In this document: piece by piece, positions 1 through 64,000 of the stretch
Layout of the letters: each line of letters starts with the position of its first letter
Position numbering within the stretch: the first letter of the stretch is position 1
Origin: a virus
IMG/VR virus record: IMGVR_UViG_3300048014_000057
Coordinates: 80,860 to 144,859 of that record
Length of the DNA: 64,000 bases
Reading direction: 5' to 3' (one strand)
Notes under the pieces: generated by a model
The model's input: only the letters and a program-made list of their open reading frames with translations
What the model was told of the DNA's origin: nothing
The model's database searches: none
Position numbers and translations under genes: made by a program

Positions 1-78
1 AATTATAAAATCAAATAAAGAAATTGCGACATAAGTTATCGCAATTAAAGGTCTCCAATTTTCTTTCCAATTTTCCAT
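1..78 (-). CDS. Putative holin-like membrane protein (3-TM/GTA-holin-like), 5' part only; runs off the window
   Basis: Manual translation from ATG at 78: MENWKENWRPLIAITYVAISLFDFII. WRP...Y...FDF pattern and hydrophobic stretch; not in the ORF track. Confidence 0.55.
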   Translation of the reverse strand, partial: MENWKENWRPLIAITYVAISLFDFII

Positions 79-93
79 TTTTTCTTCTTTTTT

Positions 94-126
94 AATAAAT
101 AATATAAATTATTTCTCATATTTATT
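94..126. promoter_or_regulatory. Pair of divergent T4-late-type promoter motifs (AATAAATA on + at 94-101, on - at 119-126)
   Basis: One mismatch from the T4 late consensus TATAAATA; ATAAATA recurs upstream of most virion genes in the window. Confidence 0.55.
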
Positions 127-133
127 GGAAAAA

Positions 134-3070
134 ATGGCAGAAGAAACAAAAACATCAACATTTCGACAGATATTAGCAGAACACGGCTCACAAATATTTG
201 CAACAGCATTTCCAGGAGCTTCTAAATTATTAGAAATTGGTTCTCAATATATAAATTCTGGTGGTGATACTAGAGAAAAAGAAGAAAGGGAAATTTCTAG
301 AGAAAGAGAAAAACAATCTCGTTCTAGTGCCGCAACTTCAAAACTCGCGACTATTATGGATGAAGGTTTTAATAAAATTGATGATAGATTAAATATGACT
401 AATATTGTTTTAAATCAATCCAAAGAATTACAAATTATAAATAATAAATTACTTGAAAAATTTCTTGAAAATGTTGGTTATGGTGGTGGATTTGGTGGTG
501 GATTTGGTGGTGGATTTGGTGGTGGATTCGGGGGAATGGGTTTTGGTGGTGGATTTGGTGGAAATAATCTTCTTAGTAATCCTGCTGTAGATATTGGAAT
601 ATGGGAAATAGGAAAAAAACTTCTAGGAAAATCAGGTGAATTTTTAAAAAATTTATCAAGATTTTTAGGTCCTTTAGGTATAGCTGCTGAAATTATGGAC
701 CCTTCTCCTACAGGAATTGGTAAAGGAGAAGATATAGATTCTATAAAAAAAAATATGGAAAGAAATCAAAGAAAACTTTTTGGTGATCTTGATTTTGATA
801 AAAATTCAGATGACGGTTCTTTAGAACAAAAAAGACAATTAGAAATAAAAGCAAAAGAAGATGCCTTAAAATTAACTATTGATAATTTAAATAATACAAT
901 TCTTATATTAAAAGATACAATAGAAAAAACCAAAAATAGTGGAGGAAATACTGATTCTCTTCAATTACAATTAAAACAAAATGAAAATACATTATCTCAA
1001 TTAAATAAATCTTATAATGATCTAGAATCTTCTAAAAATACACCTTTAAAAAATTCTACTATTGAAGAAATAAAACCTAATTCTTTTAATAATCCAAATA
1101 TACCTCCTGTTCTTTCAAATGGTAGAAGTATATTTGGTACTGCAACTCCTTCACCAACTTATCCCTCCGATCCAAATAATTTAGGAATTCCTCATTTTGG
1201 TCCGCCCGGTTATCGTAGTAATGCTCCCATTGTAAGAAATAGTGGATCAAGATTAGAAAGACATGCTGGTGGACAACCAACTATTGAAAATGAAAATTCT
1301 AAAACACCAGAATTAAATGGTGAAGATGTAGTTAAACATCTAGAAAAAATGAGAGATGCAGGATTTATCACTAATGAAGAATGTGTTACTTTAGGAATGG
1401 CTGCTGCTGGTATAAAATATGGAAGTGGAACGCCAGGATCATTTACTACACAATGGAAAAAAGGTGGTACGGATTATGAAAAAATGGCTAATGGTTCTGT
1501 TGCTGCATCATTTTTAAATGTTGATGGAAGTCCTGCTAATATATATGGTGGACCACAAGGAGGTAGACATGCAAAAGATGTAGAGGCTATGAATGGTGGT
1601 CAAGGAGGAACTGATCATGTTATTGTTAAAAAATCAAATCATTATGATAAAGATGGAAAATTTGATGGTTGGAATGCTATAGAACAATATAGAGGACAAC
1701 CTATGCATGAAAGATTTATGCCTTTAAATGGTGGTTTTGGTGAAAATTCTTTAAAGAATTATAATGAAGTATTAGGACCAGATGGTGAAGTTTTAGGTGG
1801 TCGTAAAAATTTTGATTATGCTCGTCTACATCCTAATCAAAATTCTAATATTTCTGGTGATTATTCAAATGATGCAAGGCATAATGCAGAAACTTATTTG
1901 GGAAGAAAAATGTCAGATGATGAATATGATCAATTAATTAGAGCAACAAGTGCTGAAGCAGGGGGCGGAATAAAAGGAAAAGGTGATACTACAGAACAAG
2001 CTATGATTATGGCTTCCATTCTTAATAGAGCTAAAAAATTGGGACCTGATGGTGTAATTACAGCTTTACATGCCCGTAATCAATTTCAATCTGTTACAGG
2101 AAGAGATGGACGTACACCTTCTCCTAATTTTATTAATGGACCAAGTGATACAAGAAAATTTAATATTGAAGAAGCTGCTGCCAAAAAATTACCATTTATA
2201 TCAACAGAACAATTAAATTTTACTGCTGCATCTGATGCCGCATATGGCCCAGGAAAAAATATAAGTTATAGAGATAAAATGTTAGCTGATGGTGGAAGTG
2301 TAATTGGGGGTTCTGTTTTTAACACATCACCACCAAATGAATTTCCTGAAATAAAAAATTCTAATTCTAAAGCTGATCTTGCTTTTGGAGATTCTACCGT
2401 TCATGGTTTAGGACTTCCTGGGGATTCAAAAGATAAAAGACATACACGAGATAGTAAAGCAGCACTTGAAGAATATTTAAAAACTAATAGTGTAGAAGGA
2501 AAAAATGTTGTTATTTCTGGTGTATCTAATAATGCCGATGAAAATGGATTTAAAGATGTAAAAGATATGGCTAATATTTTAAAAAAAGCTGGTGCTCATG
2601 TTAATATTCTTGGAGAAGGAAAAAGAGCCGATCTTGCTAAATGGAATCCTGAATTAGAAAAATTTGCCAAAGATAATGGTATGTTATTCACACCAATGAT
2701 AGATAATCAAAGACCAGATAATGTACATCCGGCCAATTATAAAGAACAATTAACAGAAATAAATAAAAAATTTACAGAAACAAATAAGAATCAACTTTCA
2801 GCAACACAAATATCAGCACAACAAAAACAACAAATGTTATTTCATACTCAACAAAATATGGATGCTGCACGAATTTCCAAGGCTGCAATCGAAAGAAGTA
2901 CAAAATCAGGATTTACACCAAATGTTAATACTTTATATGATGGAAATAAAGAAAAATCTTTTTTTGAAAGAAATCCTGCCAAAGAAAAGAAAGAAGTTGG
3001 TGATCCAAAAGCTGCTTCTACAAGAGTGAGTCAATTATTTACTGGATATGGTGGCATAGGACATAATTAG
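134..3070 (+). CDS. Large tail/baseplate-hub-associated multi-domain cell-wall hydrolase (coiled coil, Cys/His peptidase-like, SleB/Hydrolase_2-like and SGNH domains)
   Basis: N-terminal coiled coil and GGGF repeats; EECVTL...DHVIV; ATSAEAGG...IMASILNR...NQF; AFGDST...SNN...DNVHP. ATG at 134 preferred over TTG at 125. Confidence 0.6.
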   Translation: MAEETKTSTFRQILAEHGSQIFATAFPGASKLLEIGSQYINSGGDTREKEEREISREREKQSRSSAATSKLATIMDEGFNKIDDRLNMTNIVLNQSKELQIINNKLLEKFLENVGYGGGFGGGFGGGFGGGFGGMGFGGGFGGNNLLSNPAVDIGIWEIGKKLLGKSGEFLKNLSRFLGPLGIAAEIMDPSPTGIGKGEDIDSIKKNMERNQRKLFGDLDFDKNSDDGSLEQKRQLEIKAKEDALKLTIDNLNNTILILKDTIEKTKNSGGNTDSLQLQLKQNENTLSQLNKSYNDLESSKNTPLKNSTIEEIKPNSFNNPNIPPVLSNGRSIFGTATPSPTYPSDPNNLGIPHFGPPGYRSNAPIVRNSGSRLERHAGGQPTIENENSKTPELNGEDVVKHLEKMRDAGFITNEECVTLGMAAAGIKYGSGTPGSFTTQWKKGGTDYEKMANGSVAASFLNVDGSPANIYGGPQGGRHAKDVEAMNGGQGGTDHVIVKKSNHYDKDGKFDGWNAIEQYRGQPMHERFMPLNGGFGENSLKNYNEVLGPDGEVLGGRKNFDYARLHPNQNSNISGDYSNDARHNAETYLGRKMSDDEYDQLIRATSAEAGGGIKGKGDTTEQAMIMASILNRAKKLGPDGVITALHARNQFQSVTGRDGRTPSPNFINGPSDTRKFNIEEAAAKKLPFISTEQLNFTAASDAAYGPGKNISYRDKMLADGGSVIGGSVFNTSPPNEFPEIKNSNSKADLAFGDSTVHGLGLPGDSKDKRHTRDSKAALEEYLKTNSVEGKNVVISGVSNNADENGFKDVKDMANILKKAGAHVNILGEGKRADLAKWNPELEKFAKDNGMLFTPMIDNQRPDNVHPANYKEQLTEINKKFTETNKNQLSATQISAQQKQQMLFHTQQNMDAARISKAAIERSTKSGFTPNVNTLYDGNKEKSFFERNPAKEKKEVGDPKAASTRVSQLFTGYGGIGHN
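482..562 (+). repeat. Coding 12-bp tandem repeat (GGTGGTGGATTT)n encoding GGGF
   Basis: Seen directly: several exact and degenerate copies. Confidence 0.9.
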
Positions 3071-3082
3071 GAGAATATAAAA

Positions 3083-3685
3083 ATGAAAATTAGATTTATT
3101 GGCGATATCCACGGTGATATAGAAACTTGGAAAAAGATAACTTCTGATTGTGATAATTCAATTCAATTAGGAGATTTTGGTGCAGGATTTATTGAAATTC
3201 CACTAGAAAATGATGTTTGTTTATCTCACAAATTTATAAGAGGAAATCATGATAATCCAGAAATTTGTAGAAAAAATTCTAGATGGATTGAGGATGGTTA
3301 CTATGATGAAAAACATAGAATAATGTTTGTTGGTGGGGCTTTATCTATCGACAAAAATTTAAGAACACCTTATAAAGATTGGTGGCCTGATGAAGAATTA
3401 TCTTACGTAGAATTTCAGAATTTAATTGATAAATATGTAAATTTAAAACCAGAAGTCATGGTAACGCATGATTGTCCAAAATCTATTTACTCAATATTTC
3501 CATATAAAAATTATTTTCCTTCTATTACTATCGAAGCTTTCGAATATATGTTTTTTTATCATAAACCTAAATTATGGTTATTTGGACATCATCATGAAAA
3601 TAAAAATAAAATAGTAGAAGGAACACAATTTATTTGTGTAGATATTAATAATTATGTTGATGTTGACTTTCCAGAATATGTATGA
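3083..3685 (+). CDS. Calcineurin-like metallophosphoesterase
   Basis: GDIHG, LGD, GNHD, THD and GHHH motifs; AGGAG RBS. Confidence 0.9.
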   Translation: MKIRFIGDIHGDIETWKKITSDCDNSIQLGDFGAGFIEIPLENDVCLSHKFIRGNHDNPEICRKNSRWIEDGYYDEKHRIMFVGGALSIDKNLRTPYKDWWPDEELSYVEFQNLIDKYVNLKPEVMVTHDCPKSIYSIFPYKNYFPSITIEAFEYMFFYHKPKLWLFGHHHENKNKIVEGTQFICVDINNYVDVDFPEYV

Positions 3686-3721
3686 TATTATAAGAAATAA
3701 CACAAGCAAGGGAAAATAAAA

Positions 3722-3907
3722 ATGGAAAAAGATAACAGTATTCATGCATCAATCCATCATTCCGATAGAGATATTGGAAAAGAAAAGGAAAAAGATAACA
3801 GTATTCATACATCAATCCATCATTCCGATAGAGATATTGGAAAAGAAAAGGAAAAAGTATCAAAATTGTCGGATAAAATTAAAAAAGTTCTTAAACCAAA
3901 ATCATAA
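3722..3907 (+). CDS. Small hypothetical protein with an internal 21-aa duplication
   Basis: EKDNSIH(A/T)SIHHSDRDIGKEK twice. Confidence 0.5.
   Translation: MEKDNSIHASIHHSDRDIGKEKEKDNSIHTSIHHSDRDIGKEKEKVSKLSDKIKKVLKPKS
3725..3850 (+). repeat. 63-bp direct tandem duplication (1 mismatch)
   Basis: 3725-3787 versus 3788-3850. Confidence 0.9.
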
Positions 3908-4096
3908 AGGATTATTTCTTCTATTGGCTTCTTCAATTTCTTTATTAATTTTATTAACCATTTGAATGTAAATTGTGCGTTCAAATGGTATCATATTTTC
4001 TAATTCTTCAAGAGAATATCCATGATGATGTTGTAGAGAAAAATTTGTAGAATAATAAGAAGATAGATTATTATGTATTAAAGATATAAAAAAAAA
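3902..4096 (-). CDS. gp51: Baseplate hub assembly protein gp51-like; no canonical start, possibly expressed as a frameshift fusion with gp26
   Basis: Manual translation ...IHNNLSSYYSTNFSLQHHHGYSLEELENMIPFERTIYIQMVNK...NPL*, the typical gp51-like signature; absent from the ORF track. Confidence 0.75.
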   Translation of the reverse strand, partial: FFFISLIHNNLSSYYSTNFSLQHHHGYSLEELENMIPFERTIYIQMVNKINKEIEEANRRNNPL

Positions 4097-4782
4097 TCCA
4101 TAAGAGAATTAAAAGTAAGACTTCTTATAGTACCTAATTTATTAGTATATTGAACCGTATATTTGACGGAAGGAGTCGAAAGAAGAAATTCTTCTATTTT
4201 TCTAAAGGTTTTAATATCTAAATTATCCATGAATTCTCTTTTTTCGTCCATTGTTAATTCTAATAATTCATCTTTATTGTAAATATTTTCAATACATCTA
4301 ACAACTAATTCAAACAAACCATCCTTTTTAAGTCTTGCCTGAAAATCATCAGAATCATAAATAGAGGCTTCTGGATATTTCATTACAATAGTAATATTAT
4401 TATCTACTTTAATGTTATTATCTGGGGGATTGTCTTGAAAATTAACTTTAATATCATCAAAATTAATTTTTAAAGAATATTTTTCTTTATCCTGATCGTC
4501 CTGAATCTCTATTGTTTCTATTGAATTTACTGATTTTGATCTTAGTTGTAAAAATAGATATTCAAGATCAAACATAGGAATAGAGTTAATATTAAAATCT
4601 GGTTCTTGACAACAAACCTTAACAACATCTTTAATGGCTTTAAAAATATCATTAATATTTTTAGATTCTTTGGCAAATAAAAGAATTTTTTCTTCTTTAA
4701 CGAGAAATCGACGAAAATATAAATCTTTTTTATTAGAAGGTTGATTAATTAAAAATGTTGGGTAAATTAATTGTGGTATTAT
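4078..4782 (-). CDS. gp26: Baseplate hub subunit gp26-like (extended to an ATA start)
   Basis: Frame is open upstream of the track ORF and reads IIPQLIYPTF...FRRFLVKEEKILLFAKES...FDLEYLFLQLRSKSV; ends LMDFF; AGGAG 8 nt before ATA. Confidence 0.85.
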   Translation of the reverse strand: MIPQLIYPTFLINQPSNKKDLYFRRFLVKEEKILLFAKESKNINDIFKAIKDVVKVCCQEPDFNINSIPMFDLEYLFLQLRSKSVNSIETIEIQDDQDKEKYSLKINFDDIKVNFQDNPPDNNIKVDNNITIVMKYPEASIYDSDDFQARLKKDGLFELVVRCIENIYNKDELLELTMDEKREFMDNLDIKTFRKIEEFLLSTPSVKYTVQYTNKLGTIRSLTFNSLMDFFLYL

Positions 4783-4793
4783 TTTAAAATCTC

Positions 4794-5414
4794 CTAATTC
4801 TGAAATTCTACTGCAAATTCTCTATAAGTAAATGTAATATCTAATTTTAAAAGATTATCAGTTTTATCCCATGATAAAGGAGTTTCTGAAAATAATATTG
4901 GTTTGGCTCTATAGGCATTGACGATTTTAATCAGATTTCCCGAAAGGTCATATGTATTTATATTTATTACCTGAGAACAAATATCATCTTCATAGGCGGA
5001 AGTATAATTTGGAACAGAATAATTTAAAGCTCCATTTTGTGTGGTTTGAGAATTATTATATATTTCTGCAAAATTATATATGGAATTTATCCATTCATAA
5101 AAAAACTGATATATTAATCCATATTTATCTGTTAGAAATGACATTTCCAAATTACCAAATACAGCATTATAAGGTTGTTTAATTATTGGACCCATACCAT
5201 ATCTTCTTGATTCTGTAGATTGTAATCCTATTGCAGGCGATGTAACACTTTGGGCTCGCATTTGTAGAATTTGCGGTAATCCTGCTAAATTTCCATTGGT
5301 TATAGTTTGATTGCCTAAAATATTAGGAAGTGAAATTAAAATATCAAATTTATTAGAAGAAGAATATCCATAAGTTTTTAAATTTGAAAGAAACTGATTT
5401 ACATCAAAAGCCAT
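4794..5414 (-). CDS. Tail tube/baseplate-tube junction protein (gp54/gp19-like)
   Basis: SNKFDI...RAQSVTSP...YEWINSI...PLSWD...LDITFTYREF pattern; position between gp2 and gp26. Confidence 0.6.
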   Translation of the reverse strand: MAFDVNQFLSNLKTYGYSSSNKFDILISLPNILGNQTITNGNLAGLPQILQMRAQSVTSPAIGLQSTESRRYGMGPIIKQPYNAVFGNLEMSFLTDKYGLIYQFFYEWINSIYNFAEIYNNSQTTQNGALNYSVPNYTSAYEDDICSQVININTYDLSGNLIKIVNAYRAKPILFSETPLSWDKTDNLLKLDITFTYREFAVEFQN

Positions 5415-5433
5415 TAGAAATTATCCTTATATA

Positions 5434-6033
5434 TCATATACTTAATAAACTCATGGCCCAGACATAATCGGAGGATTTCTTTTTGAATTTTTCTGTTGGT
5501 AAAAGTGCTGTATAATACCAATTAACAGGTTTTATATATTGAAAAGAACTTCTAACATGAGAAAATAAATATCTATGAACACAAGGTTTAAATAATTTAA
5601 ATCGAGAAGCACTTGTAAGAATAGAATAATTTATTTTTAATTTACTTGTATTGTCATATTTTTGATTATTTAATGTTTCTGAAATTCTGGTCATTAATAT
5701 TGATCTCATTCCTGGTGGAAGATAATGAATATTTATTCCTAAAAATCCATCTTTATATAATTCAATAGGAAAAACGAGTGGAAAAATGTCATAATATTTA
5801 AGAGTTCCTTTATGTTTAGGATCATAGGCATAAAAATACATTTTTCCTATTGAATTAATAGATAAATTATCCATATTTTCAAATGGACCAGCATTTTTTT
5901 GTAAATTTTTGCCAGTAGCCTTTTTGGTGTTATAGGCTTGATTATAAAACCAATCACGAGCTTTTTTACTATCTTTTCTTAAATCGATATTATTAATACC
6001 GGCTTCTTTTGCAAGTTTTTCAAATGACCACAC
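5434..6033 (-). CDS. gp2: DNA end protector protein (T4 gp2-like)
   Basis: IGKMYFYAYDPKHK.TL.YYDIFPLVF...GFLGINIHYLP...PCVHRYL...LPTEKF; GTG start. Confidence 0.9.
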   Translation of the reverse strand: MWSFEKLAKEAGINNIDLRKDSKKARDWFYNQAYNTKKATGKNLQKNAGPFENMDNLSINSIGKMYFYAYDPKHKGTLKYYDIFPLVFPIELYKDGFLGINIHYLPPGMRSILMTRISETLNNQKYDNTSKLKINYSILTSASRFKLFKPCVHRYLFSHVRSSFQYIKPVNWYYTALLPTEKFKKKSSDYVWAMSLLSI

Positions 6034-6079
6034 TGAAAATTTTCCTTTTTCTATATTTATTATTTTTTTGAAAAAGGAT

Positions 6080-6108
6080 TTGACAACTTTCTCATAGAAG
6101 AGTAAGAA
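6080..6108 (+). promoter_or_regulatory. Possible sigma70-type early promoter (TTGACA-17-TAAGAA)
   Basis: Perfect -35, weak -10, at the strand-switch point. Confidence 0.4.
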
Positions 6109-6160
6109 ATAGGAAATGGAGACAAAATATGGAAAATGATAAAAAATTAGGAGATAAAAA

Positions 6161-6529
6161 ATGGATAAGTCTTTAAAAGAAAAGTGGATTAAAAAACTTA
6201 CTTCTGGTAAATATCGTCAATGTCAAAATAGTTTAAAGAAAGAAACTCGTGATGGTGGAGTTAGTTTTTGTTGTTTAGGAATTTTAGCAGAATGTATTGA
6301 TCCTGACTATTTTACAGAAGAAAAATTTAAATATCAAAATAATAGAACTAAAGCATTTGTTCCAAATTCTAAATATTTCCCATCTTTTGTAAATATTGGT
6401 ATGTTACCTGATTTTATTTTAAATAAAATTAGGTTAATCTCAGAACAACAAAATATATTAATAGAAATGAATGATAATAAGGGTAAAAAATTTAAAACAA
6501 TTGCTAAATGGATTGAAGAAAATCTATAA
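6161..6529 (+). CDS. Conserved phage hypothetical protein
   Basis: AGGAG RBS; KW...SGKYRQ...FCCLG...MND...F..IA.WI pattern common in phage proteins. Confidence 0.7.
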   Translation: MDKSLKEKWIKKLTSGKYRQCQNSLKKETRDGGVSFCCLGILAECIDPDYFTEEKFKYQNNRTKAFVPNSKYFPSFVNIGMLPDFILNKIRLISEQQNILIEMNDNKGKKFKTIAKWIEENL

Positions 6530-6532
6530 ATA
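6525..6532 (+). promoter_or_regulatory. T4 late promoter TATAAATA upstream of the tRNA
   Basis: Exact consensus ending 7 nt before the tRNA 5' end. Confidence 0.6.
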
Positions 6533-6539
6533 AAATAAT

Positions 6540-6631
6540 GCGGGATTAGTGTAATGGTAGCACACGGTCCTTATAAGGCCGCATCGCCAGATTAGCGAGT
6601 AGTAAAAGTTCGAATCTTTTATCCCGTACCA
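6540..6631 (+). tRNA. tRNA with anticodon UAU (nominally Ile, AUA), long variable arm and encoded CCA
   Basis: Acceptor GCGGGAT/ATCCCGT, D arm GTGT/GCAC, anticodon stem CGGTC/GGCCG with loop CT-TAT-AA, 22-nt variable region, T arm AAAAG-TTCGAAT-CTTTT, A73, CCA. Confidence 0.9.
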
Positions 6632-6655
6632 ATTAAAAAAATTAAGGAGATTTAT

Positions 6656-7087
6656 ATGGAAGATTATATTTTACCAGCAGGAAAATATTTAATAGGTGAT
6701 CCTTGTTATTTTTTTTCTGATAAACCACATGAAGATTGGTTAAATTTTTTAGAACAAAATGATTTTCTTGATAATGAAGGAAAAGGGGTATTAACAGGAA
6801 CCGATTTATCTGTAGTTGTTTTTGGAACAAAATATGGTGATGGACTTTATAAAGATGAATATAACAATGAATATGGTGTAGATTCTGGATTAATTGGTAT
6901 TATTCCTTATACAGAGGAAAGTGATATTCCTTCTTTAATGCATTTAATACAATTTGATAAGGATTTTGAATGTATTAATAATAATGGATATTTACATTTT
7001 GGTGACATTGTTATTGACACAGTTCAAGACTATCATTATGATTATACCGATGAAACCGAAGATGAAGGAGTATGGGATGAACCATGA
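6656..7087 (+). CDS. Conserved phage hypothetical protein (GDPCY/GDG.Y/VDSG motifs)
   Basis: AAGGAG RBS; recurring phage protein motifs. Confidence 0.7.
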   Translation: MEDYILPAGKYLIGDPCYFFSDKPHEDWLNFLEQNDFLDNEGKGVLTGTDLSVVVFGTKYGDGLYKDEYNNEYGVDSGLIGIIPYTEESDIPSLMHLIQFDKDFECINNNGYLHFGDIVIDTVQDYHYDYTDETEDEGVWDEP

Positions 7088-7192
7088 AATTATTGGTCGT
7101 TATGACTCACTTTTTAATGCCTTTTTTTATGGTTATTATGAAGGAACAAAATTCGTAATTCTCTATGCAATAATATTTTGAAAGGATTTAGA

Positions 7193-7441
7193 ATGTTAAA
7201 TTTTGGGGAATGTTTTCTCATTTTATCTAAAGAAAATAATGATTATAAAATTTTAAATACTATTTATCCTCATAATATGGTATATGAGGATAAAAAACTT
7301 CTTGGTCTTCTTATACAAGTTAGAAGAAATGTTACACAATGGTATGATAACTATTTTAAAAATAAGAATGATCAACTTTGTGTTGGTATTGGGGAAAAAG
7401 ATTTATCTGATGGGCAATATAAAATTTTAAGACTTATTTAA
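7193..7441 (+). CDS. Hypothetical protein
   Basis: AAGGA before ATG at 7193, in frame with the track ORF 7178-7441. Confidence 0.55.
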   Translation: MLNFGECFLILSKENNDYKILNTIYPHNMVYEDKKLLGLLIQVRRNVTQWYDNYFKNKNDQLCVGIGEKDLSDGQYKILRLI

Positions 7442-7462
7442 AATAAATAGGAGACAAGGAAA

Positions 7463-7855
7463 TTGAATATAATTAAAGAAATAGAAAATATTAACAAAAA
7501 AATAAATTTCCTTGTTTCTTTATTTTCAAACAATTCCGGAGGAAATACAATGATAGATTTATCACAATTAGAAAAAGAAGTAGAAAATGCAATTAATCTT
7601 GCAAAATTAGCAGGAGATAAAATCCTTTCTAATATAGAAACAAAGGCAAGTGAAGATGCTGCTACTATTGCTAAAATTGCAAATTTACATATTACATTAA
7701 GTTCTGCCATGGCTAATTTAAATTTTATTATTTCTAATAATGTTATTCATGGAGAAGGTGTATTATTAAATGTTGTAGATTTTACAAAACAAATTCCTCA
7801 CGATATCGAAGTAGGAGTAGAAAATCTAGTTGATGAAGTTAAAAAGATAATTTAA
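7463..7855 (+). CDS. Hypothetical protein (alternative internal ATG near 7550 with a GGAGG RBS)
   Basis: ORF track and RBS motifs. Confidence 0.55.
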   Translation: MNIIKEIENINKKINFLVSLFSNNSGGNTMIDLSQLEKEVENAINLAKLAGDKILSNIETKASEDAATIAKIANLHITLSSAMANLNFIISNNVIHGEGVLLNVVDFTKQIPHDIEVGVENLVDEVKKII

Positions 7856-7908
7856 TTTATAACATTGGGTGACATATACGAAAAAAGAATAGAACATATT
7901 CTTTCGAA

Positions 7909-8208
7909 TTGTTATTTAAACATGGTGAAACTTGTCCTTATTGTAATAAAATTATAAAAATTAATTTTAATAATAAAAATGCACATAATGAAAAAAATTT
8001 TCCCACAAGAGATCATGTTATTCCTAAATCTGTAATGCCTGGACAACCCAGAATAATTGTATGTAGAGAATGTAATCAAAATAAAGATAAAAAAACATTA
8101 TTAGAATGGTATCATAAATTAAAAAATAATAATGATATTAGAAAAGATATTATCAAAGAACATTTAAAAAGAAGTGGTTATAAAAAGGAAGATATAGAAA
8201 ATGAATGA
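7909..8208 (+). CDS. HNH endonuclease
   Basis: CPYC...TRDHVIPKS...CRECNQNK. Confidence 0.8.
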   Translation: MLFKHGETCPYCNKIIKINFNNKNAHNEKNFPTRDHVIPKSVMPGQPRIIVCRECNQNKDKKTLLEWYHKLKNNNDIRKDIIKEHLKRSGYKKEDIENE

Positions 8209-9259
8209 TATAGTAAGAAAACTAGCAAGTATTCGTCGTATTGCAGAAATTAAACCAATCGAAGGTGCTGATAAAATTGTTGCTTATAGAGTTGACGGAT
8301 GGTGGGTAGTTTCACAAAAAGATGCTTTTAATGTTGGAGACCTAGTTTTATATTTTGAGATTGATTCGTTTTTAAATGTAAGACCAGAATTCGAATTTCT
8401 TAGGAAAAATTCTTTTAAATCTACTAAAAATTTAGGAGATGGTTTTAGAATTAAAACTATTAAACTTAAAGGTCAAATTTCCCAAGGATTAATTCTTCCT
8501 ATAACTGATTTTCAAGAATTTTTACAAACAAATCAAGACGGACAAAAATTAATTGAATTTCTTAATGAAGGTGATAATGTTACTGAAATTCTTGGAATTC
8601 AAAAATATGAAAAGCCAATTCCATCTTGTCTTCAAGGAACAGTAAAAGGTAATTTTCCTTCATTTATTAGAAAAACTGATCAAGAACGATATCAAAATCT
8701 ATCAGAAAAAGAAAAAAATTGTTATAAAAATATTCCATTTGAAGTTACTGTTAAAATGGATGGTTCTTCTATGACTGTTTATTATAAAGATGGAGATTTT
8801 GGTGTATGTTCCAGAAATCTTGATCTTAAAGATGATACAGAAAATCTTTATTGGAAAATTGCTAAAGAATTAAAACTAAAAGAAAAATTAGAAAAACTGC
8901 AATATAATATTGCATTACAAATGGAACTTTGTGGACCAGGAATTCAAGGAAATCCACAAAAATTAGATACACATAAAGTTTTTATATTTGATATCTATGA
9001 TATTAATTGTCAAAGATACTTTTCTCCATATGAAAGATATATAATTTTAGAAAAATTAAATCTTTTATTTAATATTGTTCCTATATTAGGAATAAATTAT
9101 TTTGGAGAAAATATTTTCGATCATGAAAAAATTCATATGATAGCAGATAACACTAGATATAATAATATTCCTGCAGAAGGAGTTGTATTTAAATCAATGC
9201 GTGGCAGATATTCATTTAAAATGATAAGTAATGTATATTTGTTAAAAGAGAAAGATTAA
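8201..9259 (+). CDS. RNA ligase (Rnl2-like, DRB0094 family, with N-terminal OB-like domain)
   Basis: RKLASIRRI..I.PIEGADKI, SQGL, FP.FI.KTDQER, KMDGSS (motif I), ELCGPGIQGN, EGVVFK, FKMIS. Confidence 0.9.
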   Translation: MNDIVRKLASIRRIAEIKPIEGADKIVAYRVDGWWVVSQKDAFNVGDLVLYFEIDSFLNVRPEFEFLRKNSFKSTKNLGDGFRIKTIKLKGQISQGLILPITDFQEFLQTNQDGQKLIEFLNEGDNVTEILGIQKYEKPIPSCLQGTVKGNFPSFIRKTDQERYQNLSEKEKNCYKNIPFEVTVKMDGSSMTVYYKDGDFGVCSRNLDLKDDTENLYWKIAKELKLKEKLEKLQYNIALQMELCGPGIQGNPQKLDTHKVFIFDIYDINCQRYFSPYERYIILEKLNLLFNIVPILGINYFGENIFDHEKIHMIADNTRYNNIPAEGVVFKSMRGRYSFKMISNVYLLKEKD

Positions 9260-9261
9260 AA

Positions 9262-9516
9262 ATGATTACTATTTATACTAAAAAATATTGTGAATGGTGT
9301 GATAAAGCCAAAGAATTATTAAATTCTCTTTCTATTCCTTTTTCCGAATACAAAATTGGAGAAGACATTCCTCGTGAATGGATATTAAATACTTTTCCTA
9401 CCATGCATACAGTTCCTATTATTCTATATAAAAATCAATTAATAGGAGGATATCAGGATTTACTACATGAAATAAATACTAATATACATTTTGGAAAAAC
9501 ATTATTATTAGAATAA
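9262..9516 (+). CDS. Glutaredoxin
   Basis: CEWC, TVP, IGGY. Confidence 0.9.
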   Translation: MITIYTKKYCEWCDKAKELLNSLSIPFSEYKIGEDIPREWILNTFPTMHTVPIILYKNQLIGGYQDLLHEINTNIHFGKTLLLE

Positions 9517-9546
9517 AAATTTAATAAGAACGTAATTTTTATACTT

Positions 9547-9581
9547 AAAAGACCTAGGAGAAATCTTAGGTCTTTTTTTTT
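9547..9581 (+). terminator. Rho-independent terminator
   Basis: AAAAGACCTAGGA-GAAA-TCTTAGGTCTTTT followed by a T run. Confidence 0.85.
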
Positions 9582-9610
9582 ATTTTATATTATAATAAAT
9601 ATATTAAAAA

Positions 9611-9925
9611 ATGGAGTTTAAATTGGAAGTTCAAAATCAAAAATCAAATACAAATACTAAAGATACTTTAAAAAAAAGAATAACTCGTGTGATCATAAAT
9701 CCACAAATTAAAGAAAAAATAAATGATAATTGTATAAAAATAATAGAAAGTTATTTAAAAAAAGAAGATTTTAATCCTTTAGATTCTGATAAAAATTTAG
9801 ATTCTGATCCTGATAATGCTGTATCCGATCCATATAAAGTTTTGGGTAATCCAAAAGCGTCTTTAGAATTAAAAGATTTGGCATATAAAATAATAACAAT
9901 TCGTTCTTGTAATGATTTAGGATAA
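9611..9925 (+). CDS. Hypothetical protein (late-promoter motif upstream)
   Basis: ORF track; AATAAATA near 9594. Confidence 0.6.
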   Translation: MEFKLEVQNQKSNTNTKDTLKKRITRVIINPQIKEKINDNCIKIIESYLKKEDFNPLDSDKNLDSDPDNAVSDPYKVLGNPKASLELKDLAYKIITIRSCNDLG

Positions 9926-9975
9926 TTATACCAAAATAATAAATAGAATAAATAATTAAAAGGAAAAAAAAATAA

Positions 9976-10569
9976 ATGAGTCGTTGGGGAACATCAGATT
10001 ATTCAAATAATACTTCTAAACAATATGCATTAGATACTTTTAATAAAGGTAATAATGCAATTGCAAATGGGAGTGCTCTTTATCATAATACTACCCCATC
10101 AGCCTTTACTAATGGAATGGTTCAAGGTTTATATGGTGTTACTAATACAATGGTACAAGCCGCACAGGCAAATCATGCTACTCTTTTAAGTCAACCGGGA
10201 TGGACTTTAGTTAGACAAGGTACTGGTCCTGTTCTAACAATTACAGCTTCTCCTGGTGGTACTTCCTATAATAATACTGATGTTCTTACAATTTCAGGTA
10301 ATGGTTGTGTAAATTGTACTTCTAATCCTGTTACTAATTCTACTGGTGGTATTCTTTCATTTACAAATATTGTTCCTGGATTTGGATTTCCTAATACAGC
10401 CTATGTAACCAAAGCATTTGCAAATTCTACTGGTGGGGCTTCTTCTGGTTCTGGTGCTACCGTAGTTATTACTTTAGGTGGACGTGCAGGAAGAATTAAT
10501 AGAGAAGTTTTAGTTGCTACAGGATCAATGATAAATGGAAATGCTAGTTCACTTTTTCCAACTTCATAG
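9976..10569 (+). CDS. Putative virion structural protein (G/S/T/N-rich)
   Basis: MSRWG...GW....GTG...GGRAGRINREVLVA pattern seen in T4-like virion proteins; late motif upstream. Confidence 0.55.
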   Translation: MSRWGTSDYSNNTSKQYALDTFNKGNNAIANGSALYHNTTPSAFTNGMVQGLYGVTNTMVQAAQANHATLLSQPGWTLVRQGTGPVLTITASPGGTSYNNTDVLTISGNGCVNCTSNPVTNSTGGILSFTNIVPGFGFPNTAYVTKAFANSTGGASSGSGATVVITLGGRAGRINREVLVATGSMINGNASSLFPTS

Positions 10570-10594
10570 TTTTCTTTATAATTGAAAGAATCTA

Positions 10595-10888
10595 ATGTCT
10601 GGTAATAATTCAACAAGATTATCACAATTACAACCAAAATTATATGCAGATGCTTCTGATCAATTAGTAGCATATTCAAATATTTCGTCTAATGACGTTT
10701 TAATTTCAGTTTCTAATTTATATTATAATACTACTTTATATGTTAATAAAGTAGTATTACTTCAAAATAATACTCCTGCTAATTCATCTATAAATTCAAT
10801 TACTAACAATATTTGGTCTGATGGTAATTATATATATGTTGCCACTGGAAATAATTCGGTTAAACGTGTTGCTCTAACTTCTTTCTAA
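10595..10888 (+). CDS. Small putative structural protein
   Basis: N/S-rich; C-terminal WSDGNYIYVAT..N..KRVAL fibre-like motif. Confidence 0.5.
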   Translation: MSGNNSTRLSQLQPKLYADASDQLVAYSNISSNDVLISVSNLYYNTTLYVNKVVLLQNNTPANSSINSITNNIWSDGNYIYVATGNNSVKRVALTSF

Positions 10889-10906
10889 TTTATAAAGGAA
10901 AAATAA

Positions 10907-11302
10907 ATGTTACTTTCAGAAATTGAAAAATTAAATAAAATATCTCTTAAAATGTTACAAGATGAACCTCTTAACGAAGCCTATCATAAAGATGATCGAT
11001 CTGCTTTAGATGAAATTAAAAAATTAATGAATCATCATACTGAAATGCAGATGCGTCATAAAGCCATGATGAATGGTTCCAAAGATAAAGACATGAGTAA
11101 ACATGATCTTTGTTGTATGGCTCATTCTTTTGCCTGTAAACATTATGGAAATTTAGGAGCAAATGCTTATAATTATGGTGAATATGGTAATGGATTGCCA
11201 CAAGATTATCATATAAATAAAGAATTTTATGATAAATTAAATACAATGGTTTCTAAAAATGCTGATCAAAAATCAAAAGAATGTGGTGTAAATTGTGAAT
11301 AA
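10907..11302 (+). CDS. Hypothetical His/Met-rich protein, possibly head-internal
   Basis: RBS; N-terminal ...PLNE resembles a prohead-protease site. Confidence 0.55.
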   Translation: MLLSEIEKLNKISLKMLQDEPLNEAYHKDDRSALDEIKKLMNHHTEMQMRHKAMMNGSKDKDMSKHDLCCMAHSFACKHYGNLGANAYNYGEYGNGLPQDYHINKEFYDKLNTMVSKNADQKSKECGVNCE

Positions 11303-11305
11303 TGA

Positions 11306-11701
11306 ATGGAAAATTTAACAGAAGAAAATTTTTTAGTATTATGTGCCAAAAATTATAAAAATACTCAATGTTATTCTACTGAAGAATTTTTAGATGATAT
11401 AAAAAGATTTAAATACTTAAAAAAAATATTTACTAGATATTCAAAAACAAACATTATAGATGAAAGGCTTGTTTTAAATCATATAATCATCTTAAATAAT
11501 GTTTTTTATTCAAAATTTTTATGTCGTATATTTTTTCTAAAAATGCCTGATCAAATAAAATATATAAAACCATTTCTTTTATATTTAAATATTCTTCCTG
11601 AAGATGTTGAAAATGTCAATGGTATAAATTATAATACTATTGACATACCCATGGATGAAAAAATAATAAAAAAACTTAGGGAATTTAACAAAAAAATTTA
11701 A
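11306..11701 (+). CDS. Conserved T4-like hypothetical protein
   Basis: LTEENF...Y.N.QC...EF.DDIKRFKYLK...ERLVLNHIIILNNVF signature. Confidence 0.75.
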   Translation: MENLTEENFLVLCAKNYKNTQCYSTEEFLDDIKRFKYLKKIFTRYSKTNIIDERLVLNHIIILNNVFYSKFLCRIFFLKMPDQIKYIKPFLLYLNILPEDVENVNGINYNTIDIPMDEKIIKKLREFNKKI

Positions 11702-11729
11702 ATAAATAATATAAAAGAAAGATGAAAAA

Positions 11730-12035
11730 ATGTTTTCTATAAATGAAATTAGTAAAGAAATACTAGATAAATTTATTAAAGATGCTCTTGAAAAGCATAT
11801 GAAAACTTATATTGATGGACATACAAAAAAATCTTTATTAATTAAACATATAAAAGATCAAAAAAAAGTTAAAGAAAAAAAATTATTTGATGAATCTGTA
11901 ATAAAAGAAGAAGAACCTACAAATGTTATGGGTAATTCTTCTTCTAGTCAAGGTCCAATACAAACATTTGATCCTTTATTAGGAAATATAAAAAAAATAA
12001 TTAAAAGAAAAATTAAAAAGAAAGATGTTATATAA
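11730..12035 (+). CDS. Hypothetical protein, possibly head-associated
   Basis: INE and IKEEEPTN...FDPLL patterns; late motif upstream. Confidence 0.55.
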   Translation: MFSINEISKEILDKFIKDALEKHMKTYIDGHTKKSLLIKHIKDQKKVKEKKLFDESVIKEEEPTNVMGNSSSSQGPIQTFDPLLGNIKKIIKRKIKKKDVI

Positions 12036-12448
12036 TGGATATGACTTCTACTGTAAGTACATCTTTTTTAGGAATGAAATCATTTTTTACAATGATTGGT
12101 GGATTTCTTCTCATGATTGGTTCTACCTTAGAGCCTAATGTTGCAATATGGATAATTTCACTTGGTGGTTCTTTGTTATATATAGCTATTGGTCAAGATC
12201 AATCACTTAAAAATATCTTTTTTAATTTGATTATTGGATTGTTTTTTGGTATATTTGGTTCCCAATTGATGCATATTTGGGAACCTTTATTACCACAAAT
12301 TGCTGTATCATTTTTTCTTTCAATGTTCGGAGTATCCACAACACAATATATATTAAGAAATCTTAAAACAACTTCTTTTGTTGATATTATTTCTGCAATA
12401 ATTTCTAAAATCATTCCTTGGTCATCGGAAAAATCAGGAAAAAAATAA
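12035..12448 (+). CDS. Multi-pass membrane protein (holin candidate)
   Basis: About four hydrophobic segments and a basic C terminus. Confidence 0.55.
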   Translation: MDMTSTVSTSFLGMKSFFTMIGGFLLMIGSTLEPNVAIWIISLGGSLLYIAIGQDQSLKNIFFNLIIGLFFGIFGSQLMHIWEPLLPQIAVSFFLSMFGVSTTQYILRNLKTTSFVDIISAIISKIIPWSSEKSGKK

Positions 12449-12451
12449 AAA

Positions 12452-12814
12452 ATGACTTTTATACAATCCTTAAATCATTTTGCTTTATATATAATGCCAT
12501 TAGATATCTGGAATTTTATTGAATCTACTTTTAGTATATTATTAGTCATTGCTTGTATTATGCAAAGATCAAAATTAGATATATTTTCTTCATGTTCAAC
12601 AAGATTATCTAAAACTTCTGTTAAAATTGGACAATTTGCCTTATATATTCAAATGATGCTAGGGATTTTGACTGCCGTAGATGGTTATTATAATTCTATC
12701 GATAATAAAGTTCATATATTACTTGCATTATTTGTTCTTTCTTCTTCTCTTACAAAATTTTCCGTATATTTAAACTTATTTGAAAAAACTGTTAAAATGG
12801 ATACAATAGGATAA
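12452..12814 (+). CDS. Membrane protein (about 3 TM segments)
   Basis: Hydrophobic segments; follows the previous membrane gene. Confidence 0.55.
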   Translation: MTFIQSLNHFALYIMPLDIWNFIESTFSILLVIACIMQRSKLDIFSSCSTRLSKTSVKIGQFALYIQMMLGILTAVDGYYNSIDNKVHILLALFVLSSSLTKFSVYLNLFEKTVKMDTIG

Positions 12815-12820
12815 TTTTTC

Positions 12821-12849
12821 TTGTTTTTCTATCTAAAATAGTATAGAAT
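12821..12849 (+). promoter_or_regulatory. Sigma70-type promoter (TTGTTT-17-TAGAAT) upstream of primase
   Basis: Correct spacing, intergenic. Confidence 0.55.
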
Positions 12850-12877
12850 TACCCTCCGATCAAGAAAGGATTATTTT

Positions 12878-13870
12878 GTGAATCATTTACATCATAAATA
12901 TATTTCATTATTATCTTCTTCTCTCAGAAATTTTCAGAAAAAATCAGAATCGTTATATAATTTTTCATGTCTATTTTGTGGAGATTCTAAAAAAAATACA
13001 AAGCGAGCAAGAGGTTATATATATGAAAAAGATGGAAATGTTGCATATTTTTGTCAGAAATGTAAAATATCAAAATCATTATCTAACTTTATTAAAGAAA
13101 TAAACAATTCTTTATATGAAGAATATATAAAAGAATTATATTTTGAAAAATATTATGAAGAAGAAAAAATAATTACCAAAAAACCTATTTTTTATGATAC
13201 TAATATTTTTCAAAATTTGGTCTCAATAAAAAATATAAGTGAAAATGATCCATATAAAAAATATGTTATTAAAAGAAAAATACCAGAAAAATATTATAAT
13301 TTATTATTTAAATGTGAAAATTTTAAAAATTTTACTAATAATATAATACCAAATCTTTTTAATAAAGAATCTTTGAAAAAAGATGAATCTCGTTTATTAA
13401 TACTATTCTTCTCAGAAAATAAAAAATTAATAGGTTATACAGGACGTGCTCTTGGTAATTCTGATATAAGATATATTAATATTGTTATAGATGAATCTCA
13501 ACCAAAATTATATGGTTTGGAAAGATGGGAAAAAAATAAAAAAACTTATGTTGTAGAAGGTCCAATAGATTCTTTATTTTTAGATAATTGTCTTGCAACA
13601 TCGGGTAATGATATGGTATCATCTTTATCCGGTTTTGATAAAGAAAATTTTGTTATAATTTATGATAATGAACGACGTTCAGAATTTACCAGAAAAAAAA
13701 TAGAAAGAGCAATTCAGGCTGGTTATAAAGTTTGTATATGGCCTACCTATATACAAGAAAAAGACATAAATGATATGATAATTTCGGGTAAAACAAAAGA
13801 AGAAATAACAAATATTATTGAAGAAAATACTTTTCAAAATATTAAAGCTCTTGCTAGATTGATAGTCTAA
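12878..13870 (+). CDS. gp61: DNA primase (T4 gp61-like)
   Basis: Zn finger CLFCGDS...CQKC; YVVEGPIDSLF; YDNE; KDINDM (TOPRIM). Confidence 0.95.
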   Translation: MNHLHHKYISLLSSSLRNFQKKSESLYNFSCLFCGDSKKNTKRARGYIYEKDGNVAYFCQKCKISKSLSNFIKEINNSLYEEYIKELYFEKYYEEEKIITKKPIFYDTNIFQNLVSIKNISENDPYKKYVIKRKIPEKYYNLLFKCENFKNFTNNIIPNLFNKESLKKDESRLLILFFSENKKLIGYTGRALGNSDIRYINIVIDESQPKLYGLERWEKNKKTYVVEGPIDSLFLDNCLATSGNDMVSSLSGFDKENFVIIYDNERRSEFTRKKIERAIQAGYKVCIWPTYIQEKDINDMIISGKTKEEITNIIEENTFQNIKALARLIV

Positions 13871-13913
13871 AAGAGATAAATACAAATTCCATACTAACTT
13901 AATTGGAGAAATA

Positions 13914-14750
13914 ATGAAACCTGATGATTTTCAGGCTAAAGTAATTTTAGCTTCTTGTACCTATAATTCTTATGATCCTCCAATATTTACAATACAAGCT
14001 CGTTATCCTCGTATGATACATTCAGAAGTAATAACACATAGAGTATTTTCGCGTAATGCTAGATCATCTAGGGCTGTTCCTGTATCTAAATTACTTCAAG
14101 AGGAAATTTATGTTCCTCATTTTATGAAGAATCAAGCTGGAATGCAATCTTTTGAAGAATTTGATTTAGATGAATTAAAAGAAATTGAAAATAAATGGAT
14201 TAGATTTGCCGAGGAAACACAAAAATTTTCCAAATGGTTATCAGATAAAGGTGTCCATAAACAATGGGCTAATCGTCCTGTTGAATGGTTTGGGTATATT
14301 GATACTATTATAACTTCAACAGAATGGGATAATTTTTTTTCTCTTAGACTCCATAAAGATGCCATGCCAGAAATTAAAGAATTGGCTCTCTCTATGGATA
14401 AAGAAATTAGAAAAGTAATTGATGAATGTAAATTACAAAAATTAAAAAATGGGGAATGGCATATTCCCTATGTATCATTACAAGAAGATTTTGAATTAGA
14501 AACAATATTAAAATTATCTGTTGCTCGTTGTGCTAGAATTTCATATTCTCCTTTTGATGGGAATGCTAGTTTAGAAAAAGAATTTAAAAGATATGAATTA
14601 TTAAAACAACAAAAACATTGGAGCCCTTTTGAGCATCAAGCAAAGGTAGCAGATAAAAATGATATATGGACATATGATTTTGGATTAGAATCAAATTTAT
14701 CCTATCCATGGGTTCAATATCGTAAATTAGTAGAATTAGAGGAAAAATGA
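13914..14750 (+). CDS. thyX: Flavin-dependent thymidylate synthase
   Basis: THRVFSRNARSSRAVP, SVARCARISY, HWSPFEHQA. Confidence 0.9.
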   Translation: MKPDDFQAKVILASCTYNSYDPPIFTIQARYPRMIHSEVITHRVFSRNARSSRAVPVSKLLQEEIYVPHFMKNQAGMQSFEEFDLDELKEIENKWIRFAEETQKFSKWLSDKGVHKQWANRPVEWFGYIDTIITSTEWDNFFSLRLHKDAMPEIKELALSMDKEIRKVIDECKLQKLKNGEWHIPYVSLQEDFELETILKLSVARCARISYSPFDGNASLEKEFKRYELLKQQKHWSPFEHQAKVADKNDIWTYDFGLESNLSYPWVQYRKLVELEEK

Positions 14751-15109
14751 ATATTCCATTTTATTTTGATGTTTTGATGGATGATATAAAAATTTATAGA
14801 AATCAAAGAATAGGAACAATTAGTTATGGTTCTAACTTAGAATATAAAAAAACATGGGTAGAATATTTTAAATATTATTTTTATAATTATGAAAAAGAAT
14901 CTTTTAATAGATTTAACTGGTTTCCTAATTTTAACTATATTATAATTCATAAAGAATGTAATCCTAGTTTTAGTATTTTAGAAAAAGATATTTTTATTTC
15001 ACATGAATATATTTTTGGTAAAGATTTTGATGAAGAAGAATATAGAATTAAAAAATTAAATTATTCTGCATGGTATGAAATGCAGAATAGATTAAAATTT
15101 CAAATTTAA
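14747..15109 (+). CDS. Hypothetical protein
   Basis: ORF track; ATGA overlap with thyX. Confidence 0.6.
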   Translation: MNIPFYFDVLMDDIKIYRNQRIGTISYGSNLEYKKTWVEYFKYYFYNYEKESFNRFNWFPNFNYIIIHKECNPSFSILEKDIFISHEYIFGKDFDEEEYRIKKLNYSAWYEMQNRLKFQI

Positions 15110-15122
15110 GGGAGAAAAAAAA

Positions 15123-16868
15123 TTGTTTAAAAATAGTTTATATTCAGAATTTATTTATAAATCAAGATATGCGCGTTATTTAGAAAAAGAAGGTAGAAGA
15201 GAAGAATGGTACGAAACTGTTAAAAGATATTTTGATTTTATTCAAGAAGGTTTAAAAGAAAAACATAATTTTGATATTTCTTCTTATAGAAAAGAATTAG
15301 AAAAAGCTGTATTATGCCATGAAATAATGCCTTCTATGCGAGGATTGATGTCTGCTGGTCCTGCTGCCAAAAGTAATGAAATTGCTCTTTATAATTGTGT
15401 CTTCTTACCAATTGATAATGTAAAATCATTTGATGAAGAAATGGCTATTCTAATGAGTGGAACAGGTGTAGGATTTTCAGTTGAATCTCACAATATTAAA
15501 AATCTTCCAGAAATTCCAGAAGATTTTTTTGAATCTGAAACAATAATAATTTTTAATGATTCTCGTTTAGGATGGGCAAAAGGTTATAGAGAATTTATTT
15601 CATTACTTCTTATTGGTCAAATCCCTAAATGGGATGTTTCTAATTTAAGACCTGCTGGTGCAAGATTAAAAACTATGGGCGGAACAAGCTCAGGACCGGA
15701 ACCTCTAGTAGATTTATTAAATTTTACTATTAATATTTTCAAAAAGGCTGCTGGTCGTAAATTAAATTCATTAGAAATACATGATATTGCATGTAAAATT
15801 GGTGATATTGTTGTAAGTGGTGGAGTTAGGCGTTCTGCTTTAATTTCATTATCAGATTTAAATGATATTAAAATGAGAGATGCTAAATCTGGTAATTGGT
15901 GGCAAACAAATCCTTATAGAAGATTATCTAATAATTCTGCTGTTTATGAAGAAAAACCAGATATAAGCACATTTATGACAGAATGGTTAAGTTTATATAA
16001 TTCACATTCTGGTGAAAGAGGAATTATTTCAAGAGAAGCTATTAGAAATGTAATTGAAAATTCTAATTTTTATAGAACAAATCGTATTAATATTCCAGGA
16101 TACGAAATTAGAACAAGAGATAAAAATTATGATTGGGGAGTAAACCCGTGTTGTGAAATAATATTAAGACCATATGAATTTTGTAATTTGACTTCTGTTC
16201 AAATTTATGAAGATGATACGCCTGAAACTCTTAAAAGAAAGATTAGACTTGCTACTATTCTTGGTACATTTCAATCTTGTTTTACTAATTTTAGATATTT
16301 AAATAAAAAATATAAAAAAAATTGTGATGATGAAAGATTATTAGGAGTTTCATTAAATGGTATATTTGATAACAAATATACCAATAAAAAATATTTTCTT
16401 GAAGAATATGAAGAATTTAGTCAATCTAAATTTTATAATTTTCTTGAAAGTCTTAAATCAGAAGCAATTGAAACTAATATAAAATTAGCCAAAGATATTG
16501 GTATTAATTCATCTGTTGCCATTACTTGTGTGAAGCCTGAAGGTTGTGTATCATTAGATACAAAGATTAAAACTAAAAATGGAATATTAAATATGGCTGA
16601 AATATTTTCTGAATTAACATCAGAAAATATATTTGAAATTGGTAATGGTGTCTGGATAGAACCAGAAAATATTATAACTGTATATGATGAAAATAATAAC
16701 GAAAAAAATATTACTAAATTATTTGTAAATGGATTAAGTCCTGTTTATGAAATTGAATTCGAAGATGGTGTTATTGTAAAACTTACAAAAAATCATCAAT
16801 TAAAAACAAAAAATGGATATAAAAAAGCAAAAGATTTATCAGAAAATGATGAAATTATTGCTTGGTAA
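15123..16868 (+). CDS. nrdJ: Class II (B12-dependent) ribonucleotide reductase, N-terminal part fused to the N half of a split intein
   Basis: SRYAR, MPSMR, YNC, GTGVGFS, VVSGGVRRSALI, NPCCE active site, CVKPEG followed by intein block A. Confidence 0.93.
   Translation: MFKNSLYSEFIYKSRYARYLEKEGRREEWYETVKRYFDFIQEGLKEKHNFDISSYRKELEKAVLCHEIMPSMRGLMSAGPAAKSNEIALYNCVFLPIDNVKSFDEEMAILMSGTGVGFSVESHNIKNLPEIPEDFFESETIIIFNDSRLGWAKGYREFISLLLIGQIPKWDVSNLRPAGARLKTMGGTSSGPEPLVDLLNFTINIFKKAAGRKLNSLEIHDIACKIGDIVVSGGVRRSALISLSDLNDIKMRDAKSGNWWQTNPYRRLSNNSAVYEEKPDISTFMTEWLSLYNSHSGERGIISREAIRNVIENSNFYRTNRINIPGYEIRTRDKNYDWGVNPCCEIILRPYEFCNLTSVQIYEDDTPETLKRKIRLATILGTFQSCFTNFRYLNKKYKKNCDDERLLGVSLNGIFDNKYTNKKYFLEEYEEFSQSKFYNFLESLKSEAIETNIKLAKDIGINSSVAITCVKPEGCVSLDTKIKTKNGILNMAEIFSELTSENIFEIGNGVWIEPENIITVYDENNNEKNITKLFVNGLSPVYEIEFEDGVIVKLTKNHQLKTKNGYKKAKDLSENDEIIAW
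16545..16865 (+). mobile_element. Split intein N fragment (107 aa)
   Basis: Begins CVSLDTKIKT; block B LTKNHQL; ends at the stop after DLSENDEIIAW. Confidence 0.9.
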
Positions 16869-16892
16869 ATATTAAACACAGGAAAAAAAGAA

Positions 16893-16997
16893 ATGAAAAT
16901 AAAAAAAATTAAAATATTAGAACCAGAACTTACAGTAGATATAGAAGTAGAAGATACACACACTTATCAATTAGAAAATGGAGTTGTTAGTCATAAT
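16893..16997 (+). mobile_element. Split intein C fragment (35 aa, ends His-Asn, +1 Thr)
   Basis: Block F VDIEV...H, block G VVSHN/T. Confidence 0.9.
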
Positions 16998-17558
16998 ACA
17001 ACTGCTGCTTACAACGGTACTTCTTCGGGAATTCATCCTTCTTATTCTCCTTATTATATTAGATATGTAAGAAACGATAAAAAAGACCCTCTTACTAATT
17101 TTATGATTAATAATGGATTTCCTTGGGAAGTAGATGTATATGATCCTAATAATGTTGTATGTTTTAAATTTCCTATTAAATCTGCTTCTACTTCTGTTTC
17201 AAGAAAAGAATTAAGTGCGATTGAACATCTTGAAATTTGGTTAGAATATCAAAAATATTATTGTGAACATAAACCTTCTGTTACTATTTCTGTTAAAGAA
17301 GATGAATGGATGGAAGTTGGTGCATGGGTTTATAAAAATTTTGAATGGATGAGTGGAGTATCATTTTTACCAGCAGAAGAAGGTTCTACAGTTTATAAAC
17401 AAGCACCTTTTACAGAATGTAATGAAGATCAATATAATGAATTATTAAATAAAATGCCAGAAAATATTGATTGGAAAAAATTAGTAGAATTTGAATTAGA
17501 AAACTCGACTACAAATTCTAAAGAATTGGCGTGCGTTTCTGGTGGATGTGAAATATAA
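16893..17558 (+). CDS. nrdJ: Split intein C fragment fused to the C-terminal part of class II RNR
   Basis: MKIKKIK...VDIEVEDTHTYQLENGVVSHN then TTA...SSGIHP, EHKPSVTI, SGVSFLP, YKQAP, terminal CVSGGCEI; own RBS. Confidence 0.93.
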   Translation: MKIKKIKILEPELTVDIEVEDTHTYQLENGVVSHNTTAAYNGTSSGIHPSYSPYYIRYVRNDKKDPLTNFMINNGFPWEVDVYDPNNVVCFKFPIKSASTSVSRKELSAIEHLEIWLEYQKYYCEHKPSVTISVKEDEWMEVGAWVYKNFEWMSGVSFLPAEEGSTVYKQAPFTECNEDQYNELLNKMPENIDWKKLVEFELENSTTNSKELACVSGGCEI

Positions 17559-18263
17559 ATGCGATACATGGGTAGCAAAAATAGACATTCTAAAGAGCTA
17601 TTAAATATTATGCTTGCAGACAGAAAATATGATCAATGGTGGGTTGAACCATTTGTAGGAGGTTTTAATATTATTAATAAAGTAGAAGGAAAAAGATTAG
17701 CAAATGACATTAATCCATATTTAATAGCACTTTTTAGAGCTATTCAGACAGGATGGATTCCACCTGATAATATAAGTGAAAATGAATATAAAGATATTAA
17801 AGAAAATAAAGAAAAATATCCTTTAGAATTAGTAGGTTTTGTTGGATTTGGTTGTTCGTTTGGTGGGAAGTGGTGGGGTGGTTATGCCAGAGGAAATGAT
17901 GTAAATGGTCAACCTAGGAATTATTGTCTTGAGAGTAAGAAAAATATTTTAAAACAAGTCCCTAAGATTAATGGGGTTATCATCACTTACCAAGAATATT
18001 ATGATTTAAAAATTCCTGATAATTCAATAATTTATTGTGATCCTCCTTATTGGGGAACTACAGGATATAAAAATAAATTCGATCATGTGTTTTTTTGGGA
18101 TTGGGTTAGAAATTTATCGACTATAGGACATTCTGTTTTTGTTAGTGAATATAGTGCGCCTGATGATTTTAAATGTATTTGGGAAAAGAAAGTTAATAAT
18201 ACATTAGTAAAAGAAACGGGTTCAAAACAAGGTATTGAACGTCTTTTTTATAAAAAAATATAA
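17559..18263 (+). CDS. DNA adenine methyltransferase (Dam/D12 class)
   Basis: YMGSK, EPFVGG, ANDIN, YCDPPY, VSEY. Confidence 0.9.
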   Translation: MRYMGSKNRHSKELLNIMLADRKYDQWWVEPFVGGFNIINKVEGKRLANDINPYLIALFRAIQTGWIPPDNISENEYKDIKENKEKYPLELVGFVGFGCSFGGKWWGGYARGNDVNGQPRNYCLESKKNILKQVPKINGVIITYQEYYDLKIPDNSIIYCDPPYWGTTGYKNKFDHVFFWDWVRNLSTIGHSVFVSEYSAPDDFKCIWEKKVNNTLVKETGSKQGIERLFYKKI

Positions 18264-18283
18264 ATTAAGGAGTATTATTTCAC

Positions 18284-18478
18284 ATGAAAAAATATAAACA
18301 TAAAAAAAGAAATTCCGTTTATTCTATTTTAACTATAGGAACATTTCAATGTTCTGATAAAAATTTAGATAATACAGAAGTAGTGATTTATAGAGATATT
18401 AAAGATTTAAAAATATGGGTAAGACCAAAAGATGAATTTTTTGATGGTAGATTTGAAGAAATAAAGGACAATGAATGA
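18284..18478 (+). CDS. DUF1653-like small protein
   Basis: YKHKK...Y...VVIYR...IWVRP.DEFFDGRF. Confidence 0.7.
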   Translation: MKKYKHKKRNSVYSILTIGTFQCSDKNLDNTEVVIYRDIKDLKIWVRPKDEFFDGRFEEIKDNE

Positions 18479-18894
18479 AATTTTTAACTTTAATATTATT
18501 TTTAGGACTTACTGTTAATGCTTCGGCTAATGGTAGATATCCTATAACAGAAGGACATTTTGAAAATTTAGGAAAAGTAGTGATCGATATAAAAAATTCT
18601 ATCGATCATGATTTTGTTATGTTATCATCTTGGTATGGATATGAATCTGGTAAATTTATGGCTAATGGAAAAAAATGGAATCCAGAAGCCTTGACTGTAG
18701 CTCATAGAACAATTCCTTTTGGTACTAAAATAAAAATTACAAATATTAAAAATGGTAAAAGTGTCATTGCAATTGTTACTGATCGTGGTCCTGCAAAATG
18801 GACTGATAGACAGTTAGACGTTTCTATGAAAATAGCAAAGATTCTAGGATTTAAAAATGCAGGAATAACCAAAGTTCGAGTAAAAATACTATAA
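18475..18894 (+). CDS. RlpA-like (double-psi beta-barrel) lytic transglycosylase with signal peptide
   Basis: SSWYG...ANG...LTVAHRTIPFGT...VTDRGP...DVS..A..LG. Confidence 0.85.
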   Translation: MKFLTLILFLGLTVNASANGRYPITEGHFENLGKVVIDIKNSIDHDFVMLSSWYGYESGKFMANGKKWNPEALTVAHRTIPFGTKIKITNIKNGKSVIAIVTDRGPAKWTDRQLDVSMKIAKILGFKNAGITKVRVKIL

Positions 18895-19071
18895 ATAATA
18901 ATGCATCTAAAAATTTTATAAGAAATGAAAATTATGATTGGATTGGAGTCATAAATTATGATACTATTCAAGGTCTAAAGGCAAAGGGAATAATAACAAA
19001 AAAACCTTCTGCATTTCCAGGAATTAAAAATGAGGGATGTCATATTCCCCTTAGAAGATAAGGATTAATAA

Positions 19072-20448
19072 TTGTTTGAAAAGGTTATATTATCAAATCT
19101 CGCATATAACGATCAATATGCGAGAAAAGTTCTTCCTTATTTAAAAGGTGAATATTTTGAGGAAAAACATGATAAAATATTATTTGAAGTAATATCTGAT
19201 TATATAGTAAAATATAATGGACTTCCTTCTCAAGAAGTATTGTTCATAGATTTACAAAATAAAGATAAAATTAATGATAAAGAGTTTGAAAAATGTAAGG
19301 AAGTTCTATTTGAATTAGAAGTAGATAAAAATTCCAAGATAGAATGGCTTTTTGATGAGACTGAAAAATATATTAAAAATAGAGCCATCTATCTTTCTCT
19401 CCTTAAATCAATTGAAATCTGTAATGATAAAGAAAATAAATTAGACAGAGCATCTATACCACAAATTCTTACCGACGCAATCGCTATTTCATTTGATTCT
19501 CATATTGGTCATGATTTTATTGAGGATGCTGATAGTCGATTTGAATATTATCATAAATTTGAAGATAAAATTCCATTTGATATTGATATTCTTAATATTA
19601 TTACAGGTGGCGGAGCATCTAATAAAACTCTTACCATTCTTTTAGCAGCACCGGGTACAGGAAAAACTGCTACTATGTGTCATTTTGCTGCCGATAATTT
19701 ACGTCAAGGAAAAAATGTTTTATATATAACTCTTGAAATGTCAGAAGAAATGATATGTCAGAGAATAGATGAAAACCTTATGGATTTAGATGTTGATACT
19801 CTTCTTATGCTTCCCAAAGAAACTTTTCTAAGAAGAATAGAAAATTTAAAGAAAAAAACTCCTGGTAAATTAATTGTCAAGGAATATCCTACAAGACAAG
19901 CAGGATCGGCAAATTTTAGAGCTTTAATAAAAGAATTAAAAATAAAAAAGAATTTTCTTCCTGACATAATTTATATTGATTATTTGAATATTTGTCTTGC
20001 GTCTACCTTAAAATTATCCAAGGCTTCTCTTTATGAATATGTAAAAGTAGTAGGAGAAGAGATTAGAGGTTTAGCCATAGAATTTAATCTTCCTATTATT
20101 TCTGCTTCTCAAATGAATAGAAGTTCAATTACTCTTTCATCACCTGGAATGGATTCGGTAGCAGATAGTTTTGGTACTTCCATGACTGCCGATTATATAT
20201 GGGCTTTGATAACTTCGGAAGAATTGGAAAGAGATTCACAGTTACAATTTACACAAGTTAAAAATCGTTATCATGATATTAACAAATATAAAAACTTTCT
20301 TGTGGGAGTCAATCGTGCTAAGATGCAATTATATAACGTGGGTAGATCGGAACAAAGTACATTATGTAAAAAAGAAGAAAATAGAATAAAAGAAGAACCT
20401 TTTATAACAAAAGAAATGAATGAGTTAGAAGATGATATTTTTAATTAA
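19072..20448 (+). CDS. gp41: Replicative DNA helicase (T4 gp41/DnaB-like)
   Basis: Walker A AAPGTGKT, YITLEMSE, IVKEYPT, IDYLNI, SASQMNR, KNRY. Confidence 0.95.
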   Translation: MFEKVILSNLAYNDQYARKVLPYLKGEYFEEKHDKILFEVISDYIVKYNGLPSQEVLFIDLQNKDKINDKEFEKCKEVLFELEVDKNSKIEWLFDETEKYIKNRAIYLSLLKSIEICNDKENKLDRASIPQILTDAIAISFDSHIGHDFIEDADSRFEYYHKFEDKIPFDIDILNIITGGGASNKTLTILLAAPGTGKTATMCHFAADNLRQGKNVLYITLEMSEEMICQRIDENLMDLDVDTLLMLPKETFLRRIENLKKKTPGKLIVKEYPTRQAGSANFRALIKELKIKKNFLPDIIYIDYLNICLASTLKLSKASLYEYVKVVGEEIRGLAIEFNLPIISASQMNRSSITLSSPGMDSVADSFGTSMTADYIWALITSEELERDSQLQFTQVKNRYHDINKYKNFLVGVNRAKMQLYNVGRSEQSTLCKKEENRIKEEPFITKEMNELEDDIFN

Positions 20449-20461
20449 TGAAAGGTATAAA

Positions 20462-20776
20462 ATGTTTAAGATAAAAGACGAAGAAATTGTTAATGATTTA
20501 TTAAAAATATTAGAATTAATTTCTGATATAAATTTTTGGACTCAAGACTCAATTGCGAAAGATGAAAATGATAATAGACTTTATGATCCATATGATAAAA
20601 ATGCCAAAAAATATTGTTTATTAGGAGCATGTTATTTTCTTGAAATAAAAGAAAAAACTAAACAATATATACAAGAAAAATCAAATGATCTTGGATATTA
20701 TGATATGACATCCTTAAATGATCAAAATAATCATAAATTTGTTATTACCTTTATAATTAATTTATTAAAAAAATAA
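20462..20776 (+). CDS. Hypothetical protein (W.Q...YCLLGA...ND phage family)
   Basis: ORF track; ATG at 20462 follows AAGG. Confidence 0.6.
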   Translation: MFKIKDEEIVNDLLKILELISDINFWTQDSIAKDENDNRLYDPYDKNAKKYCLLGACYFLEIKEKTKQYIQEKSNDLGYYDMTSLNDQNNHKFVITFIINLLKK

Positions 20777-20825
20777 AATTTTAATGTTTATAAATTAAAA
20801 AAGTTTTCGAAGAAAGGTTAAAAAG

Positions 20826-21344
20826 ATGAGTAAAATATTTATAATTTCTGATACACATTTCGGGCATTCTGCTATAATTAAATTATGTAATCGTCCATTT
20901 AAAGATAAAGATGAAATGGATAATACTATGATTAATAACTGGAATTCAGTAGTGGGTTTTGATGATATTGTAATTCATCTTGGTGATTTTATGTATTATA
21001 AACAAGATACAGGAATATTTGAGAAATTAAAAGGTCATAAAATATTAATTAAAGGGAATCATGATCATTCTGTAACAAAAAATATGAATTGGCAATCTGT
21101 TCATGATTATTTAGAAATAAATCAGTTTATAAATGGTTCTATAAAAAACTTTATTTTATTTCATTATCCAATTTTTGAATGGAATAAAAAATTTCATGGT
21201 TCTATTCATTTATATGGTCATATTCATAATAATGTAATGAACGAAAAAAATGCATATAATGTATGTGTGGAACATACAAACTATACACCACAAAGTTTAG
21301 ATATTTTCAATAAAATTGAAATAAAAGAAAAGGAAAAAGAATAA
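20826..21344 (+). CDS. Calcineurin-like phosphoesterase
   Basis: SDTHFGH, HLGD, GNHD, FHYP, HLYGHIH. Confidence 0.9.
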   Translation: MSKIFIISDTHFGHSAIIKLCNRPFKDKDEMDNTMINNWNSVVGFDDIVIHLGDFMYYKQDTGIFEKLKGHKILIKGNHDHSVTKNMNWQSVHDYLEINQFINGSIKNFILFHYPIFEWNKKFHGSIHLYGHIHNNVMNEKNAYNVCVEHTNYTPQSLDIFNKIEIKEKEKE

Positions 21345-21790
21345 TGAATCTTCAAGAAAATACACCAAGAGATACTTTAGATGCTGTTGATGAATTTAAT
21401 CTTAATTCTATAAAAGATGCTATAAATACATTTAATATTAAACAAGGTTGGAGAAATAAATCCAATGAAATTAAAGAAGTATTATTAAATAATGCTCCAC
21501 ATTTAATTTCCGCCTTTGAAAATTATTTGATTGGTACTATGATTGCTTTAATCATGTCAGAATTAGGCGAAGCACTAGAAGCTGCAAGAAAAAATTTAAA
21601 TGATGATCATCTTCCTCATAGAAAAGGATTAGAAGTTGAATTGGCAGATGCGGTTATTAGAATTTTTGATATGGCGGGATATTTAGGTTTAGATATTGGT
21701 GCTGCTATTGTTGAAAAAGATCAATATAATCGTCATCGTCAAGATCATAAAATTACCAATAGAGAAAAAGATGGTGGAAAAAAGTTTTAG
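21344..21790 (+). CDS. MazG-like nucleotide pyrophosphohydrolase
   Basis: SELGEALEAARK...EVELADAVIRIFD...K..YN..R. Confidence 0.85.
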   Translation: MNLQENTPRDTLDAVDEFNLNSIKDAINTFNIKQGWRNKSNEIKEVLLNNAPHLISAFENYLIGTMIALIMSELGEALEAARKNLNDDHLPHRKGLEVELADAVIRIFDMAGYLGLDIGAAIVEKDQYNRHRQDHKITNREKDGGKKF

Positions 21791-21799
21791 GAGTATAAT

Positions 21800-22522
21800 A
21801 TGTCAGAAGGTATTTCATTTATAATTCCAGCATATAATGAAGAAAAATTAATTTCTGATTGTATAATATCTATATATGCAGAAATTTTAAGATTTGATAT
21901 TAATTTTAATTTTGTTGAAATTATAGTAGTTGATAATAATTCAACAGACAGAACAAAAGAAATTGCTGAAAATTGTGGTGCAAAGGTTATTTCCTGTATA
22001 AATAAAGGAGTAACTTTTGCCAGACAAGCTGGGTTTAAAAATGCTAAGTATGAATATCAAGCCTATATTGATGCTGATAATAAAATACCTTTAGGATGGT
22101 TAAAAAATTTAAAATATATTCGTAATTCAAATACAGTTGCTATTTCTGGTCCTATTGTTTTTGAAGATTATAATAATTTATTTAAATTTTGTGGAAAAAT
22201 ATTTTATTTAATTAATATTATAATGCATAAATTAATAGGTCCAAGCATTCAAGGTGGTAATTTTATTGTTCGTAAATCTGCTCTTGAAAAAATTGGTGGA
22301 CATTCAACAAATATCTCCTTTTATGGAGAAGATACAGATTTGGCAGCAAGATTATCAAAAGTAGGAAAAGTAAAACTTATTCCTTCTATGTGGATTTATT
22401 CTTCTTCACGGAGATTTAAAAATGAAGGAATTATAAAAACTATGTATAAATATATTCTTAATTATTTTTCTGTATCTTTATTAAATAAACCCTTGACAAA
22501 AGAATATAAAGACTACCGATGA
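21800..22522 (+). CDS. Glycosyltransferase family 2
   Basis: IIPAYNEE, VVDNNSTD, ARQAG, DAD, GEDTDL, SSRR. Confidence 0.9.
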   Translation: MSEGISFIIPAYNEEKLISDCIISIYAEILRFDINFNFVEIIVVDNNSTDRTKEIAENCGAKVISCINKGVTFARQAGFKNAKYEYQAYIDADNKIPLGWLKNLKYIRNSNTVAISGPIVFEDYNNLFKFCGKIFYLINIIMHKLIGPSIQGGNFIVRKSALEKIGGHSTNISFYGEDTDLAARLSKVGKVKLIPSMWIYSSSRRFKNEGIIKTMYKYILNYFSVSLLNKPLTKEYKDYR

Positions 22523-23238
22523 AAAATAATTATCATACAATTTTTATTTCTGATGTACATCTAGGAATGAGATTTATTGATTCTTCTAAACTATTGAAAT
22601 TTTTGAGAAATTCAAATTCCTCTAGGATTTTTATTGTAGGAGATTTTATTGATGGATGGGCTCTTTCTTCATCTTGGAATTGGCCTGATATAAATTCTAA
22701 AATAATAAAAGAAATATATAATAAATCTTCCCATGGAACCGAAATAATAATTGTTGCAGGTAATCATGACGAATTTTTAAGAAATTATGTTGGAATTTCT
22801 TTTGGTAACATAAAAATTGTAGATAAATACATATATAAAGCAATGAATGAAAAAAGTTATTTAATTATTCATGGTGACTTATTTGATTCGGTTATTCGAT
22901 ATGCAAAATGGTTAGTATTTCTTTCAGATCATCTTTATAATTTAGTTTTTATGATTAATTATGTATTGACTAAAATTCCAAAAAATCATTGGTCTCTTTC
23001 TCAGTGGTGTAAAAATTCTGTAAAATCAGTTCTTAATTTTATTACACATTTTGAAAATATACTATGTAAAGAAGCTGAATTAAATAAATGTGACGGTGTA
23101 ATTTGTGGTCATATTCATAAAGCTGATATTAAAAAAATAAATGAAATAGAATATATGAATTGTGGAGATTGGGTAGAATCTCATAATTGTTTAGTAGAAG
23201 ATTTTGAAGGTAATTTTAAAATAATTAATTTTAAATGA
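22519..23238 (+). CDS. LpxH-like metallophosphoesterase (UDP-2,3-diacylglucosamine hydrolase family)
   Basis: ISDVHLG, VGDFIDGW, GNHDE, HGDLFD, CGHIH, NCGDWVE. Confidence 0.85.
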   Translation: MKNNYHTIFISDVHLGMRFIDSSKLLKFLRNSNSSRIFIVGDFIDGWALSSSWNWPDINSKIIKEIYNKSSHGTEIIIVAGNHDEFLRNYVGISFGNIKIVDKYIYKAMNEKSYLIIHGDLFDSVIRYAKWLVFLSDHLYNLVFMINYVLTKIPKNHWSLSQWCKNSVKSVLNFITHFENILCKEAELNKCDGVICGHIHKADIKKINEIEYMNCGDWVESHNCLVEDFEGNFKIINFK

Positions 23239-23245
23239 GATAGTT

Positions 23246-24688
23246 ATGTTTGATGAAAATTTAAAGAATTGGATTAAAGAAAATTGTTTTTCTATTAAAG
23301 GAAGTTTGAATAATAGAATTTCCTTTTTGTCTTGGTGGAAAAATAAATGTGTAGAAGAATACTTAGAAAAAATTATAGAACAAACTTCATTTTTAGAAAC
23401 AGATAATATTACACAAAGAATTTATCATATTTTAAATGATATTAAAAGCATTCCATTATGCAAGCATTGTGGAGTCAAGGAAAATAATTTTAAACAATTT
23501 AAGTCTGGTTATTTTGATTACTGTTCTTTATATTGCTCTACCCAATCAGAAGAACGTAATAAAAAAATTGGCAAAAACCGTGATATGGTTTCTATCATAG
23601 AAAAGACTAAAAAAACAAATTTAGAGAAATATGGTGTAGAATTATATTATCAGACAGAAGAATTTAAACGAAAATCTGCTCAGTCTAAATTAGAACGTTA
23701 TGGAAATTGTCAATACAATAATTTAGAACAAAATAAAAAAACTTGCATTGAAAAATATGGAATAGAAACACTATTTAATAATTCTGAATTTCAAACAAGA
23801 ATACAAAGAATAAAATTAGAAAAATTTCCAGATGGAATTATAAATTGGGGCAGAAAATCTAAACCAGAAAAAGAGATTAAAGAATTTCTAAATCAATATG
23901 GTAATTTTAACACAAATAGAAAATTACTAGATGGACTGGAAATAGATGCTTATTCGGAAGAGCTAAATTTGGGTGTTGAATATTGTGGACTTTATTGGCA
24001 TTCCGAAGAATTTAAAGAAAACAATTATCATTATAAAAAATATATTAGTTGTAAAGAAAAAAATATAAAGTTAATAACTATTTTTGAAGATGAGTGGATA
24101 TATAGAAAAGATCAAGTTCTACAATTTCTTAAGGCAAATTTAGGTATTTTTGAAAAAAGAATATTTGCAAGAAAATGTAAATTTATTCAATTAGAGGATA
24201 AAAGATATGATTTTTTTGATAAATACCATATACAAGGATCACCTTCTAATATAAAATATTCTTTTGGTTTAGAATATGAGGATGAATTAGTCGGTTTAGT
24301 ATCTTTTGCAAATCATCATAGAGATAATGTTAAATTAGTTCTTAATCGACTTACATTTAAAGATGGATATCAAATAATTGGTGGTGCCTCAAGATTAATA
24401 AAAAACTCTTTGGAAAGATTAAATCAGGAAATCATTACTTGGTCTGATAATAGATGGTCTACAGGAAAAATTTATGAAAATTCTGGATTTATTCTAGATG
24501 AAAATTTAGCTCCTGATTATTCTTATGTATTAAAAGACAATACCTTTAGAAGACAATCTAAACAAACAAGTAAAAAATCAAATTTTAATATACCTCCCGA
24601 AATCACAGAACATGAATATTTCTATAATAAAGGAATTTATAGAATTTATGATTGTGGCAAAATAAGATGGAAATATAACAAAAAATAA
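23246..24688 (+). CDS. Putative free-standing homing endonuclease (Hef-like PD-(D/E)xK nuclease plus C-terminal YDCG domain)
   Basis: CKHC/CS..C, KKTNLEKYG repeats, EIDAY...VEYCGLYWHS, IFEDEW, FARKC, HIQG, GGASRL, IYDCG. Confidence 0.7.
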   Translation: MFDENLKNWIKENCFSIKGSLNNRISFLSWWKNKCVEEYLEKIIEQTSFLETDNITQRIYHILNDIKSIPLCKHCGVKENNFKQFKSGYFDYCSLYCSTQSEERNKKIGKNRDMVSIIEKTKKTNLEKYGVELYYQTEEFKRKSAQSKLERYGNCQYNNLEQNKKTCIEKYGIETLFNNSEFQTRIQRIKLEKFPDGIINWGRKSKPEKEIKEFLNQYGNFNTNRKLLDGLEIDAYSEELNLGVEYCGLYWHSEEFKENNYHYKKYISCKEKNIKLITIFEDEWIYRKDQVLQFLKANLGIFEKRIFARKCKFIQLEDKRYDFFDKYHIQGSPSNIKYSFGLEYEDELVGLVSFANHHRDNVKLVLNRLTFKDGYQIIGGASRLIKNSLERLNQEIITWSDNRWSTGKIYENSGFILDENLAPDYSYVLKDNTFRRQSKQTSKKSNFNIPPEITEHEYFYNKGIYRIYDCGKIRWKYNKK

Positions 24689-24706
24689 GAAAGGAAAATA
24701 ATATAA

Positions 24707-26734
24707 ATGGAAATTAAATTAACTGCCGAAGACCTAGCCAAAAAGAAATTATTTATAGCTACACCTATGTACGGGGGTTTGTGTGCTGGTATGTACACTA
24801 AATCTATGTGTGATTTATCGGCTGTTTGTACTAGATATAACATAGAACTACAATATTTTGCTTTGTTTAATGAAAGTTTGATCACACGCGCTCGCAACTA
24901 TTGTGTAGATGAATTTCTTAGATCAAAAATGGATTATCTTTTATTTCTTGATGCCGATATTGGGTTTGATCCTGGTGATATTATTGCTATGATGGGTTTG
25001 ATGACACTAGAATCTCCTTATGATGTCCTATGTGCGCCTTATCCAAAAAAATCGTACGATAAAGATACACCAATTCTTACAGAAGATGGTATTAAAAAAG
25101 TAGAGTGGATTGTTAAAAACAAATATTCTGGAAAAGTTATGTCTTACTCTTCTGAAAGAGGATTTGAATGGCAGCCTGTAATTAATTGGTTTGAATCTTT
25201 TGATCCTAATAAAAAATGGGTTAAATTATATTATCAAGGTGGTTCTAGTAATGGTAAATCTTTAACACTTACTCATGATCATGATTGTATGTTTATTAAA
25301 GATATTATGAATCCTTTAATAGAAAAATTACCAGCAGAAGTAGGTAAAAATAAATGGGCAGTTAGTAGACCAGTAAATAGAATTAATCCTTTATATACTA
25401 AAGATCAATTGTCATTTTTAATTGGTACGCTTTTAGGAGATGCAACACTTTCTAAAAAAGAACAAAGATTATCAATTGAACATGGATCAAAACAAAAAGA
25501 ATATTTAGAATTAAAGCAAAAAATATTTGGTGGTGAAATTACAGGACCTTATACTACTAATAAAAATGGAACAACATGGCATTTAACATCACCTGTAAAT
25601 GCACAAACTAGATATATAAGGAATATTTTATATGAAAATGGTAAAAAAACAGTAAAAAATATTTTGAAATATGTAGACGAAAAATCTTTAGCATTTTGGA
25701 TATTAGATGATGGTTGTCTTCATAATAATAATGGGAAATATTCTCCATATTACAGAATTTCTACAGAAGGATTTTCAGATGAAGATCAATATTTACTTGT
25801 AGATTTTTTAAAAGAAAAATGGGATATTGAAGCATCTATTGTAAAAAATGGTAAATATAATTGTTTATATATTAATACAATTGATAGTAAAAAAGTTTTT
25901 GATCTTATTTCTCCCTATATACCAGATTGTATGAAATATAAAATTCCAGAAAAATATCATTATGTAGAAAAATATATTTTTAATGGAGAATTTTTAAATT
26001 ATGGAGCTTCTTTAGTAAAAGAAGTTAAATGGTTAAATGATGAAAAAAGAAGAAATCAATATGATATTACTGTAGATGTAAATCATAATTTCGTTACAAA
26101 AAATATTACAATTTTTCAATGCATCAGTTGGGAAAAGATTGTTCAGGCGGTAAACAAAGGAATGGCAGATGAAAATCCTAATGTTCTGGATAAGTATGTT
26201 GGAGATTTCGTTTTTAATCCAAAATCAGGACAATCCCAAATTCCCATTAATAAGCCTTGTGAAATTTTAGAAGGTGGAACAGGATTTATGATGATTCGTC
26301 GCGCTACTTTTGAAAAATTTCAAGAAGCATTTCCTCATTATATGTATCGTCCTGATCATGTAAGAACTGCACATTTTGATGGTTCTCGGCAGATTTGTCA
26401 ATTTTTTCAGGCTGAAATTGATGCTCCTGATGCTGTATTATTAAAAGAAAGAATTAAAAAAATTTTTGATAATGGTGGATCAAAAGAAGATATACAAAAA
26501 GAAGTTAATGATTTTGAAAAGAAATTATCTACAGCTTCTAATCGTTATCTAAGTGAGGATTATTTTTTTTCGCAAAAGATACAAGAATTAGGTATGAAGA
26601 TTTGGTTATGCCCTTGGATGAAGACAACTCACATGGGAAACATGATATATGGGGGAAGTTTAGCAGATTTAGCAAGTATAGGTGCCTCGCCAACCGCTGA
26701 AATTTCATTATTGAAAAAAGAAAAAGCTAAATAA
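24707..26734 (+). CDS. Phage glycosyltransferase-like protein (GT-A fold) containing an intein
   Basis: FIATPMYGG, NESLITRARN, FLDADI, YPKK|intein|CISWEKI, GTGFMMI, YLSEDY, H.G. Confidence 0.8.
   Translation: MEIKLTAEDLAKKKLFIATPMYGGLCAGMYTKSMCDLSAVCTRYNIELQYFALFNESLITRARNYCVDEFLRSKMDYLLFLDADIGFDPGDIIAMMGLMTLESPYDVLCAPYPKKSYDKDTPILTEDGIKKVEWIVKNKYSGKVMSYSSERGFEWQPVINWFESFDPNKKWVKLYYQGGSSNGKSLTLTHDHDCMFIKDIMNPLIEKLPAEVGKNKWAVSRPVNRINPLYTKDQLSFLIGTLLGDATLSKKEQRLSIEHGSKQKEYLELKQKIFGGEITGPYTTNKNGTTWHLTSPVNAQTRYIRNILYENGKKTVKNILKYVDEKSLAFWILDDGCLHNNNGKYSPYYRISTEGFSDEDQYLLVDFLKEKWDIEASIVKNGKYNCLYINTIDSKKVFDLISPYIPDCMKYKIPEKYHYVEKYIFNGEFLNYGASLVKEVKWLNDEKRRNQYDITVDVNHNFVTKNITIFQCISWEKIVQAVNKGMADENPNVLDKYVGDFVFNPKSGQSQIPINKPCEILEGGTGFMMIRRATFEKFQEAFPHYMYRPDHVRTAHFDGSRQICQFFQAEIDAPDAVLLKERIKKIFDNGGSKEDIQKEVNDFEKKLSTASNRYLSEDYFFSQKIQELGMKIWLCPWMKTTHMGNMIYGGSLADLASIGASPTAEISLLKKEKAK
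25052..26119 (+). mobile_element. Intein with LAGLIDADG homing endonuclease (356 aa, Ser1, ends Phe-Gln, +1 Cys)
   Basis: SYDKDTPILTEDG (block A), LTHDH (block B), LIGTLLGDA and LAFWILDDG (LAGLIDADG), YDITV..NHNF...IFQ/C. Confidence 0.88.
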
Positions 26735-26771
26735 ATCAATAACTTAGCTTAAAAAATGAAAGAAATATATT

Positions 26772-28265
26772 ATGTTAAAAGGGCAAGGACAATCCAAAGA
26801 ATATGAAATATTTGACTCTAATAAAAATATTTCATATTCAATAAAAAATCTTGCAAATTTTTGTAGAGAAAATAATCTTTCTGAAATTTGTATGAGAGAT
26901 GTTTCTAAAGGAAGATCAATGCAACATAAAGGGTTTTATTGTAAAGATAAAACCTCAGATATTAATCTTTTAGAAATACATAAAAATAGATTATTCTTAT
27001 TAGAACCAAGAATAAAAATAACCAAAACAAAAAAAGAAAGATATAATCAATCTGATTTATATTATGATTTTTTAAATAATGTAGAGAAATATTATAATGA
27101 TCTACATATTGATAAAAAACTATCATGTCAAAAGATAGCTGAATTATTAGGATCAAATGACGAGAGTATTAGATTAGCATTTAAAAAATTGAATTTAGAA
27201 TTAAAAAATTATAAGTATAATTCTGGAAAAAAAAATTATGAAATAAAAAATTTTACAGAAAAACAAAAATTACTAGCAGATAACTTTCAAGAAATTTTTA
27301 ATAAAGAACATTTTGATAATAAACTGAGTATTAATTCTATTGCCAAAAAGTATGAATTTACTCCCATGACTATATTTAATTATTGTAAAAAATATGAAAT
27401 TAAATACGAAAGTAAAAATATATCATCTCCTCATTCGGCAATTATTAATATATTAGATAATTATAATATAAATTATGAAAAAAATAATAGAATATTAATT
27501 AAACCACAAGAATTAGACATATATATTCCAGATTATAATTTTGCCATTGAAATAAATAGTCTTTATTGGCATTCAGAAGATAAAAAAGAAAAAAATTATC
27601 ATTTGAATAAATTCGATATATGTAAAGAAAAAAATATTTTATTATTACAATTTTGGGATATAGAAATTGATAATAAAGCTGATTTAGTAGAATCTATGAT
27701 TTTATCTAAATTAGGAATATACAAAAAAATAATGGCAAGAAAATGTGAAATAAAAATATTAAATAATAATGATATTAAAGAATTTGAAAATAAAAATCAT
27801 ATACAAGGTTATAGATCAAGTAGTATAAACTATGGATTATTTTATAAAAATGAATTAGTTATGGTTATGACTTTCAATAAACATAATCAATATGATTTTG
27901 AAATAATTCGGTTGTGTTCTAAATCAAATCATACTATCCTAGGTGGATCAGAAAGATTATTTAAAAAATTTATTTCTGATTATAATCCTAATTCAATTTT
28001 ATCCTTTTGTGATAAAAGATTATTTAATGGAAATGTATATAAAAAATTAGGTTTTAAATTAGAAAGAGAAACTTCACCTAATTATTGGTATTTTAATGAT
28101 AGAGAATATATATTAAAATCGAGATTACAATTTCAAAAACATAAATTATCTAAACTTGAAAATTTCGACCCTAATAAATCTGAAAGTGAAAATATGAGAA
28201 ATAATAGATATTACAAAATTTATGATTGTGGAAATTATGTTTTTATATGGAGAAAAAATACATGA
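26772..28265 (+). CDS. Putative free-standing homing endonuclease, same family as 23246-24688 with a different N terminus
   Basis: HTH-like N-terminal repeats; ELDIYIP...IEINSLYWHS, MARKC, NHIQG, GGSERL, IYDCG. Confidence 0.7.
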   Translation: MLKGQGQSKEYEIFDSNKNISYSIKNLANFCRENNLSEICMRDVSKGRSMQHKGFYCKDKTSDINLLEIHKNRLFLLEPRIKITKTKKERYNQSDLYYDFLNNVEKYYNDLHIDKKLSCQKIAELLGSNDESIRLAFKKLNLELKNYKYNSGKKNYEIKNFTEKQKLLADNFQEIFNKEHFDNKLSINSIAKKYEFTPMTIFNYCKKYEIKYESKNISSPHSAIINILDNYNINYEKNNRILIKPQELDIYIPDYNFAIEINSLYWHSEDKKEKNYHLNKFDICKEKNILLLQFWDIEIDNKADLVESMILSKLGIYKKIMARKCEIKILNNNDIKEFENKNHIQGYRSSSINYGLFYKNELVMVMTFNKHNQYDFEIIRLCSKSNHTILGGSERLFKKFISDYNPNSILSFCDKRLFNGNVYKKLGFKLERETSPNYWYFNDREYILKSRLQFQKHKLSKLENFDPNKSESENMRNNRYYKIYDCGNYVFIWRKNT

Positions 28266-28927
28266 AAATTACCAAAGAATTTATTACAATTTTAAAGAAT
28301 TTTTCTTCTATAAATCAAAATATGTTATTTGTTCCTGGAAATAAACAAAGTATTATTTCGACTACAGGATCAATATTTTCACGAGCCAATACAGATGTTG
28401 AAATAGAAAAAGAATTTGCTATTTTTTCTCTATCAAAATTTATTAATGTTCTTTCATTATTTGAAGAACCTAATATTGAAATTAATGAAAAAACTCTTAC
28501 AATTAGTTCTGTAAATGGTGAAAAAAAATGTAAATATCAATTAACTAATCCTGAATTTATTAAGTATGAAAAAGAACCTGACAAATATAATAAAATGCAG
28601 AAAGATTTTGAGGGTATTCAATTAAGATATTCTGATCTTTCTGATATAATAAAAATGGCGGATATTCTTGGTTCTGAATTTATAATATTTGAAGGTAAGA
28701 ATAATGCAAATTTTCTTTCTATCATGAATTCTAATGATAATGGTGATACCGCCGAAGTATGGATTGATATTCAGGGTGGAGAATTCAAGGCCGTTCTTCC
28801 TAGAAATATGTTAAATCTTATTAAGCAAGATTATGAGATTAATATTTCTAAAAAAGGAGCTATACAATTTCATTCGAATATGATAGATTATTTTATGGCT
28901 CTTGATAAAGGAAAATCAGTTTTATGA
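28262..28927 (+). CDS. gp45: Sliding clamp (T4 gp45-like)
   Basis: MKIT...ILKNFSSINQ...EFAIFSLSKFINVLSLF; order gp45-44-62-regA; ATGA overlap start at 28262. Confidence 0.88.
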   Translation: MKITKEFITILKNFSSINQNMLFVPGNKQSIISTTGSIFSRANTDVEIEKEFAIFSLSKFINVLSLFEEPNIEINEKTLTISSVNGEKKCKYQLTNPEFIKYEKEPDKYNKMQKDFEGIQLRYSDLSDIIKMADILGSEFIIFEGKNNANFLSIMNSNDNGDTAEVWIDIQGGEFKAVLPRNMLNLIKQDYEINISKKGAIQFHSNMIDYFMALDKGKSVL

Positions 28928-28992
28928 TACCTTTTTTTGTTGCTGTTTTTGTAATAATTATAATATTTTATATTTTGATAATTGAAGGTTAA
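28924..28992 (+). CDS. 22-aa hydrophobic micro-protein
   Basis: MIPFFVAVFVIIIIFYILIIEG*; ATG overlaps the gp45 stop and the ORF fills the gap to gp44. Confidence 0.4.
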   Translation: MIPFFVAVFVIIIIFYILIIEG

Positions 28993-28995
28993 AAA

Positions 28996-29946
28996 ATGAC
29001 CAAAGAATATTGGAATTGGACAGAAAAATATCGTCCAAAAAAAGTTAATGATTGTATTTTAAAGAATAATATTAGAGAATTATTTTTAGGATTTCTAAAA
29101 GAAAAAAATGTTCCTAATTTAATTCTTTCTGGTTCTTCTGGTGTTGGTAAAACTTCTGTTGCTATTGCTTTATTAGAAGAATTAGATTGTGATTTTATCA
29201 AGATAAATGCCTCCTTAGAAAGAGGTATTGACGTAGTTAGAAACAAGATCATGGATTTTGCTTCCTCTATGTCTCTTAGGGAAGGAAGAAAATATATAAT
29301 TCTTGATGAAGCCGATGGGATGAATGATTTTGCTCAAGAATCTCTTAGAGCTTTAATAGAAGAATTTTCATTTAATGCAGGATTTATTATTACCTGTAAC
29401 AATAAAGATAAAATTATTTCTGCTTTACATTCTAGATTTTCTCTTATTGATTTTAATATCAAAAAAGATGATATACGTTTATTAGGTACAGATTTTTTAA
29501 ATACTGTTGAATATATATTAAATACAGAAAATATTAAATATGACAAAAAAATTGTAGGAAAATATATTTTAAAATATTTTCCAGATTTTAGAAAAATTAT
29601 CAATGAATTACAACTTTATTCTATACAAAATAAAGAAATTAATTCTGGTATTTTAGCAATTAAAACTACCAAGGATTATTCTGATTTAATAGGATTTATT
29701 AAGTCGAAAAATTGGAATGGGATGAGAAAGTATGTAGGTGAAAATTCTGATTTAGTTTCTGATTTTAATGAATTTGGTAGAAAATTTTATTCTGAAATTA
29801 AAGATTTTATAGAAGAAAATTCTAGACCTTCTTATATATTAATGTATAATGAGTATGATTATAAGATGCATTTTGTTATGGATAAAGAAATAAATGTTGT
29901 CGCTTTTCTTACAGAAATTATGTCTTCTGTTACTTGGAAATTATAA
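28996..29946 (+). CDS. gp44: Clamp loader large subunit (T4 gp44-like)
   Basis: WTEKYRP, GSSGVGKT, INAS, ILDEAD, SRF, PDFR. Confidence 0.95.
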   Translation: MTKEYWNWTEKYRPKKVNDCILKNNIRELFLGFLKEKNVPNLILSGSSGVGKTSVAIALLEELDCDFIKINASLERGIDVVRNKIMDFASSMSLREGRKYIILDEADGMNDFAQESLRALIEEFSFNAGFIITCNNKDKIISALHSRFSLIDFNIKKDDIRLLGTDFLNTVEYILNTENIKYDKKIVGKYILKYFPDFRKIINELQLYSIQNKEINSGILAIKTTKDYSDLIGFIKSKNWNGMRKYVGENSDLVSDFNEFGRKFYSEIKDFIEENSRPSYILMYNEYDYKMHFVMDKEINVVAFLTEIMSSVTWKL

Positions 29947-29947
29947 A

Positions 29948-30310
29948 ATGGTAGAATCTCCTTTTAAAATCCTAAATGAGATATCAGAACATAAAGAAAT
30001 TTCTAATATCTCAAACTATAATTCTTTTTTAGGAAGAAGATTTTTTTCTAATTTTGTAGAAACGATATTTTATGCAAATGAGGCAAATAAATTTAATATT
30101 GCTTCTGAAATGGAAATTGATTTTTTTAAAAATTCTATAAAACCCAAAAAAAGATTTTCCAAATGGTATAAATCAGAAAAAAGTAAAAATATAGAATTAA
30201 TTATATCTTATTATGATTGTTCTTATAACAAAGCGAAAGAAATACAAAAAATTATAACCAAAGAACAAATAAAAATTATTATTGAATATAATAAAGAAAA
30301 AGGAGAATAA
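29948..30310 (+). CDS. gp62: Clamp loader small subunit (T4 gp62-like)
   Basis: SPF...YNSF...ANE.N...KKRFSKW.K...YY..S..KA; gene order. Confidence 0.85.
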   Translation: MVESPFKILNEISEHKEISNISNYNSFLGRRFFSNFVETIFYANEANKFNIASEMEIDFFKNSIKPKKRFSKWYKSEKSKNIELIISYYDCSYNKAKEIQKIITKEQIKIIIEYNKEKGE

Positions 30311-30313
30311 AAT

Positions 30314-30703
30314 ATGTCATCTATTTACGATTTATTAATTGAAGTAGAAATTTTTAATCCAGAAAATTTCTTAAAAATTAAAGAAACATTATCTCGTATT
30401 GGTATTGCTTCTAAATCTACAAAAACTTTGTATCAAACATGCCATATCTTTCATCGTCGTAATAGATATTATATTGTACATTTTTTAGAAATGTTTCTTA
30501 TTGATGGAAAGGGTAGGCATTTTTCAGAAGAAGATAAAGCACGTAGAAATCAAATTGCACTTCTTTTAGAAGATTGGGGTTTATTAAAAATATTAAATCC
30601 AGAAATTTTATCTGATTCCTCTGGTATGAAAAATATTTGTATTATTCCTTTCAAAGAAAAACAAGAATGGAAATTAGTACAAAAATATAATATTGGAAAA
30701 TGA
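30314..30703 (+). CDS. regA: Translational repressor RegA
   Basis: FLKIKETLSRIGIAS...LYQTCHIFH...YYIVHF.E.F..DG...RRN.IA.LL.DWGL. Confidence 0.95.
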   Translation: MSSIYDLLIEVEIFNPENFLKIKETLSRIGIASKSTKTLYQTCHIFHRRNRYYIVHFLEMFLIDGKGRHFSEEDKARRNQIALLLEDWGLLKILNPEILSDSSGMKNICIIPFKEKQEWKLVQKYNIGK

Positions 30704-31331
30704 AATGTTTAATATAATAACAGGACCAGTCTATTTAGTAGAAAATCTTCATTATTTAAATTGGTTTGAATATATAGGATTTTTTATTTTATTATTATTT
30801 AGTTTTTTATTATGTGCATCTGAAAGCGGATTAATATTTTTACCAACTTTATTTTTATTAATTTATGGATTTTATTTTTGTTTTGAAAAATTTGGTTTAA
30901 TTTATTTTGATTGGGTATATACTATAATTTTGTTATTAGAATATTTTATTGTGGGATTTTTATATTCTACAATAAAATGGACAATTTTTTGTGCAAAGAA
31001 ATCTTCTATTATAAAATCTGAGATGGATAACTTATTAAAAAGATATAATTCTGGTGGTTGGAAGTCTACTTTTAAAGAAGAATTAATAAGAGAAGATTAT
31101 ATTCCTCTTATTAGAAATTATAAATATAAAATTTTTTACTGGACTTTTTGGTGGCCTTTTGATATTGTAGTGTATATTACACAAGATTTATTTCTTAATA
31201 TTTTTGATATTATATATAAAATTTCTGGATCATTTTTTACATTTATACAAGAAAAAGTATTTGATCTTAATGGAATTGATAAAAAAATATTAAATTATGA
31301 TAAGACGGTAAAATTTAATAAGGAAGATTAA
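30693..31331 (+). CDS. Membrane protein, hypothetical
   Basis: Several hydrophobic segments; W..WWPF motif. Confidence 0.65.
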   Translation: MENEMFNIITGPVYLVENLHYLNWFEYIGFFILLLFSFLLCASESGLIFLPTLFLLIYGFYFCFEKFGLIYFDWVYTIILLLEYFIVGFLYSTIKWTIFCAKKSSIIKSEMDNLLKRYNSGGWKSTFKEELIREDYIPLIRNYKYKIFYWTFWWPFDIVVYITQDLFLNIFDIIYKISGSFFTFIQEKVFDLNGIDKKILNYDKTVKFNKED

Positions 31332-31332
31332 T

Positions 31333-32208
31333 ATGCAAGTTCAATGGATTATTGATACTTTACTTCTCGAAAAACATGATGAAGGTTTTGGATTTCCTCG
31401 TATTGAAGAAGCTGTAGAAAAATGTGGACATAAAGCAATTATTACTAAATATATTCCATTTTCTGATAAACCATTAAAAACTCCTTTTAATCCATATGAA
31501 CCTACAATTTTATATGGATCATGTCAATTTGTGTCTCAATGGGAAAGACTTGGTTTACTAAAAACTGTAATTCCAGGAGCATATTTTAATAAAGAAAAAT
31601 TAAAATATTCAAATTATTCATCTATTTTTGGTAGATTAATGTTGAATGATGATTATTATATGCTTCCCTATGGTGAAATTAAAAGAAGAATGAATGAAGA
31701 TTTAGAAGAAGGATTATTGCCTCCTAATTTTAAAAATAAAAAATTATTTCTAAGACCAGATGTTGTTATAAAATCTTTTGCTGGTAGAGTATTTGAATTT
31801 GATACAATGGAAGATGATGTAAATCAATTATCTCAATATGAAAAAATTTCTGATTTTGAATTATGTGTTATATCTTCACCTAAAAAAATAATTGGAGAAT
31901 ATCGTCACGTAGTTTGTAATAATGAAATAGTAGGACAATCTCAATATCAACGTGATGGTAAATTAGATATTCAAATTGATGTAGAACCAGAATGTCAAAA
32001 ATTGGTTAAATATATTATTAATAATTATGAACAACCTGATAATGTGTATGTTGTGGATACAGCCTTAACAGAAGATGGATCTAGGATTGTAGAATTTAAT
32101 TCCTTTTCATGTTCTGGATTGTATGCTATGGATACAATGTCTATTGTCAGGAATGTTTCACAAGCTGCAATAGATGAATATAATTATCTTAAAAAGGATG
32201 TAATATAG
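31333..32208 (+). CDS. ATP-grasp domain protein (R2K/DUF4343-like)
   Basis: LFLRP...KSFAGRV, EYR..V...IV..SQY, YVVD.......IVEFN...SGLY. Confidence 0.8.
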   Translation: MQVQWIIDTLLLEKHDEGFGFPRIEEAVEKCGHKAIITKYIPFSDKPLKTPFNPYEPTILYGSCQFVSQWERLGLLKTVIPGAYFNKEKLKYSNYSSIFGRLMLNDDYYMLPYGEIKRRMNEDLEEGLLPPNFKNKKLFLRPDVVIKSFAGRVFEFDTMEDDVNQLSQYEKISDFELCVISSPKKIIGEYRHVVCNNEIVGQSQYQRDGKLDIQIDVEPECQKLVKYIINNYEQPDNVYVVDTALTEDGSRIVEFNSFSCSGLYAMDTMSIVRNVSQAAIDEYNYLKKDVI

Positions 32209-32402
32209 TGGATTTATATATAATAATTTTTGGTTCTTTATATATTATAGGATTTCCTGTTTGTGTAGGATTTTGGGTGAATAGAAGTTCTAGTATTCTT
32301 TATAAGGAAGAATCTGCTGTAATTTTTGGTTTAATTTGGCCTATTGCGCTTTCTTTTTATTTTCTATATAAACTAGGAAAAACCATAAAGGTATCAAAAT
32401 GA
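32208..32402 (+). CDS. Small two-TM membrane protein
   Basis: Hydrophobic; IWP motif; GTG start after AAGGA. Confidence 0.55.
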   Translation: MDLYIIIFGSLYIIGFPVCVGFWVNRSSSILYKEESAVIFGLIWPIALSFYFLYKLGKTIKVSK

Positions 32403-32587
32403 AACCTGATACTTTTAATCACGAATGCACCAATTCTGAAATTTGTATCGGAAATTCTTCTGAAGAACCTTATAAACTTTTTTTATTACCATTAATAAAA
32501 GAATTAGATAAAAATATGTGGGAAAATATAGAAGAAAATCCAAAAGAGTATGAAATAGAAGAAGATAAATATGAAGGAGATCGATAA
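32399..32587 (+). CDS. Hypothetical acidic protein
   Basis: ORF track; ATGA overlap. Confidence 0.5.
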   Translation: MKPDTFNHECTNSEICIGNSSEEPYKLFLLPLIKELDKNMWENIEENPKEYEIEEDKYEGDR

Positions 32588-33016
32588 ATGAAAAGATATT
32601 CCTGTGGGCTGATTTTTAATCAGAATAATTCTGAAATTTTACTTATTAGAAAAAATCGTCCTGCCAATCAAATTGGGATGTTTAATGGTATTGGCGGAAA
32701 GACAGAAGAAGGTGAAACTATTTTATATAGTATAATTAGAGAATCCCATGAAGAAACTACTATAAAAGATGAAGCATGGATTTCTATTTGTGACTTAAAA
32801 GGAAAAGATTTCTATATTGGATTTTATGCAATTTATGATCAAGATTTTTCATTAATTCAACCATTAACTGATGAATATCTTTATCCAATGAAGGTAAAAG
32901 ATATTTTTGATCAAAACTATTATTTTTATAATTATATAATGCCTAATCTTAGAGTGGTTATTTCATTAGCTCTAGATAATTCCGGTATTATTCTTCCAAT
33001 TCTTTTGGAGGAATAA
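32588..33016 (+). CDS. NUDIX hydrolase
   Basis: GIGGKTEEGETILYSIIRESHEET Nudix box. Confidence 0.85.
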   Translation: MKRYSCGLIFNQNNSEILLIRKNRPANQIGMFNGIGGKTEEGETILYSIIRESHEETTIKDEAWISICDLKGKDFYIGFYAIYDQDFSLIQPLTDEYLYPMKVKDIFDQNYYFYNYIMPNLRVVISLALDNSGIILPILLEE

Positions 33017-33017
33017 A

Positions 33018-33293
33018 ATGTCATATAATCCGTTACCTGATTATAGAAGTGTTGTAGAAAAATGGGGTTCATGTCATATAGAAATTTATGATGATTTATT
33101 AAGAAATATATTAACTTGGGAAGATTTGTTAGTAGAAAATTGTTCATGGACAGGAGAAATTAATTGTAATAATAAAATATATTATTGTGAAATTAAATCA
33201 CCTAAATTATCACCAGGATATCACGGAGTAATGAATATTGTTATTGATTGGGAAGAATTATATTATTATTTAAAAAAAAATTTAGACACATAA
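33018..33293 (+). CDS. Hypothetical protein
   Basis: GGAGG RBS; ORF track. Confidence 0.65.
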   Translation: MSYNPLPDYRSVVEKWGSCHIEIYDDLLRNILTWEDLLVENCSWTGEINCNNKIYYCEIKSPKLSPGYHGVMNIVIDWEELYYYLKKNLDT

Positions 33294-33308
33294 AAAAGGA
33301 AATAAAAA

Positions 33309-33398
33309 TTGCACGCTAGAAAAAATAGACCAAGAACCGGAAGAAGAAAAATTGGATCAAAGAAAAGACGAGCTAAAAGATTAAATAAAAAGAGATAA
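33309..33398 (+). CDS. 29-aa highly basic peptide
   Basis: AAGGA RBS then TTG: MHARKNRPRTGRRKIGSKKRRAKRLNKKR*; fills the intergenic gap. Confidence 0.6.
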   Translation: MHARKNRPRTGRRKIGSKKRRAKRLNKKR

Positions 33399-33408
33399 GG
33401 ATTATTTA

Positions 33409-34410
33409 ATGAACATAATAATGAAGACCACATTTGGGTCGCATTTATATGGTACGAATACAGAAACTTCAGATAAAGATTATAAATCTATATATATTCC
33501 AGATGCAAATGATATTTTATTACAAAGAATAAAAGAATCGATCTCTCAAAAAAGAGAAAAAAACGCATTTGAAAAAAATAATTCCAATGATATTGATGAA
33601 GAAATTTATTCTCTTGATAAATTTTTAAAATTAGTGTCGGAAGGTCAAACTGTTTCTTTGGATATGTTATTTACAAATAATAAATTTATTTTAGAAAAAA
33701 ATTATATATGGAATAGAATTGTTAGTAATCGTCATAGATTACTTACCAAGAATTGTAAAGCTGCTATTGGTTATTGTCGTCAACAAGCCAATAAATATGG
33801 AATTAAAGGTTCAAGAGTAGCTGCTGTAAGAGACACTTTAGATTTTTTAAATCATCTTGTTCAAATAATGGGTAATAATAAAAAACTTGGAAATTATGCA
33901 TCTAAAATTGATGTATTTGTTCAAGGAAAAGAATTTATTTCTATTGATGATATTACATTACCTAATAGTGATATAATAAGACATTTAACAGTATGTAATA
34001 GAAAATTACCCTATACATCTTCTGTAAGTAACGCATATTCAATAGTAAAAAATATTTTTAATGAATATGGAAAAAGAGCCTTACAAGCCGAAAAAAATGA
34101 AGGCATTGATTGGAAAGCTCTTTCACATGCTGTTAGAATTGCTTAACAAACCATTGAAATTTTTCAAACTGGCAATATAGAATTTCCACGTCGTAATTCA
34201 TCTTTTCTTAAAAATATTAAAGCTGGTGAATATTCATATGGATTTGTGTCAAGTCTAATTGATAATCTTTTAATTAGAGTTGAAGAAGAAAGTGTAAAAT
34301 CTTATTTACCAGATAATGTAGATAAAAAATGGATTGAAAATTTTCTTGTTGACATTTATGGAGATGTAGTGTACGATTATTATCGTGATAATTATTATGA
34401 TGGAGAATGA
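33409..34410 (+). pseudogene. Pol-beta-superfamily nucleotidyltransferase (RlaP-like) interrupted by an in-frame TAA at 34144-34146
   Basis: GSHLYGT...SDKD; DWKALSHAVRIA* then the same frame continues 87 codons (QTIEIFQTGNIEFPR...IKAG...LP) to a TGA overlapping the next ATG. Confidence 0.75.
34349..34377 (+). promoter_or_regulatory. Sigma70-type promoter (TTGACA-17-TACGAT)
   Basis: Near-consensus, 30 nt before ORF 34407; lies within coding sequence. Confidence 0.5.
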
Positions 34411-34661
34411 AAATGGGTTTCAAACAGGATGTCGAATTTTCCTTAATACACAAGTATATTTGGACACATTCTATATCTCAAATTATTTGGATAGGAATTA
34501 AAATCTTAATAATAAGAGGAATGCTTTTGTTGGTATTTCTTGGGATACTTTTTGGTTTAGTTAATTTGGGAGATATTTCACGTCATCAAAACCAAATTAA
34601 TCAAGAAAAATTTAATAAATGTATTTTAGAAAATCCTTCTAATACAAAAATATGTTATTAA
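34407..34661 (+). CDS. Small membrane protein, hypothetical
   Basis: One long hydrophobic segment. Confidence 0.55.
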   Translation: MKMGFKQDVEFSLIHKYIWTHSISQIIWIGIKILIIRGMLLLVFLGILFGLVNLGDISRHQNQINQEKFNKCILENPSNTKICY

Positions 34662-34668
34662 AAAAATA

Positions 34669-34715
34669 AAATTCTCCTTTTATAATAAATATATAAAATC
34701 ATAAAAGGAGAATTT
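34669..34715 (+). promoter_or_regulatory. 15-bp perfect hairpin sequestering the spanin RBS, with a late promoter motif in the loop
   Basis: AAATTCTCCTTTTAT / ATAAAAGGAGAATTT; loop contains AATAAATA. Confidence 0.75.
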
Positions 34716-34718
34716 AAA

Positions 34719-35075
34719 ATTATTACATTTCTTCTAAGTCCTTTGGGTAAAATTGTTGGATATGCATTAGGATTAATATCACTTGCTGGTGTTATTTTTG
34801 GATGGTATGAATTACAGATTTCAAATGCTAAAAAAGAAGCATTAATTTCTTTTAATCAAAAACAATTAGAACAAGTTGTTAAAGATCAAAAAACTTTATC
34901 TGATGAAATGCAAAATTTACAAATAAAAGAAAAAACAATAGAAGATGAAAATACAAAATTAAATAATACTATAAAAGATGTATCTTCTGCTGCTGAATTA
35001 GCTATTAAAAATTCCACAGATAAACAATTTGATCCTATCTTTAATCAAATTTTGAAATCATTAAAAGGAAAATAA
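34719..35075 (+). CDS. Inner-membrane spanin (Rz-like), probable ATT start
   Basis: N-terminal TM plus coiled coil, followed by a lipoprotein gene; AGGAG lies 8 nt before the in-frame ATT at 34719. Confidence 0.7.
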   Translation: MITFLLSPLGKIVGYALGLISLAGVIFGWYELQISNAKKEALISFNQKQLEQVVKDQKTLSDEMQNLQIKEKTIEDENTKLNNTIKDVSSAAELAIKNSTDKQFDPIFNQILKSLKGK

Positions 35076-35076
35076 T

Positions 35077-35349
35077 ATGAAAAAATTTATAATTGGAAGT
35101 ATTTTTTTATTTTTATCTGGTTGTGCTTCTGCTCCTGTTCCTGTTAATATTATAACGACTAAATATAAAGTTGTGATTCCTCCTGCATCTATGTTAAGGT
35201 GTGGTCAGGTTAAATTACCTGATATTTTTTTTGATAATAAAGGAGTTGCACAAAGTTATATTAAACTTTGGAAGCATAATCAATTTTGTAGCAATAACAT
35301 GAAAGCAATTAAAAATTATTTTAATGAGGCACAAAGCACTGTAAAATAG
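35077..35349 (+). CDS. Outer-membrane spanin lipoprotein (Rz1-like)
   Basis: Lipobox LSGC, Pro-rich PPASMLRC, further Cys residue. Confidence 0.75.
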   Translation: MKKFIIGSIFLFLSGCASAPVPVNIITTKYKVVIPPASMLRCGQVKLPDIFFDNKGVAQSYIKLWKHNQFCSNNMKAIKNYFNEAQSTVK

Positions 35350-35358
35350 GAAGTTAAT

Positions 35359-35565
35359 ATGAGTGATATAAATGATTTCGTCATTGTTTGTGATGAAACA
35401 AATAATAATAAAAAAAGTATAAAAAATAGAGAATTAAATATTTCTTTTTATATTCCTATAGATGAAGTAAAATATTATGCTTCTTTTGATTGTATTAATG
35501 ATAAAATAGAAAATATTAATATAAAACTCTATATAGAGTTGGTGAGTATTGGTATGAAGAAATAA
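35359..35565 (+). CDS. Hypothetical protein
   Basis: ORF track; AGGA RBS. Confidence 0.5.
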   Translation: MSDINDFVIVCDETNNNKKSIKNRELNISFYIPIDEVKYYASFDCINDKIENINIKLYIELVSIGMKK

Positions 35566-35579
35566 TATAAGGAAATTTT

Positions 35580-36206
35580 ATGAGTAAATTTTATGTTATA
35601 GAAGGTGGAGAAGGTGTCGGAAAATCCACACAAATTAACCTATTACAAGAATATTTTGAAAAAAATAACATTCCGTCTATAAAAACCAAAGAGCCTGGAG
35701 GTTCTTATATAGCAGAAAAGATTGGTCAGCTTATATTATCCCAAGCTGCCGATATTGATGAATTAACAACATTTTATCTTTTTCAGGCTTCACGAAGAGA
35801 ACATCTTATCAATACTATTATTCCTAATTTAAAACAAGGTAATATTGTAATTTGTGATAGATATTATGATTCTACAGATGTTTATCAAAATAAAATTCCT
35901 GTAGAGTTTCGTAATAGGTGTAAATTAGAAACATTAAAAGTTGACAATTATTATGATTCTTATTCAGTTCCTAATGTAGTTTTTCTACTTGATTTAGATG
36001 CCAAAAAAGCCTTAGAAAGAGTAAAAAATAGAGTAAAACTTAATAATTATTATGATAATGTTTCTCTTGAAATTTTTGAAGAAAGAAGAAGACTATATTT
36101 AGAAATTGCCAAAAAAAATCCTAGAATATATGTTATAAATGCTGATAGAGAAAAAAATGAAATTCATGAAGAAATAATTCAAATTATAAAGGATAAATTA
36201 AAATGA
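35580..36206 (+). CDS. tmk: Thymidylate (dNMP) kinase
   Basis: IEGGEGVGKSTQ, KEPGG, R.EH, CDRYYDS..VYQ. Confidence 0.92.
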   Translation: MSKFYVIEGGEGVGKSTQINLLQEYFEKNNIPSIKTKEPGGSYIAEKIGQLILSQAADIDELTTFYLFQASRREHLINTIIPNLKQGNIVICDRYYDSTDVYQNKIPVEFRNRCKLETLKVDNYYDSYSVPNVVFLLDLDAKKALERVKNRVKLNNYYDNVSLEIFEERRRLYLEIAKKNPRIYVINADREKNEIHEEIIQIIKDKLK

Positions 36207-37216
36207 AAACATATGTTGGAATTGTAAGAGATCATTCGGCTTCTATGCGTCCTTTACAAAAAGGAGCTATTAACGATTATAATCTTCTCATTGACGGAAT
36301 TAAAAATTCTGTACAAGGGTTTAATCAAGAAGCCTATGTTACAGTAGTAGAATGTGGAGTTGGTTATTTAGCCGATGTAAGAGTTAAAGAAAAAAATGTA
36401 AATATTAATAATATAAAACATTTAACAACATATGAAACAAATGGTTCTGGTACTCCATTATTTGATTCGGTAGGCACTATTGTTAAAGAATTAGAAAATA
36501 TTGGTGATAATAGTTCTGATTCTGCATATTTACTTATGGTAGTTACTGATGGACAAAATAATGTATATAAACAATTTGATGGTCCTTCTATTTCTAGAAT
36601 TATTAAAACTTTACAAGCAACAGATAAATGGACATTTGTATTTAGAGTACCCGAAGGATATGCATCTGAATTAATTAGACTTGGCATTCCTTCTGGAAAT
36701 ATTATGGAATGGGAACAGACTGATAAAGGTATTGTTGAGTCCAGTGTAATTAATCAACAAGCTACTCAATCTTATTTTACAGCAAGATCATTAGGTCAAA
36801 CATCTACTTCTAGATATTATACAGATTTAAGTAATGTAAAAATATCGGAAGTTAAACAGGTATTAGAAGATGTTACTGATAAAGTTCATATTTCATGGAT
36901 TCCATTTCATTATCATGGAAAAATGATTCGTGAATTTTGTGAAGAAACTTTTGGAGAATATAGAATTGGTTCTGCATATTATCAATTAACAAAACCAGAA
37001 AAATTGCAAGAAACTAAGAAAATTTGTATTAAACATCTTAAATCAGGAAAAACATATACTGGTTCCTACGCTCGTACAGTCTTAGGACTTCCTTCTTATG
37101 GTGAAGTTAAAATTGCACCTAAAGATCATGGTCAATATGAAATCTTTATTCAATCAACTTCTGTTAATAGAAAATTAATTGGTGATACGAGATTGTTATA
37201 TTACAAAACTTTATAA
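36203..37216 (+). CDS. von Willebrand factor A domain protein
   Basis: MIDAS DHSASM, TPLFD, VTDG; conserved C-terminal IFIQSTSVNRKL. Confidence 0.8.
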   Translation: MKTYVGIVRDHSASMRPLQKGAINDYNLLIDGIKNSVQGFNQEAYVTVVECGVGYLADVRVKEKNVNINNIKHLTTYETNGSGTPLFDSVGTIVKELENIGDNSSDSAYLLMVVTDGQNNVYKQFDGPSISRIIKTLQATDKWTFVFRVPEGYASELIRLGIPSGNIMEWEQTDKGIVESSVINQQATQSYFTARSLGQTSTSRYYTDLSNVKISEVKQVLEDVTDKVHISWIPFHYHGKMIREFCEETFGEYRIGSAYYQLTKPEKLQETKKICIKHLKSGKTYTGSYARTVLGLPSYGEVKIAPKDHGQYEIFIQSTSVNRKLIGDTRLLYYKTL

Positions 37217-37227
37217 GGAAATATAAA

Positions 37228-37485
37228 ATAAAAAATATAGTTGGAATTACTCAAGTTATTGAAGTTGAAATAGATGAAACAAAATTTACTTATGAATTTA
37301 TGAAAGAATTTATAGAATCATTCTATAAATTCAATTGTATTGAAGAACATATTGAATTTCTTGCACAATTATATGCAAGAGGAATAATTCATGATTTTTC
37401 TGATTTTATAGAAGGTTATGGAAATCCTAAAGATTTTGGTATTAAGTTTAGAGTTCTAGATATTTCATCTGAATTAAATGCCTAG
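37228..37485 (+). CDS. Hypothetical protein, probable ATA start
   Basis: Frame of track ORF 37300 extends upstream (IKNIVGITQVIEVEIDETKFT); AAGGA 8 nt before ATA. Confidence 0.6.
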   Translation: MKNIVGITQVIEVEIDETKFTYEFMKEFIESFYKFNCIEEHIEFLAQLYARGIIHDFSDFIEGYGNPKDFGIKFRVLDISSELNA

Positions 37486-38295
37486 ATAAAAATAAGGATC
37501 AGCATTAGGTGCAAGAGTAGTTGTTACGATAAAATCATCGGAAGTATTAGAAACATAAACATAAGAATAAGCATTGGAAGATATTGAATTATTAGAGATA
37601 TCTTCCATACCAAAATTCTTATAGTAATTATTGGAAGAAATATTGTCGGAAACATAAATGCCCACATTGGCAAGATTAATGACAGGGGAAGTTTTAATAG
37701 GACCATAAAAGGCACCTTTTAGAGTAAAACCCAAAACCCAAATTATTACAGACCTATTTTTAAAATTTGAATTTTCATCATCATCAAGTTTAACTCCATT
37801 TAAGATAATAGGAACATCTGTAGGAGGAATATCCGGAAACATAATTGCTCTAATTGTAAAATCTGGTGTAAAAAAAGGAAGTATTTGTTCTAGAATTTTT
37901 GTTCCATCTTCATTATTTTTTACATATATATAAACCTCAAAATGAATATCATAAGGAACCGGATTATAATTAAATGTTACAGAAGAATTAGAAGAAGAAA
38001 GATTAGTAAAATTTCTTCCAATAGTATTAAATTTTCTGGTGGTATCATAAACAATATCCTTGATTTCAAAGGATATTACAGGTAAAATAATTGCATCTTC
38101 TCTATTAATAGCAGGGTCAGAAATAACTCTAGTTAACATTTTTTCTTTTTTAGCATATTGAATTGGTACATTAACAATTTGAGTTACATTATTAGAAGAA
38201 TCATTTCTATTAATTATTAGATTATTAAATACTGATCCCATTAAAAAAACATATTTTTTAATTGTAGAATAATAAAAATAATCGTTATTTAACAA
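37474..38295 (-). CDS. gp15: Tail sheath stabiliser/terminator (T4 gp15-like)
   Basis: YFY..TIKKYV..MG..FN, VPIQYA.KEK, LP.ISFE, PVPYDI, ILEQILPFF.P, YGP. Confidence 0.92.
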   Translation of the reverse strand: MLNNDYFYYSTIKKYVFLMGSVFNNLIINRNDSSNNVTQIVNVPIQYAKKEKMLTRVISDPAINREDAIILPVISFEIKDIVYDTTRKFNTIGRNFTNLSSSNSSVTFNYNPVPYDIHFEVYIYVKNNEDGTKILEQILPFFTPDFTIRAIMFPDIPPTDVPIILNGVKLDDDENSNFKNRSVIIWVLGFTLKGAFYGPIKTSPVINLANVGIYVSDNISSNNYYKNFGMEDISNNSISSNAYSYVYVSNTSDDFIVTTTLAPNADPYFYLGI

Positions 38296-38308
38296 TTATA
38301 TATTCCTT

Positions 38309-38518
38309 TTATGAAAAATATAATTGATATATTTTAAAAGACATTTCTTTAATATCTTCCATCATTACATTTTCATCCATTGTGTCATCAGGCATCATTC
38401 CATCATTATTTCCAGAACTTTCTCCACCATCGGAGTCATTAGTTTCATATCCCATGTTATCGCTTCCTGTAGTATCATTAGGATGTATTGATGCATGAAT
38501 CATATTTTTATTTTTCAT
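38309..38518 (-). CDS. Small acidic low-complexity protein
   Basis: AAGGA RBS, late motif upstream; IHASIH motif. Confidence 0.5.
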   Translation of the reverse strand: MKNKNMIHASIHPNDTTGSDNMGYETNDSDGGESSGNNDGMMPDDTMDENVMMEDIKEMSFKIYQLYFS

Positions 38519-38541
38519 TAAATTTTCCTTTTAATTATTTA

Positions 38542-39276
38542 TTAAGAAACGAAACCAAATGGATTAGATTCCGATGTAGAAACAAGAGGAATAACATCTG
38601 TATTAAGTGTATCTTCATCGGTTATTATATCAATATTTTGTACATCATAAGATTCGAGAGTAATTCTATTACCATTTTCATCTGTGAGAATTGATCCTTC
38701 ATCTGATTGTACAACATTATCAAGAATATTTAATGAAGAAAGAGTTTGTATAGAATCAATTTCTGATATTTCTGTATTAAATGTTTCATTGGAATATTCA
38801 AATAATTCACAAGTTAATCTATAAAGGGGAAGAACACCAAGAGGATAAAAAATTTCTTTATTATTAGTAAATTTAACTTGAAAACATTTTTGATTTAATT
38901 TAAAATATATTAAATCTCCTTCATCTGGTCTTTCAGAATTTGATATTGGTTTTATTGTTCTATCAAATATTCTTTTTGGTATTGTAACTGTTATTTGGTC
39001 TCTAATTTCAAGTCCAAATTTAGAAAAAATATCTTTTTGTCCTCCGAATCCATCAATAGATTCTAAATAACAAATTGTTTCTATTGCATTTGTATATGAT
39101 GATTGATCATCTGTTTCATAAATTTTATCAAAATTTACAATATTTCTTGGTATATAATAAATTTCAATTCCTGCCATTTGAACAGCTTGACAAAGTAAAT
39201 CCTGATATAACTCTTGTTCTGGTTGAAAATTATATCTATTAAAAAAAGGATTAAGATAATTTTGTGGAGTTGTCAT
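38542..39276 (-). CDS. gp14: Neck protein (T4 gp14-like)
   Basis: EQ.L..DL, YYIPR, SKFGLEIRD, RP.EGDLIYF, CELFEYS.E, SE.NPFG. Confidence 0.93.
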   Translation of the reverse strand: MTTPQNYLNPFFNRYNFQPEQELYQDLLCQAVQMAGIEIYYIPRNIVNFDKIYETDDQSSYTNAIETICYLESIDGFGGQKDIFSKFGLEIRDQITVTIPKRIFDRTIKPISNSERPDEGDLIYFKLNQKCFQVKFTNNKEIFYPLGVLPLYRLTCELFEYSNETFNTEISEIDSIQTLSSLNILDNVVQSDEGSILTDENGNRITLESYDVQNIDIITDEDTLNTDVIPLVSTSESNPFGFVS

Positions 39277-39290
39277 TTATTATTTTTATT

Positions 39291-40028
39291 TTAACCGATA
39301 AACATATTAGGTGGTATAGAAAATGCTTTAAGTAATTTCTTTTCTAATCTTTCTATTTCCATAGTAGCATCATTATATATTTTTTGTCCATTTAATTTTA
39401 TTTGTCCAGGCATAGGCAATTCCATCAGACTTAAAATTGATCCCCATCTTTGTTTTATTTGTGCGGTACAATAATCCTGTGCCCATTTATCACTCCATAA
39501 ACCAGAATAAACCGTAGGATCAAGAACCATGTAACATTCTACACAAAGAAACTCCCCAACTGTAATTTGATCCCAATCCATATCCAAGTAACAAATATTA
39601 TTATGACGATTATAACGAATAGGTTGTTGTCCAACTAACATTTGTTCTAAAAATTGTACATGCTCCATAACCATATAATAAGGAATTAAGGAAACATTGG
39701 AAATATTATAAAGATCATTAATGACGAATTGATATCTCATATTAAAAAGAGAATTGGTATTTAAAGCATCACCAATAGGAAAAAGTCTAACAGCACCAAT
39801 AATATTTTGAGGAAGAGTAATATAACGATTCTGAATATCCTGTTCTGTTACAGAATAAGTATAATATGTTTTATCACTTCCTTCCATATGATATGTTGCA
39901 TATAAATATAACATAGCATCTACAGCATCATCAACTTGTTCTTCTGAAACATTTATTTGAATTACTGGTGCGCCGAGTTTACGTAGACAATAATTTTTAA
40001 AATCTTGACGATTAGTAGGTACAGTCAT
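39291..40028 (-). CDS. gp13: Neck protein (T4 gp13-like)
   Basis: YCLRKLGAPVIQINV...Q.DD, IKQRWG, LNG..IY.DA, PP.MFIG. Confidence 0.95.
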   Translation of the reverse strand: MTVPTNRQDFKNYCLRKLGAPVIQINVSEEQVDDAVDAMLYLYATYHMEGSDKTYYTYSVTEQDIQNRYITLPQNIIGAVRLFPIGDALNTNSLFNMRYQFVINDLYNISNVSLIPYYMVMEHVQFLEQMLVGQQPIRYNRHNNICYLDMDWDQITVGEFLCVECYMVLDPTVYSGLWSDKWAQDYCTAQIKQRWGSILSLMELPMPGQIKLNGQKIYNDATMEIERLEKKLLKAFSIPPNMFIG

Positions 40029-40061
40029 TTAAAATCCTTTTTATATATTTATTCAAAACAC

Positions 40062-40095
40062 AAAAAAAAGGACTATCAATTAAGATAGTCCTTTT
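40062..40095 (-). terminator. Rho-independent terminator (possibly bidirectional)
   Basis: AAAAGGACTATC-aattaa-GATAGTCCTTTT with an 8-T tail on the minus strand. Confidence 0.8.
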
Positions 40096-40120
40096 AAAAT
40101 AAAGTTTTTACTTTTATTTA

Positions 40121-40609
40121 TTATTCTGTTTTTTCTTCTTTTTCTATTTCATCTTTCTCACATTCTACATCAATAAGTTTTACTTCCCAAAATTCATCTC
40201 TTTTCAGAAGAAAATTATATAAACATTTTGCATCTTTTTCTGTTTCTACCTCATAATATTCATTCCCAGAAGAAGTTTTGAAAAGAATATAATATTCATT
40301 ATATTTTGCTAGTTCTTCATTATTACTTACATTTATATTTTCTGTATTAAGATTTTCTAGATAATCAACAGAAACATATTTTTTATTTATTGCTTTTCTG
40401 ATTAATTCCTCAAAATATGAATAATTAATAATTGTATTTTTATCTTGATATGCGTTTATAATTTCCTTACAATCTTCTAGATTAAAACCAGTTTGACTTT
40501 TCATTTCTCTGACTTGACCAATTAAATTAGGAAAATCTGTAGTTACATTTACAACTATATCCTTAACACGTTCGATAAGAGCGTTTAACATTTGATATGC
40601 CATAATCAT
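40121..40609 (-). CDS. Hypothetical early protein with an L7/L12-CTD/EF-Ts-like helical motif
   Basis: AGGAG RBS; IGQVREMKSQTGFNLEDCKEII; own promoter and terminator. Confidence 0.6.
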   Translation of the reverse strand: MIMAYQMLNALIERVKDIVVNVTTDFPNLIGQVREMKSQTGFNLEDCKEIINAYQDKNTIINYSYFEELIRKAINKKYVSVDYLENLNTENINVSNNEELAKYNEYYILFKTSSGNEYYEVETEKDAKCLYNFLLKRDEFWEVKLIDVECEKDEIEKEEKTE

Positions 40610-40638
40610 TTTTTACTCTCCTTTTATTCGAGGATTTC

Positions 40639-40667
40639 AATATAGGAAATATTTTTTAGAATGTCAA
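40639..40667 (-). promoter_or_regulatory. Sigma70-type promoter (TTGACA-17-TATATT)
   Basis: Near-consensus with 17-nt spacing, upstream of 40609. Confidence 0.65.
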
Positions 40668-41203
40668 GCAGAAAATAACAAAGAAAAAACTGAATCACTC
40701 CGATCAGTAAATATTTCTCTATCATTTAAACCATTTAAACCACCATTAATTTTTCGCGTAATACCTTCGATATCATCATTATCTGCAAGTGCATTAAGAT
40801 TATGTGATTTCCAATATTCACATGCTGTTCTAACCGCAATTTCAGGAGAAGCAGCCAAAGAAGGATTGCTAACTAAATCAATACCAAGAATTTTTGACAT
40901 GGAAGTATAATTAGTACGTCCTGTTAATTGAAAAATTCCTCTTCCTTTAAATCTAGGACCATCACCTTCTTCTGTATTACCTAAATCTCGTCTACCTTCA
41001 TATTCATTTCCTGAAGCATATTCTACTAATGTTTTAAATCCAGCAGATTCCTCTGCGGCCTGTCCATAAAAATGATCTAGGCGAAGAAGTGTATTAATTT
41101 CATATAAAGGTAAATATTTATTTAAAAATGGGATTAAATCTGAAACTATTTGATGATTAGCTTGTGGAGCAATTTTTAATAACATTTCTTCTGTGATATT
41201 CAT
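40664..41203 (-). CDS. Glycoside hydrolase family 19 endolysin
   Basis: HFYGQAAEESAGF, DG.RFKGRGIFQLTGR.NY, TRKINGG.NGL.DR. Confidence 0.92.
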   Translation of the reverse strand: MNITEEMLLKIAPQANHQIVSDLIPFLNKYLPLYEINTLLRLDHFYGQAAEESAGFKTLVEYASGNEYEGRRDLGNTEEGDGPRFKGRGIFQLTGRTNYTSMSKILGIDLVSNPSLAASPEIAVRTACEYWKSHNLNALADNDDIEGITRKINGGLNGLNDREIFTDRSDSVFSLLFSA

Positions 41204-41220
41204 TTTTCTTCCTTTTTAAC

Positions 41221-41249
41221 TTGACATGAAATTAATTTTATGTTAGTAT
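41221..41249 (+). promoter_or_regulatory. Sigma70-type promoter (TTGACA-17-TAGTAT)
   Basis: Near-consensus, upstream of the + strand orphan gene. Confidence 0.65.
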
Positions 41250-41273
41250 TTATTTATGCAAAGGAGATTTGTC

Positions 41274-41579
41274 ATGAAAATTCTTGTAATATTCTTTTAT
41301 ATGTTTGTTATTATTTCTTGTAATGCATCGGAAATAGATGATGCTACTCAAAATTTATATAATTGGGGAATAACTCATCAAGAAGAATTAAATAAATTTT
41401 TTCGAGATCATCCTTCTGAAACATCATATTTTCGATGGATTTATATTGGACATAACAAATATACAATGGTATTTCCTGCCCCTTCACGAGGATTAAAAGA
41501 AGGTTGTTTTGAGACTGCCCAAGGATGGGAAAAAGGTTATATGCCGGGAGATATGCATGTCAATGATAATTGTTCATAA
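41274..41579 (+). CDS. Small exported or lipoprotein-like protein
   Basis: AAGGAG RBS before ATG 41274; MKILVIFFYMFVIISCNA signal-like; two further Cys. Confidence 0.6.
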   Translation: MKILVIFFYMFVIISCNASEIDDATQNLYNWGITHQEELNKFFRDHPSETSYFRWIYIGHNKYTMVFPAPSRGLKEGCFETAQGWEKGYMPGDMHVNDNCS

Positions 41580-41585
41580 AAAAAT

Positions 41586-42308
41586 TTAAAATGAAAAATT
41601 CATAAATGGAGCGGAATATCCAGAACTCGGAGTGTAAATTAATTCAATAGCTCCTTGTGCTCCATTCCCTCCTAAACCTCCATATCCATCCGAACTGCCT
41701 CCACCACCACCATAGTTAGACCCAGGATATCCACTTCCGGAAGTGCCTCCTCCACCACCAGCACCACCTATACCTCCTCCACCACCAGCACCACCATTAT
41801 TAAAAAATGCTGATCCCCCATTTCCATTAATATCACCTCCACCTCCACCTCCACCTCCATTTCCATCTCCATCTCCACCTCCATAACTAGGAAAATTATT
41901 AGATTGACCACCAGCACCACCATTATGTGTTAATCCAGTTCCTCCCGCCGAATTTCCACCAAAAAAAGAAGAAGTATTTCCAGGATTAATTCCACCATTT
42001 GCAGTAAGAGTTATTGATCCTGTAAACGATGTAGTTCCACCAGGATTAGGAAATTGTCCAATATATATACCAGTACCATTAGATTGAGTACCACCAGCAC
42101 CAATTGAAATTGTTACAGTATTAGGATTAAATGTATTAGATATACCGAGGGAAAATCCACCACCACCACCACCATAACCATTTCCTTTTCCGCTAGAATT
42201 ATATCCCCAAGCACCTGCGCCCGCACCATAAACTAATACATTGGCATAACCAGGAAAACCAGATAAAGCAGGAAGAGAAGTACCAGAAGTAATTGTTACA
42301 CTAGTCAT
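41586..42308 (-). CDS. Glycine-rich tail-fibre-associated protein (adhesin-like)
   Basis: Long GGGGG/GAGG runs; downstream of a fibre gene. Confidence 0.6.
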   Translation of the reverse strand: MTSVTITSGTSLPALSGFPGYANVLVYGAGAGAWGYNSSGKGNGYGGGGGGFSLGISNTFNPNTVTISIGAGGTQSNGTGIYIGQFPNPGGTTSFTGSITLTANGGINPGNTSSFFGGNSAGGTGLTHNGGAGGQSNNFPSYGGGDGDGNGGGGGGGGDINGNGGSAFFNNGGAGGGGGIGGAGGGGGTSGSGYPGSNYGGGGGSSDGYGGLGGNGAQGAIELIYTPSSGYSAPFMNFSF

Positions 42309-42706
42309 TCTACTAAATCTCCATTTTTATATTTCCATCCTATTTTTGCAGTTGGATGTTGTATTATTTTATGATTCTTTCCAAGATGATCACCAGAATC
42401 TCCACATGATAAATCTGCTTCAATTATGTTTATAACATTTCCGTTATGATCAACATGAGCATGTCTTGTTTCGTGTAATTCAGGAATTTTTAAATTTATT
42501 TTTTTTGATATAAATTCTTGTAATTTTATGAAATTTTTTTCATATTCTTGGTGAGTTAAATATAAAAATCCTTCTCCATCATGTTTATTATTTTCATGTT
42601 CTTTATATTCAGAATTATTATCTGCATCAATAATTCTTCTTATTTTTCCTGTTTTTTTAGAATATATAATTAAAATTTTATTAACATTTCTTCTAGAATT
42701 ATTCAT
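42305..42706 (-). CDS. Hypothetical protein, possible fibre assembly factor
   Basis: Between the fibre and Gly-rich genes; V.NIIEAD...A.IGW.Y motif. Confidence 0.5.
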   Translation of the reverse strand: MNNSRRNVNKILIIYSKKTGKIRRIIDADNNSEYKEHENNKHDGEGFLYLTHQEYEKNFIKLQEFISKKINLKIPELHETRHAHVDHNGNVINIIEADLSCGDSGDHLGKNHKIIQHPTAKIGWKYKNGDLVE

Positions 42707-42748
42707 TTTTTTTCTCTTTTTTTATTATTTTACAGAAAAGTGTATGTT

Positions 42749-45235
42749 TTAAATATTTCCGTCACAAATTGTTAGAGAAGTATTAACAATGAATATAGAT
42801 ACAGAACCATATTGATTTATTACATTATAATTTCCTGTTCTTGATCCTAATGTCATTCCAGCCGAATTAGTGAAATTAACATTTCCAGAACCTAATCTTG
42901 TTACTAATAATCTAGAATTATTTGGCATTGTATTAGGAATATTAATATAAACATTACTAGAAGAATTTACAAGAATAATAGAGCCTGAATCTGTATTAGA
43001 AAGACTATAATTTGCAGAAATTGTATTCGATTGCATATAAAGAGATTGTACATAAGAATTTACACTTACATAACCATTAGCAATAATATTATTATTTACA
43101 GTAATAGTACCACCAAATTGAACCCCCGCACCAGTCTGATCTATATTAACAAAACCAGTTGCTAAATTTAATATATAGGGTCTTAGAGAACTCCATGTTC
43201 CGGTAGAATTTCCCGATGCAGTTATCATTTCATAATAATTACTTCCGTCATTTCTAAAAATAATACCATAATTTCCATAAATTGCTCTAAATTGTCCACC
43301 ACCACTATCAAAACTAGTAGAAACTATTCCTCCATTACCATTAATTTGTCCAACAGAATTTATATATGAAGAAGAATTAATTGTTGTTCCGTTAAAAACA
43401 CCCGTAAAAACTGTTGCATTAGCATAATAAGAAGAGTTATGTCCTCCGAAATTTGTTGAATTATTTGAAGTAAGAGTAGCAACATTTCCTGATAATCCGG
43501 CCGTAGTTTGATAGGATGATAAATTAGACTGTAATTGTGCATTGGAAACAACATTAGCAACACTAACCGTACCTACATAATTTGTATTATTAGAGGTTAA
43601 AGTAGCAACATTAGCAGATAAAGTTGAATTTAATTGATAGGAAGAAGCAATTGTACCACCTAAATAACTTGAATTATTTGAAGTAAGAGTAGCAACATTA
43701 GCAGATAAAGTTGAATTTAATTGATAGGATAATAAATTAGATTGTAATTGTGTATTGGAAACAACATTAGCAACACTAACCGTACCTACATAATTTGTAT
43801 TATTAGAAGTAAGAGTAGCAACATTAGCAGATAATCCGGCTGTAGTTTGATAATTGGAAAGATTAGAGGTTAATTGAGAAGTATTAACTAAATTAACTAT
43901 ATTTGCCTGTAATTGTGCATTGGAAACAACATTAGCAATACTAACCGTACCTACATAATTTGTATTATTAGAGGTTAAAGTAGCAACATTTCCTGATAAT
44001 CCGGCTGTAGTTTGATAGGATGATAAATTAGATTGTAATTGTGCATTGGAAACAACATTGGCAACAGATACAGAACCTACATAATTTGTATTATTAGAAG
44101 TTCCTGTAAATATTGTAGAATTAACACTAGAATTAACGGTAGAATTACCAATATTTAAAGAATTTGCAGTAATAGAAGAAAAATTACCTATCCATCTATA
44201 AGTAGAATTACCTACTAAATATGAATTATCTATAGAAGGAATAAAATTTCCATTAGAAACTTGTGTATTAGAATAAGTAATATTTCCTGAAACTGTTAGA
44301 CTTCCTAAGACTGTTATATTCGAAACCACATTTATAAATCCTGTAGTAATTGAAGAAGAATTTATAAATGTGTTAACTGTAGAATTGCCCAAAGAAATAA
44401 CAGAAGTATTGACTAAAACATTAGAACCAATAGAGATATTTGATGAAAAAACCGGATTTGTTACATTAGCAAATGAGGAAGAAGGTAAACCATTAAAATA
44501 AGTTGAATTATTGGAAGTTCCTGTAAATACTGTGGAATTAACTATGGAATTAACTGTGGAATTGCCTATAAAAAATAAAGAATTATTGACAATAGTATTT
44601 CCTACAATTATAGTAGAAGTATTGACTAAAACATTAGAACCAATAGAGATATTTGATGAAAAAACCGGATTTGTTACATTGGCATAATAAGAAGATAATT
44701 GTCCATTAAAATAAGTCGAATTATTGGAAGTTCCTGTAAATACTGTGGAATTAACTGTAGAATTAACTGTGGAATTTCCAAAATATATTAGAGAAGAATT
44801 TACAACAGTATTTCCTGTATTTAAAGAAATTGTATTAATATTTCCATTGACAATCATATTATTAGAAAAATTTGTATTACCAATAATAGAAGATGTATTA
44901 ATTATTAAATTATTCGTAGAAATATTAAATGTACTTTTTGAAGAATTCGCATAAATTCCACCAAGTGAATATAATCCAATATTAAAAAATGTATTGGAAC
45001 CTACATAAAGATTAGCAGCAGCATTAATAGTTCCGCCTTGAATTGTATTTCCAACGGCTAAAACAACAGAACCAAAATAACCATTAACAAAAGAATTTCC
45101 TGTAGTTAAGGAACCATTAGAAGTTGCATCGGAGGTAACAGTATTTGATGAAATAATATTAGCAATTTGATTGCTTCTTGTTAACCAAGTTCCAAAATAT
45201 TGACTGTTTGAAATTTGGCTAACTGTAATAGACAT
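42749..45235 (-). CDS. Tail fibre protein
   Basis: F..W..R.N N terminus, repeated GNSTVN and SNNTNYVG units, YGNYG..FRNDG...W..LRP fibre module. Confidence 0.8.
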   Translation of the reverse strand: MSITVSQISNSQYFGTWLTRSNQIANIISSNTVTSDATSNGSLTTGNSFVNGYFGSVVLAVGNTIQGGTINAAANLYVGSNTFFNIGLYSLGGIYANSSKSTFNISTNNLIINTSSIIGNTNFSNNMIVNGNINTISLNTGNTVVNSSLIYFGNSTVNSTVNSTVFTGTSNNSTYFNGQLSSYYANVTNPVFSSNISIGSNVLVNTSTIIVGNTIVNNSLFFIGNSTVNSIVNSTVFTGTSNNSTYFNGLPSSSFANVTNPVFSSNISIGSNVLVNTSVISLGNSTVNTFINSSSITTGFINVVSNITVLGSLTVSGNITYSNTQVSNGNFIPSIDNSYLVGNSTYRWIGNFSSITANSLNIGNSTVNSSVNSTIFTGTSNNTNYVGSVSVANVVSNAQLQSNLSSYQTTAGLSGNVATLTSNNTNYVGTVSIANVVSNAQLQANIVNLVNTSQLTSNLSNYQTTAGLSANVATLTSNNTNYVGTVSVANVVSNTQLQSNLLSYQLNSTLSANVATLTSNNSSYLGGTIASSYQLNSTLSANVATLTSNNTNYVGTVSVANVVSNAQLQSNLSSYQTTAGLSGNVATLTSNNSTNFGGHNSSYYANATVFTGVFNGTTINSSSYINSVGQINGNGGIVSTSFDSGGGQFRAIYGNYGIIFRNDGSNYYEMITASGNSTGTWSSLRPYILNLATGFVNIDQTGAGVQFGGTITVNNNIIANGYVSVNSYVQSLYMQSNTISANYSLSNTDSGSIILVNSSSNVYINIPNTMPNNSRLLVTRLGSGNVNFTNSAGMTLGSRTGNYNVINQYGSVSIFIVNTSLTICDGNI
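43091..43397. repeat. 307-bp direct repeat, copy 1 (copy 2 at 63508-63814)
   Basis: Manual alignment: 5 mismatches, no gaps. Confidence 0.92.
43460..44105 (-). repeat. Mosaic internal coding repeats in the fibre shaft (SNNTNYVGTVSVANVVSNAQLQSNLSSYQTTAGLSGNVATLT and variants)
   Basis: About four near-identical DNA copies plus shorter variants; boundaries approximate. Confidence 0.85.
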
Positions 45236-45252
45236 TCATTATCCTTTTTTAA

Positions 45253-45474
45253 TTATTTATTTAATATTTTTTTTAATAAATTTTTAATTTCTAATATATC
45301 TGATTTCACGTCATCAAATTCTTCTACCATTTTATTTACTCGAAATCTGTAATCTCTTTCTTTTTTATATGCATTTAATTTTTCTATATCTTTATTTAAA
45401 ATAGCCTGAGTGTTCATATCTCTTATTAAAGATGGATTTTTTTCAACCTGATAAAATCTCGGGGTATTTCTCAT
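45253..45474 (-). CDS. Small conserved T4-like hypothetical protein
   Basis: LIRD..T.AILN...Y...R...D..EIK.LL pattern usually found after the large DUF4815-type gene. Confidence 0.7.
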   Translation of the reverse strand: MRNTPRFYQVEKNPSLIRDMNTQAILNKDIEKLNAYKKERDYRFRVNKMVEEFDDVKSDILEIKNLLKKILNK

Positions 45475-45486
45475 TTATTTCCTTAA

Positions 45487-48400
45487 TTATGTCAAAGTTG
45501 AAATAGCAACATAATCCGTTAATAGCGGAACTAAATAACTTCCTGCATTTGATAATAATACTAATTTTATAGCAAAAGTATCATATCCAACAAATAAAGC
45601 ACCGGAATTAGAAGTATATTGTACCATACCATTAGAATTTAAATAAGCTGTATTAAGATATGAATTACCAGAAGGAAGAGAGTTAGCAAAATTAAATATA
45701 TATTGATTAAAATCTTGATTATTAATTTTACTTGATCTTGTAATATTTGTAGTGTACATCGGAGTCCAAGATTTATTGATAAATGGATCAGAATCGTATT
45801 GATTTTGAATTTTAGCATAACAATAAATTGAAGTATTTGGAGGATAATAAGCACCAACATAAACTGTCATATCTTCTGCATCCATACCAGAAACCAAAGT
45901 AACAGTTTGGGAAATATATTTGTTTATAGCATTTCCTGAATTTGTTATTTCAGAAAGAAAAACATCATTATTGGAATCTTCTCCATTTATTAAATTCTGA
46001 ATACAAACAACAGCACTTTTAACTATATTAATAGCAGGAGAAAGATAATAAGAATTTGTAGTCATGTTTCCATATACAAATAATGATTTATTTCCAGAAT
46101 TATATTTCATTTCATTAGATTTAGACATAACTACTCTTTCTTTATCTATAAAATCTGTTGATTTTCCAAATGTAAGATAAGTTTGATTTATATCAGATAT
46201 ATAAGAATTATAAGAATTTGAGACCCCCAACATTGAAAAATTAAGAGTAGTTACAGAAGGAATGGAAGTTGCAAATTTAGGCATTATAGTATCATAAGGA
46301 ATATCATTAAGAGTAGTAATAGTAGCAGAAGCGCCAGAAAGAGAACCAATAATTAATCCATTATTAGTAGAAAGATAAACAGAAGAATTAGAAGTAGAAT
46401 TTTGTACTGTTAATATTGTATTATTAACAGATTTAATTAATCCAGTAAGTCCTCCGTTAGATGTAAGAATACCCATAGAACAATTATTATCAGTAAATAT
46501 TGGTACTGTATTAATAACAAATGAACCAACAGAATTTGAATTTACGTTAGCAATCATACAATAATTATTTGTATTAGAAAATAGATAAATTTTTGTATTG
46601 GCTGCTAATCCAGTTGTATTTCCATTAATTGTAGTTGAAGTATTAGAAACTGAAATATTTCCTGTTTGAAGAACTGTATTAGAATAATAAACAGCCTCTC
46701 CTAATTGAAAAATTCTTGAAGTATTGGCAATTGAAAGATATTCAGTATCATCATTAGTAAAAGTAGCAATACCCTGAGTAACAGTAAAATCTGCTATATA
46801 AAGATTAAATTTAATAGCTTCATTTTGATATGCAGTCCAAGTAGAATTTTGTGAGGAAAGAAACATATCCCCAATAAATGAAAGAGAATAGATTGGAGCA
46901 TTAGTAAGAACATCTGTTCCTGAAATTACACCTGTCCATAAATCATAATTAGGATTTGCTCCATCAGGAATAACAACAAAACAATAATCTGTTCCACTTT
47001 CTAAAAATACGGGTTCTGGAAATACAATATTTGTTACTGCCGAAGCATTCCCAGAAGTTAAAATTTGAGAAGGAATAAGATGAATTTGTGATCCTACTTG
47101 AATATTTATACCTGGATAACCATTAACCATATCTCTTATCTGAATTGTTACACCAAGATTAGGATCAACTGCATAAAAATATAAATCAAGTGAAGTTATA
47201 TAAACCCCTTGAACATTTGAAGGTAAATTAGTAGAAAGAATAGAAAATGCTTGTGCAATTGGCTCATGATGAGTTACAGCCAATGCTGCTTCTTGTACAA
47301 TTAATGTATTAATATCAAATCCAGTAACTACTGTATTAGTAGAAGTAGAATTAGAATAAGTAACCATAGATTGTGAAACTGTAGTAAGTGCTACTTGTGC
47401 TGCTTGTGTTTGTAATTCTAAATTATTTTGTGTATAAGCTAGATTAGTTCCTTGATAAGTACAAGAAGCTATAGTAGTAATAATATTTGACATTGTAACA
47501 AGATTAGAAATATCCATTATTTGAAAATTAATATTTCCTGTATAAAAAGTATTAGCAGGAAGATAAAAATATCCATAAATTGTTCCCGTAGAATCTGTCA
47601 CCATATTTGTTTGATTTAAAATATTATAATTAGAGTCAGTCTGTTTACAATATTGCGAAATTGACTTATCATTAAAATAAGTATAAACTTGTGTAGATGG
47701 TTTTAATCCAGTTGCAAAAAATTTAATTAATTGTGCCTGACAAAAAGGTTGAAGAGAAGCATCAGTTATAACATCTCCAAAAGAATAAGTAGAATTTACA
47801 GGAGTAACAGAAAGTTGTGTACCTGTTTGAGTATAAGTATTTGCTGTAGAAGAACTTGTGGTTGTAGTAGTGGCATAACCAGAAGTTGTAGTTTTAGAAG
47901 AACTTGTTGTCGTAGAAGCAGTTTCATTCCATGTTCCCCACTGAGTTCCCCAAGCATTTGCAAGATTTACCCAATTAGAATAAGAATTTAAATCTACAAC
48001 TACAGCAGGATTTACAGTAACATCGGGAGACCAATTACCAGATGGATTAAGGGTTACTGTTCCTGTCCATTCATAAAGAATATCTTCTGCACAATTTCTA
48101 AGTTGTGAGGCAAATGGCTGTGTAATCCACGGTCCAATTTGTTGATTATCAAGAAGAATTAATTGATTATCAGAAGAAACTACAGTATTATTGGATAAAT
48201 TATTAGAATATTCTAAATTTACATTAAATTGAGTAAATGTAGGACGAGCTTCGGAAGTAGAACCATCAATAGCAATATTAAAAGCAGGATCAAGTGTATT
48301 AGAAATAGAAAAATCATTAAATGGATCAGCAAGAATTCCATTTTGAAATCTTGTTTGTCCAGATTGATTAGTTAATAATAAATTTTGTGCAGTTTGTTCT

Positions 48401-51400
48401 AATACAGATAAACCAGAATAATATGTAGCTTGTTGAATTTGTTGTGCCAAAACACCAATATCCTGCATGGTATATCTTCTATTGGTATTATAGACTAATG
48501 AAGAAGTTGGATTTCCATTAGATTTATTAGAGTCTACAATATCTACAGTCAAAGTAGGATAAGGTGGAATATAAACAGTTGCAAGAGTCATTCCTGATTG
48601 AATTTGACCGGCTGGTGCTGGATTTTCAGAAGGAACACCAGAATTAACAACAATTGTTCCTTGTGGAGAAAGTCCCACAACATCATATCTTCCTACATAA
48701 TATTGAAGAGAAGATTCAAATTCTGCTCCGTTAATAGGAACAAATAAATTAGAAGATGAAAATGAAATTGTATTAGAAGGATTAACAATAGAAGTATTTG
48801 AAATTGCCAAAGTGACATTGGAAATATAAGGAATTGTGTTAGAAGCCGAAAATCTAAAATCTACGGAATTTCTTAAATTATAAATTATACCAGAAGACAC
48901 AGAACCATAAGTTTGAATATCCTGTGTAAAAATTGAATTAGAAGTGACTCCGGTATCATCAACAGGATAAGAATCTACAGAATAAAAACCTGCCCCCGAG
49001 GAAATATTTTTTTGATAGGCTTCTATTTGAACCAATAAAACTTCTGTATTTGAAAGAGAAGCACCATTGGAAGAAAGATATGATAAACCATAAAATTGAT
49101 CATTTTGGTTATTATTAAGAGTAAATTGTGAAGTTATTGATTGATTTGTATTTGAATAAGTTGTTCCTACCCAAACATTTGCAACAGAAAATACATCTGG
49201 AATTCCTAAAGACCATGGTCCTTTTGTTCCATTAATATTATTAGATAAATTAATTGTTACATAAACAGAAGTTTGAAGTTGTTTAGTGGCAGGAGAAGCA
49301 ACTACTCTTTGAATTGGATAAAGGACTGTTCCATTAAAAGATGAAGAAAAATTTTCATTAAGAGAAATTGTAAATGAAGTAGAATTTGCTATATTAATTT
49401 TTGTATTAGCAAGAGAAGTAGGAATTTGCATACCAGCAAGATATTGAATAGAAATATTTGCACCAGCACCAGACCATGAATTATTAGCGTTTCTCGTAAG
49501 AGCAAGAGTTGTATTATTAGAAATTGAAGCAACTTGCTTTATTTCAGATACAGTAGAATTTGCAATTAAAATATAACATCCATTATAAAGTGATGTTGTA
49601 AATGTAGTTGAGGTTCCTGTTAAAGTATTTCCAGAAGAAACCACAGAACCAGAAATATTTGCAGTAGTTTGTGAAGATTCAATTGTAATAATAAAATCTT
49701 CCATTTGTTGCTGAGTAAGCGTACCAGAACCAAAAGGTAATTCATTTGTTCCACCAGCATAAGTTGGAATTGTTATAGAAACATTTCCCGTATTTGAAAA
49801 AGATACATTAGTGGATTGAATATATTGAAATTGAGAATCGACTGTATTAGAAGAAGTTTTGAGAGTTTTAATTGCTCCTTGATTAAATGAATAAACCAGA
49901 GTAGCTGTATTTGAATCTTGAAGAGAAAATGTATTGGCAGAATTAAAAGTAACATCTGCAAATCCTAAACTTCCACCTGAATTTGCAAATAATGATTTTA
50001 CATTGGCAAAAGAATATCCAGAAGACATTTGAATATTAAAAAGATATAAATCATAAACACAATTAGCAAATCCTTCTGTACCATTATCATATTCTACTCC
50101 AAGAATATTTGCAGTACCTATTTGTGTTCCTGGTGCAGTAATAGAATTAGTAGGAATACCAATAGAAAGATTATTAGAAATTGAATAAGCCGGTTGACTT
50201 CTTAAAGAAACTTGTTGTAAAATAGAAGGATTAAAAATACCAGAAAATTCTTGAACTTGAAGATAATTACCAAGTTGTGTTGTTACAATCTGAGATGGAG
50301 CATTTAAAATTGTATTACCTTTGGGAAGTACGCCTAAAAGTTTTCCAAGAATTTGTACTCTGTAACCTTGTACATAAGCAAGACCCGAATCTATTTCTAG
50401 TCTAATATTATTTGTATCAATTGAACCATTGGAAGTGACATTTTGTAATGTTCTAACATTAAATGGGTTAATGACGAAATTTCCATTAGTCTCATAGGAA
50501 TATTCTGCCATTTTATCACCAATAATAGAATATGTAGTATCCTGATTAACTATAGAAGGAGAACCAGCAACAAAATCAACAATAGAAAAGAAATCATTAG
50601 AAGAAGTAGAACTTGTTTGTCTTAAAACAAGAGTAGGAATAATTTTTAATCTATCTGCACCAGGAGCGGCATAATTTAGTGAACCTTGAGAATTATCCAA
50701 AAGAGATTGATCTTGAAATGAAGTTACAATAGATTCCATTGACTGAAATCCGACTGAAATATTATTTGGTTGATTTGTATATGGAGTTACAATAATAGAT
50801 TGATTAGCTACTTCTAATAATAACCCTTTTTGAAAAATAGAACCAGAAGAAACAGAAACTCCATAAGATGATCCTGTAGTATTAGAAGAACCAGAAGTAA
50901 TAGTATTTGCTACTTGAACTTGTGCAATAGCGAGATTTGAAGAAGTAACGATATTTAAAATTTCATCATTTTGAAATACCTTAATAGCAGAATTTGTTGT
51001 GGCAGAATTAAGATAAGTAATGAATAAAGTATTAAGATTTGGAGATTGTGAAATATAACCTTGAGAAGTATCACGAATATAAGCTTTAAGACCAGAATTA
51101 GAAAGTGCAATTAGACCCTTAAGAGAAGAAATTGTAAGAGGGGAGCCATTTGCATAAGTATCTGTAAGTTTTACATAGGAAAGATTATTTTTATAAGTTA
51201 TATTACAACCGCTTACAATAGTGCCATTCACGAAAATATTTTCACCAAATGTTTGAATTTGGTTTTGCATAATTGATTGTGTTGTATTAAGTTCGCGTGT
51301 TTGTACAGCCTGAGATGGCTTAAAAAGTACACGATAATATTGATCATTTGCATTAAATGTATCAAAATAAGGAGATTGATTTAAATTTGTATCAAGCTGA

Positions 51401-51411
51401 CCAGTTCCGAT
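45487..51411 (-). CDS. Very large virion structural protein (DUF4815/VrlC-like), extended to a probable ATC start
   Basis: Upstream in-frame LNQSPYFD.F.....YYRVLFKP..AVQTREL...Q.I.QNQI..FG; NYAAPGADRLK; NRRYTMQDI; RFQNGILADPF; PIAQAF. Confidence 0.85.
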   Translation of the reverse strand: MGTGQLDTNLNQSPYFDTFNANDQYYRVLFKPSQAVQTRELNTTQSIMQNQIQTFGENIFVNGTIVSGCNITYKNNLSYVKLTDTYANGSPLTISSLKGLIALSNSGLKAYIRDTSQGYISQSPNLNTLFITYLNSATTNSAIKVFQNDEILNIVTSSNLAIAQVQVANTITSGSSNTTGSSYGVSVSSGSIFQKGLLLEVANQSIIVTPYTNQPNNISVGFQSMESIVTSFQDQSLLDNSQGSLNYAAPGADRLKIIPTLVLRQTSSTSSNDFFSIVDFVAGSPSIVNQDTTYSIIGDKMAEYSYETNGNFVINPFNVRTLQNVTSNGSIDTNNIRLEIDSGLAYVQGYRVQILGKLLGVLPKGNTILNAPSQIVTTQLGNYLQVQEFSGIFNPSILQQVSLRSQPAYSISNNLSIGIPTNSITAPGTQIGTANILGVEYDNGTEGFANCVYDLYLFNIQMSSGYSFANVKSLFANSGGSLGFADVTFNSANTFSLQDSNTATLVYSFNQGAIKTLKTSSNTVDSQFQYIQSTNVSFSNTGNVSITIPTYAGGTNELPFGSGTLTQQQMEDFIITIESSQTTANISGSVVSSGNTLTGTSTTFTTSLYNGCYILIANSTVSEIKQVASISNNTTLALTRNANNSWSGAGANISIQYLAGMQIPTSLANTKINIANSTSFTISLNENFSSSFNGTVLYPIQRVVASPATKQLQTSVYVTINLSNNINGTKGPWSLGIPDVFSVANVWVGTTYSNTNQSITSQFTLNNNQNDQFYGLSYLSSNGASLSNTEVLLVQIEAYQKNISSGAGFYSVDSYPVDDTGVTSNSIFTQDIQTYGSVSSGIIYNLRNSVDFRFSASNTIPYISNVTLAISNTSIVNPSNTISFSSSNLFVPINGAEFESSLQYYVGRYDVVGLSPQGTIVVNSGVPSENPAPAGQIQSGMTLATVYIPPYPTLTVDIVDSNKSNGNPTSSLVYNTNRRYTMQDIGVLAQQIQQATYYSGLSVLEQTAQNLLLTNQSGQTRFQNGILADPFNDFSISNTLDPAFNIAIDGSTSEARPTFTQFNVNLEYSNNLSNNTVVSSDNQLILLDNQQIGPWITQPFASQLRNCAEDILYEWTGTVTLNPSGNWSPDVTVNPAVVVDLNSYSNWVNLANAWGTQWGTWNETASTTTSSSKTTTSGYATTTTTSSSTANTYTQTGTQLSVTPVNSTYSFGDVITDASLQPFCQAQLIKFFATGLKPSTQVYTYFNDKSISQYCKQTDSNYNILNQTNMVTDSTGTIYGYFYLPANTFYTGNINFQIMDISNLVTMSNIITTIASCTYQGTNLAYTQNNLELQTQAAQVALTTVSQSMVTYSNSTSTNTVVTGFDINTLIVQEAALAVTHHEPIAQAFSILSTNLPSNVQGVYITSLDLYFYAVDPNLGVTIQIRDMVNGYPGINIQVGSQIHLIPSQILTSGNASAVTNIVFPEPVFLESGTDYCFVVIPDGANPNYDLWTGVISGTDVLTNAPIYSLSFIGDMFLSSQNSTWTAYQNEAIKFNLYIADFTVTQGIATFTNDDTEYLSIANTSRIFQLGEAVYYSNTVLQTGNISVSNTSTTINGNTTGLAANTKIYLFSNTNNYCMIANVNSNSVGSFVINTVPIFTDNNCSMGILTSNGGLTGLIKSVNNTILTVQNSTSNSSVYLSTNNGLIIGSLSGASATITTLNDIPYDTIMPKFATSIPSVTTLNFSMLGVSNSYNSYISDINQTYLTFGKSTDFIDKERVVMSKSNEMKYNSGNKSLFVYGNMTTNSYYLSPAINIVKSAVVCIQNLINGEDSNNDVFLSEITNSGNAINKYISQTVTLVSGMDAEDMTVYVGAYYPPNTSIYCYAKIQNQYDSDPFINKSWTPMYTTNITRSSKINNQDFNQYIFNFANSLPSGNSYLNTAYLNSNGMVQYTSNSGALFVGYDTFAIKLVLLSNAGSYLVPLLTDYVAISTLT

Positions 51412-51452
51412 TTTCTTATTCCTTATATTTTTTTATTATTTATTGTATTTAT

Positions 51453-52046
51453 TTATATATTTGAAGGAATAACATCCATATGATGTTCAAAAACAGTACT
51501 TCCATCATCAAGTTTATGTTCTTGGGTAAATTTATATTTCATTTTAGTATCTCGTGGTAATATAAATTCTTTTTCAGAACCATTATAAGAATGATGATCA
51601 ACATAAGCCCCAGGATGACCTTTTGGAACATGAATTTTTAAAACATGCCCACTAAAATCTTTTGCTATTTTCTTAGAAAGAGAAGTTGAAAGATATGCAG
51701 GGTGATTTACAATTTTTTCCTTGTTCATTGCTTCTCTTGGATCATGTGGAGTGCCAGAAAAAAGAGTTAATTTATGTGGTGTTCTATGTCTATCTAAAAT
51801 ATCATCCATTTCAGAAGTTCTTTCTTCTGATTCTTTATGATAAGCATTTTTATATCCATTTTCCTTTTTCTTCCATTGATAAGCATTTAATCTAGATGAA
51901 TCTTTTGTATAATCTTTAATGGGTTTTATATCCTCATCATTAAATTTATAATGATTTGATAATTTATTATGAAGATGTACAAGAGCTCTTTCTTCGTTAT
52001 TTGTTTTATTAAAATTTGATTCTAAAATAATTCTTAAATTTTTCAT
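51453..52046 (-). CDS. ADP-ribosyltransferase (VIP2/Alt-like)
   Basis: YT..S..LN, AYLSTS, G.PGAYV, EKEFILPR. Confidence 0.8.
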   Translation of the reverse strand: MKNLRIILESNFNKTNNEERALVHLHNKLSNHYKFNDEDIKPIKDYTKDSSRLNAYQWKKKENGYKNAYHKESEERTSEMDDILDRHRTPHKLTLFSGTPHDPREAMNKEKIVNHPAYLSTSLSKKIAKDFSGHVLKIHVPKGHPGAYVDHHSYNGSEKEFILPRDTKMKYKFTQEHKLDDGSTVFEHHMDVIPSNI

Positions 52047-55000
52047 AATTGTATCGTAATGTTAAAAGTGGATTTTGTATTAGGTGAAATAATAAATGGT
52101 GAAACATAATTTAAGTATAAAACTTCTCCTGTATTACGTATTAAATCTGGATATGTGACTGTATTAGCAATTTGAATTAAACCAATTGCACCTGAAGTAT
52201 TACCTGTTAATTCATATGATCCTACCTGAAAAGGAAATTCATTAAGAAGATCAGAAACAACAATTACTGGAATAACAGAACTTATAGAACCATTAGCAGT
52301 AATAGTAGATATTTTATCATAATTATTAAAAATTCCATTAGCAGCAGTCATTTTTATATAAGAAGAATTAGCAAATGTTATAATACCTGTTGCGGAAGTA
52401 TTTGAATCTGTTAAAATTATACCAGTTGTTATAGTTCCAAAATTAGGAGTATAAATTAAATCTATTTCATTAGAAGTATTAATAATTAAACCAGAAGCAT
52501 TAGTAGTTGCCTGAGTTACATATTCTCCGATTTGAAATGATCCTACATTAGAAGAAATTGTAAGACGAGAAGTTTGATTAAATTTTGTTCCATATGTAAT
52601 AGAAGAATTTACAGTATCATTAGAAGAATAAATTGATAATAAATTTGCATAGGAATTAACTGTTGGATCATATATAATAGTATTTAATTCATTGGATATT
52701 TTTCCAGAAATATTTGTCATTCTTATTTGATTATTAGATAATACTTGTGTAAGAAGTCCAATAGGATTATTTCCAGAATATATATATTGAGTATTAGAAG
52801 TTAGATTGAACGATTTTGAATAATAATTTAATAAATTAGCTGTTGTATTTGATTTTAAACCAATAATTAAACAATTTGCAAGATTATTTGAGGTATTAGA
52901 AACAAAAGAACCATTAATATTATCTAATTCAAGATATGAAGAATTAGCATATTTTATTAAGGCGGCTGAATTCGTTGAAGGTTGATATATAATTTCATTA
53001 TTAACAAAATTATTAGAAGAAAGAGAAATATTAGCTGCATATCTATGTACATTATCAGTATTTAAATATACATCATTATAAAAAGGATTTTTAATAATGC
53101 CAACTTTTCTATAGGAGCCATAATTAGGAAAATAATAATTTTCATTTGATGCTGTATCAATAGTTACAGAAATTCCTGCATATTTAGCACCTAATTCAGA
53201 ATAACAATTAGAACCATGTCCATGAGTCGGAGATAAAACAGAATAAAGATTTGCTCCCGAACCATAAAGAGGATTTCCAGATATATAAGTATTGGAAATT
53301 GTATATTCTGTTCCTGTATTAATCATGACAATTTTAGAAATAGGATAATTTGCACCTATAGAAGTATTAACTATAGAATATGCCATTGCCCCATACCCAT
53401 CACCAGAAAAATTTACTGTAGGAGAAACAATATATTGTGTTAGTGAAGAAGGAGAATAAGAAGAAGATAATAAAACTGCATTTCCAGAAGGTAATCCATT
53501 GGCATAATAAGAATAAATATAAGAACCAGAAATAAATGTACCAGAAGTATTTGATAATGTTATATTTGGGTATGAAGAAATATTTAGAATTTGTGCATTT
53601 AAAGTTGATGATTGTCCTACTAAATTAAAACCAGTAGAAATTGTTCCATTTATAGAAGAAAGAATTAAAGTTGTGGAATTTGCATAGGAAATTACAGCAT
53701 TAGAAGATTGATCAACTCCATTTGCATTATATTCTTTAACTGTTTCTCCTAAAATAAATGAAATAGAGTTTGAAGAAACATTCCCAAAATTAACAATCAT
53801 TGAAGTTAAATTAACTTGACTTATAATACCAGAAGAAATTCCTTCAGTAGAAGAAATAGGTTCAAAAGCATTAGGAACCAAATAATGAACATTAGAAATT
53901 AAAGTATTATTAAAAGGAACAGAAACATTTGCATAGGAAGAATTTGTAATAGATGTTATTCTTCTTATATTAGCAGAAGTATTTGATCCAACTCTTATAT
54001 AGTTATTAACCGAATATGTAAGTAAATTAGCTCCCGCCCCACCAATAATAACATTGGAAGAAGTATTTACAGTAACAACTCCTGATTGTAAAGTTCCAAG
54101 AGAATTGGTATCAATTATAGGATATGCACCAGAAACGACACTTATATTTGAATTTGTAACTTGATTTATTCCAATAACAGAAGTATTAACTGAAGAAATA
54201 TATCCCCCGAAACCAGAATCAGATTGAATCATATAATCATTTACATTAAAATAACCTTGTGAATAAACATAACTTATTTCATCTATAAATTGATCTACAC
54301 TTTCTCCAAGAATAAATGATCCCTGAGTATTTCCTAAATATAAATTAACATAAGTATTAAAAGAAGGCGAAACAGAAACAACTTGTGTTCCTCCGTTATA
54401 GGCTGTAATTGTTCTTAATTGATTTGCTCCTAAACCACCATTGAGATAAATCGAACAACCAGTATAAAAATTATTAATATTAGAAGCTGTATTTCCTAAT
54501 TTTAATGTATTTTGATTGATTATATTTCCTAGATAATTTTGATCAAATGTTTGATAACCAGAACCACCTGTGATAACTCTGGTAATATCGATAGTTCCTG
54601 GTATAGAATTATTGGAAACATAAGTATTAGGAACAACAGGAATGAAGTTAGATGAAGTAAAAAGAGTATTGGCATTAGTAGAAATTGTATAAAGAAATTT
54701 CCAAGTATAACCATCGGAAGTCTGAAATGTACCTGATGTTGGTGTAATTAATGGTTGAATAAGAGAAGGAGAACCATTATTATTATCAATGCATTTATAA
54801 ACAGAATATTGATTATTTAAAACATAAAAAGAAGAAGAAAATAAATTAGCATTATTAGGATCATATTGTGTATAAATTGTATTAGAAGTATAATTATATC
54901 TTGGAATTAAATAGGAAATATTTGAATTAGAAATTAATTTACCAAAAACTATAGAATGAAAAATATCCTGATCAAAATCTTCGAAATCATTTAAAGGAGA

Positions 55001-55135
55001 TGGTGGAACAGAATCAATAGGCCATGGTAAAGTACCACCTACAAAAAAGTAATAAGAAGAATTAGAAGAATTTATATCTTCTAAAAAATTATTAATATTA
55101 TTTACATTAAAATTTTCTGTTAGTGTAGCAGTCAA
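52043..55135 (-). CDS. gp8: Baseplate wedge subunit (gp8-like, enlarged)
   Basis: YYFFVG...W, IPRYN, FYV.N.QY.VYKCIDN, DGYTWKFLY, GHGS...ELGA, YRKVGIIKNP, GEVLY. Confidence 0.8.
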   Translation of the reverse strand: MTATLTENFNVNNINNFLEDINSSNSSYYFFVGGTLPWPIDSVPPSPLNDFEDFDQDIFHSIVFGKLISNSNISYLIPRYNYTSNTIYTQYDPNNANLFSSSFYVLNNQYSVYKCIDNNNGSPSLIQPLITPTSGTFQTSDGYTWKFLYTISTNANTLFTSSNFIPVVPNTYVSNNSIPGTIDITRVITGGSGYQTFDQNYLGNIINQNTLKLGNTASNINNFYTGCSIYLNGGLGANQLRTITAYNGGTQVVSVSPSFNTYVNLYLGNTQGSFILGESVDQFIDEISYVYSQGYFNVNDYMIQSDSGFGGYISSVNTSVIGINQVTNSNISVVSGAYPIIDTNSLGTLQSGVVTVNTSSNVIIGGAGANLLTYSVNNYIRVGSNTSANIRRITSITNSSYANVSVPFNNTLISNVHYLVPNAFEPISSTEGISSGIISQVNLTSMIVNFGNVSSNSISFILGETVKEYNANGVDQSSNAVISYANSTTLILSSINGTISTGFNLVGQSSTLNAQILNISSYPNITLSNTSGTFISGSYIYSYYANGLPSGNAVLLSSSYSPSSLTQYIVSPTVNFSGDGYGAMAYSIVNTSIGANYPISKIVMINTGTEYTISNTYISGNPLYGSGANLYSVLSPTHGHGSNCYSELGAKYAGISVTIDTASNENYYFPNYGSYRKVGIIKNPFYNDVYLNTDNVHRYAANISLSSNNFVNNEIIYQPSTNSAALIKYANSSYLELDNINGSFVSNTSNNLANCLIIGLKSNTTANLLNYYSKSFNLTSNTQYIYSGNNPIGLLTQVLSNNQIRMTNISGKISNELNTIIYDPTVNSYANLLSIYSSNDTVNSSITYGTKFNQTSRLTISSNVGSFQIGEYVTQATTNASGLIINTSNEIDLIYTPNFGTITTGIILTDSNTSATGIITFANSSYIKMTAANGIFNNYDKISTITANGSISSVIPVIVVSDLLNEFPFQVGSYELTGNTSGAIGLIQIANTVTYPDLIRNTGEVLYLNYVSPFIISPNTKSTFNITIQL

Positions 55136-55155
55136 AATAATTCCTTTTATTTTGA

Positions 55156-55338
55156 TTATTTATTAGAAAAGAATGGATTTAATATATTTTCCTTATCTAA
55201 TTCATAATGTCTAATTAATTCATACCTTTTACCATTCCAAGAAAAAATTTCTCTCATTTTTATTTTTTCTTTAATTTCGCCAGTCTCAGAATCAAAATAA
55301 ATTAAATCATATATTTTATTAATATCAGTTTTCGTCAT
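55156..55338 (-). CDS. Hypothetical protein
   Basis: Internal ATG of track ORF 55156-55380; fills the gap. Confidence 0.4.
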   Translation of the reverse strand: MTKTDINKIYDLIYFDSETGEIKEKIKMREIFSWNGKRYELIRHYELDKENILNPFFSNK

Positions 55339-56062
55339 GTGGTAAAACTTCCATATGATGAATATGTTGATGAATATCACGATGAGAATTTGGAAATATT
55401 TTTGTTTCTGTTCTTAAATATCTCATCTTAGTATTTCGAGGAAGAAGAAATTCTCTTTCATTAGTCATGCCTAAACCTGCATGTGCGACATAGACACCAG
55501 AATGACCTTCAGGAACATGAATTTTTAAAAGATGTTGATGTTCAATGTTATTATCTAAATCAAGAACTTTATTTCTTCTTGCAAACTCTCCACCTTTTCC
55601 TTTTTTAATAGAAGTTGAAAGATATGCAGGATGATTTACAATATTATCCTTATCTTTTACTTGTCTAGGATCATGTCGAGTGCCAGAATAAACTACTAAT
55701 TTATGTGGAGTTTTTTCTTTGTTTAAAATATTATCTAAATTTCTAGTTTCGGTTTCATAATTAGAATTAGTTTTATCATTTTTCCAATGATAATTATTAA
55801 TAGGTCTTGAATTATGCATATAAGAATCAATAGCATATATTTCACCTTCTGAAGAATTATCAAAAACTTTTTTATAATGTTTTCCAAGAGAATCAGATAA
55901 ATCACTAATTTTATTTTCTTGTTTTAAACCTTCCATTATATTTTCTGAGACTGTTTCAAAATCTGTATCTCCATCGGTAACAACTGTATCATGATCAGGA
56001 GAATAACCAGAATTAGAAGAATTTATATCTTTTTTCTTAATTATTTGTCTTAATTTTTTCAT
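55325..56062 (-). CDS. ADP-ribosyltransferase (VIP2/Alt-like), paralogue of 51453-52046
   Basis: TPHKL.VYSG..HDPR, VNHPAYLSTS, LKIHVP.GH.G.YV, EREFLLPR.TKM.Y shared by both genes. Confidence 0.8.
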   Translation of the reverse strand: MKKLRQIIKKKDINSSNSGYSPDHDTVVTDGDTDFETVSENIMEGLKQENKISDLSDSLGKHYKKVFDNSSEGEIYAIDSYMHNSRPINNYHWKNDKTNSNYETETRNLDNILNKEKTPHKLVVYSGTRHDPRQVKDKDNIVNHPAYLSTSIKKGKGGEFARRNKVLDLDNNIEHQHLLKIHVPEGHSGVYVAHAGLGMTNEREFLLPRNTKMRYLRTETKIFPNSHRDIHQHIHHMEVLPHDEN

Positions 56063-56088
56063 TTATTATTTCCTTTTATTATTTTATT

Positions 56089-58152
56089 TTAAAATCCTAA
56101 ATAAAAATAGCTTGGAATGTATGTTACATTACTTTGTGTTATTGTTGTATTTAATAAAAATGTATTAGAATTTTGAATATCATTTAAAGTAAATCTTCCA
56201 AACATTTTCATTTGAATAGGATGAACTATATCATAGACAAATTTTTGATAAGTTGATAAGATTTTAGGTGCAAGAATTTCATAGGAAAATGTTTGATAAT
56301 AATAAGAATCTTGAAGATAAATTTCATCGGATAAAAATGATTGATTATTTATCCAATATCCTTGTGTAATACCAGTACCATCAACAATAGCACTTCCTTC
56401 TGCATAAATTTGTCCATTACCATAAATTGATAAAGGTTCGCCAGGACTAAATCCATAACCCGATTCTATGACTTGAAGAGAAGTTATAATACCAGATTCA
56501 TTGTTAGCAACAGCAGAAACGTTTGCATCTCCGCCCCAATAACCTCCCATTCCATCTGATATTTGTAATTGATATATTTCTGATTCTATAATCGAAACAG
56601 TTGCATTAGAAGAATAATTTTCCCCTGGATTTTCCCCTGTTATCGAGGAAATTGTACCAACTATCAAGGATTGAAATTCTAGAACCTGATTTATAGGGAT
56701 ATCAAGATTTCCGTTATTAGACATTGGAAATCCCCAATTGGTATTTCTTATTGTAGAATTTAAATATCCATTGGCAGAAGAAGTTTGCCCATATATAATA
56801 GAAGTTGGAAGAAAATAACCAGTTGCGTTAGTTACTTTTAAAGTAGTAGAATTTGCAAATGTGGTTGTTCCATTAGCAATATATTGACATTTAGGTAAAA
56901 CTGTATTAATATAAATTATATTATTGGAAACAGAACCTTTTAATAAAATACCAGAAACAAGATTAGCATTATTGAGAGAAGATTCAGGACCAGTTAAATT
57001 AACAAAAGAAGGATTGTCTATTTCTATAATTTGAAGATTAGAAATTCCAAGTGAAGTATTAGATAAAAATTCTAGATTAGAAAGTGAATTACCAGAAATA
57101 TAGGCAAAATCTAAAATAATACCATTGGCAGAAGAATTTATAACTTCCGAATTGGAAAATGTTCCATATGTATTAGAAATATTAAGAGTAAATTGATTAG
57201 GAAGAGTATAATTATCCAATAAAGTATTATAATAAAGATTTATTTCATCATTATTAATAGAAAAAACTTTTTGATTTGTTAGAGAACCAATACTAAATGT
57301 TGCTCCACTTCCTCCACCACCAGTAACTTGTACTTGTGCATTTTTAGTAAATCCAAAACCACCATTAACAAGAGTAAATATTATTTTTCCATTTTGAGAA
57401 GTAACAGAGGAAACTCTACCCAATCCAGAAGCACTAGAACCAGAAATATTAACAATATCACCAAGATTAAATTGTGCTCCACCATCTGTTATAGAAATTG
57501 CCGAAAGAGAACCAATAATTATAGGAGCATTGGAAGTTGTTAAGGAAGGTAAATTTGAAGAAAGTAAAAAATCACCATATTTAAAAGAACCACTTATATT
57601 AGAAAGAATAAGAACATTAATAAGTTTATTATTAACTGTTATAATATTGTAGTCTTCTACAAGAGCCGATGCAAGACTTGAAGAAGAATAGACCTTTAAA
57701 CCTACTAATTGAAAAAGTAAAGAAGAATTTGTTACTTCTATATAACCTTTTCTAACCCATGTATTATTAGAAGGTCTAAGAATATGTTGACCAGGATAGT
57801 AAAAATTTATATCTTCATTAAATAAAATTCTAAATAAAAGTTCATATCCTCTTTCGGTTCCTACACTTCTATAAAGGTCTTGAATATGTTTAATTAAAAG
57901 ACGAGGATTAACAAGAACATCCGAAGGTAAATTTCCTAAATATTGATTTTTAAAATATTGAAGAAAAGATTCATCACAAGTATCAATATCATGATTTTTT
58001 AAAAAATTTCTTGAATTATAAATTATATTATTAGATTGTTCTAAATATTGATAATAAGTTTTAACAAATGAAACAAAATTATTTCCAGTTCCTCCTTGGT
58101 AAAAAGATGGAAATTGAGAAGGTATATAAATATTTGTTAAAATATCTGTCAT
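56089..58152 (-). CDS. Baseplate wedge protein (gp7-like)
   Basis: QFP.FY...FV.FVK.YY.YLE, IK.I.DLYRS.GT..GY.LLFRILF, LQDSYYYQ.FSY, VHP. Confidence 0.8.
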   Translation of the reverse strand: MTDILTNIYIPSQFPSFYQGGTGNNFVSFVKTYYQYLEQSNNIIYNSRNFLKNHDIDTCDESFLQYFKNQYLGNLPSDVLVNPRLLIKHIQDLYRSVGTERGYELLFRILFNEDINFYYPGQHILRPSNNTWVRKGYIEVTNSSLLFQLVGLKVYSSSSLASALVEDYNIITVNNKLINVLILSNISGSFKYGDFLLSSNLPSLTTSNAPIIIGSLSAISITDGGAQFNLGDIVNISGSSASGLGRVSSVTSQNGKIIFTLVNGGFGFTKNAQVQVTGGGGSGATFSIGSLTNQKVFSINNDEINLYYNTLLDNYTLPNQFTLNISNTYGTFSNSEVINSSANGIILDFAYISGNSLSNLEFLSNTSLGISNLQIIEIDNPSFVNLTGPESSLNNANLVSGILLKGSVSNNIIYINTVLPKCQYIANGTTTFANSTTLKVTNATGYFLPTSIIYGQTSSANGYLNSTIRNTNWGFPMSNNGNLDIPINQVLEFQSLIVGTISSITGENPGENYSSNATVSIIESEIYQLQISDGMGGYWGGDANVSAVANNESGIITSLQVIESGYGFSPGEPLSIYGNGQIYAEGSAIVDGTGITQGYWINNQSFLSDEIYLQDSYYYQTFSYEILAPKILSTYQKFVYDIVHPIQMKMFGRFTLNDIQNSNTFLLNTTITQSNVTYIPSYFYLGF

Positions 58153-58155
58153 TTT

Positions 58156-59940
58156 TTAATTATTACTTATATTAATTGACAGACCATTTACCATATTAAT
58201 TTCAATAATATCATTTCCTATAGAATATATATCTTTATTTTGTGGAAATGCTGTTAAAAGTAAACCAGAAGCATTAGAAACAAATGAAGAAATATTAAGA
58301 ATAGGAATATTTATATTACCATTGACATAATTTACAGTTCCGACATTTTTAGGATTAATAATAGAATTATTGGGAGAAAGTTGGGAAAGGTAGATAAAAC
58401 CAGTTGGATTATTATTAACCAAAGTATCGGTTAGAAAATAATTATTACCAGAAATAATAAATTGTGAAGAAGAAACATTCGAAATTGGGTTATTGAAATT
58501 AACCACTATTGAATTATTTACATTGAAAATTACATTGGCATATTTAGACATGGTAACATAAGTTTCATTGGAAATGATAGAAGGATCGGTTTCATCAATA
58601 GCATCACAAAATTGAGAATATCTGAATGGAGTAGAAAATGCCTGTAAATTATTATTTGTAAAATTAGAAATTGTATTGGTTACTAAAGCCTGATATTGTG
58701 AAGGAGAATATCCTGTGTTAGAAAAATTAACATGAACATTAGAAAATACATTTAAATAAAGATTATCCGGATCAACAAATTGAATTTGATAATTAAGAAT
58801 ATTTACTTTATTAATATAAGTCTGAATATCATTTTTTAAAGACAATGTTGCAGGATTACCGGATTGTCCAACAAGAGCAATAAAAATCATACCATATTGT
58901 ACAGCCGTATTGGTAATTCCTCCACCATAAACGTTAATATCAGTAATAGAAGGAAAATTTTCATAAATTAAAGTTTCATAATTTAAGGAAGTAATTGCAT
59001 TATCTTGTGTCTGATAATGTCTTGGATTATTATATCTTATAGAATCTATACCTTCTGCATTCGCCCCTCCCGAAGAATTATTAGAAGTTAAAATATAAAC
59101 ATTTGAAACTGTTCCACCATTAAAAGTAGATAAGTTTGTATTCATAATAAATGAAGAAATATAATTTGCATCACTTCCTTTTGACACTCTATAATTAGCC
59201 GACACAACAGCACCATTTTGAGGAATATAACCTAAAATACCATCTCCAAATTGAAGTTGATAGGTATTTCCAAATCCAGCCTGAAGAAAATAAACTTTTG
59301 AATTTCCGTTCAAACCATAAAGATTAGATGCCTGTGTAAATGATGTATTAGTAGAACCTGAATTTTCAGAAACTAAGATTGAAAGAGAAGAAGTGTCTAT
59401 TCCTGGGGAAGATAAAGTAAATAATTGATTATTTACAGTAGTATCCACAACAAATAAATCTGTTTTATAATAACCTTCATAAATATTAACATTAGAAAAT
59501 TGAAAAAAACCATTTGAAGAAGTTGCTATATAATTCTGATCTGTAACAAAAGAAAAACTTCCGTTGGAATTTAATCCTCCAAAGATACTTCCTTGAGGTA
59601 TCTCTAATATGTTTAGAGACGGCGCCGACATAGTTAAATTTAAAGAAGTAGTTGAAGAAGAAACAGAATAAGGAACATAATTTAACATTTTTGAAATTGA
59701 AACTAAAGAATCTTTTAATTGTGCAGAATCATTAAATGATTCTGAAAATGCCATATTAAGAAAAAAAGAATTAAGAAATGTATTACGAGAAAAAATATCT
59801 AATAAAACATTAATATTACTTCCTGTAAAATTATAATCACGAAAAATACTTTGATTTTGAAACCAACTTATCATTTGTGATTTCAATGTATTTGGATCAA
59901 GACTTCCAAGTGAAATATTTTGTGGAATAGTATTTGCCAT
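58156..59940 (-). CDS. gp6: Baseplate wedge subunit gp6
   Basis: LD...LK, F.DYNF.GSN..VLLD, ESF.DSAQL, FGDGILG, GGA.AE.IDSIRYN.P..YQTQ. Confidence 0.92.
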   Translation of the reverse strand: MANTIPQNISLGSLDPNTLKSQMISWFQNQSIFRDYNFTGSNINVLLDIFSRNTFLNSFFLNMAFSESFNDSAQLKDSLVSISKMLNYVPYSVSSSTTSLNLTMSAPSLNILEIPQGSIFGGLNSNGSFSFVTDQNYIATSSNGFFQFSNVNIYEGYYKTDLFVVDTTVNNQLFTLSSPGIDTSSLSILVSENSGSTNTSFTQASNLYGLNGNSKVYFLQAGFGNTYQLQFGDGILGYIPQNGAVVSANYRVSKGSDANYISSFIMNTNLSTFNGGTVSNVYILTSNNSSGGANAEGIDSIRYNNPRHYQTQDNAITSLNYETLIYENFPSITDINVYGGGITNTAVQYGMIFIALVGQSGNPATLSLKNDIQTYINKVNILNYQIQFVDPDNLYLNVFSNVHVNFSNTGYSPSQYQALVTNTISNFTNNNLQAFSTPFRYSQFCDAIDETDPSIISNETYVTMSKYANVIFNVNNSIVVNFNNPISNVSSSQFIISGNNYFLTDTLVNNNPTGFIYLSQLSPNNSIINPKNVGTVNYVNGNINIPILNISSFVSNASGLLLTAFPQNKDIYSIGNDIIEINMVNGLSINISNN

Positions 59941-60034
59941 AAACTTCCTTCGACCAAAGGTCTTTTAAATAATTTTATATATTTATTAAAGTTTATGGAA
60001 AATCAAACAACTTTCATATGATGTATATTTCTTC

Positions 60035-60454
60035 TTATCTAATCCGATTTATAAGAATATTTACCGATTGATTTCCTGGTATATTTATTACTGTAAAATA
60101 AATTGTAACAGAAAGAGCATTAGGAATGGAAGTAGAGTCTACATTTATACCAAGTAGATTACATCTTGGTTCATTTGATCGAATAGCATCAGTCAAACTT
60201 TGTGAAACAACTGATTGAAAAATTGCATCGTTTTGGCCAAATACTTGAAATATAGTACCTATACTATTATCATAAAGTCTTTCTCCTAAATGAGTAAGAC
60301 AAATATTTTTTAAGGATTGTTTAACAGAATTTTCATTGGTTATTTTAGCAAGATCATTTGAAAAAGGTGCCTTATTAAAATTATCCGTAAAATCAGAATA
60401 AATTATTCCTATATAAGAAGTTCGAGTTTGGGTATTAGAAGAAGGAATATACAT
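60035..60454 (-). CDS. gp25: Baseplate wedge subunit gp25
   Basis: YSDF...D...TNE.SVKQSLKNI.LT..GER...G...I...EPR; adjacent to gp6. Confidence 0.9.
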   Translation of the reverse strand: MYIPSSNTQTRTSYIGIIYSDFTDNFNKAPFSNDLAKITNENSVKQSLKNICLTHLGERLYDNSIGTIFQVFGQNDAIFQSVVSQSLTDAIRSNEPRCNLLGINVDSTSIPNALSVTIYFTVINIPGNQSVNILINRIR

Positions 60455-60456
60455 TT

Positions 60457-60681
60457 TTAAGTATTTGCTGTAACCAAAGTCATTGTTATTTGACTTCCAA
60501 AAGAAAATGTAGTAATATCTGTATTAGCAGGATTATGAATAGAAAATGATAAGTTATTATGTGGAAATATAGGTAAATTATTAGAATTTGTAGGATTTGA
60601 ATTTCCTAAAGTAAAATTAAGATTTGTTCCATTTATATCTGTTGAAATATTTTGTGATATTACGTAATAATTTTGTTCCAT
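60457..60681 (-). CDS. Small hypothetical protein
   Basis: AAGGAG RBS; late motif upstream. Confidence 0.55.
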   Translation of the reverse strand: MEQNYYVISQNISTDINGTNLNFTLGNSNPTNSNNLPIFPHNNLSFSIHNPANTDITTFSFGSQITMTLVTANT

Positions 60682-60708
60682 TTTTTTCTCCTTTTTATAT
60701 TATTTATT

Positions 60709-63700
60709 TTAATAATTTCCTGCCGTATTTGTATTTATTGCATTACCAGAAATAGTATAACCACCAGGAGAATTCATAGAAGTATTCATTGAAATTATTG
60801 TATGTGCAACACCGCCACCATTATTATTTACACTTCCTGATATTGAATAACCATTAGCTAATCCAGGACCATTAATACAATTTCCAAAAATATATCCATT
60901 ATTCCAAGGACATATTGTACCATTATTAAAATATATTCCGCTTCCACCAATACCAGAAAAAGATGAATTAGCAGGAACACCATAATTAATTGTACAATCA
61001 GTTATTCTTGGATTTCCAATTCCATTTAAAGAAATTGCTGTATGAATTGCATCAAAAGAACAACTTCTGATTCGCCATTCACCATTATTAGCATCCGTTG
61101 CAGATAAATAAACAGAAGCCGTATTTTGACCTATTATAAATGAATCTACTATATTAACTCCTTGAGGGTCCATAGTTCCGGAAGTTGCACCAGAAGGAAG
61201 AAATCTGATTCCATAATCTCCTGCTGTAATATGACATTTATCAAAAAACAAAGTAGTAGGAGCATTTGTTTCTGATCCTGTATTTGTAGTGCTAAATAAA
61301 ATTCCAGCCGAACCACCTATACCACCAGTTCCATAAGGAGACCCTATACAGTTTTGCATAGTTACATTTACATTTATATAACGCAAATCTTTAAGATAGA
61401 GTCCAACATAATTCCATCCTGTTCCATTACCTAGAAATGAAAGATTTCTAGTAACTAACGTTTCAGCGGTTATTCCGCCAAATTGTGCTGCTGTTGTGGT
61501 TGCAGAAATATTCATCATCCCAGAAGGAGAAGCCCCAGAACTAGAGGAACCTGCACCGACATATTGTTCAACCAATGAAAAATCTTCTAAAACTACCTGA
61601 GAGTTTTGATTGGCATAATTACCATTATATTGAATTGAAATATTAATAGCGGCATTGGCAGTTGATAATAATATTTGTGATAATTGTTGTCCTGATCCTG
61701 TAATTTTTAATCCGCTTGGAGCACTTAATGTAATAGTAATTGCAGAAGAAATTAAAAATTTTCCAATTAAAAGAACTTGTTTACCAGAAGTAAGACAATT
61801 TGTTAAGGCTGTTGTATCATCTGTAGAACCATCCCCGGCGGCTCCATACATTTGTGGTGTAACAATATTAATAGTATTAAATCCACCAGAAGTATTTGAT
61901 CCTTGTAGACCAGCACCATATTGTGAAAGACTAAATTTACCATTTATGTCAAGCGACATTGTTTGTGGAACATAAGTAGCACCAGAAGAAGATTCACCAC
62001 TTCCCCAAGTAATTCCTCCGGAGGAATTACCATTAAATTGCATCCATCCCATCCAAGTGGCATCAATTTTTTGTTGAATTCTTGATCCTGCACCTACCCA
62101 AGATGTACCATTAACAACTCTTGTATTTGTTAATATTAAATTATCTCCATTACCATCACTTGAATAAAATTGACCATAAACAATCTGACTTCCAGAAGTA
62201 TTTCCTAATGTTTGAGTAGAATTTATATTTAGATTAGAACTTGTAATAATTGTGGAATTAACTGTGGAATTAACTGTGGAATTACCTAGAGTTAATATTG
62301 TTGTATTTACATAGACATTTCCTGATGTATCAAAAAATGAAATATAAGGATCATTAGTACCACCTTTAATAGTAAAATTAGTAACGGTAGTATTAGAAAA
62401 AACTATTTGACCGGCGGAAAGAGTACCTGTAGAACCCGTAGAAGAATTGTTTACAGAAAAATTAGTAAATATAGAAGAAGTGACTGTTCCATTGGCTATT
62501 TGTACACCACTAGCCGTAAAGGCTGCATTTACAGTTGAGTTACCTAAAGTCATGGTATTAGAAGTTTTATTAAAAGTAAGTACAGAAGAACCATTAAAAG
62601 AACCAGAATCATTAAATTGTATTTGGGTATTTGAACCACCGACAACTCCATTTCCACCACCAAAAGAAGTAGTTGAGTTAATGGTTAAATTAACAGTAGA
62701 ATTTCCCAGAGTTAAAGAATTATAAACAGCAAGATCACCGGAATTATCCAAAGTCATTAAAACTGTAGTTGCATTGGAAAATTTAGCAACTTGTCCTGTA
62801 TAAGATTGAATAACTACTCCAATACCAGTATTAGAAATAAAATTTCCACCATATAAAGAATTAGATAATCCCTGAACACCAACTCCGGTAGTAGAAATTC
62901 CTTGAATTCCTGGGTATGATGTAGATTGAAAATATCCACCATAAGAAGAATTAGATGTTCCAAAAACACCAATATTAGTATTAGAAAGTCCATAAACACC
63001 ATAAAAAGTATTTGAATAACCAGTAATAGCAGTAACAGAACCAGAATTTGAACCAGAAACTATTGAATTATAAACAGTTAAATCACCAGAATTATCTAAA
63101 CTCATAAGAGATGTAGTTGCATTGGAAAATTTAGCAACTTGTCCTGTATAAGATTGAATAACTACTCCAATACCAGTATTAGAAATAAAATTTCCACCAT
63201 AACCACCATAATTTGATTGACCATAAACACCTGTGCCTGTATTAGATGTTCCTAGAACTCCCAAAGAAGTATTAGAAATAAAATTTCCACCATATAAAGA
63301 ATTAGATAATCCCTGAACACCAACTCCGGTAGTAGAAATTCCTTGAATTCCTGGGTATGATGTAGATTGAAAATATCCACCATAAGAAGAATTAGATGTT
63401 CCAAAAACACCAATATTAGTATTAGAAAGTCCATAAACACCATAAAAAGTATTTGAATAACCAGTAATAGCAGTAACAGAACCAGAATTTGAACCAGAAA
63501 CTATTGAATTATTTACAGTAATAGTACCACCAAATTGAACCCCCGCACCAGTCTGATCTATATTAACAAAACCAGTTGCTAAATTTAATATATAGGGTCT
63601 TAGAGAACTCCATGTTCCGGTAGAATTTCCCGATGCAGTTATCATTTCATAATAATTACTTCCGTCATTTCTATAAAAAACACCATAACTTCCATAAATT

Positions 63701-64000
63701 GCTCTAAATTGTCCACCACCACTATCAAAACTAGTAGAAACTATTCCTGCATTACCATTAATTTGTCCAACAGAATTTATATATGAAGAAGAATTAATTG
63801 TTGTTCCGTTAAAAGCACCAGTGTAAATAGAAGCGTTCGCATAATAAGATTGATTTTGACCAGAAAAATAATTTGAATTATTGGAAGTTCCTGAAAATGA
63901 TGTAGAATTAATAGCAACATTGATTGTGGAGTTACCAATATTAAAAGAAGTAGAATTAATAGTTAAATTACCATTAGCATCAAAAAGAGTAATAGTTGGT
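60709..64000 (-). CDS. Tail fibre/tailspike with C-terminal pectate-lyase-like beta-helix; start lies beyond the window
   Basis: Frame is open from 63645 to the window end; GVYG.S repeats, GSNTQIQFN, YGAAGDGSTDDT.AL followed by beta-helix-like sequence. Confidence 0.82.
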   Translation of the reverse strand, partial: PTITLFDANGNLTINSTSFNIGNSTINVAINSTSFSGTSNNSNYFSGQNQSYYANASIYTGAFNGTTINSSSYINSVGQINGNAGIVSTSFDSGGGQFRAIYGSYGVFYRNDGSNYYEMITASGNSTGTWSSLRPYILNLATGFVNIDQTGAGVQFGGTITVNNSIVSGSNSGSVTAITGYSNTFYGVYGLSNTNIGVFGTSNSSYGGYFQSTSYPGIQGISTTGVGVQGLSNSLYGGNFISNTSLGVLGTSNTGTGVYGQSNYGGYGGNFISNTGIGVVIQSYTGQVAKFSNATTSLMSLDNSGDLTVYNSIVSGSNSGSVTAITGYSNTFYGVYGLSNTNIGVFGTSNSSYGGYFQSTSYPGIQGISTTGVGVQGLSNSLYGGNFISNTGIGVVIQSYTGQVAKFSNATTVLMTLDNSGDLAVYNSLTLGNSTVNLTINSTTSFGGGNGVVGGSNTQIQFNDSGSFNGSSVLTFNKTSNTMTLGNSTVNAAFTASGVQIANGTVTSSIFTNFSVNNSSTGSTGTLSAGQIVFSNTTVTNFTIKGGTNDPYISFFDTSGNVYVNTTILTLGNSTVNSTVNSTIITSSNLNINSTQTLGNTSGSQIVYGQFYSSDGNGDNLILTNTRVVNGTSWVGAGSRIQQKIDATWMGWMQFNGNSSGGITWGSGESSSGATYVPQTMSLDINGKFSLSQYGAGLQGSNTSGGFNTINIVTPQMYGAAGDGSTDDTTALTNCLTSGKQVLLIGKFLISSAITITLSAPSGLKITGSGQQLSQILLSTANAAINISIQYNGNYANQNSQVVLEDFSLVEQYVGAGSSSSGASPSGMMNISATTTAAQFGGITAETLVTRNLSFLGNGTGWNYVGLYLKDLRYINVNVTMQNCIGSPYGTGGIGGSAGILFSTTNTGSETNAPTTLFFDKCHITAGDYGIRFLPSGATSGTMDPQGVNIVDSFIIGQNTASVYLSATDANNGEWRIRSCSFDAIHTAISLNGIGNPRITDCTINYGVPANSSFSGIGGSGIYFNNGTICPWNNGYIFGNCINGPGLANGYSISGSVNNNGGGVAHTIISMNTSMNSPGGYTISGNAINTNTAGNY
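62764..63511 (-). repeat. Near-exact internal duplication of about 300 bp in the tailspike (one copy has a ~90-bp insertion)
   Basis: 62764-63070 versus 63112-63511; boundaries approximate. Confidence 0.85.
63508..63814. repeat. 307-bp direct repeat, copy 2 (copy 1 at 43091-43397)
   Basis: Manual alignment: 5 mismatches. Confidence 0.92.

Follow-up and report, generated by a model that had tools for sequence, protein, structure and literature searches.

Probable AUA, AUU and AUC start codons behind strong Shine–Dalgarno sites in a T4-like phage from moss metagenomes

Results

ATH codons occupy the start position of at least five phage genes

The genome studied here belongs to a very AT-rich, uncultured T4-like phage recovered from moss metagenomes (27% GC; 145 kb, 84% complete). 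ATA, ATT or ATC (ATH) stands at the start position of at least five of its genes, several of which have structural roles that are essential in T4. Four of these genes lie within the window, the 64,000-nt stretch of DNA that we analysed. Re-reading their sites recovered the arrangement of the original prediction at each: an AGGAG or AAGGA Shine–Dalgarno (SD) motif, 8 nt ending in AAA, and an in-frame ATA, ATT or ATC. The fifth, a baseplate wedge gene, lies outside the window. Coordinates below are those of the window unless marked as genome.

4078–4782, minus strand: gp26 baseplate hub gene, 234 codons plus stop, proposed start ATA at 4782–4780
4791–4795, minus strand: gp26 SD, AGGAG, with an 8-nt spacer ending in AAA before the ATA
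34669–34715, plus strand: 15-bp hairpin whose 3′ arm holds the i-spanin AAGGAG (34705–34710)
34705–34710, plus strand: i-spanin SD, AAGGAG, 8 nt ending in AAA before the ATT
34719–35075, plus strand: i-spanin gene, 118 codons plus stop, most likely start ATT at 34719, alternative TTG at 34743
37215–37219, plus strand: SD of the small hypothetical gene, AAGGA, 8 nt ending in AAA before the ATA
37228–37485, plus strand: small hypothetical gene (phrog_19384), 85 codons plus stop, proposed start ATA at 37228
45487–51411, minus strand: DUF4815/VrlC-like giant gene, 1974 codons plus stop, proposed start ATC at 51411–51409
51420–51424, minus strand: DUF4815 SD, AAGGA, 8 nt ending in AAA before the ATC
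Genome 1012, minus strand: baseplate wedge gene, proposed start ATC, with an AGGAG or AAGGA SD and an 8-nt spacer

Alignment with the starts of relatives supports the assignment of these ATH codons as true start positions. The claim that gp26 and the DUF4815 gene have no possible canonical start was borne out and extends to four of the five genes: in gp26, the hypothetical gene, the DUF4815 gene and the wedge gene, there is no ATG, GTG or TTG from the upstream stop to the conserved N-terminus. The i-spanin gene is the exception, with a TTG 8 codons downstream. Matches to Pfam and PHROG profiles start at most 3–7 residues from the proposed starts.

The gp26 reading frame is closed by a TAG 13 codons upstream of the ATA, and its first ATG, GTG or TTG lies 69 codons downstream. 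Positions 7–218 of PF12322 match residues 13–231, the alignment with 554 phage homologues runs from residue 2, and the ATA aligns with ATG in relatives. An automatic gene call in a large protein collection, found on three contigs, gives only 165 aa for this protein; a 156-aa relative (P0005) may conceal another unusual start. The gp26 SD overlaps the TAG stop (4796–4794) of the upstream tail-tube-family gene (4794–5414). Following gp26 is a gp51-like ORF with an ATA that overlaps the gp26 stop. We rejected it as a sixth case because the ORF is found, in ten of ten T4-like phages, in the −1 frame behind a conserved T-run, a configuration that points to a frameshift fusion and not to an ATH start.

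In the DUF4815 gene, an in-frame TAA lies 7 codons upstream of the ATC and the first ATG 47 codons downstream, and positions 4–475 of phrog_358 match residues 7–473. The ATC aligns with TTG in three lineages, and other relatives carry an ATG one or two codons upstream. The SD of the hypothetical gene overlaps the TAA stop (37214–37216) of an upstream 337-aa gene, and its first ATG is 24 codons downstream of the ATA. Positions 7–92 of phrog_19384 match residues 5–83, phages of Caulobacter, Erythrobacter and Sinorhizobium have homologues whose alignments begin at residues 5–9, and residue 1 corresponds to the start annotated for one distant homologue, in Erythrobacter phage XM05. No relative of this gene was found by pattern search of viral contigs or in the record of the nearest relative. 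The ATC of the wedge gene aligns with a relative's ATG. Elsewhere in the genome, a membrane-protein ORF (genome 53549–54364) has its first canonical start 39 codons in; it has neither a strong SD nor a PHROG match. TTG and GTG starts were also predicted to be frequent, which is broadly right, with about 20 TTG and 6 GTG starts in about 193 genes, including nrdJ, gp41, gp2 and gp15.

ATH sites differ from canonical starts in SD strength and spacing

Only 0.28% of all ATH codons have a strong SD at a spacer of 8 nt. Among the 197 ATH codons that follow an upstream stop and precede the first canonical start, chance would give 0.57 sites of this kind; we found 5. A strong SD precedes all five ATH sites but only 82 of 193 canonical starts in the same genome. 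The distance from AGGA to the start is likewise constrained, being 8–9 nt at every ATH site (five here and three in a relative described below) compared with 32% of canonical starts. At three of the five ATH sites, 11 nt separate the upstream stop from the start, compared with ~16% of genes overall. These three are gp26, the wedge gene and the hypothetical gene, and in each the stop lies inside the SD. The gap to the upstream gene is 41 nt at DUF4815 and ~57 nt plus a hairpin at i-spanin.

ATH starts recur in the closest relative

The closest relative is a T4-like phage with 44% GC, also from a moss metagenome. Three of its genes, gp15, thymidylate kinase and the gp41 helicase, begin with ATT or ATC, and the SD of each is spaced as in the phage studied here. 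For gp15 and thymidylate kinase, four contigs apiece, assembled separately, show the same start. A fourth candidate in this phage (AGGAG, 8 nt, ATA) was rejected because the ATG of an orthologue lines up with an ATG further downstream in the relative. ATH starts number 5 in ~195 genes here and 3 in ~107–140 genes of the nearest relative; there are none in 113 genes of Pelagibacter phage Mosig and none in ~144 ORFs of five more distant relatives. This clustering, with 8 cases in ~300 genes of two related phages versus 0 in ~257 of their other relatives, is a hint that the lineage or the host may contribute something of its own.

ATG, TTG, GTG and ATH swap at the same aligned position between relatives and, judged from these alignments, start-codon identity drifts within the clade. 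The original prediction had taken ATG in relatives as grounds for abandoning ATH initiation. Relatives that are 47–75% identical do have ATG or TTG at these positions, but this fixes where the start lies and does not refute the use of ATH, which is what same-strain assemblies carry.

Alternative explanations

Start-codon proofreading might be specifically relaxed in this phage–host system, for example through a variant of the host's IF3 or 16S P site or through a phage factor. AUH would then be about as good as UUG or GUG, and 2–3% of genes could therefore carry it. The enrichment of ATH in this phage and its nearest relative, alongside its absence from six other T4-like genomes or fragments, speaks for such relaxation; TTG is also common (~10% of starts), and T4-essential genes are among those affected. 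We nonetheless regard this explanation as unlikely. The strong, well-spaced SDs at every ATH site seem to make up for a codon that remains weak, and the disparate GC contents of the two phages suggest that their hosts may differ. No phage-encoded IF3 or bS21 was found in the 84%-complete genome, and the phage tRNA-Met(CAU) lacks initiator features. The ATH genes are also not restricted to late or lysis classes. These last observations also count against an earlier idea, that a phage translational switch licenses late and lysis proteins; the relative's ATH genes include thymidylate kinase and a gp41-type helicase, neither of which is a late or lysis gene. It is doubtful that both moss T4-like phages, at 27% and 44% GC, have hosts or infected-cell conditions with relaxed third-position start discrimination. 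If they did, AUH would be routinely usable, serving 2–3% of genes, T4-essential ones included, and exchanging freely with AUG and UUG over evolution.

A second alternative concerns i-spanin only, where translation could start at TTG 34743, eight codons past ATT 34719. The TTG is a canonical start that would leave the transmembrane helix intact, and the match to phrog_739 (Rz-like spanin), a weak one, starts at residue 14. Moreover, a hairpin of −14.9 kcal/mol (z −3.9; none of 200 shuffles folds as well) sequesters the SD that precedes the ATT; it has no conserved counterpart in the relative. Against these points, the TTG has no SD, and the eight codons ahead of it are conserved at the protein level in the relative. 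There, an ATG stands opposite the ATT, and Phe occupies the position of the TTG. An in-frame stop lies 10 codons upstream of the ATT, and the o-spanin gene comes next, at 35077. Initiation at the TTG appears improbable.

We further considered whether faulty assembly or recent inactivating mutation accounts for the ATH codons, the genes being dead or starting at downstream ATGs. The genome is metagenome-assembled, and independent contigs match at three of the five sites; exact-pattern scans of metagenome and viral contigs found no independent copy of the sites at 4782 and genome 1012. At the three, 34719, 37228 and 51411, contigs of the same strain from other moss-metagenome samples show ATH with zero differences (over 51087–51483 for the DUF4815 start). 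From this identity across samples we judge the bases at these three sites real. RNA runs contain only ~11% of sampled words. Intact, conserved reading frames extend for as many as 1974 codons, and a start at the downstream ATGs would cost 24–69 conserved residues. A phage present in several samples would be very unlikely to have lost the starts of five baseplate, hub and lysis genes independently, and the relative's ATT starts recur in all four contigs each. This reading is highly improbable and already largely refuted. Finally, it is scarcely credible that an odd UAU-anticodon tRNA in the window (6540–6631), with a long variable arm and a weak G1–U72 pair, acts as a dedicated AUA initiator, given that just two of the five sites are ATA, that its anticodon stem lacks the three consecutive G–C pairs of bacterial initiators, and that the relative with ATT and ATC starts has no such tRNA among 13 predicted.

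Discussion

A proposed route to ATH initiation

The ATH codons are, in our assessment, probably genuine near-cognate start codons. We infer from the sequence that ribosomes start at them, that the proteins have a Met N-terminus, that yield is lowered and that some of the genes are coupled to their upstream neighbours. A 5–6-nt SD (AGGAG/AAGGA) with its AGGA core 8–9 nt off would bring the AUA, AUU or AUC codon into the 30S P site. Host fMet-tRNA would pair with the first two bases, leaving the third mismatched, and the protein would begin with Met. Output would be a fraction of that from AUG, with the weak codon partly offset by the strong, well-spaced SD and the A-rich spacer. Where the upstream stop falls within the SD and 11 nt ahead of the start (gp26, the wedge gene and the hypothetical gene), terminating ribosomes could be handed over, and translational coupling could add to initiation. 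A dedicated phage factor would not be required.

Published measurements give a sense of scale. AUH initiation in E. coli reporters reaches 1–2% of AUG (bioRxiv 10.1101/063800), and AUU output is 6–8-fold lower than that of AUG but doubles when coupled (PMC3592434). When the T4 rIIB AUG is changed to AUA, ~15% remains (reviewed in PMC5499595). As a counterpoint, 1–2% of AUG might be too little for structural genes such as the wedge subunit. The i-spanin site, with its SD buried in a stable hairpin and a TTG downstream, is a further counterpoint to the proposed mechanism.

Near-cognate initiation combined with a strong SD is probably good enough for T4-essential genes, with the hub, wedge, giant-fibre-like and spanin genes on AUH. 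Standard gene callers permit only ATG, GTG and TTG, so that ATH genes are shortened or lost; counting ATH starts corrects phage proteomes and domain boundaries. The two related genomes, in which different genes are affected, also offer a natural matched set of ATG, TTG and ATH initiation regions.

Comparison with known systems

Our literature search for ATH starts in phages returned general translation papers only. The nearest bacterial likenesses are E. coli infC and pcnB, which have AUU starts. As proposed here, a near-cognate AUH stands behind an SD and is read by initiator tRNA, and its weakness keeps output low or open to regulation. In infC the start closely follows the upstream gene's stop (PMC3592434), as at three of the ATH sites in the phage. 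E. coli has two confirmed genes of this kind in all (bioRxiv 10.1101/063800), compared with at least five in this 145-kb genome (~2.6%). The phage also differs from infC and pcnB in using ATA, ATT and ATC, and in that mainly virion and lysis genes are involved. No sign of IF3 autoregulation, known from infC, emerged here, and no IF3 gene was found in the 84%-complete genome.

The upstream stop within the SD, 11 nt before the start in three of the five genes, can be likened to the termination–reinitiation coupling of M13 genes V and VII (PMC2268962). In contrast to that system, gaps at the DUF4815 and i-spanin genes are at least 41 nt, and coupling here is predicted from sequence geometry.

Within the T4 group, gene 26 reportedly has an internal AUU start, a finding ascribed to Nivinskas et al. 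in 1992. Together with the rIIB AUA mutant (cited in PMC5499595), this suggests that AUU and AUA initiate at a lowered level in T4-type phage, with gene 26 itself involved. The two cases differ in that the T4 AUU is an internal secondary start, whereas the ATA described here is the sole possible start of full-length gp26 and occupies the position of the relatives' ATG. Set beside these precedents, the phage represents a known weak-start trick in dense form, not a new mechanism.

Five genes probably start at ATA, ATT or ATC

A genome-wide survey of starts, proposed with the original prediction and covering 195 gene-like ORFs, recovered the same four genes in which ATA, ATT or ATC (ATH) takes the place of a canonical ATG, GTG or TTG, and added a fifth. 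On re-reading the sequence, the four predicted sites and their Shine-Dalgarno (SD) motifs were all as described.

ATH starts of the phage (genome coordinates refer to the whole record)
4782 (-), gp26: ATA; AGGAG, 8-nt spacer ending in AAA
34719 (+), i-spanin: ATT; AAGGAG, 8-nt spacer ending in AAA
37228 (+), hypothetical gene: ATA; AAGGA, 8-nt spacer ending in AAA
51411 (-), DUF4815-type gene: ATC; AAGGA, 8-nt spacer ending in AAA
Genome 1012 (-), outside the window, baseplate wedge gene (phrog_232): ATC; AGGAG, 8 nt

The window is the final 64 kb of one 144,859-bp contig of a T4-like phage (27% GC; IMG/VR completeness estimate, 84%), whose sequence is present in several moss-metagenome runs. 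Its closest relatives are uncultured IMG/VR contigs, and its gp26 is 34-39% identical to those of cyanophages, Pelagibacter phage Mosig and alphaproteobacterial T4-like phages.

In-frame stops lie 13 codons (TAG, gp26), 10 codons (i-spanin) and 7 codons (TAA, DUF4815-type gene) upstream of the ATH codon. Downstream, the nearest canonical codon of gp26 is 69 codons away and i-spanin has a TTG after 8; the earliest ATG follows at 24 codons in the hypothetical gene, 47 in the DUF4815-type gene and 51 in the wedge gene. Across the genome, 0.28% of ATH codons have AGGAG, AAGGA or GGAGG exactly 8 nt upstream, a rate that is the same whether counted in frame within genes or regardless of frame. Of the 197 ATH codons located after an upstream stop but before the first canonical start, five carry such an SD against 0.57 expected. 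Separately, a membrane-protein ORF (genome 53549-54364, -) has its first canonical start, a GTG, 39 codons in, past the first predicted transmembrane helix; upstream are only ATA and ATT codons lacking a strong SD, and the ORF has no PHROG match.

Relatives place the starts

Homology is a stronger argument for ATH starts than these chance statistics, and the relatives fix the start positions. Profile matches extend to 3-13 residues from the gp26 ATA (PF12322 and phrog_150), residue 7 of the DUF4815 protein (phrog_358), residue 5 of the hypothetical protein (phrog_19384) and residue 3 of the wedge protein (phrog_232). The alignment with all 554 phage homologues of gp26 begins at residue 2. An ATG is aligned with our ATA in eight IMG/VR contigs (59% identity), with I-P next in both, and eight full-length relatives from a large protein collection are 234-235 aa, our length from the ATA, and start in the same alignment column. 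The codon aligned with our ATC of the DUF4815-type gene is TTG in three lineages (75%, 67% and 51% identity); in another three, an ATG lies one or two codons further 5'. Profiles and relatives' starts agree with the earlier claim that the conserved N termini of gp26 and the DUF4815 protein lie upstream of the first canonical codon. The gene adjoining the giant DUF4815 gene on its 5' side (51453-52046, -) is ADP-ribosyltransferase-like (phrog_3895, Alt-like families).

In the nearest relative, an uncultured IMG/VR contig (G001; 107.5 kb, 44% GC), ATG aligns with our i-spanin ATT and our wedge-gene ATC, and a Phe codon occupies the position of the downstream i-spanin TTG. The hypothetical protein aligns from residue 5-9 with homologues in phages of Caulobacter, Erythrobacter and Sinorhizobium, and its residue 1 coincides with the start annotated for Erythrobacter phage XM05. 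The main practical consequence of ATH starts is truncated annotation: the automatic call for gp26 is only 165 aa.

Bases at three sites recur in other samples

The original prediction had also called for the bases to be checked. We aligned Logan contigs of four moss-metagenome runs to window 34000-52000 and found no alternative letter at 34719-34721, 37228-37230 or 51409-51411. An 8.4-kb contig (depth 14) from a second sample covers 34682-41824, and contigs from a third cover 36908-37582 and 51087-51483 with zero differences. Three of the five sites are the same in other samples, and the bases at 34719, 37228 and 51411 are real. Pattern scans for further copies of sites 4782 and genome 1012 found none.

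The nearest relative uses ATH starts in other genes

G001 carries four of our five ATH genes, all with canonical starts; a match to the hypothetical gene is absent from its record. Its own three ATH starts all lie in genes other than our five.

ATH starts of G001
gp15 (tail sheath stabilizer): ATT; the aligned codon in our genome is TTG
Thymidylate kinase: ATT; the first canonical codon lies 3' of the P-loop
gp41-type helicase: ATC; our genome has a TTG start one codon later

Each has an SD at the same 8-9 nt spacing, and four contigs, each from a different IMG sample, agree on the ATT of gp15, as do four on the ATT of the kinase. A fourth candidate was ruled out by orthologue alignment. Where start codons align between the two genomes, 29 orthologue pairs are ATG/ATG and about 17 differ, including ATG versus TTG or GTG and ATH in one genome versus a canonical codon in the other. 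Closer inspection of two ATG/ATT pairs in this count suggested offsets in the alignment, not ATH starts. Just 5' of our gp41 helicase is a 68-codon ORF (18855-19058, +) that contains no ATG, GTG or TTG. In alignment it corresponds to the C-terminal part of a 307-codon G001 gene, from residue 257 onwards; the arrangement suggests a frameshifted or split gene.

Applied to Mosig (first 100 kb; 113 ORFs, 33% GC), the same ATH filter came back empty, and five partial, more distant relatives (148 kb, ~144 ORFs) yielded no convincing case. Because this survey, part of the original proposal, found ATH starts in our phage and G001 and none convincing in Mosig or the five others, the trait is enriched in two related moss phages rather than shared by AT-rich T4-like phages in general.

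Context of the start sites

A strong SD precedes all five ATH sites, compared with 82 of 193 canonical starts. The spacing from AGGA core to start is 8-9 nt at all five and at the three G001 sites, versus 32% of canonical starts with AGGA, and AAA lies directly 5' of the start at four of five sites versus 30 of 82 strong-SD canonical genes. In gp26, the wedge gene, the hypothetical gene and also G001 gp15, the upstream gene's stop falls within the SD, 11 nt 5' of the start; gaps in the ~11-nt range occur in ~16% of all genes.

The i-spanin SD is sequestered in the 3' arm of a perfect 15-bp hairpin (34669-34715, +; -14.9 kcal/mol, z -3.9) that begins 8 nt past the stop of an 84-aa membrane-protein gene (34407-34661, possible holin). 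A ribosome terminating at this gene could open the hairpin, which is not conserved in G001. A T-run follows the hairpin on the opposite strand. Nearby, a nucleotidyltransferase gene (phrog_388; 33385-34146 and 34147-34410, +) is split by a single in-frame TAA (34144-34146), its halves matching profile positions 35-255 and 257-339; G001 has one unbroken ORF.

A probable frameshift at the gp26/gp51 junction

We did not count a gp51-like ORF (phrog_634; 3905-4108, -), with an ATA overlapping the gp26 stop, as an ATH start. Read in the -1 frame relative to gp26 (stop 4080-4078), the ORF is open backwards through a T9 run in the last gp26 codons, and its first canonical start comes no earlier than codon 38 (codon 49 in the relative). 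It matches the gp26 family profile at the profile's C-terminal end (positions 240-282). In all ten T4-like phages examined, a conserved T-run precedes a gp51-like ORF in the -1 frame, and only four have an ATG near the gp26 stop. A programmed -1 frameshift producing a gp26-gp51 fusion would fit this arrangement. The last 11 residues of gp26 (~4081-4110, -) are its most conserved part among relatives, nearly invariant, as would fit dual coding or a frameshift signal where gp26 and gp51 overlap.

Probable ordinary near-cognate initiation

The best reading of the ATH sites is ordinary near-cognate initiation by fMet-tRNA, which would start at the ATH codon anchored by a strong, well-spaced SD and aided in part by translational coupling to the upstream gene. 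Published AUH yields vary widely. In E. coli reporters, AUA, AUC and AUU gave 1-2% of AUG, and mass spectrometry showed a Met N terminus from AUC (bioRxiv 10.1101/063800). AUU yielded 6-8-fold less than AUG, doubling in the coupled infC arrangement and rising 3-fold with an A/U-rich enhancer (PMC3592434). Residual translation was ~15% in a T4 rIIB AUG-to-AUA mutant and 5-7.5% for the phage HB-3 hydrolase, and in an optimized in-vitro context AUA and AUG behaved alike (PMC5499595).

The original prediction had looked instead to the host or to a phage switch. Proofreading relaxed at the host level seems to us an unlikely source of these starts. A switch licensing late and lysis proteins is not supported: the genes affected in G001 include a kinase and a helicase, neither of them late or lysis genes. 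We found no dedicated initiation factor in the phage: its record (84% complete) has no IF3 or bS21 gene, a peptide deformylase gene is present, and the tRNA-Met(CAU) has 1-72 paired and is without the three G-C pairs typical of initiators. Two other tRNA genes were seen: a 92-nt ARAGORN prediction at 6540-6631 (+), with a UAU anticodon, G1-U72 pair and long variable arm, and a 93-nt tRNA-Tyr-like gene with an AUA anticodon outside the window (genome 71924-72016).

Near-cognate initiation by fMet-tRNA has precedents. AUU, AUA and AUC count among the recognised start codons of bacteria (NCBI table 11; infC, pcnB), and T4 gene 26 itself reportedly has an internal AUU start. This phage is a dense, well-supported example of already known near-cognate starts.

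Follow-up and report, generated by a model that had tools for sequence, protein, structure and literature searches.

A phage tRNA(UAU) with an extra GAU-loop hairpin belongs to a widespread, apparently undescribed family and probably reads AUA as isoleucine

To our knowledge, AUA is the one sense codon that demands a dedicated bacterial enzyme, TilS. A tRNA gene with a UAU anticodon and a 22-nt variable region in an uncultured T4-like phage (144,859 bp, 27% GC) raises the question of which amino acid such a tRNA delivers to AUA and what the additional arm in its variable region is for. The gene lies in the 64,000-nt stretch of the phage genome that was analysed here (the window), and positions are those of the window unless the genome is named.

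The only tRNA that ARAGORN called in the 64 kb lies on the + strand at 6540-6631 and was assigned to Ile(tat). The Rfam tRNA model RF00005 matched 6540-6628 with 57.2 bits, above its curated gathering threshold of 29 (E 2e-11), and placed 19 inserted nt in the variable region. The gene, its parts and its named neighbours are as follows.

6525..6532, + strand: TATAAATA motif (motif match), overlapping the stop codon of the upstream ORF and ending 7 nt before the tRNA
6540..6631, + strand: tRNA(UAU) gene, 92 nt, 7/5 cloverleaf with genome-encoded CCA (ARAGORN, Rfam and the family model R1)
6540..6546, + strand: 5' strand of the acceptor stem, GCGGGAT, pairing with ATCCCGT at 6621-6627, with G1-U72 (sequence)
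6549..6563, + strand: D arm of class I type, 4-bp stem GTGT/GCAC and 7-nt loop AATGGTA (sequence)
6565..6581, + strand: anticodon arm CGGTC-CTTATAA-GGCCG (sequence, ARAGORN, Rfam)
6572..6574, + strand: anticodon TAT in the loop CTTATAA (6570-6576), with U33, A37 and A38 present (sequence)
6582..6603, + strand: variable region, 22 nt, CA + TCGC-CAGATTA-GCGA + GTAGT (sequence)
6582..6583, + strand: 5' linker CA, joining the anticodon stem to the extra hairpin (sequence)
6584..6598, + strand: extra hairpin TCGC-CAGATTA-GCGA, 7-nt loop at 6588-6594 with GAT at 6590-6592 (family covariation)
6599..6603, + strand: 3' linker GTAGT, 5 nt long like the variable loop of class I tRNAs (sequence)
6604..6620, + strand: T arm AAAAG-TTCGAAT-CTTTT (sequence, Rfam)
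6628..6631, + strand: discriminator A73 (6628) and CCA (6629-6631) (sequence)
8201-9259: RNA ligase gene, 1.6 kb downstream of the tRNA

The preliminary description had given a 7/5 cloverleaf with CCA, anticodon TAT, G1-U72, A73 and a 22-nt variable region with a TCGC/GCGA stem, just after TATAAATA; the sequence, ARAGORN (isotype Ile(tat)) and Rfam bear out the tRNA, and the motif is where it was said to be. The tRNA further contains the pairs G4-C69, G12-C23 and G29-C41, A73 together with A35-U36, and a possible 15:48 Levitt pair between A15 (6554) and the U at 6603. Folding at minimum free energy recovered the D, variable and T hairpins at -24.4 kcal/mol, a modest z of -1.87 against shuffled sequences, 11 of 200 of which were equally stable. 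Model R1 gave 85.6 bits, the sequence itself being part of its training alignment. The stretch 6540-6631 is thus a real tRNA gene. An initiator tRNA was ruled out, as the preliminary description had rightly suspected: the anticodon is UAU and not CAU, the three initiator G-C pairs are absent (29-41, 30-40 and 31-39 are G-C, U-G and C-G), and 1:72 is G1-U72.

The variable arm had also been called class II-type, and this label does not hold. For comparison, 26 ordinary tRNAs for Ser, Leu and Tyr were taken from the loci that also hold the relatives described below; their variable-arm loop measured 3-5 nt in 25 cases and their 3' linker 1 nt in 20. In the window tRNA, by contrast, the hairpin loop spans 7 nt and the 3' linker 5 nt, and a class II arm was accordingly ruled out. 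Bacterial tRNA-Ser is marked by G73, and the window tRNA, with UAU and A73, also differs from the class II tRNAs (Leu, Ser and Tyr) in anticodon and discriminator.

Relatives were collected by scanning IMG/VR with only CTTATA and the T loop fixed, which gave at least 119 loci; among the matches listed, ARAGORN called a long tRNA(tat) at 86 of 119 loci and no long UAU (Ile) tRNA at the other 33. Altogether, the motif scans of IMG/VR yielded more than 100 relatives. In an alignment of 75 members all seven acceptor pairs covaried (99.8% paired), the T and D stems were 100% paired and A73 was invariant. G-U was the commonest 1:72 pair (31 of 75), and positions 15 and 48 covaried, A15 with T and G15 with C, as judged by eye from the alignment rows. 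C4-G69 and C29-G41, which are minor determinants of Escherichia coli tRNA-Ile, are unfixed in the family and absent from the window tRNA. A simple regex found a non-canonical D region in 38 of 113 distinct family sequences, and the hairpin is still kept in these.

The extra hairpin is conserved in an unusual way. Its four stem pairs were 98.7% paired in the 75 members, three of the four having changed on both sides, so that the TCGC/GCGA stem first noticed in the window tRNA is confirmed by covariation; this comparative result is the strongest support for the hairpin being real. Across the family the hairpin consists of a covarying stem of 3-5 bp and a 7-nt loop with GAU at loop positions 3-5. 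A GAT-centred hairpin occurred in 54 of 57 distinct variable regions, and an unbiased choice of hairpin still gave 49 of 57, compared with 17 of 2000 shuffled sequences (0.85%). Of 54 members, 45 have a 3' linker of 5 nt and seven one of 6 nt, and the 5' linker varies in length, mostly between 2 and 6 nt. The window tRNA has all the features that define the family, namely UAU in the canonical loop, the GAU hairpin, the 5-nt linker and A73.

GAU is the ordinary isoleucine anticodon, that of the major tRNA-Ile. Neither the GAU in the hairpin loop nor the existence of a family had been mentioned in the preliminary description. The GAU loop begins with a pyrimidine and has A at the position equivalent to U33 and mostly U at that equivalent to purine 37, indicating that this hairpin is not built to decode. 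When only the loop motif was used for scanning, the anticodon was UAU at 113 of 120 loci (109 by regex and four variants by eye), and ARAGORN called 106 of the 120 as tat and one as Leu; the GAU hairpin is thus found almost only in tRNAs with a UAU anticodon.

The family extends well beyond this phage. In bacterial and archaeal genome contigs 43 loci were found, acidobacterial tRNA arrays being among the carriers. TilS was present in all five tested acidobacterial genomes that carry a family tRNA, and in cells the family tRNA is an extra decoder beside TilS. The homologue search proposed at the outset also reached cultured phages: R1 matched Acinetobacter phage vB_AbaS_qsb1 (92 bits), Lactobacillus phage LpeD (89.9 bits) and Pectobacterium phage PhiM1 (54.4 bits); since R1 also matches ordinary tRNAs at 25-55 bits, membership was taken as about 68 bits or more, or presence of the hairpin. 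The tRNAs of PhiM1 (JX290549.1, 25840-25937), qsb1 (PV107591.1) and LpeD (NC_048677.1) likewise have UAU, a 7-nt hairpin loop centred on GAU and A73, but their acceptor, T and anticodon stem sequences differ from those of the window tRNA and the phage types are unrelated. In GenBank the PhiM1 and qsb1 copies are annotated plainly as tRNA-Ile and the LpeD copy is unannotated. In the passages of two papers that deal with it (PMC5377504, PMC6115819), the PhiM1 gene appears as 'a single tRNA-Ile', the hairpin being unmentioned there.

Blastn against GenBank phages gave 41 partial matches to the window tRNA, none with 80% coverage, and a single weak match for the 4.5 kb around it; a search for related loci via the helicase gave four pattern matches, none of which was confirmed. 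No description of the hairpin was found in the freely readable full texts that were searched. Whether this architecture is already routine among phage Ile-UAU tRNAs, which had been named as a reason to discard the case, thus has a divided answer: it is common in sequence data and is annotated as tRNA-Ile, but no paper describing it was found. The GAU-hairpin tRNA-Ile(UAU) family is widespread and apparently undescribed.

The meaning of ATA in this phage was read from its proteins. ATA is among its commonest codons (1173 of 40,384, or 29.0 per 1000). In alignments with four related phage genomes, the residues aligned to ATA (n=1528) were I 35.9, L 14.3, V 16.4 and M 2.9%, and those aligned to ATT were I 33.8, L 15.3, V 19.0 and M 3.2%, whereas TTA was aligned to L in 41.8%. 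The ATA profile resembles that of ATT and differs from those of Leu, Met, Val, Tyr and Ser. Where a column was invariant in three or more genomes, ATA stood at I in 40 of 59 cases, L in nine, V in six and M in none, and TTA stood at L in 96 of 115. Judged from these alignments, ATA is Ile in this phage, a result that shows what the proteome expects and not which tRNA delivers the isoleucine. The residue check that had been called for thus gives Ile, as for ATT, so that a Leu, Ser or Tyr reading of the tRNA is unsupported. The earlier suggestion of a TilS-independent Ile tRNA serving the abundant ATA codons fits both the codon frequency and the Ile-like profile.

Several known tRNAs share one or other property with the window tRNA. 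As described in PMC3575796, tRNA-Ile2(UAU) of Mycoplasma mobile likewise has a genome-encoded UAU and reads AUA as Ile independently of TilS, but its variable loop is short, and both the IleRS (Arg865) and the ribosome on which it depends are adapted. Unlike that of M. mobile, the tRNA of the phage has the extra GAU hairpin and must work with whatever host enzymes it encounters; a class I tRNA-Ile2 of the M. mobile type was set aside because the variable region is 22 nt rather than 4-5 nt. The nematode nev-tRNA-Ile(UAU) shares the UAU anticodon and likewise has a long variable arm, but the nev-tRNAs are described in PMC3333845 and PMC4300185 as derived from tRNA-Leu and charged with leucine. 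Such an identity appears ruled out by the class I-like D arm, the Ile-like ATA profile and the different arm geometry. Allo-tRNAs, as outlined in PMC5389517 and PMC7609411, also have UAU as a predominant anticodon, a long variable arm and an occurrence in Acidobacteria, but they are tRNA-Sec/Ser-like with 8/4 or 9/3 acceptor/T arms; they were ruled out because the GAU-hairpin family has the 7/5 arrangement, in which covariation supports each of the 7 + 5 pairs. The tRNA-Ile(TAT) of Mycobacterium mucogenicum serves, in the text of PMC6582537, as an accessory decoder of AUA; the tRNA array in which it lies is phage-like, and TilS is present beside it. It belongs to a horizontally acquired cluster and is expressed, as seen by Northern blot (PMC6582537).

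Our best reading, which we hold to be slightly better than an even chance, is that this is a TilS-independent Ile tRNA for AUA whose GAU hairpin serves as a handle for IleRS. On this account, the phage would supply an elongator tRNA that reads AUA as Ile and bypasses the lysidine enzyme TilS of the host. The tRNA would have a normal class I body (7/5 arms, 4-bp D stem, canonical UAU arm and 5-nt variable loop), with a second anticodon-arm-like hairpin set in after the anticodon stem and ahead of the variable loop; the host IleRS would recognize the GAU hairpin, and the ribosome would read the UAU arm. A handle is proposed because a plain UAU anticodon is a poor substrate for the ordinary bacterial IleRS, and such an anticodon also misreads AUG. 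Charging with Ile, judged from codon and family evidence, is very probable. That the hairpin is a handle for the host IleRS is more tentative and seems to us somewhat less likely than its converse. The hairpin's partner is probably a universal host factor, since the family is found in phages of unrelated types as well as in cellular tRNA arrays.

IleRS identity resides in the anticodon and A73, as treated in PMC9976931, and a synthetase can also bind a hairpin that resembles an anticodon arm but stands elsewhere than at the anticodon of a tRNA. The example given there is the E. coli thrS mRNA operator, in which a stem-loop with the cognate anticodon is read by ThrRS; this operator differs in being an mRNA leader that serves translational repression and not aminoacylation, and is a functional analogy only (PMC9976931). 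According to the same source, the strong determinants of bacterial-type IleRS include t6A37 (PMC9976931). No A37 is present in the GAU loop, which is in this respect an incomplete mimic of an anticodon arm, and this counts against the IleRS handle. Geometry is a further objection: a hairpin on the variable-loop side would be out of reach of the anticodon-binding domain of IleRS while the acceptor end is in the active site, so that the handle idea would work only with an arm swap or through a second contact. In an arm swap, the GAU arm would be joined to the T stem via the 5-nt variable loop and the UAU arm to the D stem via nucleotide 26; as both joints are normal, either arm could stack under the D stem. 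A tRNA with two anticodon arms and divided labour, in which a GAU conformer is charged by IleRS and a UAU conformer is read by the ribosome, is improbable in our estimate.

The hairpin is not obligatory for UAU tRNAs, which also counts against the IleRS handle. Three further points weigh against the best reading: the unfixed C4-G69 and C29-G41, the presence of TilS beside the family tRNA in acidobacterial genomes, and the failure of the possible parallel in the phage's tRNA(AUA) to extend to other loci. The 17-mer anticodon arm of the window tRNA was identical in eight IMG/VR contigs, three with the long form and five with the short form, and class I-sized UAU tRNAs without the hairpin are abundant in phages (at least 117 loci in the scan), so that the charging of UAU tRNAs cannot always need it. 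These hairpin-free tRNAs favour another explanation that is unlikely, if still to be reckoned with, namely an Ile-charged AUA decoder whose GAU hairpin is unrelated to IleRS and has other roles or is a relic. The hairpin might dock or block another universal factor, for instance by keeping U34-modifying enzymes off and so preventing the misreading of AUG; it might be a processing guide, a stabilizer of a rewired core or a shield against a tRNA-targeting nuclease; or it might be the selfishly retained relic of a duplicated anticodon arm. The codon and family evidence for this explanation equals that for the best one, retention of the hairpin in subfamilies with a non-canonical D region could point to a structural role, and the geometric objection to IleRS contact favours a different partner. 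However, a structural role or a relic leaves unexplained why G-A-U is invariant while the stem, the linkers and all other helices vary, and why the Ile anticodon triplet occurs inside a tRNA for an Ile codon; moreover, we know of no reader of GAU in a 7-nt loop, and hence of no candidate partner, other than IleRS.

The remaining explanations depart further from an Ile-charged decoder, and the preliminary description had entertained both, another amino acid or a decoy role; neither has gained support, A73 being invariant and 15:48 covarying. The literature discusses phage tRNAs as a means of countering defences aimed at tRNA, and 1.6 kb downstream of the window tRNA there is an RNA ligase gene; both would agree with an RNA acting outside translation, as a decoy against a tRNA-cleaving defence, as a primer or regulatory RNA, or as a decaying gene. 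This is nevertheless very improbable: compensatory changes keep every cloverleaf helix across more than 75 divergent members, the family retains A73, a CCA-compatible end, U33, A37 and the UAU anticodon, the anticodon fits a codon that the phage uses heavily, and the M. mucogenicum tRNA-Ile(TAT) is expressed according to the text cited (PMC6582537). Just as remote is mischarging by LeuRS (or SerRS or TyrRS) through the long variable region and A73, by which AUA would partly become another amino acid. Both of these features and A15 with U48 are present in the window tRNA, the nev-tRNA-Ile(UAU) offers a precedent in that it takes only leucine in vitro (PMC3333845), and LeuRS and SerRS ignore the anticodon (PMC11028032). 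Against this stand the ATA codons, which make up 2.9% of all codons and are Ile-like and not Leu-like at invariant columns, the class I-like D arm, the 7-nt loop and 5-nt 3' linker that are unlike those of the 26 Ser, Leu and Tyr tRNAs, and the 15:48 pair, which by eye covaries and is not fixed as A15-U48; for SerRS, G73 is absent as well.

The surroundings were also searched for signs of expression. TATAAATA is not enriched in the window (18 matches against 27.7 +/- 4.9 expected by chance). A late promoter at this motif was dropped, since a count below that expected carries no information on a promoter. A sigma-70-type scan gave 13 sites compared with 8.6 expected, and the scan run with it found no terminator. 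Pfam and PHROGs assigned no function to either ORF adjoining the tRNA. DNA contigs from four public runs hold the identical sequence of the tRNA region, two of these runs possibly being the source sample; no RNA data set was among the eight runs found with this sequence, all of which are DNA and labelled moss metagenome.

The possibility that copying an anticodon into an extra hairpin (a 'decoy anticodon') is a general rule was considered and dropped, as the scan gave no parallels. The second long tRNA of the phage, with anticodon AUA (genome positions 71924-72016), has a possible loop UGGUAAA centred on GUA. A scan with CTATAAA...GGTTCGAATCC found 98 loci, with an ARAGORN tRNA(ata) at only three and a GUA-type loop at none, and the GUA loop is a single case that is possibly due to chance. 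Other long tRNAs outside class II in family loci (Met cat, Glu ttc and Lys ttt) had no anticodon copy in the arm. Two tRNA-like elements recognized by eye between the tRNA(CAU) and tRNA(AUA) of the phage were unseen by Rfam at E <= 1.

As to annotation, genes of this family are labelled plainly as tRNA-Ile or are missed, as with the LpeD copy and the 33 of 119 listed loci. That a large, mobile tRNA family keeps a GAU hairpin through deep divergence suggests an unrecognized solution to the AUA problem, possibly with a new kind of tRNA identity element outside the anticodon and the acceptor. A hairpin that proved to be a portable tag of Ile identity would be of interest to tRNA engineering and to the study of codon adaptation between phage and host. 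If the arm swap is true, synthetase identity would be uncoupled from decoding, and the phage would carry a host-independent AUA decoder into any bacterium.

A single tRNA gene was called by ARAGORN in the 64-kb window, a tRNA-Ile(tat) at 6540-6631 on the + strand. It matched the Rfam tRNA model at 57.2 bits (gathering threshold 29; E 2e-11), and the alignment treated 19 nt of the variable region as an insertion. The details listed in that description (cloverleaf, G1-U72, A73, CCA and a 22-nt variable region) were all present in the sequence.

Elements of the tRNA-Ile(UAU) gene at window 6540-6631, read from the sequence
Acceptor stem, + strand: 7 bp, G1-U72
D arm, + strand: 4-bp stem, 7-nt loop
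Anticodon arm, + strand: CGGTC-CTTATAA-GGCCG
Variable region, + strand: 22 nt, CA + TCGC-CAGATTA-GCGA (extra hairpin) + GTAGT
3' part, + strand: 5-bp T stem, A73, encoded CCA

Thermodynamic folding recovered the D, extra and T hairpins with only a modest gain over shuffled sequences (z -1.87), so the structural case rests on relatives of the gene. The upstream motif TATAAATA at 6525-6532 does not point to a late promoter, since the window contains fewer copies than expected by chance (18 vs 27.7).

Relatives were found both in phages, where the preliminary description had proposed a search, and in cellular genomes. The exact 17-nt anticodon arm occurred in 8 other IMG/VR contigs, within a 91-93-nt tRNA(tat) in 3 and a 74-77-nt tRNA(tat) in 5. 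The exact hairpin sequence was present in 8 contigs, always inside a tRNA(tat) of 91-96 nt, and the acceptor, T and sometimes anticodon stems of these contigs differed. A wide IMG/VR scan, in which CTTATA, a 22-40-nt gap and GGTTCGAATCC were the only fixed elements, returned at least 119 loci; among the matches listed, ARAGORN called a long tRNA(tat) in 86 of the 119. A covariance model, R1, was built from 75 members of the GAU family (UAU tRNAs with a GAU-loop hairpin in the variable region); in some loci overlooked by ARAGORN it scored a tRNA-like match of similar length at the position of the scan hit. R1 also matched Acinetobacter phage vB_AbaS_qsb1 (92 bits, annotated tRNA-Ile), Lactobacillus phage LpeD (89.9 bits, unannotated), Pectobacterium phage PhiM1 (54.4 bits, annotated tRNA-Ile) and a complete 169-kb T4-like IMG/VR phage (91.3 bits); an R1 search of Cr30, HTVC008M and Melnitz found no family copy. 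With a stricter pattern, the collection of bacterial and archaeal genomes yielded 43 loci, 26 of them in MAGs labelled Pyrinomonadaceae, Blastocatellia or Acidobacteriota. In those MAGs (L142-L179) the gene lay mostly within dense arrays of 10-24 tRNA genes per 3 kb, some on contigs of 0.5-3.4 Mb. TilS, the host lysidine enzyme for AUA reading, scored above the curated cut-off in all five MAG genomes tested that carry the tRNA, so the cellular copies are an additional AUA decoder rather than a substitute for TilS.

All five helices were supported on the 75-member alignment, with 98.2% of cells paired vs 65.2% after shuffling and at most 48.7% in a partner-sliding control. The extra stem was paired in 98.7%, with compensatory changes at three of its four pairs. 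The wide scan had left the arm unconstrained, and among the matches listed it provided 57 distinct variable regions, the window's included. Among these matches, 54 of the 57 form a hairpin with a 7-nt loop and GAT at positions 3-5, on stems of 3-5 bp except for one of 1 bp only; the loop is CAGATTA in 31 of the 54. Again among the matches listed, the loop invariably opens with a pyrimidine, and the commonest bases further on are A at position 2 (51), T at position 6 (42) and A at position 7 (40). When the hairpin was picked blind to GAT, the central triplet was GAT in 49 of the 57 regions from the matches listed vs 17 of 2000 shuffled regions. The reverse scan, using the loop motif and T loop alone, returned at least 120 loci. 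Among the matches listed, 109 of 120 had YTTATA just upstream. By eye, UAU was also present in four of these matches whose loops deviate by C33 or G37, and the other seven were unrelated or broken; ARAGORN called 106 tRNA(tat) and one Leu. Nearly all of the listed GAU-loop loci carry UAU, and therefore the GAU hairpin is tied to the UAU anticodon.

The extra arm had been described as class II-type. This label proved inaccurate and a class II arm was rejected: 26 distinct Ser, Leu and Tyr tRNAs of the same loci have variable regions of 13-20 nt, mostly with a 3-5-nt loop (25) and a single nucleotide as 3' linker (20). Among the matches listed, the GAT hairpin mostly joins the T stem through a 3' linker of 5 nt (45 of the 54) or 6 nt (7), and the 5' linker varies in length, mostly 2-6 nt. 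Judged by its sequence, the extra arm looks like an anticodon arm: its loop of 7 nt starts with a pyrimidine ('32'), mostly ends in A ('38') and shows GAU at the anticodon place. Two positions depart from an anticodon loop, with A replacing U33 and, in most cases, U replacing purine 37. The segment after it likewise looks like an ordinary 5-nt variable loop, and inspection of the alignment by eye shows the last base of the 5-nt linker covarying with position 15, as in a Levitt pair. Between the D stem and the UAU arm there is invariably a single nucleotide.

Several variants were observed within the family. The top anticodon-stem pair 27:43 (columns 29 and 45 of the family alignment) is mismatched in 21 of 60 members with letters at both, leaving a 4-bp stem; the window tRNA has the full 5 bp. 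In 38 of 113 distinct sequences (L021, L029, L071, L090 and others) the UAU loop and GAU hairpin are kept and the usual U8-A9/D-arm layout is missing; in one example the acceptor stem is followed at once by a hairpin of 4 bp and a 4-nt loop. U33 is near-universal in tRNA anticodon loops; unusual loops in the family (L501, L502, L505; L453) were CCTATAC, with C33, and TTTATGC, with G37.

The window is the final 64 kb of a 144,859-bp IMG/VR record (84% complete, 27% GC). PHROG matches identify a T4-like myovirus (DNA end protector, tail tube, baseplate wedge and neck proteins; clamp and clamp loader, primase, helicase and split ribonucleotide reductase), and its gp6-like protein shares only 36% identity with the Caulobacter phage Cr30 counterpart and 29% with the one from Pelagibacter phage HTVC008M. 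The tRNA gene stands alone in a 126-nt gap between two + strand ORFs without assigned function. Elsewhere in the window, three large consecutive ORFs just upstream of the sliding-clamp gene (23246-28265; 480, 675 and 497 aa) matched homing-endonuclease or HNH PHROGs, and baseplate-module ORFs at 51453-52046 (E 2e-13) and 55325-56062 (E 4e-8) matched a PHROG annotated ADP-ribosyltransferase exoenzyme.

In this record ATA accounts for 1173 of 40,384 codons (29.0 per 1000), or 32% of the three Ile codons. Its 139 ORFs were translated and compared by tblastn with four T4-like genomes (Cr30, HTVC008M, Melnitz and IMG/VR phage G004), yielding 215 HSPs from 65 ORFs. Residues aligned with ATA (n 1528) were I 35.9%, L 14.3%, V 16.4% and M 2.9%, and those aligned with ATT (n 3330) were I 33.8%, L 15.3%, V 19.0% and M 3.2%; among contrast codons, TTA aligned with L in 41.8%, ATG with M in 24.0% and TAT with Y in 44.4%. 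The residue check suggested in the preliminary description pointed to Ile: where at least three reference genomes agreed, ATA corresponded to I in 40 of 59 columns, to L in 9, to V in 6 and never to M, and TTA to L in 96 of 115. ATA aligns like ATT, and therefore the proteome expects Ile at ATA. This is indirect evidence that the window tRNA carries Ile, as another residue at 2.9% of codons would be costly. The branch favoured earlier, a TilS-independent Ile tRNA serving the abundant ATA codons, is supported by these results, and the alternatives of another amino acid or a decoy found no support. The UAU tRNA is conserved and structurally sound, and the phage carrying it makes heavy use of ATA, reading it as Ile; that this tRNA is charged with Ile and decodes AUA is very probable.

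A UAU anticodon is charged poorly by typical bacterial IleRS, which a single Trp-to-Arg change remedies, and on E. coli ribosomes this anticodon reads AUG in addition to AUA (PMC3575796). The main identity elements for IleRS are the anticodon bases and A73; bacterial-type enzymes also depend strongly on t6A37 (PMC9976931). A mobile UAU tRNA in hosts with ordinary IleRS would need compensation, for which the invariant GAU of the anticodon-like loop would be the obvious candidate. The hairpin may, tentatively, be a handle for IleRS; the range of carriers, unrelated phages as well as cellular arrays, points to a universal host factor as its partner. The thrS operator, where ThrRS binds anticodon-like hairpins (PMC9976931), offers a functional analogy, with a synthetase that recognises a copy of an anticodon in another place. 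Against the handle count the lack of A37 in the extra loop and the abundance in phages of UAU tRNAs without the hairpin. It is further weakened by geometry, as the variable side of a tRNA faces away from IleRS, far from the anticodon-binding domain. An arm swap, in which either arm could stack on the D stem so that IleRS reads GAU and the ribosome UAU, is unlikely.

Other tRNAs of the phage and of the family loci were also unusual. ARAGORN called five tRNAs in the whole record: Cys(GCA), Gly(UCC), a CAU tRNA, a 93-nt AUA-anticodon tRNA and the window tRNA(UAU). The tRNA(AUA), outside the window at record 71924-72016 (L217:925-1017), scored 40.6 bits with Rfam tRNA; through A34 it would match TAT, a very common Tyr codon (47.6 per 1000), and a hairpin with loop UGGUAAA can be drawn in its variable region, with GUA, the normal Tyr anticodon, in the middle. 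A scan for relatives with a GUA-centred hairpin found no such family. The GC-rich 226-nt spacer between the tRNA(CAU) and tRNA(AUA) genes (record 71698-71923; L217:699-924) holds, by eye, two elements with 7-bp acceptor-like stems ending in ACCA and Pro-like and Ala-like anticodon loops, neither called by ARAGORN or Rfam (E <= 1). Class I-sized 'tRNA-Leu' genes (<=80 nt, without a long variable arm) are frequent in family tRNA arrays (L010, L150, L166 and others); the collected loci hold 24 (taa 12, caa 7, tag 5), and such genes likewise occur in a mycobacterial tRNA cluster (PMC6582537). Three other long tRNAs of 85-86 nt with class II-like arms have anticodons CAU (Met/Ile2), UUC (Glu) and UUU (Lys) (L012:554-639, L153, L158), and no anticodon copy was found in their arms.

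Among known UAU tRNAs, M. mobile tRNA-Ile2(UAU) works alike but has a short variable loop, from which the window tRNA departs. Nor does the window tRNA belong to nev-tRNA-Ile(UAU), which PMC3333845 describes as Leu-charged and Leu-derived, or to allo-tRNA(UAU), described as 8/4 (PMC5389517, PMC7609411). The PhiM1 gene appears in PMC5377504 and PMC6115819 only as 'a single tRNA-Ile'. Another accessory tRNA-Ile(TAT), in a horizontally acquired tRNA cluster of Mycobacterium mucogenicum, coexists with TilS and is expressed according to Northern blots (PMC6582537). Full-text literature searches found no description of the GAU hairpin, and the variant is apparently unpublished. The window gene belongs to this GAU family, a tRNA-Ile(UAU) variant that is widespread and is recognised by an extra hairpin resembling an anticodon arm and bearing GAU.
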